From Macrostomum lignano (taxonomy: Eukaryota): a stretch of DNA of 64,000 bases. The notes under the pieces were generated by a model, which saw only the letters and a list, made by a program, of their open reading frames with translations, searched no databases and was not told the DNA's origin. Positions 1-64,000 of the stretch are shown here, piece by piece. The translations under genes were made by a program, and so were the position numbers. The stretch covers positions 372,001 through 436,000 of the forward strand of contig NIVC01000414.1 of assembly GCA_002269645.1 (NCBI GenBank), written 5' to 3'. Numbering within the stretch: position 1 is the stretch's first letter; every line of letters starts with the position of its first letter.

Positions 1-3
1 ACT

Positions 4-723
4 GTGGCTGAGGCTACTGTGGCTGAAGATGAGGCCAGGCGGCAGCTGGTTGCATCGGTCCGTCCGCGGGCTTCTGTGGCTGAAGATGAGGCCAGGCAGC
101 TCATCAGCGGAGCGTCAGCATCCCGAATATCAAGGACTCAAACCAGGGACGTACCATCCGTCTCTCCCAATGAGCCGAGCGTCGCCGTCTTCGAGACGGT
201 GTCGGAGACAACGCTGAGCGACGACGAAGTCAGACGGCAGTTCATCGGAGGCGAAGCGGCGGCGGTCGAGCGGACTGCCGAGGCGGCGCCACCGTCGAAT
301 CGTCGCCGGCATCGCCGAGCTTCCGCGGACTCGAGCTACTTCTACGACCCGCACGGCTGCCTGAGCCAGGAGGCCAAGTCCCGCCGGGTCAGCCTGGCGC
401 CGCACCTGCTGCCGCTGGCCAGCTTCAGCTTCTTCTGCGACGAGCGCGGCCGCGAGTTCGACCTGTCGGCGCTCCGCCAGGTGAGCCTGCAGACCAGAGA
501 CGTTGACGAGCAGCGGCTGGCCATCGAGGCCGCCGTGGCGAAGGCATCGCGGTGGAGCCGGCGGATCCGCAACAACCCGCCGGTGCGGCTACGGCCCCCC
601 GGCAGCGTGCGGGTGTTCGGCTTTCTGCAGCACCCGGTGCGCATCATGGACCGCGTGCTCATCGGCTTCCTGGAGCCGGCGGAGCACCAAAGACTCAAGC
701 GGCTGCTCGATGACCGTGGATGA
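4..723 (+). CDS. 3' part of an unidentified protein-coding gene (5' end probably outside the window)
   Basis: 239-codon ORF with strongly GC-rich third positions, ending at TGA 721-723 and followed by an AT-rich tract. Short internal duplication (VAEDEARRQL twice). No family recognised. Confidence 0.5.
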   Translation: MAEATVAEDEARRQLVASVRPRASVAEDEARQLISGASASRISRTQTRDVPSVSPNEPSVAVFETVSETTLSDDEVRRQFIGGEAAAVERTAEAAPPSNRRRHRRASADSSYFYDPHGCLSQEAKSRRVSLAPHLLPLASFSFFCDERGREFDLSALRQVSLQTRDVDEQRLAIEAAVAKASRWSRRIRNNPPVRLRPPGSVRVFGFLQHPVRIMDRVLIGFLEPAEHQRLKRLLDDRG

Positions 724-779
724 CCACTGGATGGCAGGAACTCCTGTTAAAGGGTCGCAACGCTTTTCGGGTTGTTGGG

Positions 780-965
780 TAGCCAGCCTCCCAGATCCTC
801 AGTTGCTGGGCCAGCCTCCCAGTTGCTGGGCCAGCCTCCCAGTTGCTGGGCCAGCCTCCCAGTTGCTGGGCCAGCCTCCCAGTTGCTGGGCCAGCCTCCC
901 AGATCCTTAGTTACTGGGCCACCAGCCTTCCAGATCCTCAGTTGCTGGGCCACCAGCCTCCCAGG
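780..965. repeat. 20-bp minisatellite (AGTTGCTGGGCCAGCCTCCC)
   Basis: Direct tandem periodicity of 20 nt, with degenerate copies at both ends. Confidence 0.9.
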
Positions 966-1750
966 TACCCAGTTGCAATTTCAATAATTTGTGCCCAATC
1001 AGCCACTACAGACTCGCCCACATGAACTGCATCGGCATGTCCTGAAGGTGCACTGCATCATTGTTACTCATGTTTTTAGCAATTCCATTTTCTTACACAG
1101 CTTTTTAATCTGAAATTTGCTCTGCTGGGCTGTCTGCCACTCTGTTAAATCGCGCAAATTAATTTTAAACTTTTATTGCAGAATATTTTATAACTTTTAC
1201 ATACTTTTACAATAAATTGACGTGCAGCAGGGTCATTGGGTCATGTTTCTATTGTGAAAGCATTTTTGTTAACTAAAAATTCTGGATATTTGTGCTGCTT
1301 TAAAATCAACCCAGTTTCATCCTCTACATTTTTTGTAGAAACAAGTTTTCCGTTTATACTACTGCCAACATTTTTAGTAGTAGTATAAATAGCATTAGTT
1401 TAAATTTGAATCATATTAATCTAATAATATTGCACATATTCGCGTCATAAAGTACCTTGTTATTGTTATTGCTGGGCCATGTTGTCATATTGTTATCTGC
1501 ATTGTTTTTAGATGCATTTTTAATGTATAATACGCTCGTAAATCATTGCTATTTGTTTATATTGTCGCTAGTTAAATATTTATTAGTGTGTCTCACAGCA
1601 GCTCAATGTTCAACTCCAGCTGCTGCACATGTACATTTCCATTTGTATAAATATCTGATATGAACATCCATTGTGTTTATTAGTGCTCACTTATTTATTC
1701 ATAATCCTGAGCTGTCTTCTCATGGCTTTTCTCACCACTCTCACTCACCT

Positions 1751-1850
1751 TCACCCATCTCCCTCTCACCCATCTCCCTGTCACCCATCTCCCTCTCACC
1801 CATCTCCCTGTCACCCATCTCCCTCTCACCCATCTCCCTGTCACCATCCC
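1751..1850. repeat. 15-bp minisatellite (TCACCCATCTCCCTS)
   Basis: 15-nt period with alternating C/G variants. Confidence 0.9.
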
Positions 1851-2597
1851 CCTCTCCATCTCCTTCCCCTGCAGCAGGCTGGCAGCCGCAAGTCTCTGAG
1901 AATTTCTCACTCAGCTCAGTTTCTGGCATGGCCCCCTCATTCCGAGTTTCTTTGCGCTCCGCTCGCCCCACCTGTTTCTTTAATTAGCAACAGTCTCTCA
2001 GCAGCTGCGTCAGCAAATTCACAGCCTCTCTCTGCCTTTCCCAGCCTCCATTCGCTCTTCATCATCTGTCAGAGCTCAGAATGAGCAGCAGCAGCTCAAA
2101 CTGATGCAGCAGAGATGCTGAGCTCATTCGGCAAGGAGAGGCAGAGGCGCAAAGCTGGTGAGATTTGCGCAGAGGTTTTGGACAATGGGGCAGAACTGAT
2201 GAGGCACCGCTGTATGCAGCTGGGCTGCTGTGTGCGGCCTCTGCATCTCCTTCTGTCTCTCCTTCCTCTGTGCGGCGTCCAGCCATGAGTTAAGGGCTTG
2301 GGTTGGGGCTGTGTGCTGTACTTGCGCTCACACAGGAGCGGAAAAAACAGCGGCCTCTACTCGCCCCGACCCCAGCTGTCCAAGCAGCTCCAGACCAGCC
2401 GAGCTCAATGCCCAGAGGACAATGGCGAAGCTGAGGCTTGAGGGCCGAGCCAGCAGCCTGCGAACGCGTGACAAAAGAAGACTCGCAGCGAATGCTTTGG
2501 GGGGGGGGGTTGATGGCTGCCTCACAGCGGCACAGAGACAAACTGCTTGAGCGCCAACCCTGCCCAGCTCAAAGCATTCACTGCTATGCATTGCGCC

Positions 2598-3045
2598 TTT
2601 CATCAGATCCCAGCTCACCTTCTCTATTCTCCATCAGATCCCAGCTCAGCTTCTCTATTCTCCATCAGATCCCAGCTCAGCTTCTCTATTCTCCATCAGA
2701 TCCCAGCTCAGCTTCTCTATTCTCCATCAGATCCCAGCTCAGCTTCTCTATTCTCCATCAGATCCCAGCTCAGCTTCTCTATTCTCCATCAGATCCCAGC
2801 TCAGCTTCTCTATTCTCCATCAGATCCCAGCTCAGGTTCTCTATTCTCCATCAGATCCCAGCTCAGCTTCTCTATTCTCCATCAGATCCCAGCTCAGCTT
2901 TCCAATTCTCCATCAGATCACAGCTCAGCTTCCCTATTCTCCATCAGATCACAGCTCAGCTTCTCTATTCTCCATCAGATCCCAGCTCAGCTTCACTATT
3001 CTCCATCAGATCCCAGCTCAGCTTCTCTATTCTCCATCAGAACCC
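2598..3045. repeat. 31-bp minisatellite (CCATCAGATCCCAGCTCAGCTTCTCTATTCT), about 14 copies
   Basis: Tandem periodicity of 31 nt; translated ORFs repeat every 31 aa by cycling through frames. Confidence 0.92.
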
Positions 3046-4005
3046 AGACCATCTACCCCATCCCCCATCAGTTCCTGGCTCAGACACCGCAAATTCGGTC
3101 CAGTAAACATGTGTTCTCCAGTCTCTGAAAATCTAAGACGAAAAACAAAAAAATTGCAGCCGGCTGCCAGCCCAGAATCCTCCCGTCATCTCTTAGCACA
3201 GAGACGGAGGTGCAGTGAGAGGGCAGGCAGGGTGCTAAAACAGAATAAAAAGGCTCCATTGTGCAAGGACTGGGGCTGCAACTCAATCGGGAGCTGCCTC
3301 TACTCTTTTTGCAGCTGCTGTTTCAGCGTCTCACTCTCTCCCACTCCCGCAATTTCATTTAACTTTTTATCAGCTGTTGAGTTAAGCAAACACGACAGCC
3401 ACTCAGTGCTGAGGGTTGGGCAGTTTTGGTATGCTAGAGAGTCACACACGAGTATATTTGAGTAATTCGTCACAAAAGCTCACAGAATAGCGACAGCAGC
3501 TGATGGGAAATATTCGAATAGCAAAGAACTTGAGTACAAATTGGCATTTGAGCAGCTTGAGGGAAGGCAGAGAGTAAAGGAGCGATGGGGAAGAGAAAAC
3601 GCCTGCGGTGCAGACAAACAAGTTGGCGCTTGAAATGAGAAAAGGTTATGGGTGCATCTGGCACTCAGTCACAGGGTATTGAAGCAGTCACAGCCTGCGT
3701 CTGCGGGATATTCATGAAACAGTTCTGGGATAAATATTGTGAAAATAGGGAGAACTCCGACAATGATTAGAAAGTTGAGTAAATTTCGATTGAAATATGA
3801 GCATCTTGAATCAACAGTTTTTTGTTTTCATACATTGGCCAATTTTATTCAAACTGTCTGAAATTTCCTGTCTGCTAGAGAATCCTTGGCATTAAAAATT
3901 ACAACGCAATTGTTTTAACGTCCATTAAATACTCGTACTGTAATCGGTAATCGGATTTAGCAAATAAAGTAGACAGTCACAGAATTACCATACTAGCTCG
4001 TACAT

Positions 4006-4006
4006 C

Positions 4007-4038
<32 letters not shown>

Positions 4039-4040
4039 GC
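4006..4040. repeat. (GTCT)n microsatellite just past the caspase stop codon
   Basis: Direct reading. Confidence 0.9.
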
Positions 4041-4045
4041 CAGCC

Positions 4046-4514
4046 TCAGCTCTGACCAGTTGGGGCCTTTTGCAGCCTCCTCCAGCACCGCTTGGCCAGG
4101 CTCGGGTCCAGAGAGATTTTGTAGCCGAGCTGAGCAACTGTCTGAGCTACACAGAGGTAGGTGGTTTTTTCCACTTTGTTCTCCACCGGGTTCTGCATCA
4201 TGTCGCGGTTCACTCGGGTCATGATGTTCAGCAGGTCGTCCTCCGCATAGTGCCGCTCGATCATCCGGCACAGGGTTTGCACGAACTTGGAGCCGGTCTC
4301 AGAAAACCTGTAGGAGTACTGGTTCTCTGTGGTGGCGTAGCACAGCAGGAAGTCGGCCTTGGCAGGGGGGGGAGAAGGCCGGCACGGGCTCCGGGACTTG
4401 CGGCTCGTTGGACTTCGAACTGCTGTCGTCTAGGGGTGCATCGTGATGCTGACCGCGGCAGGCCTGGATGAAGAATATCTTCGGCTTGCCGGCCAGGCTG
4501 CGGCAGCAGCTCGA
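4046..4514 (-). CDS. Caspase exon 2: catalytic Cys motif, inter-subunit linker and p10
   Basis: After acceptor CTCCAG (4515-4516) it reads SSCCRSLAGKPKIFFIQACRG. After a 1-nt shift in the G8 run it reads ADFLLCYATTENQYSYRFSETGSKFVQTLC, matching the caspase p10 motifs ADFL..Y.T and S.R...GS.F. Confidence 0.9.
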
Positions 4515-7500
4515 CTGGAGGGGAGAGTGGCGCTGAGAGTGGCGCTGAGAGTGGCGCTGAGAGTGGCGCTGGGAGTGGCGCTGAGAGTGGCGCTGGGAGT
4601 GGCGCTGGGAGTGGCGCTGAGAGTGGCGCTGAGAGTGGCGCTGAGAGTGGCGCTGGGAGTGGCGCTGGGAGTGGCGCTGAGAGTGGCGCTGAGAGTGGCG
4701 GAAAAAGTATTAACAGCTTCTGTTCCCACCTGAAATATTTTGGTGACATCAGGAATTCTGCACGGCCTTCCGTCCGAGCCGAACACGCAGTCCGGGCTGC
4801 CGTGAGCCATGAGGAAGCAGACAAAGCAGCCGTGCCGCTCCAGCTGGTCTGAGCAGCGCTGGAGCTGCATCAGGCATTGGAGAATTTCATTGGCTGTGAG
4901 GTCCTCCTCCAACTGCACGGTGAATCGCAGCTTTTGAAAGACTTCATTCACTCGCTGCACATCCAGCTGTGAGCCGTCGCGATCCTCATGAGTACTTGTG
5001 TACTTGTTGATGTTGATGATGAGGCAGAAGCCCTGCGGGTCCGTCACTGGGTAGAAAACTTCATCAAATCTGAAATGTCGCCAGAGTTTTTGCTGTGTTG
5101 CAGCTGTGTGTGCTGTAGCTGTGTGCTGTAGCTGTGTGTGCTGTAGCTGTGTGCTGTAGCTGTGTGCTGTAGCTGTGTGTGCTGTAGCTGTGTGCTGTAG
5201 CTGTGTGCTGTAGCTGTGTGTGCTGTAGCTGTGTGCTGTAGCTGTGTGCTGTAGCTGTGTGCTGTAGCTGTGTGTGCTGTAGCTGTTTGCTGAAGGAACT
5301 CACGGCGGTGCCAGAGGCTCGTCGAAGTAAATCTTGCCGTCGTACCTTAATAGACAATGCGGAGTCTGAAGTCAGGGGAACTCAGGTGAGAGACGATGTT
5401 CTGTGCTTTATTTCTTCTTTTTGCTTATATCAACTATGAAAAAATCGTAATTATTTTCTTTTATCTTACAGACAATTATCAGAAAATTGCATACGTTAAA
5501 ACTCAACTGCAATGTGCACAGCAAAATGCTTACTGGTGTCTCACAGCTCGCAGGCAGCTGAACATTAATATTCAACTGGCAATCTGCAGTCAAACTGCAC
5601 TGCAAACTCCCTCAATGCAGCTCAGTCAGTGTCTGCTGCCCATTTAAACTACAAAAATGTAAAAATGCCCAGTCAGAGCAACTGCAGTCAGCTGTTCAAT
5701 ATTCAATCATAAATTACAGAATAATGTTTATCGATGATAAATCAAAGTCAGAGAGACATTCTCAGTCGCCATGGAAACTCACCCACGCAGCAGCTCAGCC
5801 AGTTCGCTCCTTCTCTTCTCTGTGGCCAAATCCAGCGCTGTCCTGCCGTCTCTGTCCTTCAGGCTCCAATCCGCTTCTGAGTCCAGCAGAACCCGACCGA
5901 CTGCGGCGGCGGTGGCGGGGGGCGCAAAGGCTGCCCACATGAGGGGCGTCCAATCCTTTTGACTCTTGGTATTGGCGGAGGCTGCGGCAGCCGGCACAGC
6001 GGAGGCTCCGGCAGAATTGCTAGCATTGGCTGCACTGTGCAGTGAATGCATTCGGATACTCGTACAACGAACGCTCGGACATCAAAGGTCATTAATGCGC
6101 TAAGACAGCGATTTTGTGAAAAATCAGCACAAGAGATTCTTTGGTCCTACGGAGGACCTCAATTTAGCTAGGATTTGTTCACTGCTTTCTTGTGAAGATG
6201 GAAAGTGGAGCACAGAGTATCGTCTCCGACTTACAGAGCAATAGCAGAGCCAACAAGTCGGCAGTGAAGGAAATGAAAAAGCTTCTGCGAGGTTCATGGA
6301 ATCCGCAGTCAGAGAAGATCGACTGGGACAAGTTTTGCCAAGGAATATTGATATTTTGCTACACGCCAAGGTGGCTCGCCATGATGGCAAGTCGCCGGCG
6401 CAAATCCTGTTTGGCCACCCAGTCCGAGTTTTGCCAGCTCATAGACGATTTTTTGCAAAGGAATTGCAGAAAACAGCTGATCAAATTGAAGCCAAAGCAA
6501 CTAGTATGAGGGATAAAATTGTCCAACATTACAACAAGACAGCTTGTTGTAATTGAATTTCAAGTTTGCGCTTGCGCGTCACTCTGAGACAATTTTGGCC
6601 ACAGACAGTCTGAATTGAATTTTTTCTGTTTCAATAGAAAGGGACTTTGAATTTAATTTCCGCAAGCCCTAATATGCTTGTTTTTTTAAACAAGAAGGTA
6701 AAATGGTGTAGAAGATATAAATAATATATAAGAGCGAAGAGCCCGGCTAGAAAAGGGAATCAGATCCATCAACCATATTTGTGTCTCATTGAATATACAA
6801 CAGCCATGGAAACTCACCTACGCAGCAGCTCAGCGGCTTCGATATTTCCGTTCTCCACGGCCAAATCCAGCGGAGTCTTGCCGTCGTTGTTCTTAATGCT
6901 CCAATCCGCCCCTGCGTCCAGCAGAAGCCGAACGACTGCGGCGGCGGTGGCGGTGGGGGGCGCAAATTCGGCTGCCTCCATGAGGGACGTGTCTCCTAGC
7001 CCCGTGGCATTGGCGGAGGCTCCGGCACTCAGCAGAGCGGAGGCTGCGGCAGAATTGCCAGCCCGTGCTGCATGGTGCAGACAACTGCCAGCATATTTAT
7101 CTGCACAGGTGGGGTCACCCAGATGCACCAGCTGCTTCCACAGAGCCTCATCACCACACGATCTGCTGTGAGCTGCCCACATCAGCGAGGTGCGACCCCA
7201 TTTGTCAGGCAGGTCGCAGCTGTCGCGGGTCGCCGCTCGCCGCAGCCCCGCCGAGTCGCCCGCCTCGGCCAGCCGCTGCAGTTTCTGTCGATCCGCCTCC
7301 TCCTGCAAAGGGGAGCGGGAAAGTTGAGCACAGCTGCTCAGCTGCAGCCGCATCGGCACCGCAGATGCCGCTCACCTGGGCTGTAAGACCGGAGATCTTG
7401 CCATATGCATCCACAACCAGCCGCATCTCCCTGCAACAGCAAAAATGAGCAGCGAATTTTGCAATTTTCTCAAATCCAATTCAAATGCGATCGCCAAAAT

Positions 7501-8909
7501 ATATGTTTTTGTTTTACAATAAAATTTTAATAATAGACTAAATAATCAGAAATTCCTAATTATCTGAGCTGCTCGCAGATGGAGTTTCCAAGAGGACTGC
7601 AGCAGCACTGCAACAATCAGCATTGGCGAGAGCGCATCCGACTTCTCACACGCAGCTCATTTTCCATTTCTGCAGCATGAGTTTCCTTCCATCTCACAAT
7701 GTCTCACAAAGCACTCACGCACAGCCTCCCAGTTCTCCATCTGCAGCTCAACCCACACACTCTCACTGCACACCGAGGCCCTACAGCTTCCATTCTCGAC
7801 TGAGATCGACCGGCACCCCATTGGCTGTGAGGCAGCCAGCCAATCACAGCTCTCGCCCATCAAGCAGTCAGACAGAGACAAGCTCAGCTGACTGGCTCTG
7901 ATTGGCTGGCCTGAGACTGCAGCTCTGGCCACCCCAGCCGAATGCTGCAAAACTTGATGGACACAGCAGCGAACTGCTCACTCACCGCTCGATGTAGCTG
8001 GCCAGCTCTGAGTGGCCGCTGAGCCTCGCCAGGTCCGACGCTGTCCGACTCTCGCGATTCTTCAGTCCGAGCAGCTCCGACCTCTTCGAGTTTCCGTGCT
8101 CAGAGCACTCATTGAACCTTATCTGCCTGAGCAGGTGCAGCAGGTGCTTAGCGCATTTCCAGCTTCCAGTCCGCGCCGCCTCCATCAGCGGAGTGGCGCC
8201 GTTTTTGTTCCGCAGCCACTTCGCATCGAACGACAGCAGCGTCAGCAGCCGCAGGTGGTCCCGCCGGGCTGCCAGGTGCGCAGCCGTGTCGCCGTTCGCG
8301 TCAGCCGCCTTGGGGTTCGCGCCCAGCTCAAATAAGTACAAGATGCACTTTTCAGTGTGCACGGGAGTCTCAGGAGCGCCGAACACCCGCATGAGGACGT
8401 TCCGACGAGCTGCATTAGCGCAAGTAACCAGCTGGCGCGTTGCCAGCTGCGGCACCTGGCCGAAGTCACCTCGGATGACGAGCTGGGCGAGAATCGTTAT
8501 GTCCAATTGCTAATAGGACAAATAACGAAAATGGAACTCAAGTTTCATTGCGGAAAATTGCGCGTTTGATAAATAGTAAAATTAAGAATGTGAGCGCTAT
8601 CGTTTTTTGATATGCGACATGTTTCGGTTCGCGTCAGGCATCGTCAGGGTCTTAAAATTAGCAACGATTTATTTCTGTATTTATTAACCGTATATATATA
8701 AATTTAGACGTGAAACGGGGTCGATAAAAATCAGAAATGTAAATTAAATATACAGTAGATTGCAAGGTCTAGCTTAGTAAATTTTTCGCAAATAATTTTC
8801 CACCATTCATAAGAGCTCAAACGAGTACAAACTAAAAGTGCTTAAGTCCCTGTATATAAAATTGCGTTAATCAATACTAAATAAACAACTTGTCAATAAT
8901 GGTGCCGGT

Positions 8910-8962
<53 letters not shown>

Positions 8963-11900
8963 GCCAATCGGGTGCACCAGAACCTTCGGCTAAAAGCTAA
9001 GTCAGCGACTGCGCCTTGCTTAGTTCTCGATCTACGAGTATTTAATGGCAGTTTTCTGACCATGTCAGGCGACTGTCAGGCCAACTTTTATCATTGAATT
9101 CCCCCGCAACACCACAAACGTGGCCGCCAGTTCAACTTGACCTTCCGCTGGACTCACGAAGATCCCAACAGCGGTGCCACCGGGGCTTTCTTGGCCCCAT
9201 CTGCACCTAGTGCCACCAAGACTGCCATTCCCAGCACCGTAATCTCTCTGGCTACAAGCCTGGCACCAGTCGATCTCGACGAGAGCGCCCAATCTGCCAA
9301 ACATCGTAGGATCTCAGAGGTCGTCTGCTCTAACGTGGAGGACATCACCACGACAGCCAGCACGATCGCAGCAACAAACAATGAATCCACGGCTAGCATG
9401 AGCACGGAGACCAACGCCGACTCGGTAGCGGACGGCGCTATTGGGGACGTGGCAGCGAGCGCCGATGCGACGATCAGCAACGACCCGCCAGCGGTTGCGG
9501 TTGGGGCTCCGGTAGGCAGTCCGGCGGCCGGTGGGACCACCGAAGTCGCCTCACCCGACAACGGCTGTACGTCGGCGGCTGACGACCTTTTTGTGACCCC
9601 GCCTCTTCCACGGGTGGGACTGCCTGCTTCACCTGCTGAACGTCGCTTACCATCGCCGGACTCTGAGGACTCCCCTGGTGGTCCGGAACGCCACAGGCCG
9701 CATCTGAATGACTCACCTTTGAGCAGCCCGGTACGCTCATCATCAGCAGGGACTTCCGGAACCTGGTCCTCTGCCCAAAGCCTTTCGAGGGCCTCAAACT
9801 GCTGGCAATCACAGAGGTGCATGAGTACTAAATGTCAGCCTTACCATCACTACGAAGGTCGGCCGCCCTGCGGAACCGGCAATGCGCTCAGTCAACGGTG
9901 CTGGTCCTGGCGGACGAGCTGCTCAGCACAGACCACTGGCGAGAGTCGCTCTCTGAGGCCATCGATCTACTGAGAGATCCTTCTTGTTCCGCCCTTTGCC
10001 AGCGGTGAAGGATTGACTCAAATTCTGAGTAAGAAACTCTCACCTATTAGAGAAATGAAGGCCAACACCAACATATAATAAATTATTTTAATAGCCAACG
10101 CGTTTCGACACAAGCGGTCGTCTTCAGGGCTTGCACTCATGATTCACATACAGTTCAGTATACTTAAATAGAGAAAATCAAGATCTGTACATGGCAATAG
10201 ACAAATGGGTTCAGTCCGGTCGATAATTGTACATTACGAGACGAAACTATAATAAATTATTTGGCCATCACACAGAAAACACCTCTCGCCAATAGCAGCC
10301 CGCCCCCCTTCATGGGGAAATCAGTAAAGGAGGTTCCCTCAAAACGTAGAAGGGATGAGTGCAACTTGTTTGTGCTTGAGAACCAAAAACTGGTAGAGAA
10401 TTTGACAACGGTACAGATCAAAGGCAACCTAGAGGTGCCAGAGACCAAAGCGATTCAGGGGCTCAAGCGAAACAGCTCCGTCCTTATAAAAAGCCGGACA
10501 AAGGCAACGCAGTGGTCATCATGCACCCTAATGATTACGAATTTGCAGCCTACAACCAATTGCTTGACACTAATGCCTATCAACAGCTGGACCAGCCACT
10601 GCAACCCGAGACTGTGGAACTTATTAGGGGGATCTTCCTCGATTTATGTAACAGAAAGTTCATATCTAAGAAACAGTTTTCTTTTCTTTGTCCCGGAGAG
10701 AACTTCCGTCCCCGGCATTTCTACCTGCTCCCAAAAATTCACAAGGACCCGGCCACCTGGCTGATCCCCTTTCGGGTCCCAGCAGGCAGACCTATTGTTA
10801 GCGGATGCAGTTCTGAAGCAATTGGGGCAGAAAAGTACATAGACTTCTTTCTAAAACCGATTGCCCAAGCGCAACCCACTTTCATTAAGGACTCCTATGA
10901 CTTCAAGGCACACCTTATGGATAAAAGCTGCAAGGAAGGTTCGACTCTGGCAACTTGTGATGTCCAGAGTCTGTACTCCATAATCCCAATAGATCAGGGC
11001 ATTGCAGCGATCCAGGAATTCTTTAACCGATACCCGGATCCCATTAGACCGGATGCTGAAATAATAAAGCTACTGGAATTGTGTTTGTACAGGAATGACT
11101 TCGAATTTGACAAAATGATTTTCCTACAACTTAGAGGTACAGCCATGGGGCGCATATTTGCGCCCAGCTATGCCTGCCTCTTCATGAGCCTCTGGGAGGA
11201 AACTGCCCTGAGAACTGCTCTTTATAAGCCCAACATCTATTTTAGGTACATAGATGATATCTTCATTCACTGGGACCACCCGGCTGAAGCTCTGACAGAA
11301 TTTGTTGTACACCTAAATTCAATCAACCCCAACATCAAACTCACCGTCAGCTCCTCATCAACTGAGGTCAGTTTTCTTGACATGACCATCAAGAAAGCTG
11401 AAAACCGCTTCACAACACAACTGTTTTCAAAAGAAACAGACACTCATAGATTGTTGCACCGACAGTCCTTCCATCCGTCACACACCTTCAAGGGGGTAGT
11501 AAAATCCCAAATCCTTCGGTACGCTCGAATCTGTGATGACTACAAGTCTTTCAACGATGCTTTCAATTCTTTAAAATCGGAACTCAAGCAATTAGGCTAC
11601 TCGAAGATTTTTCTTAGAAACTGCAAAAAGGAGGTCCTCAAACTTATGAACTGGACTGCAGGACCAACGACCAATCTGTGTTTGCTTCCCAAAGGGTTCC
11701 ATCCCTGTGGGTCATCCCGCTGCAAATGCTGCACCCACTCACCGCCTGCTCTCTCCGCCCAGGGGCTGAAACCGGCTTCCGATGTTTTAGTCTCTCAGAG
11801 CCTGTCCTGTGGCTCCAAGAACATCATCTATGGCATCTCCTGTAACCAGTGCCACCCTGGGAAAATCTTCTATGTAGGTATGACTAGAAGAACAATGAGA

Positions 11901-12435
11901 GATAGAATGAACCAGCACAGGTCAAATATTAACAGGAGAATCGTTACTTCGGGGTTAGAGCACTTTCTCACTCCCAATCACTCGATTGCAAACTTTTTCT
12001 CCATTGCTATCGAACAAGTTCTTAATAGCAACAAAATCGAACTAAGGGAATAAATCTGGATTAAAAACTGGGGACTGACAAACCGCCGAATGCGAGCATC
12101 AGGGTCGACAATCACCTTCTCCGACCCATCCCATTGGTCCTTCCTTTTCACCCATCTACGGTCTGGCTTTCCAACGAGATAGCTAAAAACTTTGATAAGC
12201 TACAAAATAAACCATGCTCCCGCTAGACGAAACAGGCAGTACATCCCTCATATGTACTCGTACAAGTACTCATCAATTTTATCAGACTCAGAAAAATTAC
12301 TTAAAAGACCTATTTGCATTGCATTACGGCCTGACGAAGAGCCCAGAGGCTCGAAACCGGTAGCCCATATTCAATATTTTCAACACGCCGTTACCTCTCT
12401 TCTCTCTCTACCTCTCTCTCTCTAATCTCTCTCCA

Positions 12436-12492
<57 letters not shown>

Positions 12493-12505
12493 CCATCTCT
12501 CTCTT

Positions 12506-12570
<65 letters not shown>

Positions 12571-13147
12571 TTCTCTCCTTGTTCTCCATCTCTCTCCGCG
12601 CCTTTCATTGCTACTCTGAGAGTGCTCCTCAAGACTTTGCAATCTACGTTAATTTAATGTACATTTCTGACTTTTATCGGCTGGCACTGTTTGATCGGAA
12701 ATTTTCGAGTGAGGGTACATTTTGTCGTGGCAGTAAAAGTCGGCTGACCGAGGCGAGAGCGGTTATATTAGCTCGTATAAAAAAAAACTTGATAACGCGC
12801 GAAGAGGCCTATTATTGATCGTGCAACTTCGCGAATACGCTCTAAATACACACAAGTAGGGAAAAAACGGACCGATTAGGGGCACCACGCGCAAAAATAG
12901 GAATGGGAGTACGAATAGAAGTAGAAGAGATATGATAAGTGTGATGTTTTATGCCTGGCTGCTGAGTTTCTGCTACTGCCCGGTTTCTATAGTTTGGCTG
13001 AGTGAGTTTCTGCAACTGCAATTGCACCCAAGCTGAACATGAGGACGTAAGAACAAGGCAAAAAGTTTGTTTTAATTTACTGCTTGAACTCGCAAAAGTA
13101 AGTACTTTAAAATAAAAATGCTGTACCTTCGAAGTTCCATTGCCCAT
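4046..13147 (-). CDS. Ankyrin-repeat / caspase fusion gene (copy 1). Exons: 13127-13147, 7986-8509, 7376-7430, 6818-7302, optional 5783-6034, 5304-5345, 4730-5069, 4046-4514
   Basis: All junctions are GT..AG with matching phases (0,2,0,2,2,2,0). The product has about 8 ANK repeats, the linker YDGKIYFDEPLAPP and a caspase domain (644 aa, or 728 aa with the optional exon, after removing one G from the G8 run at 4365-4372). Exon 1 assignment is less certain than the rest. Confidence 0.78.
4520..4700. repeat. 12-bp minisatellite (GAGAGTGGCGCT) inside the 215-bp caspase intron 4515-4729
   Basis: 12-nt period; lies between the GT donor and AG acceptor that rejoin p20 in frame. Confidence 0.92.
4730..5069 (-). 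CDS. Caspase exon 1: p20 with catalytic His
   Basis: FYPVTDPQGFCLIININ...DRDGSQLDVQRV..F..LRF.V...DLTA...CFVCFLMAHG. Acceptor TTTCAG at 5070-5071 and donor CAG|GTGGGA at 4729. Confidence 0.92.
5100..5286. repeat. (TGTGCTGTAGC)n 11/13-bp repeat in the linker-to-caspase intron
   Basis: Direct reading; the same repeat recurs at 55938-56115 and 58255-59550. Confidence 0.92.
5783..6034 (-). CDS. Partial duplicate of ANK exon B (B'), symmetric phase 2-2, 252 nt
   Basis: Encodes DWTPLMWAAF...DGRTALDLATEK..ELAELLRG with the same GTGAGT donor as full B exons. Candidate acceptor CACAG at 6035-6036. Confidence 0.6.
6125..6545 (+). mobile_element. Degenerate Ty3/Gypsy integrase fragment
   Basis: SAVKEMKKLL...YTPR..DGKSPAQILFGHPVR.LP...HYNKTA across two frames resembles the C-terminal half of Gypsy integrase (AE..VK..K, NTP..G.SPAQ.LFGR). 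Confidence 0.7.
6818..7302 (-). CDS. ANK exon B, copy 1 (4 ankyrin repeats)
   Basis: GRTSLMWAA, SCLHHAARAGN, GDTSLMEAA, DGKTPLDLA. Acceptor TTTGCAG and donor AG|GTGAGT. Confidence 0.9.
7986..8509 (-). CDS. ANK exon A, copy 1 (about 4 ankyrin repeats)
   Basis: NGDTAAHLAA, NGATPLMEAARTG, SRTASDLARLSGH. Donor CG|GTGAGT at 7985. Confidence 0.9.
8920..8961. repeat. (CT)n microsatellite, left of the Penelope element
   Basis: Direct reading. Confidence 0.95.
9137..9973 (+). CDS. Ser/Pro/Thr-rich ORF upstream of the Penelope RT, probably element-encoded
   Basis: 278-codon low-complexity ORF lying inside the (CT)n-bounded element. No domain recognised. Confidence 0.35.
   Translation: MTFRWTHEDPNSGATGAFLAPSAPSATKTAIPSTVISLATSLAPVDLDESAQSAKHRRISEVVCSNVEDITTTASTIAATNNESTASMSTETNADSVADGAIGDVAASADATISNDPPAVAVGAPVGSPAAGGTTEVASPDNGCTSAADDLFVTPPLPRVGLPASPAERRLPSPDSEDSPGGPERHRPHLNDSPLSSPVRSSSAGTSGTWSSAQSLSRASNCWQSQRCMSTKCQPYHHYEGRPPCGTGNALSQRCWSWRTSCSAQTTGESRSLRPSIY
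10093..10131 (-). ncRNA. Minimal type I hammerhead ribozyme, antisense to the PLE ORF
   Basis: Reverse complement reads AGCC-CTGAAGA-C-GAC/GTC stem II-GAAAC-GC-GTT-GGCT: conserved core, 4-bp stem I and palindromic mini stem III typical of PLE hammerheads. Confidence 0.7.
12328..12365 (+). ncRNA. Minimal type I hammerhead ribozyme in the PLE 3' pseudo-LTR
   Basis: GGC-CTGACGA-A-GAGCC/GGCTC stem II-GAAAC-CG-GTA-GCC. Predicted cleavage after A12362. Confidence 0.8.
12394..12600. repeat. Imperfect (CT)n microsatellite, right of the Penelope element
   Basis: Direct reading. Confidence 0.95.
12964..13010 (-). pseudogene. Detached 5' piece of ANK exon A (KLTQPNYRNRAVAETQ)
   Basis: Preceded by CAGTTGCAG acceptor and a single copy of the 54-bp unit seen at 37.9 and 61.8 kb. 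Aligns with KLTQPDPSNRASVGD of copy 3. Confidence 0.7.
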
Positions 13148-13435
13148 TATGCGCGCTTCGATCAGATGATCTCAACTCAGCCTAAAAAGAAAAGAAAACT
13201 GCATGACCAGCCGCCCCGCCCAGCACAGCAGTTTTTTTATCGGCCTCAGAAGACATTGTCAGAGAGATTCACTGCTCACGGCTTATTGGCCGAATGCGAG
13301 CCTCGGTCTCTGATTCTTCTCCGTACGGAATGCATACTACTTATGGCAGTAGCGTTTGGAGTGCAGACTTGCAGAGTTGAGTGGGCAGTGAAAAATTGCA
13401 AAGATAAGAGAGGAGATGAAGAAAGGACTCAACAG

Positions 13436-15380
13436 TGGCAGATAGAACATACAGATAGAAGATACAGATAGAACATACAGATAGAAGATACAGATAGAAC
13501 ATACAGATAGAAGATACAGATAGAACATACAGATAGAAAATACAGATAGAACATACAGATAGAACATACAGATAGAACATACAGATAGAACATACAGATA
13601 GAACATACAGATAGAAAATACAGATAGAACATACAGATAGAACATACAGATAGAACATACAGATAGAAAATACAGATAGAAAATACAGATAGAACATACA
13701 GATAGAACACCCAGATAGAACATACAGATAGAACATACAGATAGAAAATACAGATAGAAAATACAGATAGAACATACAGATAGAACATACAGATAGAACA
13801 TACAGATAGAACATACAGATAGAAAATACAAATAGAACATACAGATAGAACACCCAGATAGAACACCCAGATAGAACACACAGATAGAACATACAGATAG
13901 AACATACAGATAGAACATACAGATAGAACATACAGATAGAACATACAGATAGAACATACAGATAGAACATACAGATAGAAGATACAGATAGAACATACAG
14001 ATAGAACATACAGATAGAACATACAGATAGAACATACAGATAGAACATACAGATAAAAGATACAGATAGAAGATACAGATAGAAGATACATATAGAACAT
14101 ACAGATAGAACATACAGATAGAACATACAGATAGAACATACAGATAGAAGATACAGATAGAAGATACATATAGAACATACAGATAGAACATACAGATAGA
14201 ACATACAGATAGAAAATACAGATAGAAAATACAGATAGAACATACAGATAGAACATACAGATAGAACATACAGATAGAACATACAGATAGAACATACAGA
14301 TAGAAGATACAGATAGAAGATACAGATAGAAGATACATATAGAACATACAGATAGAACATACAGATAGAACATACAGATAGAACATACAGATAGAAGATA
14401 CAGATAGAAGATACATATAGAACATACAGATAGAACATACAGATAGAACATACAGATAGAACATACAGATAGAAGATACAGATAGAAGATACATATAGAA
14501 CATACAGATAGAACATACAGATAGAACATACAGATAGAACATACAGATAGAACATACAGATAGAAAATACAGATAGAACATACAGATAGAACACCCAGAT
14601 AGAACATACAGATAGAACATACAGATAGAACATACAGATAGAACATACAGATAGAAGATACATATAGAAAATACAGATAGAACATACAGATAGAACACCC
14701 AGATAGAACATACAGATAGAACATACAGATAGAAAATACAGATAGAAAATACAGATAGAACATACAGATAGAACACCCAGATAGAACATACAGATAGAAC
14801 ATACAGATAGAACATACAGATAGAACATACAGATAGAACATACAGAAAGAACATACGGATAGAACATACGATAGAACATACAGATAGAACATACAGATAG
14901 AACATACAGATAGAACATACAGATAGAACACACAGATAGAACATACAGATAGAACATACAGATAGAACATACAGATAGAAAATACAGATAGAACATACAG
15001 ATAGAACATACAGATAGAACATACAGATAGAAAATACAGATAGAAAATACAGATAAAACATACAGATAGAACACCCAGATAGAACATACAGATAGAACAT
15101 ACAGATAGAAAATACAGATAGAAAATACAGATAGAACATCCAGATTGAAAATACAGATAGAAAATACAGATAGAACATACAGATAGAACACCCAGATAGA
15201 ACACACAGATAGAACATACAGATAGAACATACAGATAGAACATACAGATAGAACATACAGATAGAACATACAGATAGAACATACAGATAGAACATACGAT
15301 AGAACATACAGATAGAACATACAGATAGAACACACAGATAGAACATACAGATAGAACATACAGATAGAACATACAGATAG
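13436..15380. repeat. 13-bp tandem array (GAACATACAGATA), about 150 copies
   Basis: 13-nt period; the translated ORF repeats every 13 aa (CSICMFYLYVLSV). Confidence 0.97.
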
Positions 15381-15687
15381 AGCATCTTTCGCAGAAAGGA
15401 CATGTACAATGTACATGTACTTTGCACGATTCTCATGGACTCCAGAGAGTGCACAGCGCCGAACGTCCACCAGATGCCATCGCCCACGTAGTCTGCCCGA
15501 GACAGACCTCTGCCGTCATTGCTTGCCTTCAGAGGAACTATGGAACTTCTGCTGCTCCTATTTCTGGCTGCGCCGGTGCCTTCTAAGAGCAGCACAGCCC
15601 GTTGATACATGCAAACTGTGCGCTCATTTCTGACTGCAGTATTCTGTCTGTGAGAGTTGAGACAGCACCCTGGCAGCAGAGAGCAGC

Positions 15688-18600
15688 CTCTATTCACTGG
15701 TTTGTGTCCGGTTCTACTCACTGGTTTGTGTCCGGTTCTATTCACTGGTTTGTGTCCGGTTCTATTCACTGGTTTGTGTCCGGTTCTATTCACTGGTTTG
15801 TGTCCGGTTCTATTCACTGGTGTGTGTCCGGTTCTATTCACTGGTTTGTGTCCGGTTCTATTCACTGGTTTGTAGCCGGTTCTATTCACTGGTGTGTGTC
15901 CGGTTCTATTCACTGGTGTGTGTCCGGTTCTATTCACTGGTTTGTGTCCGGTTCTATTCACTGGTGTGTGTCCGGTTCTATTCACTGGTTTGTGTAAGGT
16001 TCTATTCACTGGTTTGTGTCCGGTTATATTCACTGGTGTGTGTCCGGTTCTATTCAATGGTGTGTGTCCGGTTCTATTCACTGGTTTGTGTCCGGTTATA
16101 TTCACTGGTGTGTGTCCGGTTCTATTCACTGGTGTGTGTCCGGTTCTATTCACTGGTGTGTGTCCGGTTCTATTCACTGGTTTGTGTCCGGTTCTATTCA
16201 CTGGTTTGTGTCCGGTTCTATTCACTGGTTTGTGTCGGGTTCTATTCACTGGTGTGTGTCCGGTTCTATTCACTGGTTTGTGTCCGGTTATATTTACTGG
16301 TGTGTGTCCGGTTCTATTCACTGGTTTGTGTCCGGTTCTAAACACTGGTTTGTGTCTGGTTCTATTCACTGGTTTGTGTCCGGTTATATTCACTGGTGTG
16401 TGTCGGGTTCTATTCACTGGTGTGTGTCCGGTTCTATTCACTGGTTTGTGTCCGGTTATATTCAATGGTGTGTGTCCGGTTCTATTCACTGGTGTGTGTC
16501 CGGTTCTATTCACTGGTGTGTGTCCGGTTCTATTCACTGGTTTGTGTCCGGTTCTATTCACTGGTTTGTGTCCGGTTCTATTCACTGGTTTGTGTCGGGT
16601 TCTATTCACTGGTGTGTGTCCGGTTCTATTCACTGGTTTGTGTCCGGTTATATTTACTGGTGTGTGTCCGGTTCTATTCACTGGTTTGTGTCCGGTTCTA
16701 AACACTGGTTTGTGTCTGGTTCTATTCACTGGTTTGTGTCCGGTTATATTCACTGGTGTGTGTCGGGTTCTATTCACTGGTGTGTGTCCGGTTCTATTCA
16801 CTGGTTTGTGTCCGGTTATATTCAATGGTTTGTGTCCGGTTCTATTCACTGGTGTGTGTCCGGTTCTATTCACTGGTTTGTGTCCGGTTCTATTCACTGG
16901 TTTGTGTCCGGTTCTATTCACTGGTTTGTGTCCGGTTCTAAACACTGGTTTGTGTCTGGTTCTATTCACTGGTTTGTGTCCGGTTCTATTCACTGGTGTG
17001 TGTCGGGTTCTATTCACTGGTTTGTGTCCGGTTCTATTCACTGGTTTGTGTCTGGTTCTATTCACTGGTTTGTGTCGGGTTATATTCACTGGTGTGTGTC
17101 GGGTTCTATTCACTGGTGTGTGTCCGGTTCTATTCACTGGTTTGTGTCCGGTTATATTTACTGGTGTGTGTCCGGTTCTATTCACTGGTTTGTGTCCGGT
17201 TCTAAACACTGGTTTGTGTCCAGTTCTATTCACTGGTGTGTGTCGGGTTCTATTCACTGGTTTGTGTCCGGTTCTATTCACTGGTTTGTGTCCGGTTCTA
17301 TTCACTGGTGTGTGTCCGGTTCTATTCACTGGTGTGTGTCCGGTTCTATTCACTGGTTTGTGTCCGGTTCTATTCACTGGTTTGTGTCCGGTTCTATTCA
17401 CTGGTTTGTGTAAGGTTCTATTCACTGGTTTGTGTCCGGTTATATTCACTGGTGTGTGTCCGGTTCTATTCAATGGTGTGTGTCCGGTTCTATTCACTGG
17501 TTTGTGTCCGGTTCTATTCACTGGTGTGTGTCCGGTTCTATTCACTGGTGTGTGTCCGGTTCTATTCACTGGTTTGTGTCCGGTTATATTTACTGGTGTG
17601 TGTCCGGTTCTATTCACTGGTTTTTGTCCGGTTCTATTCACTGGTTTGTGTCCGGTTCTATTATTCACTGGTTTGTGTCCGGTTCTATTATTCACTGGTT
17701 TTTGTCCGGTTCTATTCACTGGTGTGTGTCGGGATCTATTCACTGGTTTGTGTCCGGTTCTATTCAATGGTTTGTGTCCGGTTCTATTCACTGGTGTGTG
17801 TCTGGTTCTATTCACTGGTTTGTGTCCGGTTCTATTCACTGGTTTGTGTCCGGTTCTATTCACTGGTTTGTGTCCGGTTCTAAACACTGGTTTGTGTCTG
17901 GTTCTATTCACTGGTTTGTGTCCGGTTCTATTCACTGGTGTGTGTCGGGTTCTATTCACTGGTTTGTGTCCGGTTCTATTATTCACTGGTTTGTGTCCGG
18001 TTCTATTATTCACTGGTTTGTGTCCGGTTCTATTATTCACTGGTTTTTTGTCCGGTTCTATTCACTGGTTTGTGTCCGGTTCTATTATTCACTGGTTTGT
18101 GTCCGGTTCTATTATTCACTGGTTTGTGTCCGGTTCTATTATTCACTGGCTTGTGTCCGGTTCTATTCACTGGTGTGTGTCCGGTTCTATTCACTGGTTT
18201 GTGTCCGGTTCTATTCACTGGTGTGTGTCCGGTTCTATTCACTGGTTTGTGTCCGGTTCTATTCACTGGTTTGTGTCCGGTTCTATTCACTGGTGTGTGT
18301 CCGGTTCTATTCACTGGTTTGTGTCCGGTTCTAAACACTGGTTTGTGTCTGGTTCTATTCACTGGTTTGTGTCGGGTTATATTCACTGGTGTGTGTCGGG
18401 TTCTATTCACTGGTGTGTTTCCGGTTCTATTCACTGGTTTGTGTCCGGTTATGTTTACTGGTGTGTGTCCGGTTCTATTCACTGGTTTGTGTCCGGTTCT
18501 AAACACTGGTTTGTGTCTGGTTCTATTTACTGGTTTGTGTCCGGTTATATTCACTGGTGTGTGTTGGGTTCTATTCACTGGTGTGTGTCGGGTTCTATTC

Positions 18601-21600
18601 ACTGGTTTGTGTCCGGTTCTAATCACTGGTGTGTGTCCGGTTCTATTCACTGGTGTGTGTCCGGTTCTATTCACTGGTTTGTGTCCGGTTATATTCAATG
18701 GTGTGTGTCCGGTTCTATTCACTGGTGTGTGTCTGGTTCTATTCACTGGTTTGTGTCCGGTTCTATTCACTGGTTTGTGTCCGGTTCTATTCACTGGTTT
18801 GTGTCCGGTTCTAAACACTGGTTTGTGTCTGGTTCTATTCACTGGTTTGTGTCCGGTTTCTATTCACTGGTGTGTGTCGGGTTCTATTCACTGGTTTGTG
18901 TCTGGTTCTATTCACTGGTTTGTGTCGGGTTATATTCACTGGTGTGTGTCGGGTTCTATTCACTGGTGTGTGTCCGGTTCTATTCACTGGTTTGTGTCCG
19001 GTTATATTTACTGGTGTGTGTCCGGTTCTATTCACTGGTTTGTGTCCGGTTCTAAACACTGGTTTGTGTCCGGTTCTATTCACTGGTGTGTGTCCGGTTC
19101 TATTCACTGGTTTGTGTCCGGTTCTATTCACTGGTGTGTGTCCGGTTCTATTCACTGGTGTGTGTCGGTTCTATTCACTGGTGTGTGTCCGGTTCTATTC
19201 ACTGGTTTGTGTCCGGTTCTATTCACTGGTTTGTGTCCGGTTCTATTCACTGGTTTGTGTAAGGTTCTATTCACTGGTTTGTGTCCGGTTATATTCACTG
19301 GTGTGTGTCCGGTTCTATTCAATGGTGTGTGTCCGGTTCTATTCACTGGTTTGTGTCCGGTTATATTCACTGGTGTGTGTCCGGTTCTATTCACTGGTGT
19401 GTGTCCGGTTCTATTCACTGGTGTGTGTCCGGTTCTATTCACTGGTTTGTGTCCGGTTCTATTCACTGGTTTGTGTCCGGTTCTATTCACTGGTTTGTGT
19501 CGGGTTCTGTTCACTGGTGTGTGTCCGGTTCTATTCACTGGTTTGTGTCCGGTTATATTTACTGGTGTGTGTCCGGTTCTATTCACTGGTTTGTGTCCGG
19601 TTCTAAACACTGGTTTGTGTCTGGTTCTATTCACTGGTTTGTGTCCGGTTATATTCACTGATGTGTGTCGGGTTCTATTCGCTGGTGTGTGTCGGGTTCT
19701 ATTCACTGGTTTGTGTCCGGTTCTATTCAATGGTTTGTGTCCGGTTCTATTCACTGGTGTGTGTCTGGTTCTATTCACTGGTTTGTGTCCGGTTCTATTC
19801 ACTGGTTTGTGTCCGGTTCTATTCACTGGTTTGTGTCCGGTTCTAAACACTGGTTTGTGTCTGGTTCTATTCACTGGTTTGTGTCTGGTTCTATTCACTG
19901 GTGTGTGTCGGGTTCTATACACTGGTTTGTGTCCGGTTCTATTATTCACTGGTTTGTGTCCGGTTCTATTATTCACTGGTTTGTGTCCGGTTCTATTATT
20001 CACTGGTTTTTGTCCGGTTCTATTCACTGGTTTGTGTCCGGTTCTATTCACTGGTTTGTGTCCGGTTCTATTATTCACTGGTTTGTGTCCGGTTCTATTA
20101 TTCACTGGTTTGTGTCCGGTTCTATTATTCACTGGTTTGTGTCCGGTTCTATTATTCACTGGTTTTTGTCCGGTTCTATTCACTGGTTTGTGTCCGGTTC
20201 TATTATTCACTGGTTTGTTTCCGGTTCTATTATTCACTGGTTTGTGTCCGGTTCTATTATTCACTGGTTTGTGTCCGGTTCTATTCACTGGTTTGTGTCC
20301 GGTTCTATTCACTGGTTTGTGTCCGGTTCTATTCACTGGTTTGTGTCCGGTTCTATTCACTGGTGTGTGTCCGGTTCTATTCACTGGTTTGTGTCCGGTT
20401 CTAAACACTGGTTTGTGTCTGGTTCTATTCACTGGTTTGTGTCGGTTATATTCACTGGTGTCGGTTCTATTCACTGGTGTGTGTCCGGTTCTATTCACTG
20501 GTTTGTGTCCGGTTATTTTACTGGTGTGTGTCCGGTTCTATTCACTGGTTTGTGTCCGGTTCTAAACACTGGTTTGTGTCCGTTCTATTCACTGGTTTGT
20601 GTCCGGTTATATTCACTGGTGTGTGTCGGTTCTATTCACTGGTGTGTGTCGGTTCTATTCACTGGTTTGTGTCCGGTTCTATTCACTGGTTTGTGTCGGT
20701 TCTATTCACTGGTTTGTGTCGGTTCTATTCACTGGTGTGTGTCGGTTCTATTCACTGGTTTGTGTCCGGTTCTATTCACTGGTTTGTGTCCGGTTCTATT
20801 CACTGGTGTGTGTCCGGTTCTATTCACTGTTTGTGTCCGGTTCTATTCACTGGTTTGTGTCCGGTTCTATTCACTGGTTTGTGTCCGGTTCTATTCACTG
20901 GTTTGTGTCCGGTTCTATTCACTGGTTTGTGTCCGGTTCTATTCACTGGTGTGTGTCCGGTTCTATTCACTGGTTTGTGTCCGGTTCTATTCACTGGTTT
21001 GTGTCCGGTTCTATTCACTGGTTTGTGTCCGGTTCTATTCACTGGTTGTGTCCGGTTCTATTCACTGGTGTGTGTCCGGTTCTATTCACTGGTGTGTGTC
21101 CGGTTCTATTCACTGGTGTGTGTCCGGTTCTATTCACTGGTTTGTGTCCGGTTCTATTCACTGGTGTGTGTCCGGTTCTATTCACTGGTGTGTGTCCGGT
21201 TCTATTCACTGGTGTGTGTCCGGTTCTATTCACTGGTTTGTGTCCGGTTCTATTCACTGGTTTGTGTCCGGTTCTATTCACTGGTTTGTGTCCGGTTCTA
21301 TTCACTGGTGTGTGTCCGGTTCTATTCACTGGTTTGTGTCCGGTTCTATTCACTGGTTGTGTCCGGTTCTATTCACTGGTTGTGTCCGGTTCTATTCACT
21401 GGTTTGTGTCCGGTTCTATTCACTGGTTTGTGTCCGGTTCTATTCACTGGTTTGTGTCCGGTTATATTCACTGGTGTGTGTCCGGTTCTATTCACTGGTG
21501 TGTCCGGTTCTATTCACTGGTTTGTGTCCGGTTCTATTCACTGGTTTGTGTCCGGTTCTATTCACTGGTTTGTGTCCGGTTCTATTCACTGGTTTGTGTC

Positions 21601-24600
21601 CGGTTCTATTCACTGGTTTGTGTCCGGTTCTATTCACTGGTTTGTGTCCGGTTCTATTCACTGGTTTGTGTCCGGTTCTATTCACTGGTTTGTGTCCGGT
21701 TCTATTCACTGGTGTGTCGGTTCTATTCACTGGTTTGTGTCCGGTTCTATTCACTGGTTTGTGTCGGTTCTATTCACTGGTTTGTGTCGGTTCTATTCAC
21801 TGGTGTGTGTCGGTTCTATTCACTGGTTTGTGTCCGGTTCTATTCACTGGTTTGTGTCCGGTTCTATTCACTGGTGTGTCCGGTTCTATTCACTGGTTTG
21901 TGTCCGGTTCTATTCACTGGTTTGTGTCCGGTTCTATTCACTGGTGTGTGTCGGTTCTATTCACTGGTTTGTGTCCGGTTCTATTCACTGGTTTGTGTCC
22001 GGTTCTATTCACTGGTGTGTGTCCGGTTCTATTCACTGGTGTGTCCGGTTCTATTCACTGGTTTGTGTCCGGTTCTATTCACTGGTTTGTGTCCGGTTCT
22101 ATTCACTGGTTTGTGTCCGGTTCTATTCACTGGTTTGTGTCCGGTTCTATTCACTGGTGTGTGTCCGGTTCTATTCACTGGTGTGTCCGGTTCTATTCAC
22201 TGGTTTGTGTCCGGTTCTATTCACTGGTGTGTGTCCGGTTCTATTCACTGGTTGTGTCCGGTTCTATTCACTGGTTTGTGTCCGGTTCTATTCACTGGTT
22301 TGTGTCCGGTTCTATTCACTGGTTTGTGTCCGGTTCTATTCACTGGTTTGTGTCCGGTTCTATTCACTGGTTTGTGTCCGGTTCTATTCACTGGTTTGTG
22401 TCCGGTTCTATTCACTGGTGTGTCGGTTCTATTCACTGGTTTGTGTCCGGTTCTATTCACTGGTTTGTGTCCGGTTCTATTCACTGGTTTGTGTCCGGTT
22501 CTATTCACTGGTTTGTGTCCGGTTCTATTCACTGGTTTGTGTCCGGTTCTATTCACTGGTTTGTGTCCGGTTCTATTCACTGGTTTGTGTCCGGTTCTAT
22601 TCACTGGTTTGTGTCCGGTTCTATTCACTGGTTTGTGTCCGGTTCTATTCACTGGTTTGTGTCCGGTTCTATTTCACTGGTTTGTGTCCGGTTCTATTCA
22701 CTGGTTTGTGTCCGGTTCTATTCAATGGTTTGTGTCCGGTTCTATTCACTGGTTTGTGTCCGGTTCTATTCACTGGTTTGTGTCCGGTTCTATTCACTGG
22801 TTTGTGTCCGGTTCTATTCACTGGTTTGTGTCCGGTTCTATTCACTGGTTGTGTCCGGTTCTATTCACTGGTTGTGTCCGGTTCTATTCACTGGTTTGTG
22901 TCCGGTTCTATTCACTGGTTGTGTCCGGTTCTATTCACTGGTTTGTGTCCGGTTCTATTCACTGGTTTGTGTCCGGTTCTATTCACTGGTTTGTGTCCGG
23001 TTCTATTCACTGGTTTGTGTCCGGTTCTATTCACTGGTTTGTGTCCGGTTCTATTCACTGGTTTGTGTCCGGTTCTATTCACTGGTGTGTGTCCGGTTCT
23101 ATTCACTGGTTTGTGTCCGGTTCTATTCACTGGTTTGTGTCCGGTTCTATTCACTGGTTGTGTCCGGTTCTATTCACTGGTTTGTGTCCGGTTCTATTCA
23201 CTGGTTTGTGTCTGGTTCTATTCACTGGTTTGTGTCCGGTTATATTCACTGGTGTGTGTCCGGTTCTATTCACTGGTGTGTGTCCGGTTCTATTCACTGG
23301 TTTGTGTCCGGTTCTATTCACTGGTGTGTGTCCGGTTCTATTCACTGGTGTGTGTCCGGTTCTATTCACTGGTTTGTGTCCGGTTCTATTCACTGGTTTG
23401 TGTCCGGTTCTATTCACTGGTGTGTGTCCGGTTCTATTCACTGGTTTGTGTCCGGTTCTATTCACTGGTTTGTGTCCGGTTCTATTCACTGGTTTGTGTC
23501 CGGTTCTATTCACTGGTTTGTGTCCGGTTCTATTCACTGGTTTGTGTCCGGTTCTATTCACTGGTGTGTGTCGGTTCTATTCACTGGTTTGTGTCCGGTT
23601 CTATTCACTGGTTTGTGTCCGGTTATATTCACTGGTGTGTGTCCGGTTCTATTCACTGGTGTGTCCGGTTCTATTCACTGGTTTGTGTCCGGTTCTATTC
23701 ACTGGTGTGTGTCCGGTTCTATTCACTGGTTTGTGTCCGGTTCTATTCACTGGTTTGTGTCCGGTTCTATTCACTGGTGTGTGTCCGGTTCTATTCACTG
23801 GTTTGTGTCCGGTTCTATTCACTGGTGTGTGTCCGGTTCTATTCACTGGTTGTGTCCGGTTCTATTCACTGGTGTGTGTCCGGTTCTATTCACTGGTTTG
23901 TGTCCGGTTCTATTCACTGGTTTGTGTCCGGTTCTATTCACTGGTTTGTGTCCGGTTCTATTCACTGGTTTGTGTCCGGTTATATTCACTGGTGTGTGTC
24001 CGGTTCTATTCACTGGTGTGTGTCCGGTTCTATTCACTGGTTTGTGTCCGGTTATATTCACTGGTGTGTGTCCGGTTCTATTCACTGGTGTGTGTCCGGT
24101 TCTATTCACTGGTTTGTGTCCGGTTCTATTCACTGGTTTGTGTCCGGTTCTATTCACTGGTTTGTGTCCGGTTCTATTCACTGGTTTGTGTCCGGTTCTA
24201 TTCACTGGTGTGTGTCCGGTTCTATTCACTGGTTTGTGTCCGGTTCTATTCACTGGTGTGTCCGGTTCTATTCACTGGTTGTGTCCGGTTCTATTCACTG
24301 GTTTGTGTCTGGTTCTATTCACTGGTTTGTGTCCGGTTATATTCACTGTGTTGTCGGTTCTATTCACTGGTGTGTGTCCGGTTCTATTCACTGGTTTGTG
24401 TCCGGTTCTATTCACTGGTTTGTGTCCGGTTCTATTCACTGGTGTGTCCGGTTCTATTCACTGGTTTGTGTCCGGTTCTATTCACTGGTTTGTGTCCGGT
24501 TCTATTCACTGGTTTGTGTCCGGTTCTATTCACTGGTTTGTGTCCGGTTCTATTCACTGGTTTGTGTCCGGTTCTATTCACTGGTTGTGTCGGTTCTATT

Positions 24601-27600
24601 CACTGGTTTGTGTCCGGTTCTATTATTCACTGGTTTGTGTCCGGTTCTATTCACTGGTTTGTGTCCGGTTCTATTTCACTGGTTTGTGTCCGGTTCTATT
24701 CACTGGTTTGTGTCCGGTTCTATTCACTGGTTTGTGTCCGGTTCTATTCACTGGTTTGTGTCCGGTTCTATTATTCACTGGTTTGTGTCCGGTTCTATTC
24801 ACTGGTTTGTGTCCGGTTCTATTATTCACTGGTTTGTGTCCGGTTCTATTCACTGGTTTGTGTCCGGTTCTATTCACTGGTTTGTGTCCGGTTCTATTCA
24901 CTGGTTTGTGTCCGGTTCTATTCACTGGTTTGTGTCCGGTTCTATTCACTGGTGTGTGTCCGGTTCTATTCACTGGTTTGTGTCCGGTTCTATTCACTGG
25001 TTTGTGTCCGGTTCTATTCACTGGTGTGTGTCCGGTTCTATTCACTGGTTTGTGTCCGGTTCTATTCACTGGTTTGTGTCTGGTTCTATTCACTGGTTTG
25101 TGTCCGGTTATATTCACTGGTGTGTGTCCGGTTCTATTCACTGGTGTGTGTCCGGTTCTATTCACTGGTTTGTGTCCGGTTATTCACTGGTTTGTGTCCG
25201 GTTCTATTCACTGGTTTGTGTCCGGTTCTATTCACTGGTTTGTGTCCGATTCCATTCACTGGTTTGTGTCCGGTTCTATTCACTGGTGTGTCCGGTTCTA
25301 TTCACTGGTTGTGTCCGGTTCTATTCACTGGTTTGTGTCCGGTTCTATTCACTGGTTTGTGTCCGGTTCTATTCACTGGTTTGTGTCCGGTTCTATTCAC
25401 TGGTTTGTGTCCGGTTCTATTCACTGGTTTGTGTCCGGTTCTATTCACTGGTTTGTGTCCGGTTCTATTCACTGGTTTGTGTCCGGTTCTATTCACTGGT
25501 TTGTGTCCGGTTCTATTCACTGGTTTGTGTCCGGTTCTATTCACTGGTTTGTGTCCGGTTCTATTCACTGGTTTGTGTCCGGTTCTATTCACTGGTTTGT
25601 GTCCGGTTCTATTCACTGGTTTGTGTCCGGTTCTATTCACTGGTTTGTGTCCGGTTCTATTCACTGGTGTGTGTCCGGTTCTATTCACTGGTTTGTGTCC
25701 GGTTCTATTCACTGGTTTGTGTCCGGTTCTATTCACTGGTGTGTGTCCGGTTCTATTCACTGGTTTGTGTCCGGTTCTATTCACTGGTTTGTGTCGGTTC
25801 TATTCACTGGTTTGTGTCCGGTTCTATTCACTGGTGTGTGTCCGGTTCTATTCACTGGTTGTGTCCGGTTCTATTCACTGGTTTGTGTCCGGTTCTATTC
25901 ACTGGTGTGTGTCCGGTTCTATTCACTGGTTTGTGTCCGGTTCTATTCACTGGTTTGTGTCGGTTCTATTCACTGGTTTGTGTCCGGTTCTATTCACTGG
26001 TGTGTGTCCGGTTCTATTCACTGGTGTGTGTCCGGTTCTATTCACTGGTTTGTGTCCGGTTCTATTCACTGGTTTGTGTCCGGTTCTATTCACTGGTTGT
26101 GTCCGGTTCTATTCACTGGTTTGTGTCCGGTTCTATTCACTGGTTTGTGTCCGGTTCTATTCACTGGTTTGTGTCTGGTTCTATTCACTGGTTTGTGTCC
26201 GGTTCTATTCACTGGTTTGTGTCCGGTTCTATTCACTGGTTTGTGTCCGGTTCTATTCACTGGTTTGTGTCCGGTTCTATTCACTGGTTTGTGTCCGGTT
26301 CTATTCACTGGTTGTGTCCGGTTCTATTCACTGGTTTGTGTCCGGTTCTATTCACTGGTTTGTGTCCGGTTCTATTCACTGGTGTGTGTCCGGTTCTATT
26401 CACTGGTTGTGTCCGGTTCTATTCACTGGTTTGTGTCCGGTTCTATTCACTGGTGTGTGTCCGGTTCTATTCACTGGTTTGTGTCCGGTTCTATTCACTG
26501 GTTTGTGTCCGGTTCTATTCACTGGTGTGTGTCCGGTTCTATTCACTGGTTTGTGTCCGGTTCTATTCACTGGTTTGTGTCCGGTTCTATTCACTGGTGT
26601 GTGTCCGGTTCTATTCACTGGTTTGTGTCCGGTTCTATTCACTGGTTTGTGTCCGGTTCTATTCACTGGTTTGTGTCCGGTTCTATTCACTGGTGTGTGT
26701 CCGGTTCTATTCACTGGTTTGTGTCCGGTTCTATTCACTGGTTGTGTCCGGTTCTATTCACTGGTTGTGTCCGGTTCTATTCACTGGTGTGTGTCCGGTT
26801 CTATTCACTGGTGTGTGTCCGGTTCTATTCACTGGTGTGTCCGGTTCTATTCACTGGTGTGTCCGGTTCTATTCACTGGTTTGTGTCCGGTTCTATTCAC
26901 TGGTTTGTGTCCGGTTCTATTCACTGGTTGTGTCCGGTTCTATTCACTGGTGTGTGTCCGGTTCTATTCACTGGTTTGTGTCCGGTTCTATTCACTGGTT
27001 TGTGTCCGGTTCTATTCACTGGTTGTGTCCGGTTCTATTCACTGGTTTGTGTCCGGTTCTATTCACTGGTTTGTGTCCGGTTCTATTCACTGGTTTGTGT
27101 CCGGTTCTATTCACTGGTTGTGTCCGGTTCTATTCACTGGTTTGTGTCCGGTTCTATTCACTGGTTTGTGTCCGGTTCTATTCACTGGTTTGTGTCCGGT
27201 TCTATTCACTGGTTTGTGTCCGGTTCTATTCACTGGTTTGTGTCCGGTTCTATTCACTGGTTTGTGTCCGGTTCTATTCACTGGTTTGTGTCCGGTTCTA
27301 TTCACTGGTTTGTGTCCGGTTCTATTCACTGGTTTGTGTCCGGTTCTATTCACTGGTTTGTGTCCGGTTCTATTCACTGGTTTGTGTCCGGTTCTATTAT
27401 TCACTGGTTTGTGTCCGGTTCTATTACTGGTTTGTGTCCGGTTCTATTCACTGGTTTGTGTCCGGTTCTATTCACTGGTTTGTGTCCGGTTCTATTATTC
27501 ACTGGTTTGTGTCCGGTTCTATTCACTGGTTTGTGTCCGGTTCTATTCACTGGTTTGTGTCCGGTTCTATTCACTGGTTTGTGTCCGGTTCTATTCACTG

Positions 27601-30600
27601 GTTTGTGTCCGGTTCTATTCACTGGTTTGTGTCCGGTTCTATTCACTGGTTTGTGTCCGGTTCTATTCACTGGTTTGTGTCCGGTTCTATTCACTGGTGT
27701 GTGTCCGGTTCTATTCACTGGTTTGTGTCCGGTTCTATTCACTGGTTTGTGTCCGGTTCTATTCACTGGTGTGTGTCCGGTTCTATTCACTGGTTTGTGT
27801 CCGGTTCTATTCACTGGTTTGTGTCTGGTTCTATTCACTGGTTTGTGTCCGGTTATATTCACTGGTGTGTGTCGGTTCTATTCACTGGTGTGTGTCCGGT
27901 TCTATTCACTGGTTTGTGTCCGGTTCTATTCACTGGTTTGTGTCCGGTTCTATTCACTGGTTGTGTCCGGTTCTATTCACTGGTTTGTGTCCGGTTCTAT
28001 TCACTGGTTTGTGTCCGGTTCTATTCACTGGTTTGTGTCCGGTTCTATTCACTGGTGTGTGTCCGGTTCTATTCACTGGTTTGTGTCCGGTTCTATTCAC
28101 TGGTTTGTGTCCGGTTCTATTCACTGGTGTGTGTCCGGTTCTATTCACTGGTTTGTGTCCGGTTCTATTCACTGGTTTGTGTCCGGTTCTATTCACTGGT
28201 TTGTGTCCGGTTCTATTCACTGGTTTGTGTCCGGTTCTATTCACTGGTTTGTGTCCGGTTCTATTCACTGGTTTGTGTCCGGTTCTATTCACTGGTTTGT
28301 GTCCGGTTCTATTCACTGGTTTGTGTCCGGTTCTATTCACTGGTTTGTGTCCGGTTCTATTCACTGGTTTGTGTCCGGTTCTATTCACTGGTTTGTGTCC
28401 GGTTCTATTCACTGGTGTGTGTCGGTTCTATTCACTGGTTTGTGTCCGGTTCTATTCACTGGTTTGTGTCCGGTTCTATTCACTGGTGTGTGTCCGGTTC
28501 TATTCACTGGTTTGTGTCCGGTTCCATTCACTGGTTTGTGTCCGGTTCTATTCACTGGTGTGTCCGGTTCTATTCACTGGTTTGTGTCCGGTTCTATTCA
28601 CTGGTTTGTGTCCGGTTCTATTCACTGGTGTGTGTCCGGTTCTATTCACTGGTTTGTGTCCGGTTCTATTCACTGGTTTGTGTCCGGTTCTATTCACTGG
28701 TTTGTGTCCGGTTCTATTCACTGGTTTGTGTCCGGTTCTATTCACTGGTTTGTGTCCGGTTCTATTCACTGGTTTGTGTCCGGTTCTATTCACTGGTGTG
28801 TGTCCGGTTCTATTCACTGGTTTGTGTCCGGTTCTATTCACTGGTTTGTGTCCGGTTCTATTCACTGGTGTGTCCGGTTCTATTCACTGGTTTGTGTCCG
28901 GTTCTATTCACTGGTTTGTGTCCGGTTCTATTCACTGGTGTGTGTCCGGTTCTATTCACTGGTTTTGTCCGGTTCTATTCACTGGTTTGTGTCCGGTTCT
29001 ATTCACTGGTTTGTGTCCGGTTCTATTCACTGGTTTGTGTCCGGTTCTATTCACTGGTTTGTGTCCGGTTCTATTCACTGGTTTGTGTCCGGTTCTATTC
29101 ACTGGTTTGTGTCCGGTTCTATTCACTGGTTTGTGTCCGGTTCTATTCACTGGTTTGTGTCCGGTTCTATTCACTGGTTTGTGTCTGGTTCTATTCACTG
29201 GTTTGTGTCCGGTTCTATTCACTGGTGTGTGTCGGGTTCTATTCACTGGTTTGTGTCCGGTTCTATTCACTGGTTTGTGTCCGGTTCTATTCACTGGTTT
29301 GTGTCCGGTTCTATTCACTGGTTTGTGTCCGGTTCTAAACACTGGTTTGTGTCTGGTTCTATTCACTGGTTTGTGTCCGGTTATATTCACTGGTGTGTGT
29401 CGGGTTCTATTCACTGGTGTGTGTCCGGTTCTATTCACTGGTTTGTGTCCGGTTCTATTCACTGGTTTGTGTCCGGTTCTATTCACTGGTTTGTGTCCGG
29501 TTCTATTCACTGGTTTGTGTCCGGTTCTATTCACTGGTTTGTGTCCGGTTCTATTCACTGGTTTGTGTCCGGTTCTATTCACTGGTTGTGTCCGGTTCTA
29601 TTCACTGGTTTGTGTCCGGTTCTATTCACTGGTTTGTGTCCGGTTCTATTCACTGGTGTGTGTCTGGTTCTATTCACTGGTTTGTGTCCGGTTCTATTCA
29701 CTGGTTTGTGTCCGGTTCTATTCACTGGTTTGTGTCCGGTTCTATTCACTGGTTTGTGTCCGGTTCTATTCACTGGTGTGTGTCCGGTTCTATTCACTGG
29801 TTTGTGTCCGGTTCTATTCACTGGTTTGTGTCCGGTTCTATTCACTGGTTTGTGTCCGGTTCTATTCACTGGTGTGTGTCGGTTCTATTCACTGGTTTGT
29901 GTCCGGTTCTATTCACTGGTTTGTGTCCGGTTCTATTCACTGGTTTGTGTCCGGTTCTATTCACTGGTTTGTGTCCGGTTCTATTCACTGGTTTGTGTCC
30001 GGTTCTATTCACTGGTTTGTGTCCGGTTCTATTCACTGGTTTGTGTCCGGTTCTATTCACTGGTTTGTGTCCGGTTCTATTCACTGGTTGTGTCCGGTTC
30101 TATTCACTGGTTTGTGTCCGGTTCTATTCACTGGTTTGTGTCCGGTTCTATTCACTGGTTGTGTCCGGTTCTATTCACTGGTTTGTGTCCGGTTCTATTC
30201 ACTGGTTTGTGTCCGGTTCTATTCACTGGTTTGTGTCCGGTTCTATTCACTGGTTTGTGTCCGGTTCTATTCACTGGTTTGTGTCCGGTTCTATTCACTG
30301 GTGTGTGTCCGGTTCTATTCACTGGTTTGTGTCCGGTTCTATTCACTGGTTTGTGTCCGGTTCTATTCACTGGTTTGTGTCCGGTTCTATTCACTGGTTT
30401 GTGTCCGGTTCTATTCACTGGTTTGTGTCCGGTTCTATTCACTGGTTTGTGTCCGGTTCTATTCACTGGTTTGTGTCCGGTTCTATTCACTGGTTTGTGT
30501 CCGGTTCTATTCACTGGTTTGTGTCCGGTTCTATTCACTGGTTTGTGTCCGGTTCTATTCACTGGTTTGTGTCCGGTTCTATTCACTGGTTGTGTCCGGT

Positions 30601-32724
30601 TCTATTCACTGGTGTGTGTCGGTTCTATTCACTGGTTTGTGTCCGGTTCTATTCACTGGTTTGTGTCCGGTTCTATTCACTGGTTTGTGTCCGGTTCTAT
30701 TCACTGGTTTGTGTCCGGTTCTATTCACTGGTTTGTGTCCGGTTCTATTCACTGGTTTGTGTCCGGTTCTATTCACTGGTTTGTGTCCGGTTCTATTCAC
30801 TGGTGTGTGTCCGGTTCTATTCACTGGTTTGTGTCCGGTTCTATTCACTGGTTTGTGTCCGGTTCTATTCACTGGTTTGTGTCCGGTTCTATTCACTGGT
30901 GTGTGTCGGTTCTATTCACTGGTTTGTGTCCGGTTCTATTCACTGGTTTGTGTCCGGTTCTATTCACTGGTTGTGTCCGGTTCTATTCACTGGTTTGTGT
31001 CCGGTTCTATTCACTGGTTTGTGTCCGGTTCTATTCACTGGTTTGTGTCCGGTTCTATTCACTGGTTTGTGTCGGTTCTATTCACTGGTTTGTGTCCGGT
31101 TCTATTCACTGGTTTGTGTCCGGTTCTATTCACTGGTTTGTGTCCGGTTCTATTCACTGGTTTGTGTCCGGTTCTATTCACTGGTTTGTGTCCGGTTCTA
31201 TTCACTGGTTTGTGTCCGGTTCTATTCACTGGTTTGTGTCGGTTCTATTCACTGGTGTGTGTCGGTTCTATTCACTGGTTTGTGTCCGGTTCTATTCACT
31301 GGTTTGTGTCCGGTTCTATTCACTGGTGTTGTGTCCGGTTCTATTCACTGGTTTGTGTCCGGTTCTATTCACTGGTTTGTGTCCGGTTCTATTCACTGGT
31401 TTGTGTCCGGTTCTATTCACTGGTGTGTGTCCGGTTCTATTCACTGGTTTGTGTCCGGTTCTATTCACTGGTTTGTGTCCGGTTCTATTCACTGGTTTGT
31501 GTCCGGTTCTATTCACTGGTTTGTGTCCGGTTCTATTCACTGGTTTGTGTCGGTTCTATTCACTGGTGTGTGTCCGGTTCTATTCACTGGTTTGTGTCCG
31601 GTTCTATTCACTGGTTTGTGTCCGGTTCTATTCACTGGTTTGTGTCCGGTTCTATTCACTGGTTTGTGTCCGGTTATATTCACTGGTGTGTGTCGGGTTC
31701 TATTCACTGGTTTGTGTCCGGTTCTATTCACTGGTTTGTGTCCGGTTCTATTCACTGGTGTGTGTCCGGTTCTATTCACTGGTTTGTGTCCGGTTCTATT
31801 CACTGGTTTGTGTCCGGTTCTATTCACTGGTGTGTGTCGGTTCTATTCACTGGTTTGTGTCCGGTTCTATTCACTGGTTTGTGTCCGGTTCTATTCACTG
31901 GTGTGTGTCTGGTTCTATTCACTGGTTTGTGTCCGGTTCTATTCACTGGTTTGTGTCCGGTTCTATTCACTGGTTTGTGTCTGGTTCTATTCACTGGTTT
32001 GTGTCGGTTATATTCACTGGTGTGTGTCGGTTCTATTCACTGGTTTGTGTCCGGTTCTATTCACTGGTTTGTGTCCGGTTCTATTCACTGGTGTGTGTCC
32101 GGTTCTATTCACTGGTTTGTGTCCGATTCTATTCACTGGTTTGTGTCCGGTTCTATTCACTGGTTTGTGTCCGGTTCTATTCACTGGTTTGTGTCCGGTT
32201 CTATTCACTGGTTTGTGTCCGGTTCTATTCACTGGTGTGTGTCCGGTTCTATTCACTGGTTTGTGTCCGGTTCTATTCACTGGTTTGTGTCCGGTTCTAT
32301 TCACTGGTTTGTGTCCGGTTCTATTCACTGGTGTGTGTCCGGTTCTATTCACTGGTGTGTGTCCGGTTCTGTTCACTGGTTTGTGTCCGGTTATATTCAC
32401 TGGTGTGTGTCGGGTTCTATTCACTGGTTTGTGTCCGGTTCTATTCACTGGTTTGTGTCCGGTTCTATTCACTGGTGTGTGTCCGGTTCTATTATTCACT
32501 GGTTTGTGTCCGGTTCTATTATTCACTGGTTTGTGTCCGGTTCTATTATTCACTGGTTTGTGTCCGGTTCTATTATTCACTGGTTTTTGTCCGGTTCTAT
32601 TCACTGGTTTGTGTCCGGTTCTATTATTCACTGGTTTGTGTCCGGTTCTATTATTCACTGGTTTGTGTCCGGTTCTATTATTCACTGGTTTGTGTCCGGT
32701 TCTATTATTCACTGGTTTGTGTCC
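15688..32724. repeat. 24-bp satellite array (TCCGGTTCTATTCACTGGTTTGTG), about 700 copies, 17 kb
   Basis: 24-nt period with recurrent variants (GGTG/GGTT, TATATT, AAAC, 27-bp TATTATT). Confidence 0.99.
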
Positions 32725-34549
32725 TCTCAGCATCTCAGAATCTCCCAGCATCTCAGAATCTCTCAGCGTCTTAATCTTGAGAGATTTTAGAATTGTGTAC
32801 CGTTATTAAAACAAAATGCGAGAAAATAATTTCTCAGATTCATTTTCGGTTTTAAACTCAAAGAAAAACAAGCACTTTTGGCATTAATGAATCCTAATAG
32901 TAGTATAAAATGGAACCCAGCTAAACCATAATCGCATGCAGGCCGCAAAAGCAGCAGAGAATGGCTGAAAAGCACAGATTATGCGATTCTTGAGCTTTCC
33001 AGTGCAATCAGAGTGGCCTCTCATGCACTGTGAGCTCCTCAACCGACTGACAATTTCATCTTTTCACAAAGCTTTCAAAACTCGCGTCAACAGTTAAATT
33101 AAAGATGTAGCTCTCTTGCCCAGTGTTGCTTTCGACCCTTGACGTCAGTGTCAGCTGATTCTTGGGGCTGCATGGCTGCCCTTCTCAGGTGAGCTCTGCG
33201 CGACTCTCTTATCGGGAAGAGCTTGTTTTGATCTGCGTTGCGGCTTCGGTGGCTCCACTAATCTTGTTTTCTACAGGGGCGGAATTTAGGTGCGACCTGC
33301 GGCTCTTTTGTGTTTTTCGGTCTGGCCTTGCTGCAAAGCTGAAGCCTTGTTTGGTTATTGTCTTTGTGAGACACCTCACAGGCACCCCAGTGTCCAGTTC
33401 GACCTTCGCCTGCCTCGGTCATATGTGACTCCGACAGGTAACATGTTCAGCTAGGACTTTGAACCAAGTAAGAGCTCACATTGTAGGGTACCTAGGCTAA
33501 GCCTTGATCCTAAGCACCTGCTCATGGATCTGATGCTCTCCAGCCAGCCTCCCAGCCTGTCTATATATGGTTTATTTAAGCAATGAAAACCAAGCACTCA
33601 TGCCTAATGCTCAGAAATTCGCAGAAAGTTAACAGCTGAAGAAGTATTTCCTCTGATTAAGCAAAGCTCAACTCGACGTGCTTCAGCTTGCATTGGGCAC
33701 TCACAGAGCCGCAGGCGGGCCATCTCCACTGCAGACACTGCTATGGGCTGCCGAGTCTTCAGTGCAGGAGCTGCCTCGAGTCCCGCTTATCTGCTCTGCG
33801 AGACTTCTGCATGCTGCACTTGGAGAGCAAAACACGTACTGGCATGAGGCGCACAGTCTTTCGATACTGAGAGGCCTAAATTATTGATCGTGAAACTATC
33901 ATACTGCACGGACCGCTCTGAATACACACAACAAGCACAGATTAAAACGGCCCAATTGGAGCCACCATAAGCAACAATTACATAAATGAAATAGGAAGTT
34001 ATACGATTTATTATATATTTATTATTTTATATAACTAAGATATATAGTGGCGGCCAATTCTGGCTAATAATTTGCATAAAAAAGTTGTCTTCATCTGGAG
34101 ATACCAGCAAAGCAGTGATGCAGCTCATATATTTATTCATGAAGTTGAATCTTTACGCGATTGCACCGATCGTCAGCAGGCAAAAAAGTAAATTAGACAG
34201 ACAGAATTATCCAACAACAAAGGCGCGGTCGAAAAAAATACAAACAGAATAAAAGCGACAAACTGGGCCTACAGATGAAGCAGCTCAGAGTTGCCTCCGA
34301 ATCGGCAATCAGAGAATAATTGTGACTCCTGCAAGCACTCAGGGTCTGGAATCTGCTCTGCTTGCTGTGCTCATTGCCTTATTTATAGGCTCTCATTTTG
34401 AGGCCGAATGCATTCCGTCAGCTGATCCGTGCCTGACAACCGCAGAGTGAGCCACTTCCTGCATTGAGTTGCTTTTGTTCTGGAAGCACCGCTGATTCCG
34501 GAGGGAATCCCACGAATAAACAGCCTGTTAGCTAGAGGGTTGCGTGTTG

Positions 34550-34915
34550 GTGGGTGATTGGGATGCTGGGTGATGGGGATGCTGGGTGATGAGGATGCTG
34601 GGTGATGGGGATGCTGGGTGATGGAGATGCTGGGTGATGGGGATGCTGGGTGATGAGGATGCTGGGTGATGGGATGGTGGGTGATGGGGATGCAGGGTGA
34701 TGGGGATGGTGGGTGATGGGGATGCTGGGTGATCGGGATGCTGGGTGATGGGGATGCTGGGTGATGGGGATGGTGGGTGATGGGGATGGTGGGTGATGGG
34801 GATGCAGGGTGATGGGGATGGTGGGTGATGGGGATGCTGGGTGATCGGGATGCTGGGTGATGGGGATGCTGGGTGATGGGGATGCTGGGTGATGGGGATG
34901 CTGGGTGATGGGGAT
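34550..34915. repeat. 16-bp minisatellite (TGGGTGATGGGGATGC)
   Basis: 16-nt period. Confidence 0.92.
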
Positions 34916-34979
34916 GCTAAATGTAGTGTGGGTGATGTGTGCATGCTGTGTAATGCTTCAGTTGTATGCACAGTAGAGC

Positions 34980-35168
34980 AGAGCTGCCTCTACTCTCTCC
35001 GCAGCTGCCTCTACTCTCTCTGCAGCTGCCTCTACTCTCTCCGCAGCTGCCTCTACTCTCTCTGCAGCTGCCTCTACTCTCTCCGCAGCTGGCTCTACTC
35101 TCTCTGCAGCTGCCTCTACTCTCTCTGCAGCTGGCTCTACTCTCTCTGCAGCTGCCTCTACTCTCTCT
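34980..35168. repeat. 21-bp minisatellite (AGCTGCCTCTACTCTCTCTGC)
   Basis: 21-nt period; single-copy homologue at about 3292-3312. Confidence 0.92.
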
Positions 35169-35827
35169 GGAAAAGTCGTCAGGTTCCACTTTGATTGATT
35201 CGTCACGAAAAGCTCACTAAATAGCGACAGAAGCTGATGGCAAACAGCAAAGAGCTTGAGTACAGATTGGCATTTGAGCAGCTTCACAGCTTGAGGGTGG
35301 GCAGAGAGTAAAAGATTGTTGCGAAAGAGAAAGCAGAGAAAAGGAAACAGCTAAAAAGTTGGCGCTTGAAATGAGAAAAGTTCATGGGTGCATCTGGCAC
35401 TCAGTCACGGGGGAATCGAAGCTTTTTGGCCCATCTATGCCTGCGGCAAATTTATACAAAAGTTCTGGAATAAATTGTTTGAAAAGTTGGAAAAGTTGAG
35501 TAGGCTTTCTTAAAACTTAAATCAACAAATTTTAATGGTTTAACAAATTTCCAGATTTACTCCAGATCCGAGAAAATTCCGTCTGCTAGAAAGTATCCCC
35601 CATGCCCGCATATCCGTGTTCTGAAAAAGTATTTGTCATTTGATTCGAACAATCAAAGCGCCACTTGAAGTACAGAGTTAGGGAAAGTTCAAAAGCCAAG
35701 TATTGCACGCTAGACTGCTAAAAAAAGAAGTTTTCGATCAATTTCAATTTACGCGTACCATGCGTATAAAAAATCTTCACAGACAGTTTTTCAAGCATCT
35801 CGGCTTAGAGCTGCGACTCAGAAAATT

Positions 35828-35870
35828 CCCGTCAGGAACTCGTGCTTCAGCAGCTGCTGTGCTGACTTTC
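35828..35870 (-). pseudogene. Remnant of kinase C-terminus (SAQQLLKHEFLTG)
   Basis: Matches SAHELLEHEFLTG of the intact kinase. Flank 35770-35835 matches 49300-49385. Confidence 0.65.
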
Positions 35871-36218
35871 GCTCGCTGTTTTATTGTAAAAATCTGTAAT
35901 ATTAACAGAAAATAACAAAGAAAGTTCAGATGTTAAAGTTAAACTTAACTGTCACAGCAAAATGCTTGCTGGTCTCTCACAGCTCGCAGGCAGCTGAACA
36001 TTAATATTCAACTGGCAATCTGCAGTCAAACTGCACTGCAAACTCCCTCAATGCATTTCAGTCAGTCCCTGCTGCCCATTTAAACTACAAAAATGTAAAA
36101 ATGCCCACTCAGAGCAACTGCAGTCAGCTGCTCAATATTCAATCATAAATTACAGCATAATGTTTATCAATGATACATCAAAGTCAGAGAGACATTCTCA
36201 GTCGCCATGGAAACTCAC

Positions 36219-38304
36219 CCACGCAGCAGCTCAACCAGTTCGCTCTTTTCCCACTTTGTGGCCAAACGCAGCGCAGTCTTGCTGAATTTGTCCTTCAGGC
36301 TCCAATCCGCCCCTGAGTCCAGCAGAACCCGACCGACTGCGGCGGCGGTGGCGGGGGGCGCAAAGGCTGCATGCATGAGGGGCGTGAATTCACACAGACC
36401 CCTGGCATTGGCGGAGGCTCCGGCAGACAGCAGAGCGGAGGCTGCGGCAGAATTGCCAGCCCTGGCTGCCCACTGCAGGTAACTGATACCCCATATATTC
36501 GCACAGGTGGGGTCACCCAACTGCACCAGCTGCTCCCACAGAGCCTCATCACCGCACGAGCTGTTTCCAGCTGCCAACATCAACGCGGTGACACCCAAAC
36601 TGTAAGGCAGGTCGCAGTTGCCGCGGTTCGCCGCTCGCCGCAGCCCTGCCGAGTCGCCCGCCTTGGCCAGCCGCTGCAGTTCCTGTCGATCCGTCTCCTC
36701 CTGCAAAGGCGAGCGGGAAATTTGAGCACAGCTGCTCAGCTGCAGCCGCATCGGCACCGCAGATGCCGCTCACCTGATCTGTCAGGCCGGAGATCTCGCC
36801 ATGTGCATCCACAACCAGCCGCATCTCCCTGCAACAGCAAAAATGAGCAGCGAATTTGCAATTTTCTCAAATCCGACAACTACGATCGCGAAAACAATTT
36901 TGTAGTTGTAAATTTAGAATTTAGTAAACAGAAATTCTTAATTCTCTGAGCTGCTCGCAGATGGAGTTTTTGAGAGGACTGCAGCAGCTCTGCAACAATC
37001 AGCATTGGCGAGAGCGCATCCGACTTCTCACACGCAGCTCATTTTCCATTTCTGCAGCATGAGTTTCCTTCCATCTCACAATGTCTCACAAAACACTCAC
37101 GCACAGCCTCCCAGTTCTCCATCTGCAGCTCAACCCACACACTCTCACTGCACAGCGAGGCCCTACAGCTTCCATTTTCGACTGAGATCAACCGGCACCT
37201 CATTGGCTGGGAGGCAGCCAGCCAATCACAGCTCTGCCCCATCAAGCAGTCAGACAGAGACAAGCTCAGCTGACTGGCTCTGATTGGCTGGCCTGAGACT
37301 GCAGCTCTGGCCACCCCAGCCGAATGCTGCAAAACTTGATGGACACAGCAGCGAACTGCTCACTCACCGCTCGATGTAGCTGGCCAGCTCTGAGTGGCCG
37401 CTGAACCTCGCCAGGTCCGACGCCGTCCGACCCTCGAGATCTTTCTTTTTGAGCAGCCGCGACCTCTTCAAGTTTCCTTGCCCAAAGCACCCATTGAGCC
37501 CGTACTGCCAGAGCAGGTGCAGCAGGTGCTTGGCGCATTTCCAGCTTCCAGTCCGCGCCGCCTCCATCAGCGGAGTGGCGCCGTTGTCGTTCCGCAGCCA
37601 CTTCGCATCGAACGACAGCAGCGCCAGCAGCCGCAGGTGGTCCCGCCGGGCTGCCAGGTGCGCAGCCGTGTCGCCGTTCGCGTCAGCCGCCTTGGGGTTC
37701 GCGCCCAGCTCAAATAAGTACAAGATGCACTTTTCAGTGTGCACGGGAGTCTCAGGAGCGTCGGCCGCCAGCATGAGGACGGTCCGACGAGCTGCATCAG
37801 CGCTGGTGACCAGCTGGCGCGTTGCCAGCCGTTGCACCCGGCCGAAGTCACCTCGGATGACGTCGTGGGCGAGAGTCTGGAGATCGGCTGGTGAGTCTCC
37901 GACGCTTGCCCGGTTGCTGGGGTCCGGCTGAGTGAGTTTCTGCAACTGCAATTGAGGCATCCAAGCTGCACATTCAAACATGTGAGTGAGTTCCTGCAAC
38001 TGCAATTGAGGCACCCAAGCTGCACATTCAAACATGTGAGTGAGTTCCTGCAACTGCAATTGAGGCACCCAAGCTGCACATTCAAACATGTGAGTGAGTT
38101 GCTGCAACTGCAATTGAGGCACCCAAGCTGCTCATTCAAACATGTGAGTGAGTTGCTGCAACTGCAATTGAGGCACCCAAGCTGCACATTCAAACATGTG
38201 AGTTCCTGCAACTGCAATCAAGCCAACAGATATTATTATGCTTTCAGTTCTTTACTCGAACTTACTTTCTCGTCAGGAAATGGTGGTTTGCCTTGCCAAG
38301 CCAT
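36219..38304 (-). CDS. ANK gene copy 3 lacking linker and effector exons. Exons: 38266-38304, 37368-37939, 36774-36828, 36219-36700
   Basis: MAWQGKPPFPDEK|GTAAGT; exons A, 55-nt and B are open with canonical phase-matched splice sites. No linker exon follows. May be a pseudogene or an ANK-only gene. Confidence 0.75.
37930..38215. repeat. 54/50-bp tandem repeat containing the exon A splice acceptor
   Basis: Unit GAGTGAGTTCCTGCAACTGCAATTGAGGCACCCAAGCTGCACATTCAAACATGT, about 5 copies. Confidence 0.9.
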
Positions 38305-38871
38305 GACTGCAAGCTCAGTCCGTCAGTCGCAGGTGTCTCAGCTCAGCCCGAGAGTCCGGCAGGGCAGCGGCCGCCTCTGCAGCAGATTTTATTGGCCCTG
38401 GAGCAGCTGCAGCGAATTCCTTCTCACCGTGCCTGCTCAGATTGCGGCTGCTTTTGCTGTCTTTGCTTGCTGGACTCCAATTGGCTCTGGGAGAACAGCA
38501 GAACTGCTGCAATACCAGTGCGTGGCTACTTGAATTAGTAGTGCATTGAGCAGCCCCGATTCCAATTAGGGAGTCAAATTAAACAAGTACTTAGTGGACG
38601 GTATTGATACATTGGAGAAATTTTGCATAATTTTAGAGGCTATAAACTGCAGGTGGCTATTGGAAGCATTTCGGTAATGTATTCGGTTTGAAGCATTTCA
38701 AATTCTTGTGTGAAAGCTCGAACGCTGCTATTAAAGAAAGAAGTGAATGAACACATATGCAACCATGGCGATAAATGTAAATTGGTGCATTGTCGGGTAT
38801 ATTTATGTTTATAAAAGCCACTGACTGTTACAGAAAAGAACAGCAACCGCACAGGGCGTAAAAAAGGAGCA

Positions 38872-39275
38872 GCACAATGGCATGCAAAAGCAACACAATG
38901 GCATGTAAACGCAGCACAATGGCATGCAAAAGCAGCACAATGGCATGCAAAAGCAGCACAATGGCATGCAAAAGCAGCACAATGGCATGCAAAAGCAGCA
39001 CAATGGCATGCAAAAGCAGCACAATGGCATGCAAAAGCAGCACAATGGCATGCAAAAGCAGCACAATGGCATGCAAAAGCAGCACAATGGCATGCAAAAG
39101 CAGCACAATGGCATGCAAAAGCAGCACAATGGCATGCAAAAGCAGCACAATGGCATGCAAAAGCAGCACAATGGCATGCAAAAGCAGCACAATGGCATGC
39201 AAAAGCAGCACAATGGCATGCAAAAGCAGCACAATGGCATGCAAAAGCAGCACAATGGCATGCAAAAGCAGCACA
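38872..39275. repeat. 21-bp minisatellite (GCACAATGGCATGCAAAAGCA), about 19 copies
   Basis: 21-nt period; only about 1.5 units at the paralogous site near 62740. Confidence 0.95.
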
Positions 39276-39559
39276 GACCGGCAAATGCGCGCAGACCAGC
39301 ATGCAACAGGACTTCATTGAGCCAAGCAGACTTTGAGCAAATGCAGGCAGCAGGAGAGTCAGAGCAGTGCGAGTTGGGAGTTCGCTCTGAAGCCGAGCAG
39401 AACCACGTGACTTTAGATTTGCAATTATAAAGTACATGATGCACATTGCAGCAATAGTGATTGGATGCAAAGGGGTAAACAATTTTGACTAATGGGAGCC
39501 ACTGATAGCTGAGTGCTTGGGTAAGGCAATCAGTTACCTCACTGCCTCACTGCCTCATT

Positions 39560-39985
39560 AAGGTGCCTGAGGCAATGAGGTGCCTGAGGCAGTGAGGCAG
39601 TGAGGTGACTGGGGCAGTGAGGTGCCTGAGGCACTGGGGCAGTGAGGTGCCTGGGGCAGTGAGGTGCCTGAGGCAGTGAGGTGCCTGAGGCCGTGAGGCA
39701 GTGAGGTGCCTGGGGCAGTGAGATGACTGGGGCAGTGAGGTGACTGGGGCAGTGAGGTGACTGGGGCAGTGAGGTGACTGGGGCAGTGAGGTGCCTGAGG
39801 CAGTGAGGTGAGTGGGGCAGTGAGGTGCCTGAGGCAGTGAGGTGACTGAGGCAGTGAGGTGCCTGAGGCCGTGAGGCAGTGAGATGCCTGAGGCAGTGAG
39901 GTTTCTGAGGCAGTGAGGTGCCTGAGGCAGTGAGGCAGTGAGGTGTCTGAGGCAGTGAGGTGCCTGAGGCAGTGAGGTTCCTGAG
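39560..39985. repeat. 17-bp minisatellite (GAGGTGCCTGAGGCAGT)
   Basis: 17-nt period; short homologue at 63536-63580. Confidence 0.92.
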
Positions 39986-40449
39986 GGCATGCAATGGCGG
40001 GTACAGCACGCCTGTGTAGCATGAGACAGACTAGGCCTACGAGCTAAGGTCTGCGATCCTACACACCTGCACCCCTCTATTCTGGTGCAGGAATGGCATG
40101 GGAACTCTCTCCAAGCTGACTCGCAAGCCGACCCAGGGGTTCGCGCCCCGCATGTGTTCAAGGCAGCCCTAGGGCTGCTGGACTGACTGGGCTCCGGCGG
40201 CGGCAACCCATCCGAGGCCTTTTGGCCAAGTTGGGTACGGGCTCCGCCCGGAAGTGCACCTGTGCGTATCAGGTACCTCTGGCCACGGTTCTGAGGAACA
40301 GGTACCACCCTCTGACCTTAACAGGGTATGCGGCCAGTACGCAGGCTCCGGAGGCAGTCCTCCTGCTTCCCTCAAGGGCCCAGTGTAGTACCGTGCTGAT
40401 GGTCCTTTGGTTCGGCCTCTGGTTTCTCCAAGCCGGGCTCTTAGCCGGG

Positions 40450-43400
40450 GAGTTTCTCGGTTGCTAGCGGTCGGGCCGGTACGGGCTTAAGCCACCCCCG
40501 GTCGCTACCTCTTGGCCTGGCTGTTGGGTTTGGGGTTACGGCCCAGCGGCTTCTCACCTCTTGTCCCCACTCGCCTTTCAGCGACTCATGGAGTATTCAT
40601 TTACACCTAACACGTCCGAGGCTGCTGGAGCACCAACCGAGATTGGCACCGCGGCTCAGCCGGACATTCGCAACACCGGAACCCCCGGTGCCTCTCAATC
40701 TGCCGCTGCCGCCGCTCAGGATAATACCGGAGTGGCTGGACAAGACAGCGGACCTCAGATTTCGAAAAAGAAGGCCCGTAGCATTGCTCACTACAAAGCC
40801 TTTCTCCAGCGCAAAGCAGAGGAACGAAGGAATGTGAAAGCCGCCCCTCCGGCCACCTCTGAGGAGGGTGCCGGTAACTCTGCGAACCCCGCGGAGGAGC
40901 CGACATCCGACTAGGGGGTGGACCCCGCGCGCCGGTCTGATGCGTCAGGTGCCGCCGAATCTCCTGGTGCGGCTGGCCCCTCCCGTGACCGGACCTCTGC
41001 CCGTGTGGAAGCTCCCACGGCTGTGGAGGGATCCAAAGCGGGGGGCGCTGGCCAAACCACAAAGCCGAAGTGAACCTACGCGGCTATGGCCAAGAGGCAG
41101 CCGGCCCTGGTTATCCAAGGCCAGGAGACGCCTCTTACGGCCGAACAGCTCAACCTTATCTGGCGCAGGTTGGACTCCCACCTGGTCAAGATGGTCTTGA
41201 GCGGCACCACCATTCCAGTCCAAAAGACGAAAGTCGAGGACCAAGCCCTCTATATCCAGCCCGCCGACAGTCAGTCAGGACAGCAGCTCTTCGAGCTGCT
41301 GAAAACTTTCGACTGGGGTACGGAGCTGGAGAACCTGTTCATCTACAGGGAGGACGAGCGACCCCGGACACACCGGCACCGTGCCTGGATCCCGGCTCGC
41401 AGCTGCATCACCAAGGCCGACGAGCTGCGTCACCTGCTAGTGGCTTCCAACCCGGAGCTACCGGCCAACGGTGTCGTAGTTCACGAGACCATCTCCAAGC
41501 CGGGCGGAGACGGTTTCACGGCTATTCTTGGACTGTCGGATAGCTGGATGCTCCGCTACCCGGACATGTCCATCATCTCTGTCGGGCTGTTGCAGATTCA
41601 GCTCTTTAGCTTCGAGTCTGACGCCACTCGCCCACCGCCCCCGGAGAAGCGTAAGCGGGCAGTCGGGGGGCTCTGCCGGGCGGAAACGCCCAGGAAAGAA
41701 GCTCCCGGCCGTCACGACCCCTCCGAGGACGTGGACCCTGTCAGAGGGAAAGCCGCGAAAGCTGCAGCAACAGGCGGACGTGGAAAGGGCCGGAAACCCG
41801 CCCGGAACACTATCCGCTCTGGTCTGACTCAGCGCGTAAAGCAGCTGCTGGACACCGTTAAGGCCCCCAACCGCAGCCACCCCCAGCCCAGTGTCACCAC
41901 TGTGGCTCCCCCGGAAAACCGGGCCGAGAGCGAGAATGCCGCCCAGGTAGCGACATCGCCCTCGACCATGGAATCCATCCGGGAGGAGCCCATGGAGCTG
42001 GAGCCTGAAGCTATCGGCGAGGCAGAAGAGGCAGCTCTCCTGCACAACTCGCCTTGAGCCGGCAGGAAGCTGCGCGGACCACTCGTGGAATCCCCGGAGT
42101 GGACATCCTGCAGCTAAACCTGCACCACTGCATCGCGGCCTCGACCAACCTGATGCGGGTGGCAAACTTTGCGAAACCGGGCATCATCCTACTCCAGAAG
42201 CCCTGGACAAAGAAAGGTAAGATTCCGAATATTCCTGCTGGTTTTGACTGTTTTCAGGACCCTCAAAACCCCAGAGCAGCCATGTTCGTGTCTACCCATC
42301 TCAAAGCTTGGCACAGACCGGACATCTCTGACAGAGATCTCTGTGTCATTCAGTCCAACCACATTATCACCAACCGCACGGTCATAAATCGCCTCGATTT
42401 ATATCCCTGGCGATGGCCCCGCGGTTCCACCCAACCTCACCTCCCTCGTGGACTACTGCTCTAATCGTAGGTTCGAGCTGCTGGTGGCGGGCGACATCAA
42501 CGCTCACCACACCCACTGGGGCAGTAATTCTTCCAATAGCAGAGGCGAGGAACTCCTTGCTTACATCTGCACCACCAACACTGAGTTTTGCAACATTGGT
42601 GGAACCCCCACCATTGACAACGGGCGATGGACGGAGGCCCTCGACGTTACCCTCGTCTCCCATGGCCTGGCTCCTTTAGTCAAGGACTGGGAGGTTTGGG
42701 ACGAAGAGGAGTCTCTGTCTGACCATCGCTTCGTTCGTTTTCGATTGCAAACCTCTTGCCCCAAGCCTCACATTCTGTGGAAAAGGAACGTCCGGAACAC
42801 TGACTGGACGGCTTTAACGGAAACCCTGAAATGCCAGACAGATCAGCTGACTACCATCGCTCCAACCACCTGTTAGGAAGTGGATGACCTTGCAGACTTG
42901 CTCAGCAAGACCGTCCTGACAGCCCATGAGGCTTCCTGTCCTCTTAAAGCCTACAAAGGCAAAAAATCCGCCCCTGGTGGCACCCGGCGCTCGGATCCCT
43001 CCGGCGCAAGGCAAAGTGCCTCCAACGGAAAGCTCGCAAGAGCAAGGACCCAGCTGACCTGGCCGCCTATCAAGAAGCGATCCGCGACTTTAAGCGTGAA
43101 ACCAGGAAAGCCAAGTCTGACAAATGGCCCAATACTGCGCGGAGTTAGAAGGCACCCGCCCTACTTCATGCGTGGTTAAGGCTCTCACCCTCGACAAAAT
43201 GTCAAAGCTCTCAGTTATTAAAAGACCGGACGGCCGGCTCGCTGAGAACCCTGGGGAATCGCTGGACATTATGCTCACCAGCTCTTTCCCACGTGCCGCA
43301 CCGCAGCTAGGCCCACCGGACCACTCTCCGGGCGGACAGATCCTGGCTTCGACCATCATTACTAGAGAGAGGACGGCTCGCGCCGCAAAATCCTTCTCTC

Positions 43401-45630
43401 CTTTCAAGTCCCCGGGTCCTGACAACATTTATCCTGCCTTCCTTCATGAGGCAGTTAAAAATGGCAGGTATCTCGGCCTCCTCTGCAACCTCTTCAAGGC
43501 CAGCATTACCCTCGGGTATGTGCCAAAAGCCTGGCAAGAGGCTACGGTTGTCTTCATACCCAAGCCAGGAAAGGGAGACTATCACTCCGCCAAAGCTTAC
43601 CGCCCTATCAGTCTGACGTCCTTCTTCCTCAAACTGATGGAACGGCTGGTGCTCTGGCGCCTTCTCCTCGTTGAGCTGAGAAACTCCCCGCTCTCCCCTA
43701 ATCAGCACGCCTTTCGTCCTGGACGTTCCATCGAAAGTGCGCTGCACGCCATTGTCGACAAGCTGGAGCGCGCCGTGCTTGGCAGTGGATACGCGCTGTC
43801 GCTTTTCCTCGACATTGATGGTGCTTTTAACAATGTGCTCTTTGAAGCCTTTAAGCGAGCCCTGGAATCCCGGGGCACGCACGAGCACCTCACCCGCTGG
43901 ATCATGTACATGGTCTCCCATCGTACTGCCACCTCGCACCTCCTGGGACACTCACGCTCCGTGGAAGTCCAGAAAGGCGGACCGCAAGGTGGAGTCCTCA
44001 GCCCGATCCTCTGGAACTTAGTCATGGACGAGCTGCTTTGCAGCCCGCATCCGGACCCTGTTCAGAAGGTCGGCTACGCGGACGATGTTACCGCCACTGT
44101 GGCTGGACCATCGCCCGCGGTCCTCAGGGACCTCCTTCAAGCCTTCATTCACCGTGCCGAGCGCCAGGCACATAGCTGCGGCCTCAGGTTCTCTGAGTCT
44201 AAAACCGTGGCTGTCATGTTCACCAGCCGCCGAAACTGGAGGATCGAACCGCTCTCCCTCTACGGCAAACCTGTTGCCATGGAGAAACAAACTAGATGTC
44301 TGGGCGTCACCCTCGACCACAGGTTGAGCTGGACCCCGCACGTCCAAACTAAAGCCCGCAAAGCTCTCGCGACTCTCGCGCAGATCCGCAGAGCTTTCGG
44401 TGCTACCTGGGGCCTCACCCCCCGCCGCCTCTGGTGGATTTACACTGCCATTGTTAGACCGGCCATCTCCTTCGCCAGCTTCATTTGGAACAGTGCCCTA
44501 GAGGTGAAAGGGGTTCTTGAGGTTTTAAATAGGGTGCAAGGCCGCGCTTGTCGAGCTATCATGAGCGCGGCTCCCTCTACGCCCTTCGCTGGCATGAGCT
44601 CCTTCTTGGACATTCCCCCCCCCCTCGACCTCTTTGTTAGAGGGGAGGCAATGAAAACCACCCGTCGTCTGCTTGACGCGGGTGTCCAAATCCAGAAACA
44701 GTTTGCCTTCAGAAAGCGGAACCTCCGGCCGCATGGTGACCTCAGCCTGCGAGACCTGGAAGCAGCGAGAGGCCTGCTGACCCTCTCGGACGGAATCCCG
44801 TCCACGCTCTGCCCCCCGCTCAAATTCAAAACCAGCATTCCACCACGCCATGAAGTGAGAGACAACTGGAAACCCCATGAAATCCACTGCTTCACTGACG
44901 GGTCCCAAATCAACTCCGCCTCTGGATACGGCTACTGCATCGTGTCTGGAGGGAGAACTGTGGCGACCTTCTCCCAACACCTGCTCCACCGTCTTCCAGA
45001 ACGAAGTTCTAGCCATCAGCTCCTGCGCCATGGAGCTGTACAATCAGCACGTCTGGGGGAAGGAAATTACCCTCCACTCGGACAGTCAAGCGGCGATTCA
45101 CGCCCTTGAGCGCACCACCACCTGCTCGCGTACAGTCCTCGACTGCATCGGGCAGCTCAACCGCATAGGTGCCTCTAACAAAGTGTCCCTAAGGTGGATC
45201 CCCGGGCATTCGGCAACGAGCTGGCCGATCGCCTGGCCAAGGCTGGCTCGACCGGTTCTTTTACTGGTCCTCTGCCCGTGGCCCCCACCCCCACCGCCGT
45301 TGTCACCACTCGGATCAACCAGTGGGTGGCTTCAAAGCACAGGGAGAGTGGGCTAACGCCCCCGACTGCCGGCAATCCCGCGCGGCTGTCCCCTGTCCTT
45401 CCTCCACCCTCCGCAAGGCCCTGCTTGGACTCAACCGCAGAGACATCAGGGCGGTGACCATGGCCCTCTCGGGTCATGGCTGTTTTGCCAGGCATCGCCA
45501 CCTCCAGGGAAAATCCGCGGTGAGGAATGGCCCTTCTGCCTCTCCGGTGTCGAGAATGCGGAGCACTTCATCTGTGAATGCCCCGCCTTTACTCAGGTCA
45601 GGCTCACCTAACTCGGCCCAAACCCGTGTG
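40450..45630 (+). mobile_element. Near-full-length LOA/Lian-like non-LTR retrotransposon (ORF1; ORF2 with APE, RT, RNase H, Cys/His), disrupted
   Basis: ORF1 41086-42057 (RAWIP...LLVASNPEL, DUF4780-like). APE: LQLNLHH, LLQKPW, GDINAHH..WGS, SDH. RT: YRPISLTS, FLDIDGAF, PQGGVLSP.LW, GYADD. RNase H: FTDGS, HSDSQAA, WIPGH, LADRLAK. C-terminal HFICECP. Several frameshifts and a TAG at 42874. Ends are approximate. Confidence 0.88.
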
Positions 45631-47064
45631 ATAAATACAATATGAATATTGCATGCACGATAAGCAATATTTAGGCCCTAGACAAACCTATTTTTGGAGC
45701 GTCAGAGATTTTAAAGCTATTGGCCCTAATTGCCTATCGCCGGTCGGCGAGTCCTACCAGTCTTTCTCCAATAGTCACAGTACGGTACAAGAAAAGGAAG
45801 GAACGCAGATGAACACGAACCGAATAGATTTAGAGAGTGATAGCCCTATATGATACAGACTGATAATTGGCTAGACGATTTAATTTGATTACTTCAAGTT
45901 ACAAGCTTCAATGCAATTCGCGGTGCAGATAATTTCGAACTGATAATAGCGGAAAATGATAACGAGACAAACGATTAGTAATAATAACTTAGTTACGCAA
46001 TGGCAAGCAGATCTCAGCTGAAGAAGAAAAACCGAACAGGACCACGGAGAAGACTCCTAACCCCTGGCCTAAGCCAGAACCTACACTCAAACGAGAGCCC
46101 TGCCGAATTGACCGTTCAACGGAGCACTGACTAAATTCTATCAGCACTGCCCTTCAGTGTGACACTGAGGCCCTCTGGTTCGAGGCCGCGTACTTGGTCA
46201 AATCCGACAGTCTCTAACTAGACCGCGCTTAATAGCGACGACTGCAGACAGGAAATTGCCGTATCGTTACGCTACAAGACTGAAGCGGTCGGGCGGGGGA
46301 CAAAAATATGGACCGGGGTGATGAACTCAGGCGCCTCAAAGCGCGAACCAAAGAGGTCGGCAAACGGCCGGGAAGCCGGGACAAAAATCAAAACCGGGGA
46401 ACGAAAGAACAGAGGGGAAAAAACGGAAGAGAAGGGAAGAGAAGTGAGATCTGATTGCCAAACACACTTTCATATACAGTCGGAGTCAAACCCATCACAA
46501 CCCCCCTCAAGCCGGGTGGTGGTCGTCTGGCCGGCCGCTTGCTAAGCTGAATTGCACTGTGCCCGCGGCACCGGGTAGACTTGGATTTTGCCACGTGCCA
46601 GGGTCCAGGCCGGTTCTGATTGGCTGGCCGCGCAAAGCTGGGGTTCGCAGAAAAACTCAACCCTCCGCTGAGTCACAATTGGTGTCTGACTTCTAGCCTG
46701 TTTACGCAAAATAAACTCTAACTAACAAGAAAAAAGTACATTGAAAACGCGTGACTAACTAAAGCAAAATAATAATTCAGGAACAATATAGAAACTAATA
46801 CAATCAATTAAGTTTTCAGGCCCGAGAATCTCTGCCAGCTCGTCCGCTACCTAAGGGCTACCGGGCGAGCGACAATCCACCTCCTGGACTCTTCGGAGGG
46901 GGACCGCGCTGCGGACACCGGCGCCACCGGAACTCCCTGCGCGACACCGCAGCACTAGCTGCCCGTGGTCGCCAGGGGTTAGCGAAATGGGCGGCAACGC
47001 CTCCTCGCTGTTTCCGGACGCACGGAACCCCCTGCAGCTAAGTAAAAAAAGTAAGAACAGCGGA

Positions 47065-47330
47065 GATAGGGAAGGGAGGACAGGGGAGATAGGGAAGGGA
47101 GGACAGGGGAGATAGGGAAGGGAGGACAGGGGAGATAGGGAAGGGAGGACAGGGGAGATAGGGAAGGGAGGACAGGGGAGATAGGGAAGGGAGGACAGGG
47201 GAGATAGGGAAGGGAGGACAGGGGAGATAGGGAAGGGAGGACAGGGGAGATAGGGAAGGGAGGAGAGGGGAGATAGGGAAGGGAGGACAGGGGAGATAGG
47301 GAAGGGAGGAGAGGAGAGATGGGATTGGAG
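47065..47330. repeat. 23-bp polypurine minisatellite (GGGGAGATAGGGAAGGGAGGACA)
   Basis: 23-nt period. Confidence 0.93.
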
Positions 47331-48134
47331 GAGAGGGAAGGGAGGAGAGGGGTGAGCTAGGGATTGGAGCTCTCTAAACTCATGAGGCACCCATCAGCTG
47401 GCCAGCGGTTTAATAAGTAAATTTTTAAACTACTCATTTTGTAACTTGCCTCCTGGTTTCTGGCACCGCCAAATTCCAAAATATTCACGACTGTGTGCAA
47501 ATCATGTAACAGTGCCCTCATCTCCCTTCTCATTTTGTCCAACTCGTGAAGTTTCCAGCGCCAGTGAAGTTGCAAAGCGCAATAATTAATTGCACCAATT
47601 TCGCAAGAGAATCCGCAGTCGCACACTGACTGCTTTAAGTAGCCACGCACTGACATTGCAGCAGTTCTGCTGTTCCCCTCTGTACCTGCATGGCCAATGC
47701 GATCAAGTCCCAGCAGTGTCCCTTATCATCGGCTATGACTTCAAGATTGACAGCAAAAAGACACTAGTTGGCAGGTAAGTGCTAAGCCCCCTCTAGTCGG
47801 AAGCCCGATTTCGAAAGTTCCGGTTTGGTGAGCCAAGACGCACGGGCTGGTGGCAGCGGGTAGTTGATCTGCGGATTAGCTGATCTCACCTTCAAAATTC
47901 TCCCTGCTTGTCTCTCGCTGTCCCTCTCTTAGCTATAGGACCTAGACTGCTCGCCACACGATCAAGCTACCATGGGGCTGACCATCTGACAGGAGTGGGG
48001 GGCCAGGACTCTAATTGATTTATTTCTGAGACCTGAGGACCGAAGGCTTCCCGAAAGGGGCCGAAAGGCCGAAACCCATCATATAATTAATTTATAAACT
48101 GAGGCAGCGCTCAGCTTGCACATCGATTACTCTG

Positions 48135-48731
48135 ATTGACTGTACTGACAATGTCTGTACGCTTGTTGTGACTTATCAACACTAGCCTTGGCCTTACTGT
48201 ACTGACAATGTCTGTATCCTTGTTGTGACTTTTCAACACTTGGCCTTACTGTACTGACAATGTCTGTATCCTTGTTGTGACTAATCAACACTTGGCCTTA
48301 CTGTACTGACAATGTCTGTATCCTTGTTGTGACTTATCAACACTTGGCCTTACTGTACTGACAATATGTCTGTATCCTTGTTGTGACTTATCAACACTTG
48401 GCCTTACTGTACTGACAATATGTCTGTATCCTTGTTGTGACTTATCAACACTTGGCCTTACTGTACTGACAATATGTCTGTATCCTTGTTGTGACTTATC
48501 AACACTTGGCCTTACTGTACTGACAATATGTCTGTATCCTTGTTGTGACTTATCAACACTTGGCCTTACTGTACTGACAATATGTCTGTATCCTTGTTGT
48601 GACTTATCAACACTTGGCCTTACTGTACTGACAATATGTCTGTATCCTTGTTGTGACTTATCAACACTTGGCCTTACTGTACTGACAATATGTCTGTATC
48701 CTTGTTGTGACTTTTCAACACTTGGCCTTAC
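48135..48731. repeat. 54/52-bp minisatellite (TCAACACTTGGCCTTACTGTACTGACAATATGTCTGTATCCTTGTTGTGACTTA), about 11 copies
   Basis: Head-to-tail units with no spacers. Confidence 0.95.
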
Positions 48732-49374
48732 TCTCGCACCAACGCGCACCTGCGCCAATTGATTCCTAGTCCTGCGCCCGCAACCCAATTTACTCCCACA
48801 CCGCTCTATTTCATTTAAACCAATGCCTGTACTGCCTATTTGTTAAAATAGACTGGTTCCACCAGACAACTAAAGCTGGCTGCACTTTTCGCAATACTCG
48901 CATTCGCGTCAATCAAACGATGTGACAAAACTGTTTGAACTATTTGCTCTATAATATAGATTACCTTCAAACTGAATAACTGGCATTAAAACTGTGTCAT
49001 AAATCTCAAAGTACAAACAGAAAAGTACAAGTACATGCGCTCGTGTCTGAGCTTCAGCACTGCAATGACGCTTTCAAATCTATAAGTCGAAAAGTTTAGG
49101 AAAATCTAAAATCAGGTGCTGAGGTTCCTCTAGCATCTTTCAGCTTCCTACCGTCTCCGAGGTGCTAAATAAAGTGGTGGCGAAGCATGTTTCCATAAAA
49201 AAAATAAGGACACCCTGGGAATAAAATTTAAAAAATTCTAAAAGTTAAGTTTTGTATAGACTAGAAAAGACATTTTAGTTGCTTTTTTATATTTATGCGT
49301 AGCATGCACATTAGATTTAAAATCTTCAAAAACAGTTGCAGAAACATCTCAGCTTAGCGCTGTGAGTCAGACAT

Positions 49375-49680
49375 ATCCGTCAGGAACTCGTGATCCAGCA
49401 TCTTCTGTGCTGAGCTTCTCCCTGCTGTCCTTGACTGTGCAGCGGCTGTAGAAATCCCTCAGCTCTGTGGACCCGCCGTCCGGCTTGACTTGACTTGATA
49501 AATGCTTTGAGTTCCCCTGAACGGCCTCGCGCCGGAGGCTATCTGGAAGACCGAGCAGCCGAACGCCCAGATGTCCGACTCTCTGCTGTACTGCACGCTG
49601 TCCGACTCTCCCGCTCCGAGCAGCTGTGGTGACATGAAGTTCAGAGTGCCTTTGGGTGACTGAGTGGAGGCTGACATTCC
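49375..49680 (-). pseudogene. Kinase C-lobe pseudogene fragment, paralogous to 54918-55454
   Basis: SPKGTLNFMSPQLLGAGESDSVQYSRESDIWAFGCSVFQIASG, then an internal deletion and ELRDFYSRCT. N-lobe and HRD/DFG motifs are absent. Confidence 0.85.
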
Positions 49681-51423
49681 GTTGTCAAAAATTGAGTCCA
49701 AAGGACCTAGAACGCACTCAGAGAAGTCCGTTGGGTCTGAAAAGCCATTTTTATTTGGTGAAGTTAATTTATTATAAATCGACCAGGAAGACTGCAGTGA
49801 CAAAAAAGCTTAGGGTCTAGAGTACTTTTTTTAAATGTCATTCCTTTACTAAGCCCTATCACGTTCCTTTTTAATATGACGTTCCCTGACGGTCCTACTT
49901 CGGTCCGCTGCGGACTGATGATATAGAAATAGAATATAGGCATAGAAATATACAATAACACTTTCGAAACACTACTTGTAGTAGCAAGTTTAAATATTTC
50001 CTAAGCATTTTGATGGATATATAGCACTGTTCCCAAATGTAAAAATATCCATAGATACACCAAGAAAAGTTCGCTAGCGTTTTGCTGCAGAAGTTGCGTC
50101 AGTTAAATCTTGGGATTCTCTGGCTATCTGTTCAATGATGGCTAAGAACATAAACACAAAGTTATTTTGTATATCATTCGTATTAGCACTATTATGTATT
50201 AGTATGTTATGCATTTTGTGATCGACGGACAGCCGCAGGAAAGTGCAAAAGCCTTTGCATCTGCTGGTCAGAACCTCCAAAACAAGTGCTTCAAGTTCCT
50301 ATCTATCCATCACTCTCCTTCTGTCTCTCCACCGCTCTCCCCATCTCTCCCCACTTCATCTATCTTAGTCAAAAAGTAATGGGCCAAAACTAGCTGGTGC
50401 CTGTGCCACTTTCAGATTGAAATGATTTCTTGCCTTGCCCGGTTGCATATTGCCCCGTCATTTCATTATTGCTTCTGGCTGTGGAATTCGAAACATTTTC
50501 CAAGAGCAGTCTAAAAGTCAAATGATTAAGCTGCATCTTTATACTTGTAATATATATATAACCAATAACTGATGAGATTCCTGTCCTGCGCATTCCCATA
50601 GAATGGGAATAGAGGTTTATTTATTCACAGATGCTACTATAAGTAGAGCAACTCAAACACTTGCTGTAAAAGTAAAACTGGGAATCATGTTACTATTCAA
50701 AGGATTAAATTCTTCAAATTTGACCATTTCACCTCATCAAATTAAACCGGAATAAACCAAAGTGTCCCAGACGACCACCATCCGTCCTAAAGATGCTGAA
50801 TACGAGAGTTCATCAATCAATCAATCAGACCACTATTGATCGAGCAATCAACCAGTCAGTTTCCTGCAGCTCAGCAGCAATGCATCAAAAATTGCATGAA
50901 ACTAAGAAAGGCACTATACTCAAGACGGATTTTCGAGTCCAAAATTTTCAATCACATTTTACATACAAAGTCACCACGTTGAAAGCGCAATGCTTGGGCG
51001 CATTGAAGGGGCAGCATTAGTGGGAACGCTGGTTTAGGCCATTTCTATGCATTTTACTGTGTCTGGTTTTGTTCATTGGTATGCGTTGGCTGGGTGTCTG
51101 AGGCCTGGATTCCTGAGAATGTGAAGTTCATCATGCCAACCAAATAGGCGCTTACCGGTGCAGTGCCAATTAGTTATCAGCGCATCTGAGAATTCGTCAC
51201 TCACTAACCTACTAGCAATCAATCAGTTAATAATTCATTATATTAATTTTTTAATAACTCAATAAACTCACAAGAGTCAGCTTTCCAGCCGACATAATTA
51301 AATAACTAATTCAAATTAAAAACTGACATGAGCACCAGATCAGAGCAGTTAACAACTGTGCAATTCGGTCTGTTTAAACAAAACTAACTGCCAAATATTT
51401 AAATTCATGCAATTAATTCATTA

Positions 51424-51905
51424 TCAAGTGTAGATTGGGTGATCAATCGCTGTTAGCGGCGCCGGGGGGCTTGCACCGCCCATGTACTCCATCGTCTGGA
51501 ACTCAAGTGAGTAGTCGTAGCTCGATGGTGAACCTGCGGCTGTAGAGTGAAACCGGTGCAGCCCGAAAATGATTGCCAGCGCCTTTTTGTCGAGCTGCGT
51601 TGAGGCTGCGGCTGGCGAAGGCCACAGCGCCGTCCTGGTTGCCGATTCGGAGGGACTGCACCACACCGACACCGTACGATATGAGCACTTGAACGGCGTC
51701 AAGATCACCGAGCTGGGAGTCCAGAGTCCTTTGGAAAATTGCGGTAGCGCACTTGATGCCGAATGACATGCGGTTGAACTGTAAGAGCCCCTCGGAGTGT
51801 TTATGGTGACGAATTCAATGCTGTCGGCGTCCAGCAGTAGCTGCACTAAGGCGCTGGACAAGTCGAGCTGAGTCCACTTGCAGCCCCCTGCCCAGCTTTG
51901 CAAAC
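51424..51905 (-). mobile_element. Degenerate Ty3/Gypsy RT and RNase H fragment
   Basis: QLDLSSA..QL.L....FVTINTPRG, RMSFGIKCATAIFQR, SYGVG...AFASRSL...KKALAIIFGLHRFH. Confidence 0.8.
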
Positions 51906-52699
51906 AGCTATAGGGTCCTCGGTGAGGGGCAGAGGCTATTGCTCAGCCTGGCACGCTGGGTTGAAGGTCAGCGTAAACCCGCTGTCCCATAAGACACTTT
52001 AGCAGATTTTGAGCCACAAGTTGAGTTGGCAAAGTAAAGATACTTAAGCAGCTCTGAATTAAACATGTAATCCATTGACAATAAGGACAATATAAGCTGT
52101 AGTTGAATTTTCAAAGAATCGAGAATTTTCGTACGCATTTTACATACAAGGTCGCCACATTATAGAGGCTCCGATGCTTGGGGTATTAAGGGCATCGTGA
52201 AAGGGCACGCTGTGTCCCGCTCTACCTTGTTTTGTGTCCGGTTCCATTATGAAATTTTGAAATTTGTGATTTGAAATTTATATATTGGTTCTTAGAAACT
52301 GGATTTCACCTGGCTTGCTTCCAGTCAAGGTGGTTCCAGGTGTGAAATTAGGGCTTGTTGGAGACGAGTAAGTGTCATTTTGAGTAGGAAAATGCGCATG
52401 AACTTTTATAGGCGCGCTGTCGTTTTTTACATAAATTTTATTCACTGACTCGGTGCAATTAACGGTAGATAGAGAGATTAAGGGTACGTGCCGCTCCGGC
52501 CACGCAAGGGGGGTCACAGGGCACTGAATTGACAACCGGCTCCAAGCCTGTGGGCTCTTCGTCAGAACACAAATGCATATGAGGTGCAATTGAACTAGAA
52601 AACCTCATGATAAAGAATTATTGAAATAACAACTAACCCAATGCCATGAGTAATCGTCAATGCGTCATTCTGCGGCTTGTCATTGCCGCTGTTGCATTT

Positions 52700-53760
52700 G
52701 CCTTGCTCGCTAATTGGCTCATCAAAAACCCTGGCCTGCGGCAGTGAGCTTGTCCAGCAGCTGGTCAGCGGATAGATGCGGTCAGATGGAGAGCGGCGCT
52801 GACCCCAAAGTTGCGATTGCTGAATCCAGCGGACACGCCAGTGCCCTCCGCCCATCAGGTGCCACCGCCAGTCCTTGCGTTGGAACTGAAGTGGCGCAGC
52901 AGAACTAAGTCGCTGACTTGGAGCTCGAACGCATGCGGCTGCTGCTCCAACTGCCGCACATTATAAGGCTGCCGCATGCTGCTCGTCAGCGATGACATCA
53001 GCAGGTCCAGCCGACTGCGCAGTCTGCAGCCGGTGAGCAGCTGAATGGAAAGCCTCACCAGTGATCGATTGCGGTGTGTTTCAGTAGGACATCAGCACTC
53101 GCTGCAGTGCTGCCGTTGAGTGCACGCTCTTGAAGAGATGTCGATTGTTGCTGGGTGGAACGGGGTGGGAAAATTGCCGTTGCATTTTTGCTGAACTGCG
53201 CGGAGATAGACTAGGAAGACTGCGACAAAGTCGATGGTGACCGCAGACGTTTTGCTGTGCACTTGCTGCACCTCCGGCCACTCGCTGAAGGCTTCCACGA
53301 TGACCAGGTACGTGCGACTGTCAGGGGGATGCATGGCGAAGTCCAGGTGCAGCCTCGTCGAGGGTTCAGCAGGAAACGGCCACGGTTGCTTCGGCACTTT
53401 GTAAGGTGGGTCTGATTCAGCGTGCATGTCCGGCACGACTTGACTGTCGTTGCGAGCTGCTCGTCAAGGCCGCCGGGCTGGGCCAGCGCGCCTGGTGCAG
53501 CTCCTTCAGCACGCCTTGTCGCAGAACCGCGGGCGCCCCATGGCCCGCAGCCCTGCTCGAACGCCCAGCTGGTCCTGCCGCCTCGCGAAGTCGATCAGGT
53601 CAGCGCCAACCATTGGCGCTCCGGTCCGCAGACAGCAAAGCACCTTGGTCGAGAAGGGCGCCGAGCGAGGTCTTACACGTGTCCGACCTGGCCGATATTG
53701 CGGACCCGGTCTCCAGCACCAGCATCCAGCAGCAGGGCGTTGACGGACGGTTTCTGTTCA
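52700..53760 (-). mobile_element. Degenerate Ty3/Gypsy integrase fragment
   Basis: VLKELH...VKSCRTC zinc-binding remnant, PWPFPAEPSTRLHLDFA, LVIVEAFSEWPEV, LLTGCRLRSRLDLL. Confidence 0.8.
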
Positions 53761-54917
53761 AACTGACTCGGCAGTCGTGTGCTCCGGAATTGCCTTGTCT
53801 TTGCCGAGGAGCCCTACAATCGTCCTTGCGGCCTTGAATGAGCTGGTACAGGCCTCCTCGCTGCGTTTTGATTGTCAAGAAGGAGTCCACAGCTTTTCTC
53901 TGGCTCGCCTTCAGTCCTGTAGTTCTAGGAAGTCCCTCCATTTAGCTTTTTCACAAAACTTAAATTCACGTAAAATTTACCTGGCGTTCTCGAACAGCTA
54001 AAACGGAAACTACAAGCACCGCTGACAACGGAAAGAATCCCACGATGCTGGGGTGGATGCGGGGATGCTGTAGCTCGCTGCTGCACAATAGCAAGAGGGT
54101 AAGAGAACTACGCAATAGCAATTACTTGAGTGAAAAACATTGAACGCCTGCATGCCAGTTCCATGTGAACACGGCTAGATCAGACCCGGCCGTCGTGCGG
54201 CATTCGACAGCTCCACCAGTGTCGCAGCAGTACCGCTGTCGCAGATCTTGGGCGCTGATGTCAGCAGTTTTCGTGGGAGCCTGACGCTCTTAGTGCAAGC
54301 CAACTTCAGCAGGCTGGACTTTTCCTATTCTCACTTGTGCATACCATTAGGCGTGGCAGCACAATGAACTTCCGTTCTCCTGCTGAACTGGTCGTGTTGT
54401 CCTGGTCTGATCTGCTGATCTGCCTTAGACAGAGGCTAGCGACAGCAACGCTGGAGCCTACTTCATAACTTTGGTCCCCTCGCTCCAGGCTCACATTGAG
54501 TCCTCTCGTTGCCGTCCAGCCTCGGCAAAGTAAAACGGCCAGGTGACACGGCCAGGTGACCTTGCCAAAATCCCATTCCAAATCCTATGAGCATTTTCCT
54601 ATGGCTCATAGCTTATGCATGCAAGCTCAAATACCTTAGCTCATAATTAGATTACCAGATTTTCATTACAGAAACTGAAAAGTTACAGAACTAAAGTTAA
54701 CGGCAATTAAGTAGCTAAGGTTACAATTACAATTTTTAAGGTAGTTACAATTTTTTATTTAAACTAATGAATGAAACTAACAGAAAATGGCTTACAATCA
54801 GTATACAATACAAGCTTAGCAAGTGAAAGCAGTCTAGGCATTAGCAGAAAAGTTTGCTAAGACTGAAACGGCTGCTCGATCTGAATGAAGGCGAGCCATC
54901 AACCAGCTCAGCTTCTG

Positions 54918-55937
54918 TCATTTCCTTGCACTAAAAAACGAGCTGAAGAATCCAGGCTGCAGCTTCCTGCCCGTCAGGAACTCGTGCTCCAGCAGCTCAT
55001 GCGCGGATCTTCTCCTCCTGCGGTCCTTGGCGGTGCAGCGGCTGTAAAAATCCCTCAGCTCTGCGGACCGGCCGTCCGGCAGGGCGGGGACGCCCTTCCT
55101 GTCGATCAGCTGGGCCATTTCTAACAGGCTTTTGGCGTTCGCGAACGGCCTCACGCCGGACGCCATCTGAAAGACCGAGCAGCCGAACGCCCAGATGTCC
55201 GACTCTCTGCTGTACTGCAAGCTGTCTGACTCTCCCGCTCCGAGCAGCTCCGGCGCCATGAAGTTCAGAGTGCCTTTGGGTGACGGAGTGGAGGCTGAGA
55301 TGTGGCTGACTGACTGCTCCAGCTTGATTGACAGGCCGAAGTCGATCAGCTTGATTTGCGTGTTGTCAGCACAAACAATTATGTTCGAGCAGTTGATGTC
55401 TCTGTGGATAACGAGCGGCTGCCGGCTGTGCAGGTAGAGCAGCGCGCGGCAGATCTGCGAGCGGTCGGTCAGTGAGCAGTCATCATTCATGGGAACATGG
55501 AACAGGAGCATCAAGGATGCACAATGCTCACCTGCTCGCTGAAGTCTCGAATCTTTGGCTCGTCCAGCGGCTTGTTGTCGATAAACCTCTCCAAGCTTCG
55601 GCCGTCCAGCAGCTCCATGAACACAACGACTGCGGCGGGCTCCGGCTGAGCGATGTGCAAGAACCTGACGATGTTGGGATGCCGCAGTCGGCACAGGTTT
55701 CTCTCGCTCTCGACAGCTCTGTGAATCTCTGTGCTCACAGAGGTTTGGTCATCACCGAGCTGCACAGGCAGTCTGAGAGTCTTGGCAGCGCACGTGACGC
55801 CCGTGTCAGTTCGAACTTCGTGGACCTCGCCGAAGCCTCCGCGGCGGATGAGGCGAAGGGCATCCCAGCGCTCCAGGAACGGGGGACCTTCGGGTCTGAG
55901 GGGATGCGGATTCAGGCAATGAGGGATAATTTGCATG
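54918..55937 (-). CDS. MEKK/STE11-like protein kinase domain, two exons with a 77-bp intron at 55455-55531
   Basis: GGFGEV, AAK, E..L.RLRHPNIVRF, FMEL, HRDINCSN, KLIDFG, GTLNFMAPE, SDIWAFGC, LLEHEFL. The intron has CAG|GTGAGC and CGCAG|ATC. Confidence 0.93.
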
Positions 55938-58900
55938 CTGTAGCTGTGTGTGCTGTAGTTGTAGCTGCTGTAGCTGTGTGTGCTGTAGCTGTGTGCTGTA
56001 GCTGTGTGTGCTGTAGCTGTGTGCTGTAGCTGTGTGCTGTAGCTGTGTGCTGTAGCTGTGTGCTGTAGCTGTGTGCTGTAGCTGTGTGCTGTAGCTGTAT
56101 GCTGTAGCTGTCTGCTGTAGTCTTTTTAACAGTACAGTAATTATTTTGTGTGCTGAAGGAACTCACGGCAGTGCCAGAGGCTCGTAGAAGTAAATCTTGC
56201 CGTCGTACCTAAATAGGCAGAGCGGAGTCTGAGGTCAGAGGGAATTCAGTTGAGAGCCACGTAGAATACAAAAAGCTTCAAAAAAATTACCCAAATTTAC
56301 TCAAACAAGTGTATTGTCTCACAGCTCGCATTAAAATTCAACTGGCAATCTGCAGTCAAACTGCACTGCAAACTCCCTCAATGCAGCTCAGTCAGTGTCT
56401 GCTGCCCATTTAAACTACAAAAATGTAAAAATGCCCACTCAGAGCAACTGCAGTCAGCTGCTCAATATTCAATCATAAATTACAGCATAATGTTTATCAA
56501 TGATAAATCAAAGTCAGAGAGACATTCCCAGTCGCCATGGAAACTCACCCACGCAGCAGCTCAGCCAGTTCGCTCTTTCCTTTCTGTGTGGCCAAATCCA
56601 GCGCAGTCCTGCCGTCTCTGTCCTTCAGGCTCCAATCCGCCCCTGAGTCCAGCAGAACCCGGCCGACTGCGGCGGCGGCGGAGGGGCGCGCACAGATGGC
56701 TGCCGACATGAGAAGCGTGAATTCCCACATACTAGTGGCATTGGCGGAGGCTCCGGCAGACAGCAGAGCGGAGGCTGCGGCAGAATTGCCAGCCCTGGCT
56801 GCCCGGAGCAGGATACTGTCAGCATCTACATCCGCACAGGTGGGGTCACCCAACTGCACCAGCTGCTCCCACAGAGCTTCATCACCGCACGAGCTGTTCT
56901 CAGCAGCCCACATCAACGCGGTGCAACCATCATTGTCAGGCAGGTCGCAGCTGTCGCGGGTCGCCGCTCGCCGCAGCCCCGCCAAGTCGCCCGCTTTGGC
57001 CAGCCGCTGCAGTTCCAGTCGTTCCGCCTCCTCCTGCAAAGGCGAGCGGGAAATTTGAGCACAGCTGCTCAGCTGCAGCCGCATCGGCACCGCAGATGCC
57101 GCTCACCTGGGCTGTCAGGCCGGAGATCTCGCCATCTGCATCCACAACCAGCCGCATCTCCCTGCAACAGGAAAAATGAGCTGCGAATTTGACATTTTCA
57201 AAAATCCGACATCTTCGACTGCTAAAACTAAATTCCTAGTTCTACGATAAAGTTTGCATGACAAATTTAGTGAACAGAAATTTCCCAATTATCTGAGCTG
57301 CTCGCAGCTGGAGTTTCCAAGAGGACTGCAGCAGCTCTGCAACAATCAGCATCGGCGAGAGCGCATCCGACTTCTCACACGCAGCTCATTTTCCATTTCT
57401 GCAGCATGAGTTTCCTTCCATCTCATAATGTCTCACAAAGCACTCACGCACAGCCTCCCAGTTCTCCATCAGCAGCTCAACCCACACACTCTCACTGCAC
57501 ACAGAGGCCCTACAGCTTCCATTCTCGACTGAGATCAACCGGCACCCCATTGGCTGGGAGGCAGCCAGCCAATCACAGCTCTCGCCCATCAAACAGTCAG
57601 ACAGAGACAAGCTCAGCTGACTGGCTCTGATTGGCTGGCCTGAGACTGCAGCTCTGGCCACCACAGCCGAATGTTGCAAAACTTGATGGACACAGCAGCG
57701 AACTGCTCACTCACCGCTCGATGTAGCTGGCCAGCTCTGAGTGGCCGCTGAGCCTCGCCAGGTCCGACGCCGTCCGACCCTCGAGATCTTTCTTTTTGAG
57801 CAGCCGCGACCTCTTCGAGTTTCCGTGCTGTCTGCACTCATTGAACATTGCTTGCCTGAGCAGGTGCAGCAGGTGCTTGGCGCATTTCCAGCTTCCAGTC
57901 CGCGCCGCCTCCATCAGCGGAGTGGCGCCGTTGTCGTTCCGCAGCCACTTCGCATCGAACGACAGCAGCGCCAGCAGCCGCAGGTGGTCCCGCCGGGCTG
58001 CCAGGTGCGCAGCCGTGTCGCCGTTCGCGTCAGCCGCCTTGGGGTTCGCGCCCAGCTCAAATAAGTACAAGATGCACTTTTCAGACTTGACGGGAGTCTC
58101 AGGAGCGTCGGCCGCCAGCATGAGGACGGTTCGACGAGCTGCATCAGCGCTGGTGACCAGCTGGCGCGTTGCCAGCCGTTGCACCTTGCCGAAGTCACCT
58201 CGGATGACGTCGTGGACGAGAGTCTGGAGACTAACCGATTCGTTTAGAAAGTAGCTGTAGCTGTGTGTGCTGTAGCTGTGTGCTGTAGCTGTGTGCTGTA
58301 GCTGTGTGCTGTAGCTGTGTGTCCTGTAGCTGTGTGCTGTAGCTGTGTGTCCTGTAGCTGTGTGTGCTGTAGCTGTGTGTTGTAGCTGTGTATGCTGTAG
58401 CTGTGTATGCTGTAGCTGTGTGCTGTAGCTGTGTGCTGTAGCTGTGTGTGCTGTAGCTGTGTGTGCTGTAGCTGTGTGTGCTGTAGCTGTGTGCTGTAGC
58501 TGTGTGTGCTGTAGCTGTGTGCTGTAGCTGTGTGCTGTAGCTGTGTGTGCTGCAGCTGTGTGTGCTGTAGCTGTGTGCTTTAGCTGTGTGCTGTAGCTGT
58601 GTGTGCTGTAGCTGTGTGCTGTAGCTGTGTGCTGTAGCTGTGTGTGCTGTAGCTGTGTGCTGTAGCTGTGTGCTGTAGCTGTGTGCTGTAGCTGTGTGTG
58701 CTGTAGCTGTGTGTGCTGTAGCCGTGTGCTGTAGCTGTGTGTCCTGTAGCTGTGTGCTGTAGCTGTGTGTCCTGTAGCTGTGTGTTGTAGCTGTGTATGC
58801 TGTAGCTGTGTATGCTGTAGCTGTGTGCTGTAGCTGTGTGCTGTAGCTGTGTGTGCTGTAGCTGTGTGTGCTGTAGCTGTGTGCTGTAGCTGTGTGTGCT

Positions 58901-61900
58901 GTAGCTGTGTGCTGTAGCTGTGTGCTGTAGCTGTGTGTGCTGCAGCTGTGTGTGCTGTAGCTGTGTGCTGTAGCTGTGTGCTGTAGCTGTGTGTGCTGTA
59001 GCTGTGTGCTGTAGCTGTGTGCTGTAGCTGTGTGCTGTAGCTGTGTGTGCTGTAGCTGTGTGTGCTGTAGCCGTGTGCTGTAGCTGTGTGTGCTGTAGCT
59101 GTGTGTGCTGTAGCTGTGTGCTGTAGCTGTGTGTGCTGTAGCTGTGTGTGCTGTAGCTGTGTGTGCTGTAGCTGTGTGCTGTAGCTGTGTGTGCTGTAGC
59201 TGTGTGCTGTAGCTGTGTGCTGTAGCTGTGTGTGCTGCAGCTGTGTGTGCTGTAGCTGTGTGCTGTAGCTGTGTGCTGTAGCTGTGTGTGCTGTAGCTGT
59301 GTGCTGTAGCTGTGTGCTGTAGCTGTGTGTGCTGTAGCTGTGTGCTGTAGCTGTGTGCTGTAGCTGTGTGTGCTGTAGCTGTGTGTGCTGTAGCCGTGTG
59401 CTGTAGCTGTGTGTGCTGTAGCTGTGTGTGCTGTAGCTGTGTGCTGTAGCTGTGTGTGCTGTAGCTGTGTGCTGTAGCTGTGTGCTGTAGCTGTGTGTGC
59501 TGTAGCTGTGTGTGCTGTAGCTGTGTGTGCTGTAGCTGTGTGTGCTGTAGCAAACTCACAGAGGATCCTGGAAGTAGCTGTCTCCTTCAAATCTGAAACA
59601 TGTAAACTGTATTATTTTAGAACTTTGGTCTTCTATAAAAAACAGTTTACTATTAAAAGTTAACGTAATCCTTACTTGAACAATTAATTATAAAATTTTT
59701 GTCGCTCGTAATATGTATTTTAATTAGTTGCTCTAATTAATCTTAAATAAACTGACATTCTCAGTCGCCATGGAAACTCACCCACGCAGCAGCTCAGCCA
59801 GTTCGCTCCTCTTCTCTGTGGCCAAACGCAGCGCAGTCTTGCTGAATTTGTCCTCCAGGCTCCAATCCGCCCCTGAGTCCAGCAGAACCCGACCGACTGC
59901 GGCGGCGGTGGCGGGGGGCGCAAAGGCTGCATGCATGAGGGGCGTGAATTCACACAGACCCCTGGCATTGGCGGAGGCTCCGGCAGACAGCAGAGCGGAG
60001 GCTGCGGCAGAATTGCCAGCCCTGGCTGCCCACTGCAGGTAACTGATACCCCATATATTCGCACAGGTGGGGTCACCCAGCTGCACCAGCTGCTCCCAAA
60101 GAGCCTCATCACCGCACGATCTGTTTCCAGCTGCCAACATCAACGCGGTGACACCCAAACTGTAAGGCAGGTCGCAGTTGCCGCGGGTCGCCGCTCGCCG
60201 CAGCCCTGCCGAGTCGTTCGCTTTGGCCAGCCGCTGCAGTTCCAGTCGTTCCGCCTCCTCCTGCAAAGGCAAGCGGGAAATTTGAGCACAGCTGCTCAGC
60301 TGCAGCCGCATCGGCACCGCAGATGCCGCTCACCTGGGCTGTCAGGCCGGAGATCTCGCCATCTGCATCCACAACCAGCCGCATCTCCCTGCAACAGGAA
60401 AAATGAGCTGCGAATTTGACATTTTCTCAAATTCTACAACCTCAATCGCTAAATCATAATCTTAAGTTGTAGGATTTAATTTTCATGAAAAATTTAGTGA
60501 ACAGAAATTCCTAATTATCTGAGCTGCTGGCAGATGGAGTTTCCAAGAGGACTGCAGCAGCTCTGCAACAATCAGCATCGGCGAGAGCGCATCCGACTTC
60601 TCACACGCAGCTCATTTTTCATTTCTGTAACATGAGTTTCCTTCCATCTCACAATGTCACACAAAGCACTCACGCACAGCCTCCCAGTTCTCCATCTGCA
60701 GCTCAACCCACACACTCTCACTGCACACCGAGGCCCTACAGCTTCCATTCTCGACTGAGATCAACCGGCACCCCATTGGCTGGAAGGCAGCCAGCCAATC
60801 ACGGCTCTCGCCCATCAAACAGTCAGACAGAGACAAGCTCAGCTGACTGGCTCTGATTGGCTGGCCTGAGACTGCACCTCGAGCTCGAGGACACCGTCAA
60901 AAATTCTGATTCGCTCTCGCTTTCGGTCGACCCACAGATAAAGTCAAGGACTCGCGGAAGTAGCGATTCACCGAAGCCAAACCTCGAAGCCTACGAGGAG
61001 CCGCTACCGTCAGAGATATTTGACCCGAGGATATACTTGGTCCCCAGTGTCTAGAAGTGAGAGTTTTTGAGTGACTAATCACCACTCTTAAATTTTTCAC
61101 ATTCACTCAGCCAGAGACAAGCTCAGCTGACTGGCTCTGATTGGCTGGCCTGAGAGTGCAGCTCTGGCCACCCCAGCCGAATGCTGCAAAACTTGATGGA
61201 CACAGCAGCGAACTGCTCACTCACCGCTCGATGTAGCTGGCCAGCTCTGAGTGGCCGCTGAGCCTCGCCAGGTCCGACGCCATCCGACCCTCGCGATCCT
61301 CCAGTCCGAGCAGCCGCGACCTCTTCGAGTTTCCGTGCTGTCTGCACTCATTGAACATTGCTTGCCTGAGCAGGTGCAGCAGGTGCTTGGCGCATTTCCA
61401 GCTTCCAGTCCGCGCCGCCTCCATCAGCGGAGTGGCGCCGTTGTCGTTCCGCAGCCACTTCGCATCGAACGACAGCAGCGTCAGCAGCCGCAGGTGGTCC
61501 CGCCGGGCTGCCAGGTGCGCAGCCGTGTCGCCGTTCGCGTCAGCCGCCTTGGGGTTCGCGCCCACCTCAAATAAGTACAAGATGCACTTTTCAGACTTGA
61601 CGGGAGTCTCAGGAGCGTCGGCCACCAGCATGAGGACGGTCCGACGAGCTGCATCAGCGCTGGAGACCAGCTGGCGCGTTGCCAGCCGCCGAACCTGGCT
61701 GAAGTCACCTCGGATGACGTCGTGGGCGAGAGTCTGGAGATCGGCTGGTGAGTCTCCGACGCTTGCTCGGTTGGTGGGGTCCGGCTGAGTGAGTTCCTGC
61801 AACTGCAATTGAGGCACCCAAGCTGCACATTCAAACATGTGAGTGAGTTCCTGCAACTGCAATTGAGGCACCCAAGCTGCTCATTCAAACACGTGAGTGA

Positions 61901-62271
61901 GTTCCTGCAACTGCAATTGAGGCACCCAAGCTGCACATTCAAACATGTGAGTTCCTGCCACTGCAATTGAGGCACCCAAGCTGCACATTCAAACATGTGA
62001 GTGAGTTCCTGCCACTGCAATTGAGGCACCCAAGCTGCACATTCAAACATATGAGAGAGTTCCTGCCACTGCAATTGAGGCACCCAAGCTGCACATTCAA
62101 ACATGTGAGTGAGTTCCTGCAACTGCAATTGAGGCACCCAAGCTGCACATTCAAACATGTGAGTTCCTGCAGCTGCAATTGAGCCTATAGATTTTAATAT
62201 GGTTTCGGTTTTCTCACTTGAACTTTACTTACTCTTTCGTCAGGAAATGGTGATTTCCCTCGCTGTGCCAT
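54918..62271 (-). CDS. Ankyrin-repeat / Ser-Thr kinase gene with doubled ANK module (about 1080 aa). Exons: 62233-62271, 61225-61796, 60334-60388, 59782-60260, 59560-59592, 57715-58254, 57107-57161, 56549-57033, 56167-56208, 55532-55937, 54918-55454
   Basis: Every junction is GT..AG and phase-compatible. Exon lengths sum to 3243 nt (1081 codons including the stop) with no internal stop. About 16 ANK repeats followed by a kinase domain. Confidence 0.78.
55938..56115. repeat. (TGTGCTGTAGC)n repeat in the linker-to-kinase intron
   Basis: Same unit as 5100-5286; its last CAG serves as the kinase exon acceptor. Confidence 0.92.
58255..59550. repeat. 1.3-kb (TGTGCTGTAGC)n repeat in the linker-to-second-ANK-A intron
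   Basis: Same unit, much expanded. Confidence 0.95.
60877..61111. other. 235-bp insertion flanked by 49-bp direct repeats (60828-60876 and 61112-61160)
   Basis: Absent from the three paralogous introns; begins with the perfect palindrome CCTCGAGCTCGAGG. Confidence 0.8.
61787..62180. repeat. 54/50-bp tandem repeat containing the exon A splice acceptor, about 7 copies
   Basis: Same unit as 37930-38215. Confidence 0.9.
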
Positions 62272-63329
62272 GACTGGAAGCTCAGTCGCAGGTGTCTCAG
62301 CTCAGCCCAGAGTCCGGCAGGGCAGCGGCCGCCTCTGAAACAGATTTTATTGGCAGATTTGATGGAACGGCAGAACTGCTGCAATATCAGTGCGAGGCTA
62401 CTTGAATTAGTAGTGCATTGAGCAGCCCTGAATCTGATTGAGCTCTGATTGCGAGTCAAATGAGACAGGTACTTAGTTGACGGAATTTATGGAATTTTGA
62501 AGAAATGTTGCAGAATTTTAGATGACTGCGGGTTTGTAAGGACTTCTCATTTTTGTGGACATGCCTTCTCAGGCTGTCCTCATGTCGTTCTTATGTGTGA
62601 AATGTTGAACGCTATTGTCAAATAAGTGAATCAACATTTGTAACCATGGCAATAAATGTAAATTGGTACAGTGTCAGGTATATTTGTATTTAGAAAAGCC
62701 ACGACTGTTACAGCACAGAACAGGGCGTACAAAAGAAGCAGCACAATGGCATGCAAAAGCAGCACAGAGACTGGCAAATGCGCGCAGACCAGCATGGAAC
62801 ATGAGCTCATTGAAAGTGAAGTTGAAAGTGAAAAGTTTCGCATTAGTGAGGAAAAGTAGCAACGAACTTTTACAAGTTGGAACGCCCCTCGCATTGCTTC
62901 TAAAGTGCCCACTGTGCACATTTTGCCCACATTTTGCGACTCCAATGCACACTGTGCACCTTTAATGCACCCAACTCCCCTGTGACACCTGTGCCCCTAC
63001 CGCCTATTTCGTGCCTTAAATTCATTTTTTGACCCTGCGGAGGCACTCAGGTGAACACGCGGTGCGCAAGTGGAACAGAATAGGCATAAGAGAGGCGAAA
63101 GTGGAGCAGAAGGTGCAAAACTCTTCCCCTTTTATGCCTACTTTAGAAATTCTAAATCCAAAGGGAAGCAGACTTTGAGCAAATGCATGCAGCAGGAGAC
63201 AGTCGGAGCAGTGCGAGTTGCGGGTTCGCTCTGGAGCCGAGCAGAACCACGTGAGTTTGAACTGGCACTTATAAAGTACATGATGTGGATTGCAGCCATT
63301 ATGACTAATAGGGGGCACTGACGGCTGAG

Positions 63330-63535
63330 TGTTGGGTGTCTGAGAGTGGATGTCTGAGTGCTGAGTGACTGAGGCCTGGGTGCGTGAGTGCTGGGTGTCA
63401 TAGGGTGGATGTCAGAGGGCTTGATGTCTGAGTGCTGGGTGTCTGAGGGTGGATGTCTGAGTGCTGGGCGTCTGAGTGCTGGGTGTCTGAGTGCTGTATG
63501 TCTGAGTGCTGAGTGTCTGAGTGCTGGGTGTCTAT
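63330..63535. repeat. 15-bp minisatellite (GGGTGTCTGAGTGCT)
   Basis: 15-nt period, degenerate at the left end. Confidence 0.85.
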
Positions 63536-63611
63536 GAGGCAGTGAGGTGCCTGAGGCAGTGATTCAATGAGGTGCCTGAGACGGTGAGCCGAAGTCACAG
63601 GTAGCAGGAGG

Positions 63612-64000
63612 TCACCGCTCCATCCTCTTTCGGTGCCTGAGCACAGTCTCAGACACGGTGATGGAGTGCAGACGCCCCGAGTCCCAACACTGCAGCTTCC
63701 TGGCGGTGTCCCTGCCGATGCCAAACAACAGCATCTCGGTGTCGTCCAGCATGTTGACAATTGAGCAGTGCTCATTGAGCGGCGAGTGCAGAGCTCGGTC
63801 CATGATGGCGCAGACTCTTCCCCTGAGCAGCTTGCACAGGGTGTGGGCGATGTCAGGCCTTGATGCCCCCGGCAGCAGCAGCAGGTGCATGCCCTGCAGG
63901 TACAGCTGAGGTGACAGCTGGCGCAGGTTCACCACGGTGGGGTCAGCGCTGAAGATGTTCTTCTGCGCCTCCGTCAGGCAGCGCGGGGGCTCCACGCGGA
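63612..64000 (-). CDS. GINS3: GINS complex subunit Psf3, 3' part (5' end outside the window)
   Basis: VEPPRCL...NIFSADPTVVNLRQLSP..Y..G..LL...DIA..L.....GR...IMD....LDD.E..LF..G.....QCWDSG....IT.S..V..HRKR resembles, from memory, vertebrate GINS3 (SVELPKIY..VFSADPNVVDLHKMGP..FIGRFRRIMD..FQCWEKG). Confidence 0.85.
   Translation of the reverse strand, partial: RVEPPRCLTEAQKNIFSADPTVVNLRQLSPQLYLQGMHLLLLPGASRPDIAHTLCKLLRGRVCAIMDRALHSPLNEHCSIVNMLDDTEMLLFGIGRDTARKLQCWDSGRLHSITVSETVLRHRKRMER

What the first reader, a model, noticed from the sequence alone, without database searches (positions are those of the whole stretch)
4046..13147. Caspase whose prodomain is an ankyrin array rather than CARD or DED
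Seen: spliced ORF of about 8-10 ANK repeats, a linker and a caspase with catalytic His (AHG), catalytic Cys (QACRG), both S1-pocket Arg motifs (DRDGSQ, SYR) and Asp residues (DAPLDD) in the inter-subunit linker. Knowledge: metazoan initiator caspases normally use CARD or DED prodomains for induced proximity. Inference: a self-contained sensor-protease activated by ligand binding to the ANK array.
Basis: partly seen in the sequence, partly recalled or inferred. Interest (0 to 1): 0.85.

Follow-up and report, generated by a model that had tools for sequence, protein, structure and literature searches.

The report
Flatworm caspase with ankyrin-repeat prodomain
This stretch of Macrostomum lignano (free-living flatworm) DNA carries a caspase gene whose long front end is an ankyrin-repeat array, a design already reported in parasitic flatworms; this copy belongs to a large, fast-diversifying Macrostomum family and is broken by a one-base frameshift as assembled.

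Summary
On the minus strand, seven exons (8509..4046), all with GT-AG borders, read in one frame. They encode about 10 ankyrin repeats plus 2 caps, a short linker and a complete caspase domain (Pfam E=1e-51). The catalytic His, QACRG Cys, both S1 arginines and an LDD|S linker site are present. A C8 run (G8 on +, 4365-4372) shifts the frame 40 residues after QACRG; seven C's would restore a 721-residue protein.

The organism is Macrostomum lignano. No public protein model joins ANK to caspase at this locus, but transcript-based models of paralogues with the same exon order do.

The architecture is not new. 'ANK caspases' were described in Schistosoma (2014) and across parasitic flatworms (Genome Biol Evol 2024, evae204). 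That paper says free-living flatworms lack them. M. lignano in fact has at least 10 clusters of them.

The window's gene sits in a Macrostomum-specific clade. Its ANK cassette is also fused to MAP3K-like kinases; a neighbour in the window shares the same linker exon and microsatellite intron. Family variation concentrates on canonical ANK binding positions (p=3e-13), with dN/dS of 1 or more and intact ORFs. This gives some support to a recognition role.

Verdict: a new lineage-specific variant of a known kind; this copy may be disabled.

The parts
13127..13147 (-). Candidate first coding exon, ATG GGC AAT GGA ACT TCG AAG (MGNGTSK), followed by a GT donor. It fits the N-myristoylation-type MGxxxS consensus. 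Inferred, not verified.
   Evidence: Sequence read. Paralogues start MGSAASS (P0110), MGSWFSK (P0129) and MGSGSSV (P0363/4).
12975..13009 (-). 5' remnant of exon 2 (KLTQPNYRNRAVAE) after a ttgcag acceptor. Homology to paralogues (LTQPDPSNRASVG...) ends here.
   Evidence: compared with unit 3 and with P0110.
8510..12974 (.). About 4.4 kb inserted into what is one continuous exon in paralogues. It contains a Penelope-like retroelement ORF (10512..12053, + strand) and a (GA)n tract. It must be spliced out or it truncates the 5' end.
   Evidence: RVT_1 plus GIY-YIG hits. ORFs. The same insertion is present in haplotype L001.
7986..8509 (-). ANK exon A: N-cap plus 4 ankyrin repeats. Acceptor tattag|, donor |gtgagt.
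   Evidence: Pfam Ank_2 and Ank, splice borders, AF2 helices 38-178.
7376..7430 (-). Small link exon (R)EMRLVVDAYGKISGLTAQ, a beta-hairpin between the two ANK blocks.
   Evidence: Present in P0104, P0007, P0110 and P0129.
6818..7302 (-). ANK exon B: cap plus 4 ankyrin repeats, ending AAELLR.
   Evidence: Pfam Ank families at E=2e-17..
5783..6034 (-). ANK exon B': a partial duplicate of the 3' part of exon B (2 repeats). Spliced B to B' in the annotated allele P0104.
   Evidence: Low pLDDT at the B/B' joint, residues 364-379.
5304..5345 (-). Linker exon YDGKIYFDEPLAPP. Its donor CC|gtgagt is phase-compatible with the caspase exon. The same exon precedes the kinase exons at 56208.
5070..5303 (-). 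Intron made of a (TACAGCACACAGC)n microsatellite. This is the joint after which paralogues and haplotypes differ: caspase here, kinase in unit 2, unrelated sequence in L001.
4730..5069 (-). Caspase exon p20a, carrying the S1 Arg (EDRDGSQ) and the catalytic His (MAHG, codon 4804..4802).
4515..4729 (-). Intron containing a 12-nt microsatellite (GCCACTCYCAGC)n.
4046..4514 (-). Caspase exon p20b plus p10: QACRG (Cys codon 4460..4458), the LDD|S linker, SYR, and stop TGA at 4048..4046. It is interrupted by the frameshift.
4365..4372 (-). C8 homopolymer (G8 on +) that shifts the frame by +1. C7 would read PAFSPPAKADFLL, matching paralogue PALYPPESDFLF. The copy encoding P0001 implies C6.
54918..58205 (-). 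Neighbouring paralogue (unit 2): the same ANK A+B cassette, the same linker exon and the same microsatellite intron, but followed by a MAP3K/STE-like protein kinase domain. It matches P0114.
59778..61871 (-). ANK A+B cassette, unit 1. No effector exons identified before unit 2.
36215..38122 (-). ANK A+B cassette, unit 3 (matches P0143). No effector exons identified downstream.

Best explanation
The locus is a member of a Macrostomum-specific, tandemly expanded family of long-prodomain caspases. In this family the usual CARD or DED is replaced by an ankyrin solenoid of about 450 residues.

Shown here:
- A complete caspase catalytic apparatus.
- An in-frame, canonically spliced exon chain: ANK A, link, ANK B, B', linker, p20, p10.
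- The same chain in paralogues whose models join ANK to caspase.
- The same ANK+linker cassette fused to MAP3K-like kinases, and in P0230 to kinase plus caspase.
- Family variation concentrated on the canonical target-binding face of the repeats.

Inferred mechanism:
1. The ANK solenoid is a variable recognition or recruitment module. In some members it is probably membrane-anchored by N-myristoylation.
2. Binding of a multivalent partner brings zymogens together.
3. The caspase domains dimerise and cut their own linker after LDD.
4. The active enzyme cleaves after Asp.
5. Sister genes deliver a kinase output from the same kind of recognition module.

New combinations seem to arise by recombination in the microsatellite-filled intron behind the linker exon.

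This particular copy carries a +1 frameshift in a C8 run between p20 and p10. It is either an assembly error or a very recent lesion, at roughly even odds. If real, the copy makes only an ANK or ANK-p20 product without protease activity.
For: Caspase domain:
- Pfam Peptidase_C14 E=1e-51.
- Alignment to caspase-3 has R64, H121, C163 and R207 equivalents, and LDD|S opposite IETD|S.

Gene structure:
- Seven exons with GT-AG borders read in one frame, giving 721 residues if C8 is read as C7.
- The AF2 model has mean pLDDT 87.3 with about 10 ANK repeats plus a caspase fold.
- The caspase exon has no in-frame ATG upstream of the S1 Arg.

Paralogues:
- ANK+caspase sits in one model in P0110, P0129, P0140, P0151, P0007, P0223, P0224, P0228, P0249, P0316 and others.
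- Locus L002 has the same exon order, and its transcript-based CDS runs from ANK into p20a.
- QACRG or QACRT, and MAHG, are kept in nearly all family members.

Shared cassette:
- The cassette plus linker exon plus microsatellite intron is shared with the neighbouring kinase gene.
- That kinase is closest to MAP3K5/ASK1.
- P0230 is ANK+kinase+caspase.

Variation:
- Entropy at ANK positions 2, 3, 5, 13 and 14 is 2.83 bits against 1.51 elsewhere, p=3e-13, with a sharp register control.
- dN/dS is 0.9-1.9 between the four cassettes in the window: 2.0 at contact codons and 1.24 at the rest.
- No stop codon occurs where 6.2 are expected under neutrality, P=0.002.

Frameshift:
- The C7 reading PAFSPPAKADFLL matches paralogue P0005 PALYPPESDFLF.
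- The copy encoding P0001 implies C6, so two copies bracket the in-frame length.
Against: - No transcript or protein model in the searched collections joins ANK to caspase at this locus.
- The closest annotated allele, P0104 (97% identical, transcript-based annotation), ends just after the linker exon.
- P0104's contig has unrelated sequence instead of caspase exons behind the microsatellite.
- As assembled, the caspase ORF is broken.
- Homopolymer lengths mostly agree between the window and the second haplotype. Only 3 of 15 indels in 8.3 kb lie in homopolymers, and a C9 run agrees. The G8 may therefore be real.
- The 5' exon is split by a 4.4-kb insertion.
- Other copies carry lesions too: a TAA before QACRG in L002, and QAGRG in P0007.
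- dN/dS is also about 1.2 outside the contact positions. Relaxed constraint explains part of the variation.
- No ligand, oligomerisation or protease activity was or could be tested.
Confidence: 0.6

Rival explanations
1. This copy is a decaying relic. The G8 frameshift is real, the 5' exon is disrupted by a retroelement-bearing insertion, and exon B' is a rearrangement scar. The locus yields at most an ANK-only or ANK-p20 protein with no protease activity. Such a product could be a decoy or have no function.
For: - The ORF stops 40 codons after QACRG.
- The allele-like contig L001 lacks the caspase exons, and its annotated product P0104 is ANK-only.
- P0001's copy is also out of frame at the same run.
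- Other family copies carry a nonsense codon or have lost the catalytic Cys.
- Substitution rates in exons and introns are about equal between the window and L001: 1.1% against 1.3%.
- Most homopolymers agree between the two haplotypes.
Against: - Apart from the single extra C, the caspase exons are undamaged. All catalytic and S1 residues are present.
- They are 99-100% identical in protein to the second copy, P0001.
- The two copies differ from the in-frame C7 in opposite directions (C6 and C8). That pattern is more typical of homopolymer miscalls than of two independent fixed mutations.
- Homopolymer length differences between haplotypes do occur in this region, for example T9 against T8 at 12787.
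Confidence: 0.4
2. The ANK array is not a variable sensor. It is a fixed adaptor or autoinhibitory domain. It either docks the zymogen to one conserved partner, the way CARD and DED do, or masks the protease until it is removed. The observed variability reflects only weak constraint in young duplicates.
For: - dN/dS is about 1.2 even outside the contact positions.
- dS between cassettes is small, 0.03-0.24, so the duplicates are young.
- The binding-face positions of ANK repeats are the least constrained in any ANK family (established knowledge of the ANK consensus).
- PMC11463336 proposes an unidentified ANK-binding activator for ANK caspases.
Against: - ORFs are maintained against a neutral expectation of 6.2 stops, P=0.002.
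- Contact codons have a clearly higher dN/dS, 2.0.
- The entropy contrast is sharp in register.
- At least 85 distinct cassette sequences exist in one genome, which is hard to reconcile with a single conserved partner.
Confidence: 0.25
3. Two separate genes lie head to tail: an ANK-only gene ending after the linker exon, and an independent short-prodomain (executioner-like) caspase gene.
For: - Both public annotations split the locus into P0104 (ANK-only) and P0001 (caspase-only).
- The closest solved structure by sequence is caspase-3.
- Some family members are annotated as caspase-only (P0002, P0004, P0005).
Against: - There is no in-frame ATG before the essential S1 arginine of the caspase exon.
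- The caspase-only models are 5'-partial and begin inside translated microsatellite or ANK sequence (P0002, P0003, P0004, P0008).
- The linker-exon donor and the caspase acceptor are canonical and phase-matched.
- Paralogues with identical layout are joined in transcript-based models.
Confidence: 0.1
4. The juxtaposition is an assembly chimera created at the microsatellite.
For: - The join lies in a 230-bp microsatellite.
- A second contig diverges exactly there.
Against: - The same ANK, linker exon, microsatellite, effector layout recurs at the kinase gene in this window and at independent contigs.
- Splice phases match.
Confidence: 0.03

Closest known systems
ANK caspases of parasitic flatworms (Schistosoma, Trichobilharzia and Taenia 'subfamily C14A unassigned peptidase' or 'caspase-8'; Lee et al. 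2014 Trends Parasitol 30:75; Genome Biol Evol 2024 evae204, PMC11463336)
   Same: - Ankyrin repeats replace CARD or DED as a long N-terminal prodomain of a caspase with an intact QACRG/His dyad.
- Found in the flatworm lineage.
- Proposed to act as initiators.
   Different: - In a neighbour-joining tree, the window's caspase falls in a Macrostomum-only clade (91% bootstrap). It does not group with the neodermatan ANK caspases; monophyly of all flatworm ANK caspases has 0% support.
- A different M. lignano gene does group with them: P0323 (Mlig019067), at 83%.
- The window's ANK module shows no specific similarity to theirs beyond being ANK.
- The published work states that free-living flatworms lack ANK caspases.
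- The Macrostomum family is multi-copy and hypervariable, and it shares its cassette with kinases.
[quoted passage not shown]
   Same: - Same species and the same caspase clade.
- P0230 starts with the same kind of ANK module (residues 12-349).
   Different: - P0230 has a kinase domain between ANK and caspase, and the window's gene has none.
- In the window, the kinase version and the caspase version are separate neighbouring genes.
DED initiator caspases (caspase-8/-10)
   Same: - Long non-catalytic prodomain.
- Caspase domain about 35% identical, E=1e-37 to PDB caspase-8.
- An Asp site in the intersubunit linker.
- Presumed proximity-induced activation.
   Different: - No death-fold domain; only ANK families were detected by Pfam.
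- No FADD-type adaptor logic is known.
Human caspase-3 (closest solved structure by sequence, for example PDB 3pd0 and 4jr0)
   Same: All catalytic and S1-pocket residues align, and the linker processing site aligns.
   Different: Caspase-3 has a 28-residue prodomain and is activated by upstream caspases. This protein has about 450 residues of ANK solenoid.
Hypervariable repeat recognition modules joined to swappable effectors (fungal and animal NLR-type proteins with ANK, TPR, WD or LRR arrays; designed DARPins as the structural analogue). A comparison from general knowledge, not a tested membership.
   Same: - A constant repeat framework with variation focused on DARPin positions 2, 3, 5, 13 and 14.
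- Many paralogues in TE- and satellite-rich tandem clusters.
- The same recognition cassette is attached to different effector domains.
   Different: - No NACHT or NB-ARC nucleotide switch.
- No evidence yet for non-self ligands or an immune role.

Membership tests
Peptidase family C14A (caspases) | Significant match to the Peptidase_C14 profile above the curated cut-off | tested here: met
   176.2 bits against a cut-off of 21.4, E=1.1e-51.
Peptidase family C14A (caspases) | Catalytic His-Cys dyad (xHG and QACxG) | tested here: met
   MAHG and QACRG align with H121 and C163 of caspase-3.
Peptidase family C14A (caspases) | S1 pocket for Asp: Arg in p20, Gln before the Cys, Arg in p10 | tested here: met
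   EDRDG aligns with R64, QACRG supplies the Gln, and SYR aligns with R207. The p10 Arg is reached only if the frameshift is corrected.
Peptidase family C14A (caspases) | Uninterrupted p20-linker-p10 reading frame | tested here: not met
   The C8 run at 4372..4365 shifts the frame, and a stop follows 40 codons after QACRG. C7 would restore the frame.
Peptidase family C14A (caspases) | Asp-specific endopeptidase activity | not testable with these tools
   Needs recombinant enzyme and peptide substrates.
ANK caspases (Lee et al. 2014; PMC11463336) | Ankyrin repeats and the caspase domain in one polypeptide, with ANK N-terminal | tested here: inconclusive
   The exon chain is in-frame with canonical splice sites, and paralogue models are joined. 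No model or transcript joins them at this locus; P0104 and P0001 are separate.
ANK caspases (Lee et al. 2014; PMC11463336) | Caspase domain belongs to the published monophyletic flatworm ANK-caspase clade | tested here: not met
   Neighbour-joining tree with 100 bootstraps. Neodermatan clade 100%. Neodermatan plus M. lignano P0323 83%. The window's Macrostomum clade 91%, and separate. All flatworm ANK caspases together 0%. The method is rough and deep nodes are unresolved.
Death-fold initiator caspases (CARD or DED) | CARD or DED in the prodomain | tested here: not met
   Pfam finds only Ank families in the upstream exons. AF2 shows an ANK solenoid.
Hypervariable repeat recognition modules | Variation concentrated on the binding face with a conserved framework | tested here: met
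   Mean entropy 2.83 against 1.51 bits, Mann-Whitney p=3e-13. The register-shift control peaks at 0.
Hypervariable repeat recognition modules | Positive or diversifying selection | tested here: inconclusive
   Pairwise dN/dS is 0.9-1.9: 2.0 at contact codons and 1.24 at the rest. ORFs are kept, P=0.002. No codon site model or recombination control was run, and only four DNA copies were available.
Hypervariable repeat recognition modules | Different paralogues bind different ligands | not testable with these tools
   Needs binding experiments.

The most novel reading that the evidence does not exclude
Macrostomum lignano carries a germline repertoire of dozens of ankyrin 'receptors'. Their binding faces diversify under selection. 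Their outputs are swapped between a death protease (caspase), a stress kinase (MAP3K-like), or both, by recombination in a microsatellite intron. This would be an innate recognition-to-effector system built without death-fold or NACHT domains. It would also mean that ANK caspases are not an adaptation to parasitism.
Probability: 0.25. Interest if true: 0.8.

Novelty: new variant of a known kind. Interest (0 to 1): 0.45.

Why it matters
Caspases with ankyrin prodomains were recently presented as a hallmark of parasitic flatworms that arose with parasitism (PMC11463336). This window and its relatives show otherwise.

- A free-living, early-branching flatworm has an orthologue-like ANK caspase (P0323).
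- It also has a separate, much larger home-grown family of them.
- That corrects the evolutionary picture: the architecture predates parasitism, or arose independently of it.
- M. lignano is a transgenic and RNAi-tractable laboratory species, so it becomes a place to find out how an ANK prodomain activates a caspase. No activator is known.
- The shared ANK cassette on caspases and MAP3K-like kinases gives a concrete example of effector swapping by intron recombination.
- Variability focused on the binding face gives a testable lead towards a recognition function.

The single locus itself is of limited value because it may be a disabled copy.

Tried and rejected
1. A 40-nt GT..AG mini-intron (gtcccg...ccaag) also restores the frame. 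I rejected it for two reasons. It would delete 13 residues that paralogues keep. The sequence on both sides of the C run is homologous to paralogue coding sequence (PAFSPPAKADFLL against PALYPPESDFLF).

2. I looked for any protein or transcript model with the exact ANK-to-caspase junction of this locus. None exists. The only near-identical caspase hit is the 5'-partial, frame-shifted P0001. The only near-identical ANK hit is the ANK-only P0104.

3. I fetched P0104's contig (L001) hoping to read the homopolymer in a second assembly. That contig has no caspase exons after the microsatellite. Its tail has no recognisable TE ORFs.

4. I used window-versus-L001 indels to judge homopolymer accuracy. 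The result is ambiguous: 3 of 15 indels are in homopolymers, and a C9 run agrees.

5. Pfam scans of ORFs in the B-to-B' spacer (6192..6556) and at 9137..9973 gave no hits. I therefore make no claim about what was inserted there.

6. I found no specific similarity between this ANK module and the neodermatan ANK prodomains. The best hits outside Macrostomum are generic, mostly bacterial, ANK proteins.

7. The 5' end could not be settled. I found no good phase-0 donor that would splice out the 4.4-kb insertion in exon 2. P0104 starts at an internal Met.

8. No supplementary tables of PMC11463336 were available to check which M. lignano sequences that study used.
Full report
**What is there**

The window is eukaryotic, with microsatellites, satellites and retroelements. 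It comes from the flatworm Macrostomum lignano or a very close relative. UniRef and NCBI proteins of that species match its exons at 97-100% identity.

The finding lies on the minus strand. Three-frame translation and reading of the DNA give seven exons with AG/GT borders that stay in one reading frame:
- ANK block A, 8509..7986
- a 55-nt link exon, 7430..7376
- ANK block B, 7302..6818
- B', a partial duplicate of B, 6034..5783
- a 42-nt linker exon, 5345..5304 (YDGKIYFDEPLAPP)
- caspase p20a, 5069..4730
- p20b+p10, 4514..4046

The introns that flank the caspase exons are filled with microsatellites.

**Check of the observation**

The caspase part matches Pfam Peptidase_C14 at E=1e-51, and the ANK blocks match the Ank families. 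Against solved structures, the best match is human caspase-3 (E=4e-39), with caspase-8 close behind. In that alignment:
- EDRDG lies opposite R64.
- MAHG lies opposite H121.
- QACRG lies opposite C163.
- SYR lies opposite R207.
- PLDD|S lies opposite the IETD|S maturation site.

An AlphaFold2 model of the 721-residue product was built with a 48-sequence family alignment. It has mean pLDDT 87.3 and shows about 10 ANK helix pairs plus two cap-like pairs and a caspase fold. It is disordered at the B/B' joint, the linker and the intersubunit loop.

A C8 run at 4372..4365 puts p10 out of frame, so the ORF ends 40 codons after QACRG.

**The frameshift**

With seven C's the protein reads ...PEPVPAFSPPAKADFLLCYAT. 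This lines up residue for residue with paralogues (for example P0005 ...NPALYPPESDFLFCF) and with caspase-3 (...PVEADFLYAYS). A 40-nt mini-intron that would also fix the frame is therefore rejected.

UniRef model P0001 comes from a second, 99% identical copy. It reads exon p20b in the wrong frame and then enters the p10 frame. This implies six C's in that copy, and the gene predictor chose alternative splice sites to keep an ORF. Two copies thus bracket the in-frame length from opposite sides, with no other damage. That pattern looks like homopolymer miscalling.

Against this, the window and a second haplotype contig (L001) show only 15 indels over 8.3 kb. Three of them are in homopolymers, and a C9 run agrees between the two. 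Base accuracy is therefore not obviously poor. I leave the question at roughly even odds.

**Is ANK really joined to the caspase?**

At this locus no public model joins them.
- NCBI BOX15_Mlig001598g17 (P0104, 430 aa, 97% identical) contains A, link, B, B' and the linker exon. This confirms those splices, including B to B'. It then reads into the next intron and stops.
- Its contig aligns to window 15995..5092 at 96-98%. Behind the microsatellite it has unrelated sequence and no caspase.

Three lines of evidence support the fusion as the design of the family and of this locus.
1. The linker-exon donor (CC|gtgagt) and the caspase acceptor (tttcag|A) are canonical and phase-matched.
2. The caspase exon has no in-frame ATG before the essential S1 arginine. 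A stand-alone caspase could not be made.
3. Many M. lignano paralogues carry the same ANK module and a caspase in one model: P0110, P0129, P0140, P0151, P0007, P0223, P0224, P0228, P0249 and more. At locus L002 the transcript-based CDS runs exon1(MGSWFSK)-A-link-B-linkers-p20a, with the same exon order.

However, exon 2 is split here by a 4.4-kb insertion containing a Penelope-like retroelement, and P0104 starts at an internal Met. The true N-terminus is unknown.

**Context**

The window holds four copies of the ANK A+B cassette, all on the minus strand: 61871-59778, 58205-56545, 38122-36215 and 8509-6818.

Behind the second cassette come the same intron, the same linker exon (56208) and the same (CTACAGCACACAG)n microsatellite. 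After the microsatellite comes a protein kinase domain instead of a caspase. That gene matches P0114, and its kinase is closest to MAP3K5/ASK1 and other STE-group kinases.

The database holds about 50 M. lignano proteins with this cassette. Some are ANK-only, some ANK+kinase and some ANK+caspase. P0230 is ANK+kinase+caspase. The microsatellite intron is thus the joint at which effector exons differ between paralogues and even between haplotypes.

**Variation in the cassette**

- Among 85 distinct family sequences, entropy at the canonical ANK target-binding positions (2, 3, 5, 13, 14 of each repeat) averages 2.83 bits against 1.51 elsewhere. Mann-Whitney p=3e-13, and the contrast disappears when the register is shifted by one residue.
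- Between the four cassettes in the window, dN/dS is 0.9-1.9. It is 2.0 at contact codons and 1.24 at the rest.
- With at least 195 substitutions, 6.2 stop codons are expected under neutrality. None is seen (P=0.002), and all indels are in frame.
- This fits diversifying selection on a recognition surface. Relaxed constraint contributes, and no proper site model was run.
- Most family caspases keep QACRG or QACRT and MAHG. Single copies carry lesions: P0007 has QAGRG, L002 has a TAA before QACRG, and the window has the frameshift. This is a birth-and-death pattern.

**Comparison with what is known**

The architecture is published.
- PMC11463336 (Genome Biol Evol 2024) describes 'ANK caspases' and credits their first identification in Schistosoma to Lee et al. 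2014.
- It places them as sister to DED caspases and suggests they are initiators with an unknown activator.
- It states they are restricted to parasitic flatworms (plus one annelid) and that free-living flatworms lack them.
- For M. lignano it reports only one caspase, with a kinase-like prodomain.

My searches show otherwise.
- M. lignano P0323 (Mlig019067) has ANK+caspase, and its best relatives are the Schistosoma, Trichobilharzia and Taenia ANK caspases. The Taenia match covers 87% of its length.
- In a neighbour-joining tree P0323 joins them with 83% bootstrap support.
- The window's gene sits in a separate Macrostomum-only clade (91%).
- All flatworm ANK caspases together get 0% support.
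- ANK+caspase predictions also exist in a tick, a lobster, two gastropods and a jellyfish.

The Macrostomum family is nonetheless an undescribed, lineage-specific variant.

**Mechanism (inferred)**

1. The ANK solenoid is the recognition or recruitment part, and in some members it is membrane-tethered.
2. Partner binding clusters the zymogens.
3. The caspase domains dimerise, cleave after LDD in the linker and become active.
4. Sister genes route the same kind of recognition to a MAP3K-like kinase.

Rivals, with my confidence in each:
- This copy is a relic (0.4).
- The ANK array is a fixed adaptor or autoinhibitor (0.25).
- Two separate genes (0.1).
- Assembly chimera (0.03).

**Verdict**

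Novelty is moderate: a new variant of a known kind. Interest is 0.45.

Noticed in passing
window 15689-32724: A 17-kb satellite: about 710 tandem copies of a 24-nt unit (TCTATTCACTGGTTTGTGTCCGGT) at 95% identity, with extreme AT skew (-0.68). A 13-nt array of about 150 copies sits next to it at 13439-15385.
   Followed up: no
window 54918-58205 (minus strand): A complete-looking ANK-cassette plus protein-kinase gene, 100% identical to UniRef model P0114. The kinase is closest to MAP3K5/ASK1. It shares the linker exon and the microsatellite intron with the caspase gene.
   Followed up: partly
window 37929-38218 and 61786-62183: A 54-nt tandem repeat lies just upstream of ANK exon A in units 3 and 1. 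Each unit ends in ...ttgcag, so the intron's 3' end and acceptor are repeated 5-7 times. This could offer alternative acceptors.
   Followed up: no
window 10260-12200 (+ strand): A Penelope-like retroelement: one 513-aa ORF with reverse transcriptase and a C-terminal GIY-YIG nuclease motif. It is antisense to the ANK-caspase gene and lies inside the insertion that splits that gene's second exon. Both Pfam hits are below the curated cut-offs.
   Followed up: partly
window 42448-45109 (+ strand): A non-LTR (LINE) retrotransposon with an APE-type endonuclease (E=1e-17) and a reverse transcriptase (E=7e-31). An upstream 323-aa ORF at 41086-42057 has no Pfam hit.
   Followed up: partly
window 49459-49803 (minus strand): An isolated fragment of a protein kinase C-lobe, similar to the kinase of unit 2 and without the rest of the domain. 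It is probably a pseudogene remnant.
   Followed up: no
L002 9163-9180 (NIVC01002066.1, paralogue Mlig006631g1): In this Mlig_3_7 copy a TAA stop replaces the Leu codon seen in the ML2-derived model P0140 (PK*CSS against PKLCSS). The stop lies just before the catalytic QACRG, so the annotated protein P0129 ends there.
   Followed up: partly
L001 14200-23160 (NIVC01001872.1): The haplotype or paralogue contig is 96-98% identical to window 15995-5092. Directly after the microsatellite intron it continues with 9 kb of unrelated sequence that has no caspase exons and no recognisable TE ORFs. This is a structural difference at the effector joint.
   Followed up: partly
proteins P0320, P0337, P0247, P0248, P0301: ANK plus caspase predictions exist outside flatworms: the tick Haemaphysalis longicornis, the lobster Homarus americanus, the gastropods Haliotis rufescens (caspase N-terminal, ANK C-terminal) and Batillaria attramentaria, and the jellyfish Sanderia malayensis. 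This is at odds with the statement that the combination is absent from ecdysozoans. All are gene predictions.
   Followed up: no
window 2601-3047, 34551-34918, 38868-39275, 39561-39986, 47057-47337, 48139-48732, 58254-59551: Numerous further minisatellite and microsatellite arrays (periods 15-59 nt) are open in several frames and generate long spurious ORFs.
   Followed up: no

Follow-up and report, generated by a model that had tools for sequence, protein, structure and literature searches.

The locus analysed here, a 64-kb stretch of the Macrostomum lignano genome (the window), raises the question of why tandem copies of one ankyrin-repeat (ANK) exon differ strongly at a few positions of each repeat when the rest of the exon is almost the same in all of them. 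A first-pass annotation had proposed diversifying selection on recognition specificity as the answer. The window contains, in tandem, four paralogues, A to D, of a gene family specific to Macrostomum, all on the minus strand, and one partial exon duplicate; the family comprises about 55 proteins, found in M. lignano/Macrostomum only. Its modular proteins begin with two ANK halves, the first conserved and the second hypervariable, and continue with a linker and then a caspase, a kinase or nothing. The conserved half is encoded by exon A, a beta-hairpin and connecting helix by a mini-exon, and the hypervariable half by exon B, which is about 480 nt long, encodes four to five ANK repeats and is followed by the conserved linker GY[DE]GKxYF[DE]EP. 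Both halves are recognised by Pfam as Ank_2 (exon B, E = 3e-19; exon A, E = 1e-13), and an AlphaFold2 model (pLDDT 93.3, pTM 0.91) places paired helices in agreement with the ANK register. When this model was compared with the PDB using Foldseek, the best matches were DARPin-DARPin fusions and tankyrase ARCs, and ankyrin-1/B was among the top matches.

The peptides quoted in the first-pass annotation are all encoded where it had placed them, on the minus strand, as are all the exons described here. In gene A, exon A lies at 7985-8500, the mini-exon at 7376-7430 and exon B at 6818-7302 (type DKWGRT/DKYAGS/TGLGDT), the latter matching P0025 at 91% and L003, the same locus in another assembly, at 98%. 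Downstream of it, self-BLAST revealed a partial duplicate of exon B, exon A2 (5783-6034; KSQKDWTPLMWAA..., with the KSQKDW motif at 5967), which contributes two further ANK repeats and which the NCBI model P0025 splices after exon B. Gene B, which corresponds to P0037, consists of exon A (37367-37882, 100% identical to P0037), the mini-exon (36774-36828) and exon B (36219-36700; type YSLGVT/NIWGIS/RGLCEF). In gene C, exon A (57714-58229) is 100% identical to residues 1-136 of P0027, the mini-exon is at 57107-57161 and exon B (56549-57033; type DNDGCT/DVDADS/TSMWEF) is again 100% identical to P0027. Exon A of gene D (61224-61739) was located by tblastn and alignment and has the donor CG/GTGAGT and an uncertain 5' boundary; its 55-nt mini-exon (60334-60388; EMRLVVDADGEISGLTAQ) has a splice pattern that agrees with the M. 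lignano proteins P0007 and P0018, and its exon B (59782-60260; type YSLGVT/NIWGIS/RGLCEF) is an intact reading frame with acceptor AG/GAG and donor G/GTGAGT. The framework motif SCGDEALW starts at 7161, 36559, 56892 and 60119, and AARAGNSAAASALLSAGASANA shows no differences among the four window copies (4/4). The span of 6818-60260 given previously thus runs from the 3' end of exon B of gene A to the 5' end of exon B of gene D, and the repertoire within it is narrower than had been described, since B and D share a hypervariable type, which leaves three distinct ones besides the partial copy.

We compared 13 genomic copies of exon B, from this window and from other M. lignano contigs, in all of which (13/13) the exon is open, the splice sites are conserved and the length of every indel is a multiple of three. 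The peaks of variability fall on ANK positions 2, 3, 5, 13 and 14, together with 10. DARPins are engineered binders randomised at ANK repeat positions 2, 3, 5, 13, 14 and 33, and these positions accounted for 15 of the 21 most variable columns (hypergeometric p = 4e-12), with a mean entropy of 2.0 bits in DARPin-type columns versus 0.55 in the rest (Mann-Whitney p = 6e-11). The clustering of differences at the beta-turn and helix 1 that had been noticed in the window is therefore far beyond chance. The variable positions 2, 3, 5, 10, 13 and 14 form the beta-turn tips and the last part of helix 1, where ANK domains canonically bind their targets, and through four successive repeats the variability keeps to the structural register of 33 residues. 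As in DARPins, a constant ANK framework carries diversity at positions 2, 3, 5, 13 and 14 of the concave face; unlike in DARPins, variation extends to position 10 and to a residue inserted in repeat 3, and the repeats are 32-40 residues long with insertions. Position 33 was found in only one repeat, where it is invariant. Among 28 proteins of the family, which carry 21 distinct signatures, exon B accounts for 24 of the 30 most variable residues, and the variable sites are enriched 2.6-4.4 times in Y, W and F, an indirect support for the presumed binding of different targets by the variants. Exon A served as an internal control: close paralogues do not differ at its ANK turns.

The framework around these sites was found to be very similar among copies. 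Scaffold codons and most of the flanking intron differ by 2-9%, in agreement with the near-invariance claimed for them; the introns are, however, not uniformly invariant, as divergence is seen at the AT-rich 3' end of intron 1 and, in genes A and D, 3' of exon B. Pairwise nucleotide distances are 0.125-0.167 between distinct types of exon B (0.035 for B and D), 0-0.04 in intron 2 (73 nt) and 0.025-0.05 in the first 400 nt of intron 1. This 91-98% identity of framework, synonymous sites and introns can be accounted for by a young age of the copies, by homogenisation through gene conversion, or by both. Gene D is a mosaic of C and B, with about 50 consecutive informative sites that are B-like between flanks that are C-like. 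Hypervariable cassettes are thus occasionally moved whole between paralogues by gene conversion, and conversion contributes to the near-identity of the scaffold.

Codon models of exon B, tree-based and ignoring the recombination that is present here, favoured a class of sites with excess nonsynonymous change (M2a vs M1a, LRT 177, p = 3e-39; 13% of sites at ω ~7.3), with DARPin-randomised positions making up 10 of the 15 sites with P(ω>1)>0.95 and position 10 of two repeats among the remainder. Under the same tree-based limitation, an a-priori partition at the DARPin positions gave ω of 5.24 versus 0.67 elsewhere (LRT vs ω = 1: 160), whereas exon B as a whole has ω of 1.03; the high background value (0.67) indicates that constraint is weak overall. 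When the hypervariable class was allowed its own synonymous rate, this rate was about three times higher (r = 3.1) and ω fell to 1.7 (p = 0.04), so conversion homogenising the scaffold, and not only acceleration, may underlie part of the difference between scaffold and variable sites. Substitutions were not evenly spread over the exon and its introns, and site dN/dS exceeded 1, so the diversifying selection expected at turn and helix-1 sites is supported, with the qualification of the lower ω just given.

Concerted evolution with relaxed constraint could in principle produce a similar picture, if conversion unified scaffold and introns and the turn and helix-1 residues, being unconstrained, retained older neutral divergence with no positive selection. 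The mosaic structure of gene D, the persistence of the scaffold and intron identity even across different contigs, the modest ω under a class-specific synonymous rate and a synonymous divergence at invariant residues about two times higher in turn/helix-1 segments than in helix 2 all fit such a scenario. We nevertheless regard it as unlikely, because conversion tracts cannot skip single codons, and the hypervariable codons are interleaved with others in which 12-13 of 13 copies share the same third position (G4, GGT in 13/13; T6, ACC in 12/13), the A11 and A12 codons, also interleaved, being conserved at their third positions too. In addition, dN at the DARPin sites (0.45-0.92) is 11-28 times the intron divergence (0.025-0.05) and about 3-6 fold above the interleaved synonymous divergence, with binomial p of 4e-8 to 7e-12 against conservative neutral rates. 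The invariance of the same register positions in exon A argues further that a surface turn is not unconstrained merely by being one, and the aromatic enrichment also speaks against relaxed constraint. A second non-adaptive scenario, locally targeted mutagenesis at hot spots or the decay of redundant young duplicates drifting towards pseudogenes, would find support in the raised apparent synonymous rate of the hypervariable class, in the loss of effectors by genes B and D and in the kinase fragments with stops found nearby. It appears extremely improbable, since every exon B copy is open with intact splice sites and in-frame indels, the third positions of the interleaved G4, T6, A11 and A12 codons are kept, and a hot spot at the DNA level would not track a 33-residue register over four repeats. 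Fixed third positions in interleaved codons point to selection on the protein and not to local hypermutation. All these data show strong diversifying selection on the beta-turn tips and the end of helix 1 encoded by exon B.

What the first-pass annotation missed is that genes of this family fuse the ANK module, as the N-terminal part, to a caspase or a kinase. In gene A, the linker or tail exon (5304-5345; GYDGKIYFDEPLAPP, donor CC/GTGAGT) is followed by three caspase exons (~5071-4730, 4505-4431 and 4363-4094; Pfam Peptidase_C14, E = 1e-46) with the catalytic His (FLMAHG) and QACRG intact; the nearest solved structures are caspase-3 and caspase-8. The tail exon is in frame with the caspase exons across a satellite-bearing intron, and the predicted splice from ANK to caspase is drawn from this reading frame and from paralogous gene models; P0028, P0041 and P0053 combine ANK and caspase within one polypeptide, and the NCBI model P0025 at this locus ends before the caspase. 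In gene C, a homologous tail exon (56167-56208; GYDGKIYFYEPLALP) precedes two protein-kinase exons (~55909-55529 and 55457-54921; 100% match to P0027; Pfam Pkinase, E = 7e-49), in which the G-loop GRGGFGEV, CAAK, HRD, DFG and APE motifs are all present. The nearest solved structures are MAP3K5/ASK1, PAK (PAK1) and TNIK, and the effector is an STE/MAP3K-like kinase, the activity of which is uncertain because Asn replaces the usual Lys of the catalytic loop (HRDINCSN). Genes B and D have no effector, as is the case for the ANK-only proteins P0020, P0024 and P0030; gene B also lacks the tail exon, and a vestige of a kinase C-terminus lies 3' of it (35827-35880; NSERKSAQQLLKHEFLTG). A 13-nt satellite occupies the tail-to-effector intron in gene A (5092-5292, unstranded) and is present at 55936-56120 in gene C and, expanded, after gene D (58254-59551). 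The homology between genes A and C ends at this satellite, which therefore marks the caspase/kinase swap point, and effector modules are exchanged at the satellite-bearing intron. Across all family proteins the Pfam lists comprise only Ank*, Pkinase and Peptidase_C14, the Pfam search of the window genes revealed no domain beyond these, and a NACHT/NB-ARC NTPase domain was absent from both.

Taken together, we consider it likely that this Macrostomum-specific tandem family, with its double ANK domain, an exon B surface under diversifying selection and exchangeable effectors, is a germline-encoded repertoire of specificities, in which the exon B surface of each paralogue would bind a different ligand. 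Binding could control the attached effector, for example through proximity-induced caspase activation leading to cell death or through kinase signalling, and ANK-only members could serve as decoys or regulators. The family may act as a recognition receptor, most probably for partners that change quickly, for example selfish elements or molecules from pathogens and other non-self sources. The surface might instead track fast-evolving endogenous partners, so that selection would be real and the family no sensor of foreign molecules; such partners might be other expanding Macrostomum proteins that pair with it, caspases or kinases that it regulates, or reproductive and sexual-conflict proteins. 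The existence of ANK-only members and the many recent duplicates in M. lignano, L003 being 97-98% identical to the window, are compatible with this possibility, as is the ability of ANK domains, including DARPins, to bind and regulate caspases, cited in a passage of PMC11463336. We find it quite improbable, given that fusion to death or signalling effectors and their combinatorial swapping are more typical of surveillance, as in fungal NLRs (PMC4986451). With more reserve, as a possible but rather doubtful extension of the repertoire reading, the genes could represent an unrecognised type of animal intracellular recognition system, in which germline hypervariable ANK 'paratopes' are fused directly to a caspase or MAP3K-like kinase. 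No NOD, death-fold or adaptor domain would then intervene between ANK and effector, and the binding of a ligand by the ANK surface would directly set off cell death or stress signalling. Tandem duplication, cassette gene conversion and exon shuffling mediated by the satellite would generate both new specificities and new combinations with effectors.

Recognition systems, among them the NLRs of plants and fungi and the VLRs of lampreys, are marked by diversifying selection on the face of a repeat scaffold that does the binding. The LRRs of plant NLRs and the VLRs of lampreys share with the Macrostomum family a solenoid with a variable ligand-binding face, tandem clusters and conversion or cassette exchange; the Macrostomum repeats are nevertheless ANK and not LRR, and somatic assembly is not evident. 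To our knowledge, no animal family is known to diversify the binding face of ankyrin repeats in this way, and a limited full-text search of the literature found none described with such ANK diversification. In fungal NLR/STAND proteins, the ANK, TPR and WD repeats are highly conserved with positively selected concave ANK positions, show signs of concerted evolution and recombination, and are combinatorially assorted with effector domains, including kinases (Dyrka et al. 2014, PMC4986451). Conserved repeats, selected concave ANK sites, recombination and combinatorial effectors are all found in the Macrostomum family, which differs in belonging to an animal, in being without NACHT/NB-ARC and in having the effector C-terminal to the repeats; diversity lies between repeats and alleles within a locus in fungi and between tandem paralogues in Macrostomum. 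The fungal effectors reportedly also include metacaspase-like proteases. In flatworms, ANK caspases have been described as confined to parasitic species, with no hypervariability or paralogue repertoire reported, and an M. lignano caspase with a kinase-like pro-domain adjoins their clade (PMC11463336). Gene A, with its predicted fusion, would resemble them in having ANK N-terminal to the caspase domain, in a flatworm; unlike in those proteins, the ANK module of Macrostomum occurs with kinases, or alone, as well. Furthermore, in a word-seeded homology search with the caspase domain, M. lignano caspases were followed by caspase-3 and caspase-8-like proteins, the nearest relatives outside Macrostomum, with no schistosome ANK caspase among the hits.

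Innate immunity and non-self recognition are poorly understood in flatworms, and M. lignano, in which RNAi and transgenesis can be used, is a tractable model. The hypervariable ANK cluster resembles a germline-encoded recognition repertoire, and a family with 20 or more natural ANK specificities on interchangeable caspases and kinases would be a candidate sensor-effector system and could explain why flatworms have their odd 'ANK caspases'. In contrast to DARPins, it is a natural germline paralogue family of putative binders, fused to enzymes; as a natural counterpart to these engineered binders, it would show the framework and the positions used by evolution itself.

Masked self-BLAST delimited four paralogous blocks in the window, which is eukaryotic, satellite-rich and has about 50% GC. 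All four blocks are on the minus strand and span roughly 1.7-2.3 kb each: A covers ~6.8-8.5 kb, B 36-38 kb, C 56.3-58.2 kb and D 59.7-62 kb, and a partial fifth copy, also on the minus strand, sits at 5.5-6.0 kb. The exon order is common to all of them, namely exon A (~516 nt; 3' end ...ASYIER, donor CG/GTGAGT), an intron of ~550 nt, a mini-exon of 55 nt coding for EMRLVVDADGEISGLTAQ, an intron of 73 nt and exon B (acceptor AG/GAGGAG, donor G/GTGAGT), which lies at 7302-6818, 36700-36219, 57033-56549 and 60260-59782 in genes A, B, C and D, respectively. Pfam ankyrin (ANK) models match exon A and exon B alike. Directly 5' of exon A in genes B and D, and in the same frame, lies a 54-nt minisatellite (37929-38218 and 61786-62183) whose unit of 18 residues, HMFECAAWVPQLQLQELT, has an ATG inside; database gene models begin within it (WVPQLQLQELTQPDP...), and it may form an N-terminus of variable copy number. 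The space separating gene B from gene A is filled by a 17-kb array of a 24-nt satellite with extreme AT skew (TCTATTCACTGGTTTGTGTCCGGT; ~710 copies, 15689-32724) and, next to it, 2 kb of a 13-nt satellite array (CAGATAGAACATA; 13439-15385). Two long plus-strand ORFs with a reverse transcriptase domain (43124-45106, RVT_1 E = 7e-31; 10512-12050, a weak match at 4e-6) represent retroelement insertions between the ANK genes.

The first-pass annotation had described hypervariable positions on a nearly invariant background, and all the peptides that it quoted are present on the minus strand of the window. The background is indeed near-identical, with differences of 0-4% in intron 2 and 2.5-5% in the first 400 nt of intron 1, but there are only three distinct exon B types, since B and D share one; exon B nucleotides differ by 12.5-16.7% among the three types and by 3.5% between B and D. 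To place the differences we set the ANK register a priori by consensus alignment, and the AlphaFold secondary structure agreed with it afterwards. Among 13 genomic copies of exon B (four from the window and nine from other M. lignano contigs and one metagenome contig), the positions randomised in designed ankyrin binders (2, 3, 5, 13, 14 and 33, hereafter DARPin positions) account for 15 of the 21 most variable columns (p = 4e-12), and their mean entropy is 2.0 bits vs 0.55 elsewhere (p = 6e-11). Position 10 is highly variable too. Of the 30 most variable residues in an alignment of 28 family proteins, 24 belong to exon B; the columns concerned are enriched 2.6-4.4 times in Y, W and F, and the 28 proteins display 21 distinct hypervariable signatures. 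Exon A served as a control: close paralogues do not vary at the same register positions of its repeats DANGDTAAHLAARRDH and NDNGATPLMEAARTGS, and in the wider family positions 2-3 of these repeats vary while 5, 13 and 14 do not; D99, position 2 of the second exon A repeat, ranks among the 30 most variable residues of the 28-protein alignment. The AlphaFold2 model of the ANK region (28-sequence alignment; pLDDT 93.3, pTM 0.91) consists of two ANK sub-domains that are linked through the hairpin of the mini-exon and a long helix, and rigid DARPin-DARPin fusions and tankyrase ARC pairs match it best in the PDB. In this model the variable sites occupy the loops that precede helix 1 and the C-terminal end of that helix, in line with the register.

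Codon tests addressed the proposal that these ligand-facing positions are under diversifying selection. By NG86, the window copies have a whole-exon ω of 1.2-1.9 and a dN of 0.57-0.71 at DARPin positions. Codon likelihood (GY94-F3x4, NJ tree, 13 sequences) gave ω = 1.03 under M0, whereas an a-priori partition of the DARPin positions plus position 10 had ω = 5.24 vs 0.67 for the background (LRT vs ω = 1 of 160). The site-model test named in the first-pass annotation agreed, with M2a vs M1a giving an LRT of 177 (p = 3e-39) and 13% of sites at ω = 7.3. Fifteen sites had a posterior >0.95 under M2a, at positions 2, 5, 13 and 15 of repeat 1, 2, 3, 10 and 25 of repeat 2, 3, 4, 10, 13 and 14 of repeat 3, and 2 and 3 of repeat 4. 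Furthermore, dN at DARPin positions exceeded the neutral distance taken from introns of the same genes 11-28 times, and binomial tests against deliberately high neutral rates gave p = 4e-8 to 7e-12. Diversifying selection on the ligand-facing positions of the ANK scaffold is thus supported, with the qualification that synonymous rates are heterogeneous and gene conversion has been at work.

Regarding the first qualification, a naive count finds synonymous differences also high within the hypervariable codons, with a local dN/dS of ~1, and when the hypervariable class was given its own rate this was 3-fold higher and ω fell to 1.7 (p = 0.04). We rejected the local dS of these codons as a neutral reference because identical residues there have often been reached via different nonsynonymous paths, and because synonymous divergence is low at the interleaved amino-acid-invariant codons. 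For window copies A, B and C, these invariant codons gave 0/27 differences per synonymous site in the N-cap, 0/62 in helix 2 plus loop and 4/38 in turn plus helix 1; across 11 non-redundant sequences the values were 0.06, 0.12 and 0.22, respectively. Changed and unchanged codons alternate singly in the nucleotide alignment: positions 2, 3 and 5 differ by 1-3 bases, while G4 is encoded by GGT in all 13 copies and, in 12/13 copies each, T6 by ACC, A11 by GCA and A12 by GCT. A mutational hot spot at the hypervariable codons would not respect codon boundaries and the 33-residue register in this way, and an escape of these codons from gene conversion would not follow them either. Selection is therefore still favoured despite the synonymous-rate caveat.

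Gene conversion is visible in gene D (59782-61739). Its exon A, its mini-exon and the outermost informative sites of its exon B (the first four and the last three) resemble C, whereas ~50 consecutive informative sites in the exon B core are B-like. Judged from this pattern of sites, gene D is a recombinant, into which a cassette-sized conversion brought the hypervariable region as a whole. Its intron 1 has a 224-nt insertion (61103-60881) that is absent from the other copies. Finer shuffling, patch by patch, was addressed with the PHI recombination test (p = 0.28) and with Mantel tests between repeat patches, whose resolution in either direction was probably limited by saturation of the variable sites. 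Between copies on different contigs, scaffold and introns are 91-96% identical, consistent with recent expansion, with homogenisation or with both. The opening ~400 nt of intron 1 (57164-57713 and equivalents) show 90-96% conservation between paralogues from different contigs (L001, L003-L007), more than many exon B codons; this block has a 106-codon open frame in every window copy, is missing from L001 and in part from L005, and may be functional or simply young or homogenised.

The exon B copies are intact, with an open reading frame in 13/13, which led us to reject a pseudogene reading, conserved splice sites and only in-frame indels. An assembly or haplotype artefact was also rejected, since four copies with different flanks lie in one contiguous window and the true second haplotype or homeologue of gene A (contig L003) has 98% identity and the same hypervariable residues. 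L003, also from GCA_002269645.1, represents the same locus as 5-13 kb of the window at 97-98% identity and is a second haplotype or homeologue of the gene A locus. As a query, exon B matched only M. lignano proteins and two short environmental contigs (9 relatives). Kinase and caspase fusions are hidden in such a search, so a full-length query was needed; it retrieved ~55 M. lignano proteins, followed only by generic ANK proteins at <=30% identity. Gene C is 100% identical to the database protein P0027 and gene B to P0037, which identifies the window as M. lignano DNA, and other family members have a kinase, a caspase or no effector. A 720-nt ENA metagenome contig (L002) carries the mini-exon, a 73-nt intron and an intact exon B at 81% DNA identity, with hypervariable residues of its own; it presumably comes from another Macrostomum-like worm in the environmental sample, which suggests that the family predates M. 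lignano.

The effectors of the window genes, all encoded on the minus strand, differ. In gene C, a linker exon (56208-56167; GYDGKIYFYEPLALP, variant YFYE) is separated by an intron with a 13-nt satellite from two kinase exons (55909-55529 and 55457-54921; 100% to P0027, Pfam Pkinase 7e-49), whose nearest structures are MAP3K5/ASK1, PAK and TNIK. The kinase motifs are intact except for the catalytic loop VIHRDINCSN (55383-55412), with Asn in the usual place of Lys (HRDxKxxN); a loop of the HRDINCSN type is also found in the paralogue P0045. In gene A, exon A2 (6034-5783), a partial exon B duplicate (repeats 3-4), is spliced after exon B in the NCBI model P0025 and lengthens the solenoid by two ANK repeats with variable residues of their own (KSQKDWTPLMWAA); the Ala/Ser-rich start of A2 does not have the repeat number given in that model. 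A linker exon (5345-5304) and three in-frame caspase exons (5071-4094; Peptidase_C14 1e-46) follow, and their catalytic His and QACRG are intact. Among solved structures this caspase is nearest to caspase-3 and caspase-8, and its closest non-Macrostomum relatives are caspase-3 and caspase-8-like. A homology search with this caspase domain brought up no schistosome ANK caspase, and its membership of the schistosome ANK-caspase clade was not established. A 13/15-nt satellite family (TGTGTGCTGTAGC) lies in the linker-to-effector intron of A (5092-5292) and C (55936-56120), and the homology between A and C stops at it, which indicates that the effector swap happened there. The same satellite has grown to 1.3 kb just after gene D (58254-59551), downstream of which lies gene C. 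The effector of gene B is reduced to an 18-residue vestige of the kinase C-terminus just 3' of the gene (35827-35880), and a degenerate kinase fragment at 49381-49677 has an in-frame stop and 54.5% and 49% identity to P0027 and P0045, respectively. Both remnants are evidence that effectors have been lost.

Flatworm caspases with an ANK pro-domain are known and have been reported as restricted to parasitic species, and a M. lignano caspase with a kinase pro-domain has been placed beside them (PMC11463336); hypervariability, present in the Macrostomum family, was not reported there. The closest analogue in principle is found in fungal NLRs, which combine highly conserved ANK repeats, concave-face positions under positive selection and effectors assorted combinatorially (PMC4986451). 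However, these have a NOD domain and the Macrostomum family does not, so we rejected NLR membership. Our literature searches found no description of this family or of a comparable animal ANK repertoire. The genes described here likely constitute a germline repertoire of putative recognition modules that would drive caspase or kinase effectors.

What the first reader, a model, noticed from the sequence alone, without database searches (positions are those of the whole stretch)
54918..62271. In-frame doubling of the whole sensor cassette ahead of the kinase
Seen: a 33-nt linker exon (FEGDSYFQDPL) and the 1.3-kb repeat intron lead into a chimeric exon. Its first 25 or so nt (CTACTTTCTAAACGAATCGGTTAG) are foreign to exon A and are fused at LQTL to a second A exon, converting a phase-0 exon into a symmetric phase 2-2 exon of 540 nt. 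The result is A-B-linker-A'-B'-linker-kinase in one frame, with two B exons of different variable-site type. Inference: a duplication breakpoint created a two-specificity receptor.
Basis: partly seen in the sequence, partly recalled or inferred. Interest (0 to 1): 0.75.

Follow-up and report, generated by a model that had tools for sequence, protein, structure and literature searches.

The report
Two ankyrin sensor units fused before kinase
In the flatworm Macrostomum lignano, two neighbouring copies of a fast-evolving ankyrin-repeat gene have been joined so that both could be read in one frame ahead of a single kinase, but the public RNA-guided gene model uses only one mixed unit, so the "double sensor" protein is possible and unproven.

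Summary
The window is identical to Macrostomum lignano contig NIVC01000414.1. On the minus strand, 11 exons with canonical AG/GT sites (62271-54918) splice into one open frame of 1,068 aa: tail, ANK(A-m-B), linker 1, ANK(A'-m2-B'), linker 2, STE-like kinase.

- Origin: B and B' are not sister copies. B groups with two kinase-less neighbours, and B' groups with paralogues on other contigs. Linker 1 belongs to a separate 33-nt linker type that other loci splice to their own kinase. A deletion starting in the unstable (CACACAGCTACAG)n intron, fusing two adjacent paralogues, fits better than an in-place duplication.
- Expression: the GenBank gene spans exactly these coordinates, but its 699-aa product is E1-A-m-B'-lk2-kinase. 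It skips B, lk1, A' and m2. An older annotation splits the locus into two models. No database protein found here carries both units.
- Specificity: B and B' differ at 22 of 30 family-hypervariable ANK surface positions against 15 of 129 framework positions, so "two variable-site types" holds.
- "Receptor" is conjecture.

This is a young, single-locus fusion in a birth-and-death gene family. Junction-spanning RNA reads or long-read cDNA would settle what is made.

The parts
62233..62271 (-). Exon E1 with the start codon (MAQRGKSPFPDER), phase 0
   Evidence: It is identical to the N-terminus of GenBank product P0002.
61803..62232 (-). Intron 1. It holds about 7.5 tandem 54-nt units, each repeating the acceptor plus the first 17 nt of exon A.
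61225..61802 (-). Exon A (copy c1), the first half of ANK unit 1. The acceptor at 61802 is the one used in P0002 (LQELTQ...). An alternative AG lies at 61784.
60334..60388 (-). Exon m (55 nt), identical in nucleotides to m2
59782..60260 (-). Exon B (c1), the hypervariable half of ANK unit 1. Its closest relatives are c3 (36700-36219) and c0.
   Evidence: It is present in UniRef/MetaClust protein P0169.
59560..59592 (-). Linker exon lk1 (33 nt, FEGDSYFQDPL), of the 'lk1 type'. If its donor is not used, the frame reads CT|G TGA and stops at once.
   Evidence: Homologous exons occur in L003 431-463 and L005 12282-12314.
58255..59559 (-). Intron made of the (CACACAGCTACAG)n microsatellite, 1,305 nt. 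It has no AATAAA or ATTAAA and is the proposed site of the deletion that fused the two genes.
   Evidence: The same array follows the linker exon in c0, c2, c4, L003 and L005.
58231..58254 (-). The 24-nt junction piece CTACTTTCTAAACGAATCGGTTAG, with no relative found. It is either the first 8 codons of A' (YFLNESVS) or the intron tail, with a CTAAAC branch-point-like motif and a TAG acceptor.
57715..58230 (-). Exon A' (c2), homologous to exon A from LQTL onward. Only the part of A that encodes the predicted disordered N-terminal tail is missing.
   Evidence: In the AF2 model residues 1-30 and 385-402 have pLDDT below 50, and the helix 404-413 starts at LQTL.
57107..57161 (-). Exon m2
56549..57033 (-). 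Exon B' (c2), the hypervariable half of ANK unit 2. This is the B exon used in GenBank product P0002.
56167..56208 (-). Linker exon lk2 (42 nt, YDGKIYFYEPLALP), the common 'lk2 type'
55532..55895 (-). Kinase exon K1
54918..55454 (-). Kinase exon K2 with the stop codon. An AATAAA lies at 54759.

Best explanation
The locus belongs to a Macrostomum-specific, tandemly arrayed gene family. A two-exon-block ankyrin-repeat unit (A-m-B) is joined through a short linker exon to an effector, which is an STE-like kinase, a caspase, or nothing.

At this locus two adjacent paralogues appear to have been fused. The upstream one was of the 'lk1' linker type and the downstream one of the 'lk2' type. I infer a deletion that began in the unstable (CACACAGCTACAG)n intron after lk1. 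It removed the upstream gene's kinase, the spacer, and the downstream gene's first exon, first intron and the first ~66 nt of exon A.

The breakpoint falls at the edge between the disordered N-terminal tail and the first ANK helix. All exon phases still match. The unit can therefore encode a 1,060-1,068-aa protein: two complete ANK solenoids with different hypervariable surfaces, a flexible linker of about 20 aa, and one catalytically competent-looking kinase.

Shown: the anatomy, the open frame, the family relationships, the annotated single-cassette isoform.
Inferred: deletion as the mechanism, use of the lk1-to-A' splice, and any sensing function.
For: - The window is identical to NIVC01000414.1, and the annotated gene spans exactly 62271-54918.
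- All 11 exons have AG/GT sites and give one open frame.
- B clusters with c3 and c0, while B' clusters with cassettes on other contigs.
- Identity along the unit is mosaic. The B-to-linker intron of c1 is unlike that of c2, c3 and c4.
- The lk1-type exon with the same donor and array occurs in L005. There it is followed by intact K1 and K2, and the RNA-guided model P0125 splices it across 631 nt of array.
- In L003 an lk1-type gene lies about 9 kb upstream of an lk2-type kinase gene, in the same order as here. Its array runs straight into the last ~30 nt of K2.
- c0 and c3 are also kinase-deleted and keep a K2 3' remnant. Array-associated kinase loss is therefore recurrent.
- There is no polyA signal between lk1 and A'.
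- AF2 predicts two separate folded ANK blocks with a disordered junction at 385-402.
- Pkinase scores 162.9 bits, and the AAK lysine, HRD, DFG and APE motifs are present.
- RNA-guided or MAKER models elsewhere in the family also concatenate modules. P0001 has ANK plus two kinases over a locus with three tandem K1K2 copies, and P0015 has ANK, kinase and caspase.
Against: - The only RNA-guided product for this locus (P0002) has one cassette, A of c1 plus B' of c2.
- The older annotation splits the locus in two.
- No protein holding both cassettes turned up in the three searches.
- Both candidate A' acceptors are weaker than the other acceptors of the gene.
- A and A' are each other's nearest A exons (0.036) and share a 173-nt identical run. 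This could reflect duplication rather than gene conversion.
- No locus with conserved flanks was found that would show the undeleted ancestral state.
- dN/dS of about 1-2 across the cassettes cannot by itself separate diversifying selection from relaxed constraint.
Confidence: 0.5

Rival explanations
1. In-place tandem duplication. The segment from mid-exon A to the linker intron was duplicated, and the 24 nt are filler at the duplication junction. B, lk1 and the intron before lk1 later diverged or were overwritten by gene conversion.
For: - A and A' are nearest neighbours (0.036) and share a 173-nt identical run. m and m2 are identical.
- The structure is exactly what a tandem duplication of [x..y] gives.
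- Module-level tandem duplication does occur in the family. L004 has three K1K2 copies at a 1,306-nt period.
Against: - B and B' differ by 13% and sit in different clades.
- lk1 (33 nt) and lk2 (42 nt), with about 150 nt of upstream intron each, belong to two lineages that each recur at other loci.
- c1 A is almost as close to L003 A (0.038) as to A'.
- The nearby c0 and c3 have only a degenerate lk1, so they could not have donated the intact lk1 exon by conversion.
Confidence: 0.2
2. One transcription unit, but only single-cassette proteins are made. Exons B, lk1, A' and m2 (or another in-frame subset) are skipped, as in the GenBank product. The doubled frame is an unused by-product. A variant of this rival: P0002 comes from a segregating allele in which recombination between the identical m and m2 regions deleted the inner exons.
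For: - P0002 is identical to the m-to-B' (or A-to-m2) isoform.
- The annotation is RNA-seq guided.
- Every skip tested is in frame: m to B', lk1 to K1, lk1 to m2, and B to lk2.
- The A' acceptors are weak.
Against: - Skipping four consecutive exons that have strong sites (B, m2) would be unusual.
- The mature mRNA paths share a 154-nt identical stretch (A 3' end, m, B 5' end) and a 173-nt run in A. A short-read assembler would collapse a truly doubled transcript into exactly P0002. P0002 therefore does not discriminate.
- The supposedly skipped exons are all intact.
Confidence: 0.25
3. Two products, not one. The upstream unit makes an ANK-only protein ending ...ELLRG* or ...FQDPL* through intron retention or early polyadenylation. 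The downstream 5'-truncated unit is either dead or expressed separately, by read-through plus spliced-leader trans-splicing, from the internal Met (MLAADAPE).
For: - The ML2-type models do exactly this. P0169 ends at ELLRG after B of c1, and P0004 starts at the Met inside A'.
- Many ANK-only family members are annotated. These include P0121, P0125 and P0127, the 412-aa gene in L003 that ends at the TGA in the lk1-type donor, and c0 and c3.
- An ATTAAA lies in the B-lk1 intron at 59724.
- M. lignano trans-splices about 30% of its genes (PMC8629364).
Against: - The GenBank model links E1 and A of c1 to B' and the kinase of c2, with no cut at a trans-splice or polyA site.
- A cis donor (lk1) lies upstream of the A' acceptor, which favours cis-splicing (principle cited in PMC8629364).
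- The ATG at the end of the spliced leader is out of frame at both acceptors and meets early stops (my reading).
- A product starting at MLAADAPE would lack the first three helices of the ANK domain.
- 1.3 kb of microsatellite is an unlikely promoter.
Confidence: 0.2
4. Assembly artefact. Two haplotypes or paralogues were wrongly joined in tandem at the long microsatellite.
For: Mlig_3_7 is a redundant assembly of a polyploid line with 15% simple and tandem repeats (PMC5730564). The join lies at a 1.3-kb array.
Against: - A mis-join would not create a unique 24-nt piece followed by an exon cut cleanly at a domain edge.
- The older ML2-based model P0004 starts at the first Met after the same truncation, which fits the same truncated A' being present there.
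- P0169 carries c1's exact A-m-B.
- The GenBank gene spans the join.
Confidence: 0.06

Closest known systems
[quoted passage not shown] 2014)
   Same: The same kind of N-terminal ankyrin block ahead of an effector. Paralogues with the same A-m-B unit and the same linker exon carry a caspase, for example c4 in this window (8503-4088) and P0016. That paper also notes an M. lignano caspase with a kinase-like pro-domain, which is probably P0015.
   Different: Here the effector is a protein kinase, not a caspase. The unit occurs twice. The shared, hypervariable, tandemly arrayed ANK unit with swapped effectors was not mentioned in the passages I read.
Ankyrin-repeat kinases of other animals (ILK, TNNI3K: ANK then kinase; RIPK4/ANKK1, DAPK1: kinase then ANK). 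From my own knowledge, not tested.
   Same: ANK repeats and a kinase domain in one cytosolic polypeptide.
   Different: The kinase here is closest to STE-group kinases: ASK1/MAP3K5, MAP3K2 and PAK, E about 1e-27. No orthology to those families was seen. The ANK block is lineage-specific and hypervariable.
Fusion genes formed between tandem paralogues by deletion or unequal exchange (textbook cases: haemoglobin Lepore, CYP11B1/B2 hybrids, opsin hybrids). From my own knowledge.
   Same: Two neighbouring paralogues in the same orientation joined into one transcription unit, with loss of the DNA between them.
   Different: Those cases arise by homologous exchange and give a single hybrid copy. Here the join is non-homologous (array to mid-exon, with 24 nt of unknown origin) and concatenates two complete binding units.
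Repeat-domain immune or cell-death sensors with hypervariable binding surfaces (fungal NLR-like proteins with ANK/TPR/WD repeats, plant NLRs, designed ankyrin repeat proteins). From my own knowledge, as an analogy only.
   Same: A conserved repeat framework with variation concentrated at hairpin and helix-1 surface positions. dN/dS is at or above 1. There is birth-and-death turnover in tandem arrays, and a kinase or caspase as effector.
   Different: There is no NACHT/NB-ARC module, and no evidence of ligand, infection response or oligomerisation. The function is untested.

Membership tests
Protein kinase superfamily (Pfam PF00069) | Kinase domain above the curated score | tested here: met
   162.9 bits against a cut-off of 31.7, residues 777-1044. 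Best solved relatives are MAP3K5, MAP3K2 and PAK1.
Protein kinase superfamily (Pfam PF00069) | Catalytic motifs: VAIK lysine, HRD, DFG, APE | tested here: met
   CAAK, IHRDINCSN, IDFG and MAPE are present. The glycine loop reads RRGGFGEV where paralogues have GRGGFGEV.
Ankyrin-repeat proteins | Multiple ANK repeats above the curated score, folding as helix-hairpin stacks | tested here: met
   Ank_2 scores 150.3 bits in 7 stretches. The AF2 model shows two helical-repeat blocks, at about 32-384 and 404-754.
Platyhelminth ANK-caspase family | Caspase p20/p10 domain after the ANK pro-domain | tested here: not met
   This gene has no caspase match. Caspase exons follow only copy c4. The gene is a paralogue that shares the pro-domain, not an ANK-caspase.
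In-place tandem exon-block duplication | The two copies are each other's closest relatives over the whole duplicated block | tested here: not met
   Met weakly for A (0.036, against 0.038 to L003). Not met for B (0.13, with nearer relatives elsewhere) or for the linker and its intron.
Fusion of adjacent paralogues by deletion | Each half groups with a different pre-existing lineage, and an unfused arrangement of the same two lineages exists | tested here: inconclusive
   The halves group differently. L003 shows an lk1-type gene upstream of an lk2-type kinase gene. No locus with matching flanks was found.
Spliced-leader operon (two genes in one precursor RNA) | PolyA site of the upstream gene followed by an SL acceptor of the downstream gene | not testable with these tools
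   No AATAAA or ATTAAA between lk1 and A'. SL and 3'-end read tracks are not available here. The GenBank model is not cut at this point.
Doubled ANK-ANK-kinase protein (the claim itself) | An mRNA or protein that contains the lk1-A' junction | tested here: not met
   No protein with both cassettes was returned by three searches of the 5.8-billion-protein set. P0002, P0004 and P0169 each hold one cassette. The search is not exhaustive: it also failed to return the 754-aa neighbour product. Absence from annotations is not absence from the cell.

The most novel reading that the evidence does not exclude
The fused locus works as a small combinatorial sensor cassette array. Every exon boundary is phase compatible. 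Splicing could therefore attach unit 1, unit 2, both units, or a mixed A(c1)+B'(c2) unit to the same kinase. The mixed form is the one in GenBank. One gene would then yield several recognition surfaces in a candidate flatworm immune or cell-death sensor family.
Probability: 0.12. Interest if true: 0.65.

Novelty: new variant of a known kind. Interest (0 to 1): 0.35.

Why it matters
If the doubled mRNA is made, this would be a caught-in-the-act example of a new two-headed binding protein arising from neighbouring paralogues in an animal. The break sits neatly at a domain edge.

More broadly, the family pairs one hypervariable ANK unit with a kinase, a caspase or nothing, in unstable tandem arrays. 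That looks like a lineage-specific sensor-effector system in a regeneration model organism and deserves functional study.

If only single-cassette products are made, the locus is instead a useful warning. Internally repeated genes are collapsed or split by short-read annotation.

Tried and rejected
- I searched for the 24-nt junction piece in the window (up to 3 mismatches) and in the related loci fetched. There was no relative, so its origin is unknown and it is not the start of the caspase or kinase exons seen here.
- I looked for a locus with the same flanks that would show the unfused state. Only family exons matched.
- I tried to recover the 754-aa product of the upstream neighbour c0, which may be another doubled unit. 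The third homologue search did not return it, and the contig beyond L001 could not be fetched.
- I searched paper text and supplements for Mlig015152 and found nothing.
- I considered that c2 and c4 share the same exon-A truncation. I rejected this: c4 (and its twin L008) is cut about 6-10 nt away by a 4.4-kb insertion with unrelated sequence, and L007 is cut elsewhere.
- I considered that lk1 marks only dead, kinase-less genes. I rejected this because L005 has lk1 followed by an intact kinase.
- I considered in-frame use of the spliced leader's ATG at A'. It is out of frame at both acceptors.
Full report
**What the window is.** The top protein matches are all from Macrostomum lignano. The reverse complement of the window is base-for-base identical to GenBank contig NIVC01000414.1 of assembly Mlig_3_7 over the 19,083 bases that overlap locus L001.

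**Checking the observation.**
- On the minus strand I placed 11 exons, each flanked by AG and GT(G/A)AG.
  - E1 62271-62233
  - A 61802 (or 61784)-61225
  - m 60388-60334
  - B 60260-59782
  - lk1 59592-59560
  - A' 58254-57715
  - m2 57161-57107
  - B' 57033-56549
  - lk2 56208-56167
  - K1 55895-55532
  - K2 54918-55454
- Spliced together they give one open frame of 1,062 aa, or 1,068 aa with the A acceptor used in GenBank.
- lk1 is 33 nt and encodes FEGDSYFQDPL.
- The next intron is 1,305 nt of (CACACAGCTACAG)n.
- A' is 540 nt and enters and leaves in phase 2.
- Homology to exon A begins exactly at 58230, at LQTL. The 24 nt before it have no relative in the window or in the other loci fetched.
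- Pfam finds ANK repeats throughout residues ~30-755 and a protein kinase at 777-1044.
- The observation therefore stands.
- Two qualifications apply.
  - Being in frame is about a 1-in-3 event.
- A second AG (TAG, 58232-58231) lies exactly at the homology boundary. It is also in frame, so the 24 nt may be intron tail rather than coding.

**The family.** The window holds four A-m-B units, all on the minus strand.
- c1 lies at 61.8-59.8 kb.
- c2 lies at 58.2-56.5 kb.
- c3 lies at 38.0-36.2 kb.
- c4 lies at 8.5-5.8 kb.
- A fifth unit, c0, lies just beyond position 64000.
- c2 is followed by a kinase and c4 by caspase exons (5353-4088).
- c0 and c3 end in a 13-nt terminal exon (..FLQ*), followed by the last ~50 nt of a kinase exon. 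Their kinase has been deleted.
- Dozens of M. lignano proteins share the unit, as ANK-kinase, ANK-caspase, ANK-only and one ANK-kinase-caspase.
- The kinase is nearest to STE-group kinases (MAP3K5, MAP3K2, PAK) and keeps the catalytic motifs.

**Variable sites.**
- Across 21 other family members, sequence entropy is concentrated at a few positions per ANK repeat. These are the hairpin tip, the residue after T-x-L-M, and the residues after AA.
- B and B' differ at 22 of 30 such positions, against 15 of 129 framework positions (p = 4e-11).
- Pairwise dN/dS in A and B is 1.0-2.1.
That these surfaces bind different ligands is inference.

**Origin: fusion rather than doubling.**
- Identity along the unit is mosaic.
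- In a neighbour-joining tree of B exons, c1 groups with c3 (0.04) and c0. B' is 0.13 from B and groups with cassettes on other contigs.
- lk1 is not a diverged copy of lk2. It is one of two linker types, each found at several loci.
  - The 33-nt lk1 type has its own AT-rich upstream intron and the donor CT|GTGAGTT running into the array (c1, L003, L005).
  - The 42-nt lk2 type occurs in c0, c2, c4, L002, L003, L004 and L006.
- In L005 the lk1-type exon is followed by 631 nt of intron, mostly the same array, and then an intact K1-K2. The RNA-guided model P0125 splices from that donor to an AG 8 nt inside K1. The lk1 donor is therefore a working donor in a paralogue.
- In L003 an lk1-type gene lies about 9 kb upstream of an lk2-type kinase gene. 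Its array runs directly into the last ~30 nt of K2, and the annotated 412-aa product stops at the TGA inside the unused donor.
- Kinase loss that starts in or next to this array has thus happened at least three times: c0/c3, L003, and here.
- The simplest account for c1-c2 is a deletion running from the array of an upstream lk1-type gene into exon A of the next gene.
- The 173-nt identical run between A and A', and the identical m exons, look like later gene conversion.
- I could not find the unfused ancestral arrangement with matching flanks, so this remains an inference. I put fusion at about 0.65 and in-place duplication at about 0.2-0.25.

**Where the break falls.**
- An AlphaFold2 model of the 1,068-aa product has mean pLDDT 71.5. 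The second ANK block scores 88-97.
- Residues 1-30 and 385-402 are predicted disordered. Helices start at residue 32 and at residue 404, the latter at LQTL.
- A' has therefore lost only the floppy N-terminal tail. The second unit is structurally complete and would be tethered by about 20 flexible residues.

**Is the doubled protein made?** This is unresolved.
- The GenBank product P0002 is identical, residue for residue, to E1-A(c1)-m-B'(c2)-lk2-K1-K2. It skips B, lk1, A' and m2.
- That annotation is RNA-seq guided: StringTie and TACO, BLAT-mapped Trinity contigs, and boundaries cut at spliced-leader and polyA evidence (PMC5730564). It supports one transcription unit from E1 to the kinase stop, but it does not support the doubled product.
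- The two paths through the mRNA share a 154-nt identical stretch around m and a 173-nt run in A. A short-read assembler would collapse a genuinely doubled transcript into exactly P0002, or wrongly join two separate transcripts. P0002 therefore cannot discriminate.
- P0002 could also come from an allele in which recombination between m and m2 removed the inner exons.
- The older annotation splits the locus.
  - P0169 fuses an upstream unrelated gene to c1's A-m-B and stops at ELLRG*.
  - P0004 starts at the first Met inside A'.
- Points in favour of inclusion:
  - All inner exons are intact, and B and m2 have strong splice sites.
  - No polyA signal lies between lk1 and A'.
  - A cis donor precedes the A' acceptor.
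  - The family has other concatenated models, such as P0001 with two kinases over a locus with three tandem K1K2 copies.
- Points against: the A' acceptors are the weakest in the gene.
- Every alternative skip I tested is in frame.
- My estimates:
  - a doubled mRNA as a substantial isoform, about 0.4
  - single-cassette isoforms only, about 0.25
  - two separate products, about 0.2
  - assembly artefact, about 0.06

**Comparison with known systems and novelty.**
- The locus works like a fusion gene formed between tandem paralogues. It lies inside a family related to the published flatworm ANK-caspases.
- It is not itself an ANK-caspase, because it has no caspase domain.
- It also fails the simple test for an in-place duplication, because the copies are not sisters over B and the linker.
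- The resemblance to repeat-based immune sensors is an analogy only.
- I rate it a new variant of a known kind. It is moderately interesting as a young domain-concatenating fusion. The family as a whole is more interesting than the doubling alone.

Noticed in passing
window 15689-32724 and 13439-15385: A 17-kb satellite of about 710 copies of the 24-nt unit TCTATTCACTGGTTTGTGTCCGGT, with extreme AT skew (-0.68). Next to it is a 1.9-kb array of a 13-nt unit, CAGATAGAACATA. They separate c3 from c4.
   Followed up: no
window 62183-61786 and 38218-37929: Intron 1 of c1 and of c3 holds 5-8 tandem 54-nt units. Each repeats the acceptor CAATTGCAG plus the first 17 nt of exon A, which gives a row of decoy acceptors ahead of the real one.
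   Followed up: partly
window 38341-35820: Copy c3 is an ANK-only gene: E1-A-m-B, then the terminal exon ATTTTTACAATAA (..GFLQ*), followed by a remnant of the kinase 3' end (..SAQQLLKHEFLTGIF*). The same deleted 3' end is seen in c0 (L001 2921-3000), so the two are duplicates.
   Followed up: partly
window 13146-4088: Copy c4 is an ANK-caspase gene. Its exon A is split by a ~4.4-kb insertion: the 5' piece is at 13030-12957 and the rest starts at ~8497. B has a partial internal duplication (6042-5563). A near-identical twin lies on another contig (L008).
   Followed up: partly
window 49677-49378: An isolated fragment of kinase exon K2 (54% aa identity to this gene's K2, up to 96% nt identity to other paralogues over ~160 nt), about 5 kb downstream of the gene, with no other family exons nearby.
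   Followed up: no
L001 1-2934 (contig beyond window position 64000): The upstream neighbour c0 is annotated with a 754-aa ANK-only product. The part I could see accounts for only 362 aa. The missing ~390 aa equals one more A-m-B-linker unit, so a second doubled unit may sit next door.
   Followed up: partly
L004 20116-23647: One ANK unit is followed by three tandem K1-K2 kinase copies at a 1,306-nt period. The GenBank product P0001 (985 aa) carries two kinase domains in frame.
   Followed up: no
window 63998-63627 and beyond: Exons of an unrelated gene with no Pfam match lie just upstream of E1. The same gene also precedes a family member in L007, so it belongs to the duplicated segment. One annotation (P0169) fuses it to c1.
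   Followed up: partly
window 55850-55830 (K1): The glycine-rich loop of this kinase reads RRGGFGEV, where paralogues have GRGGFGEV. The first glycine is replaced by arginine.
   Followed up: no
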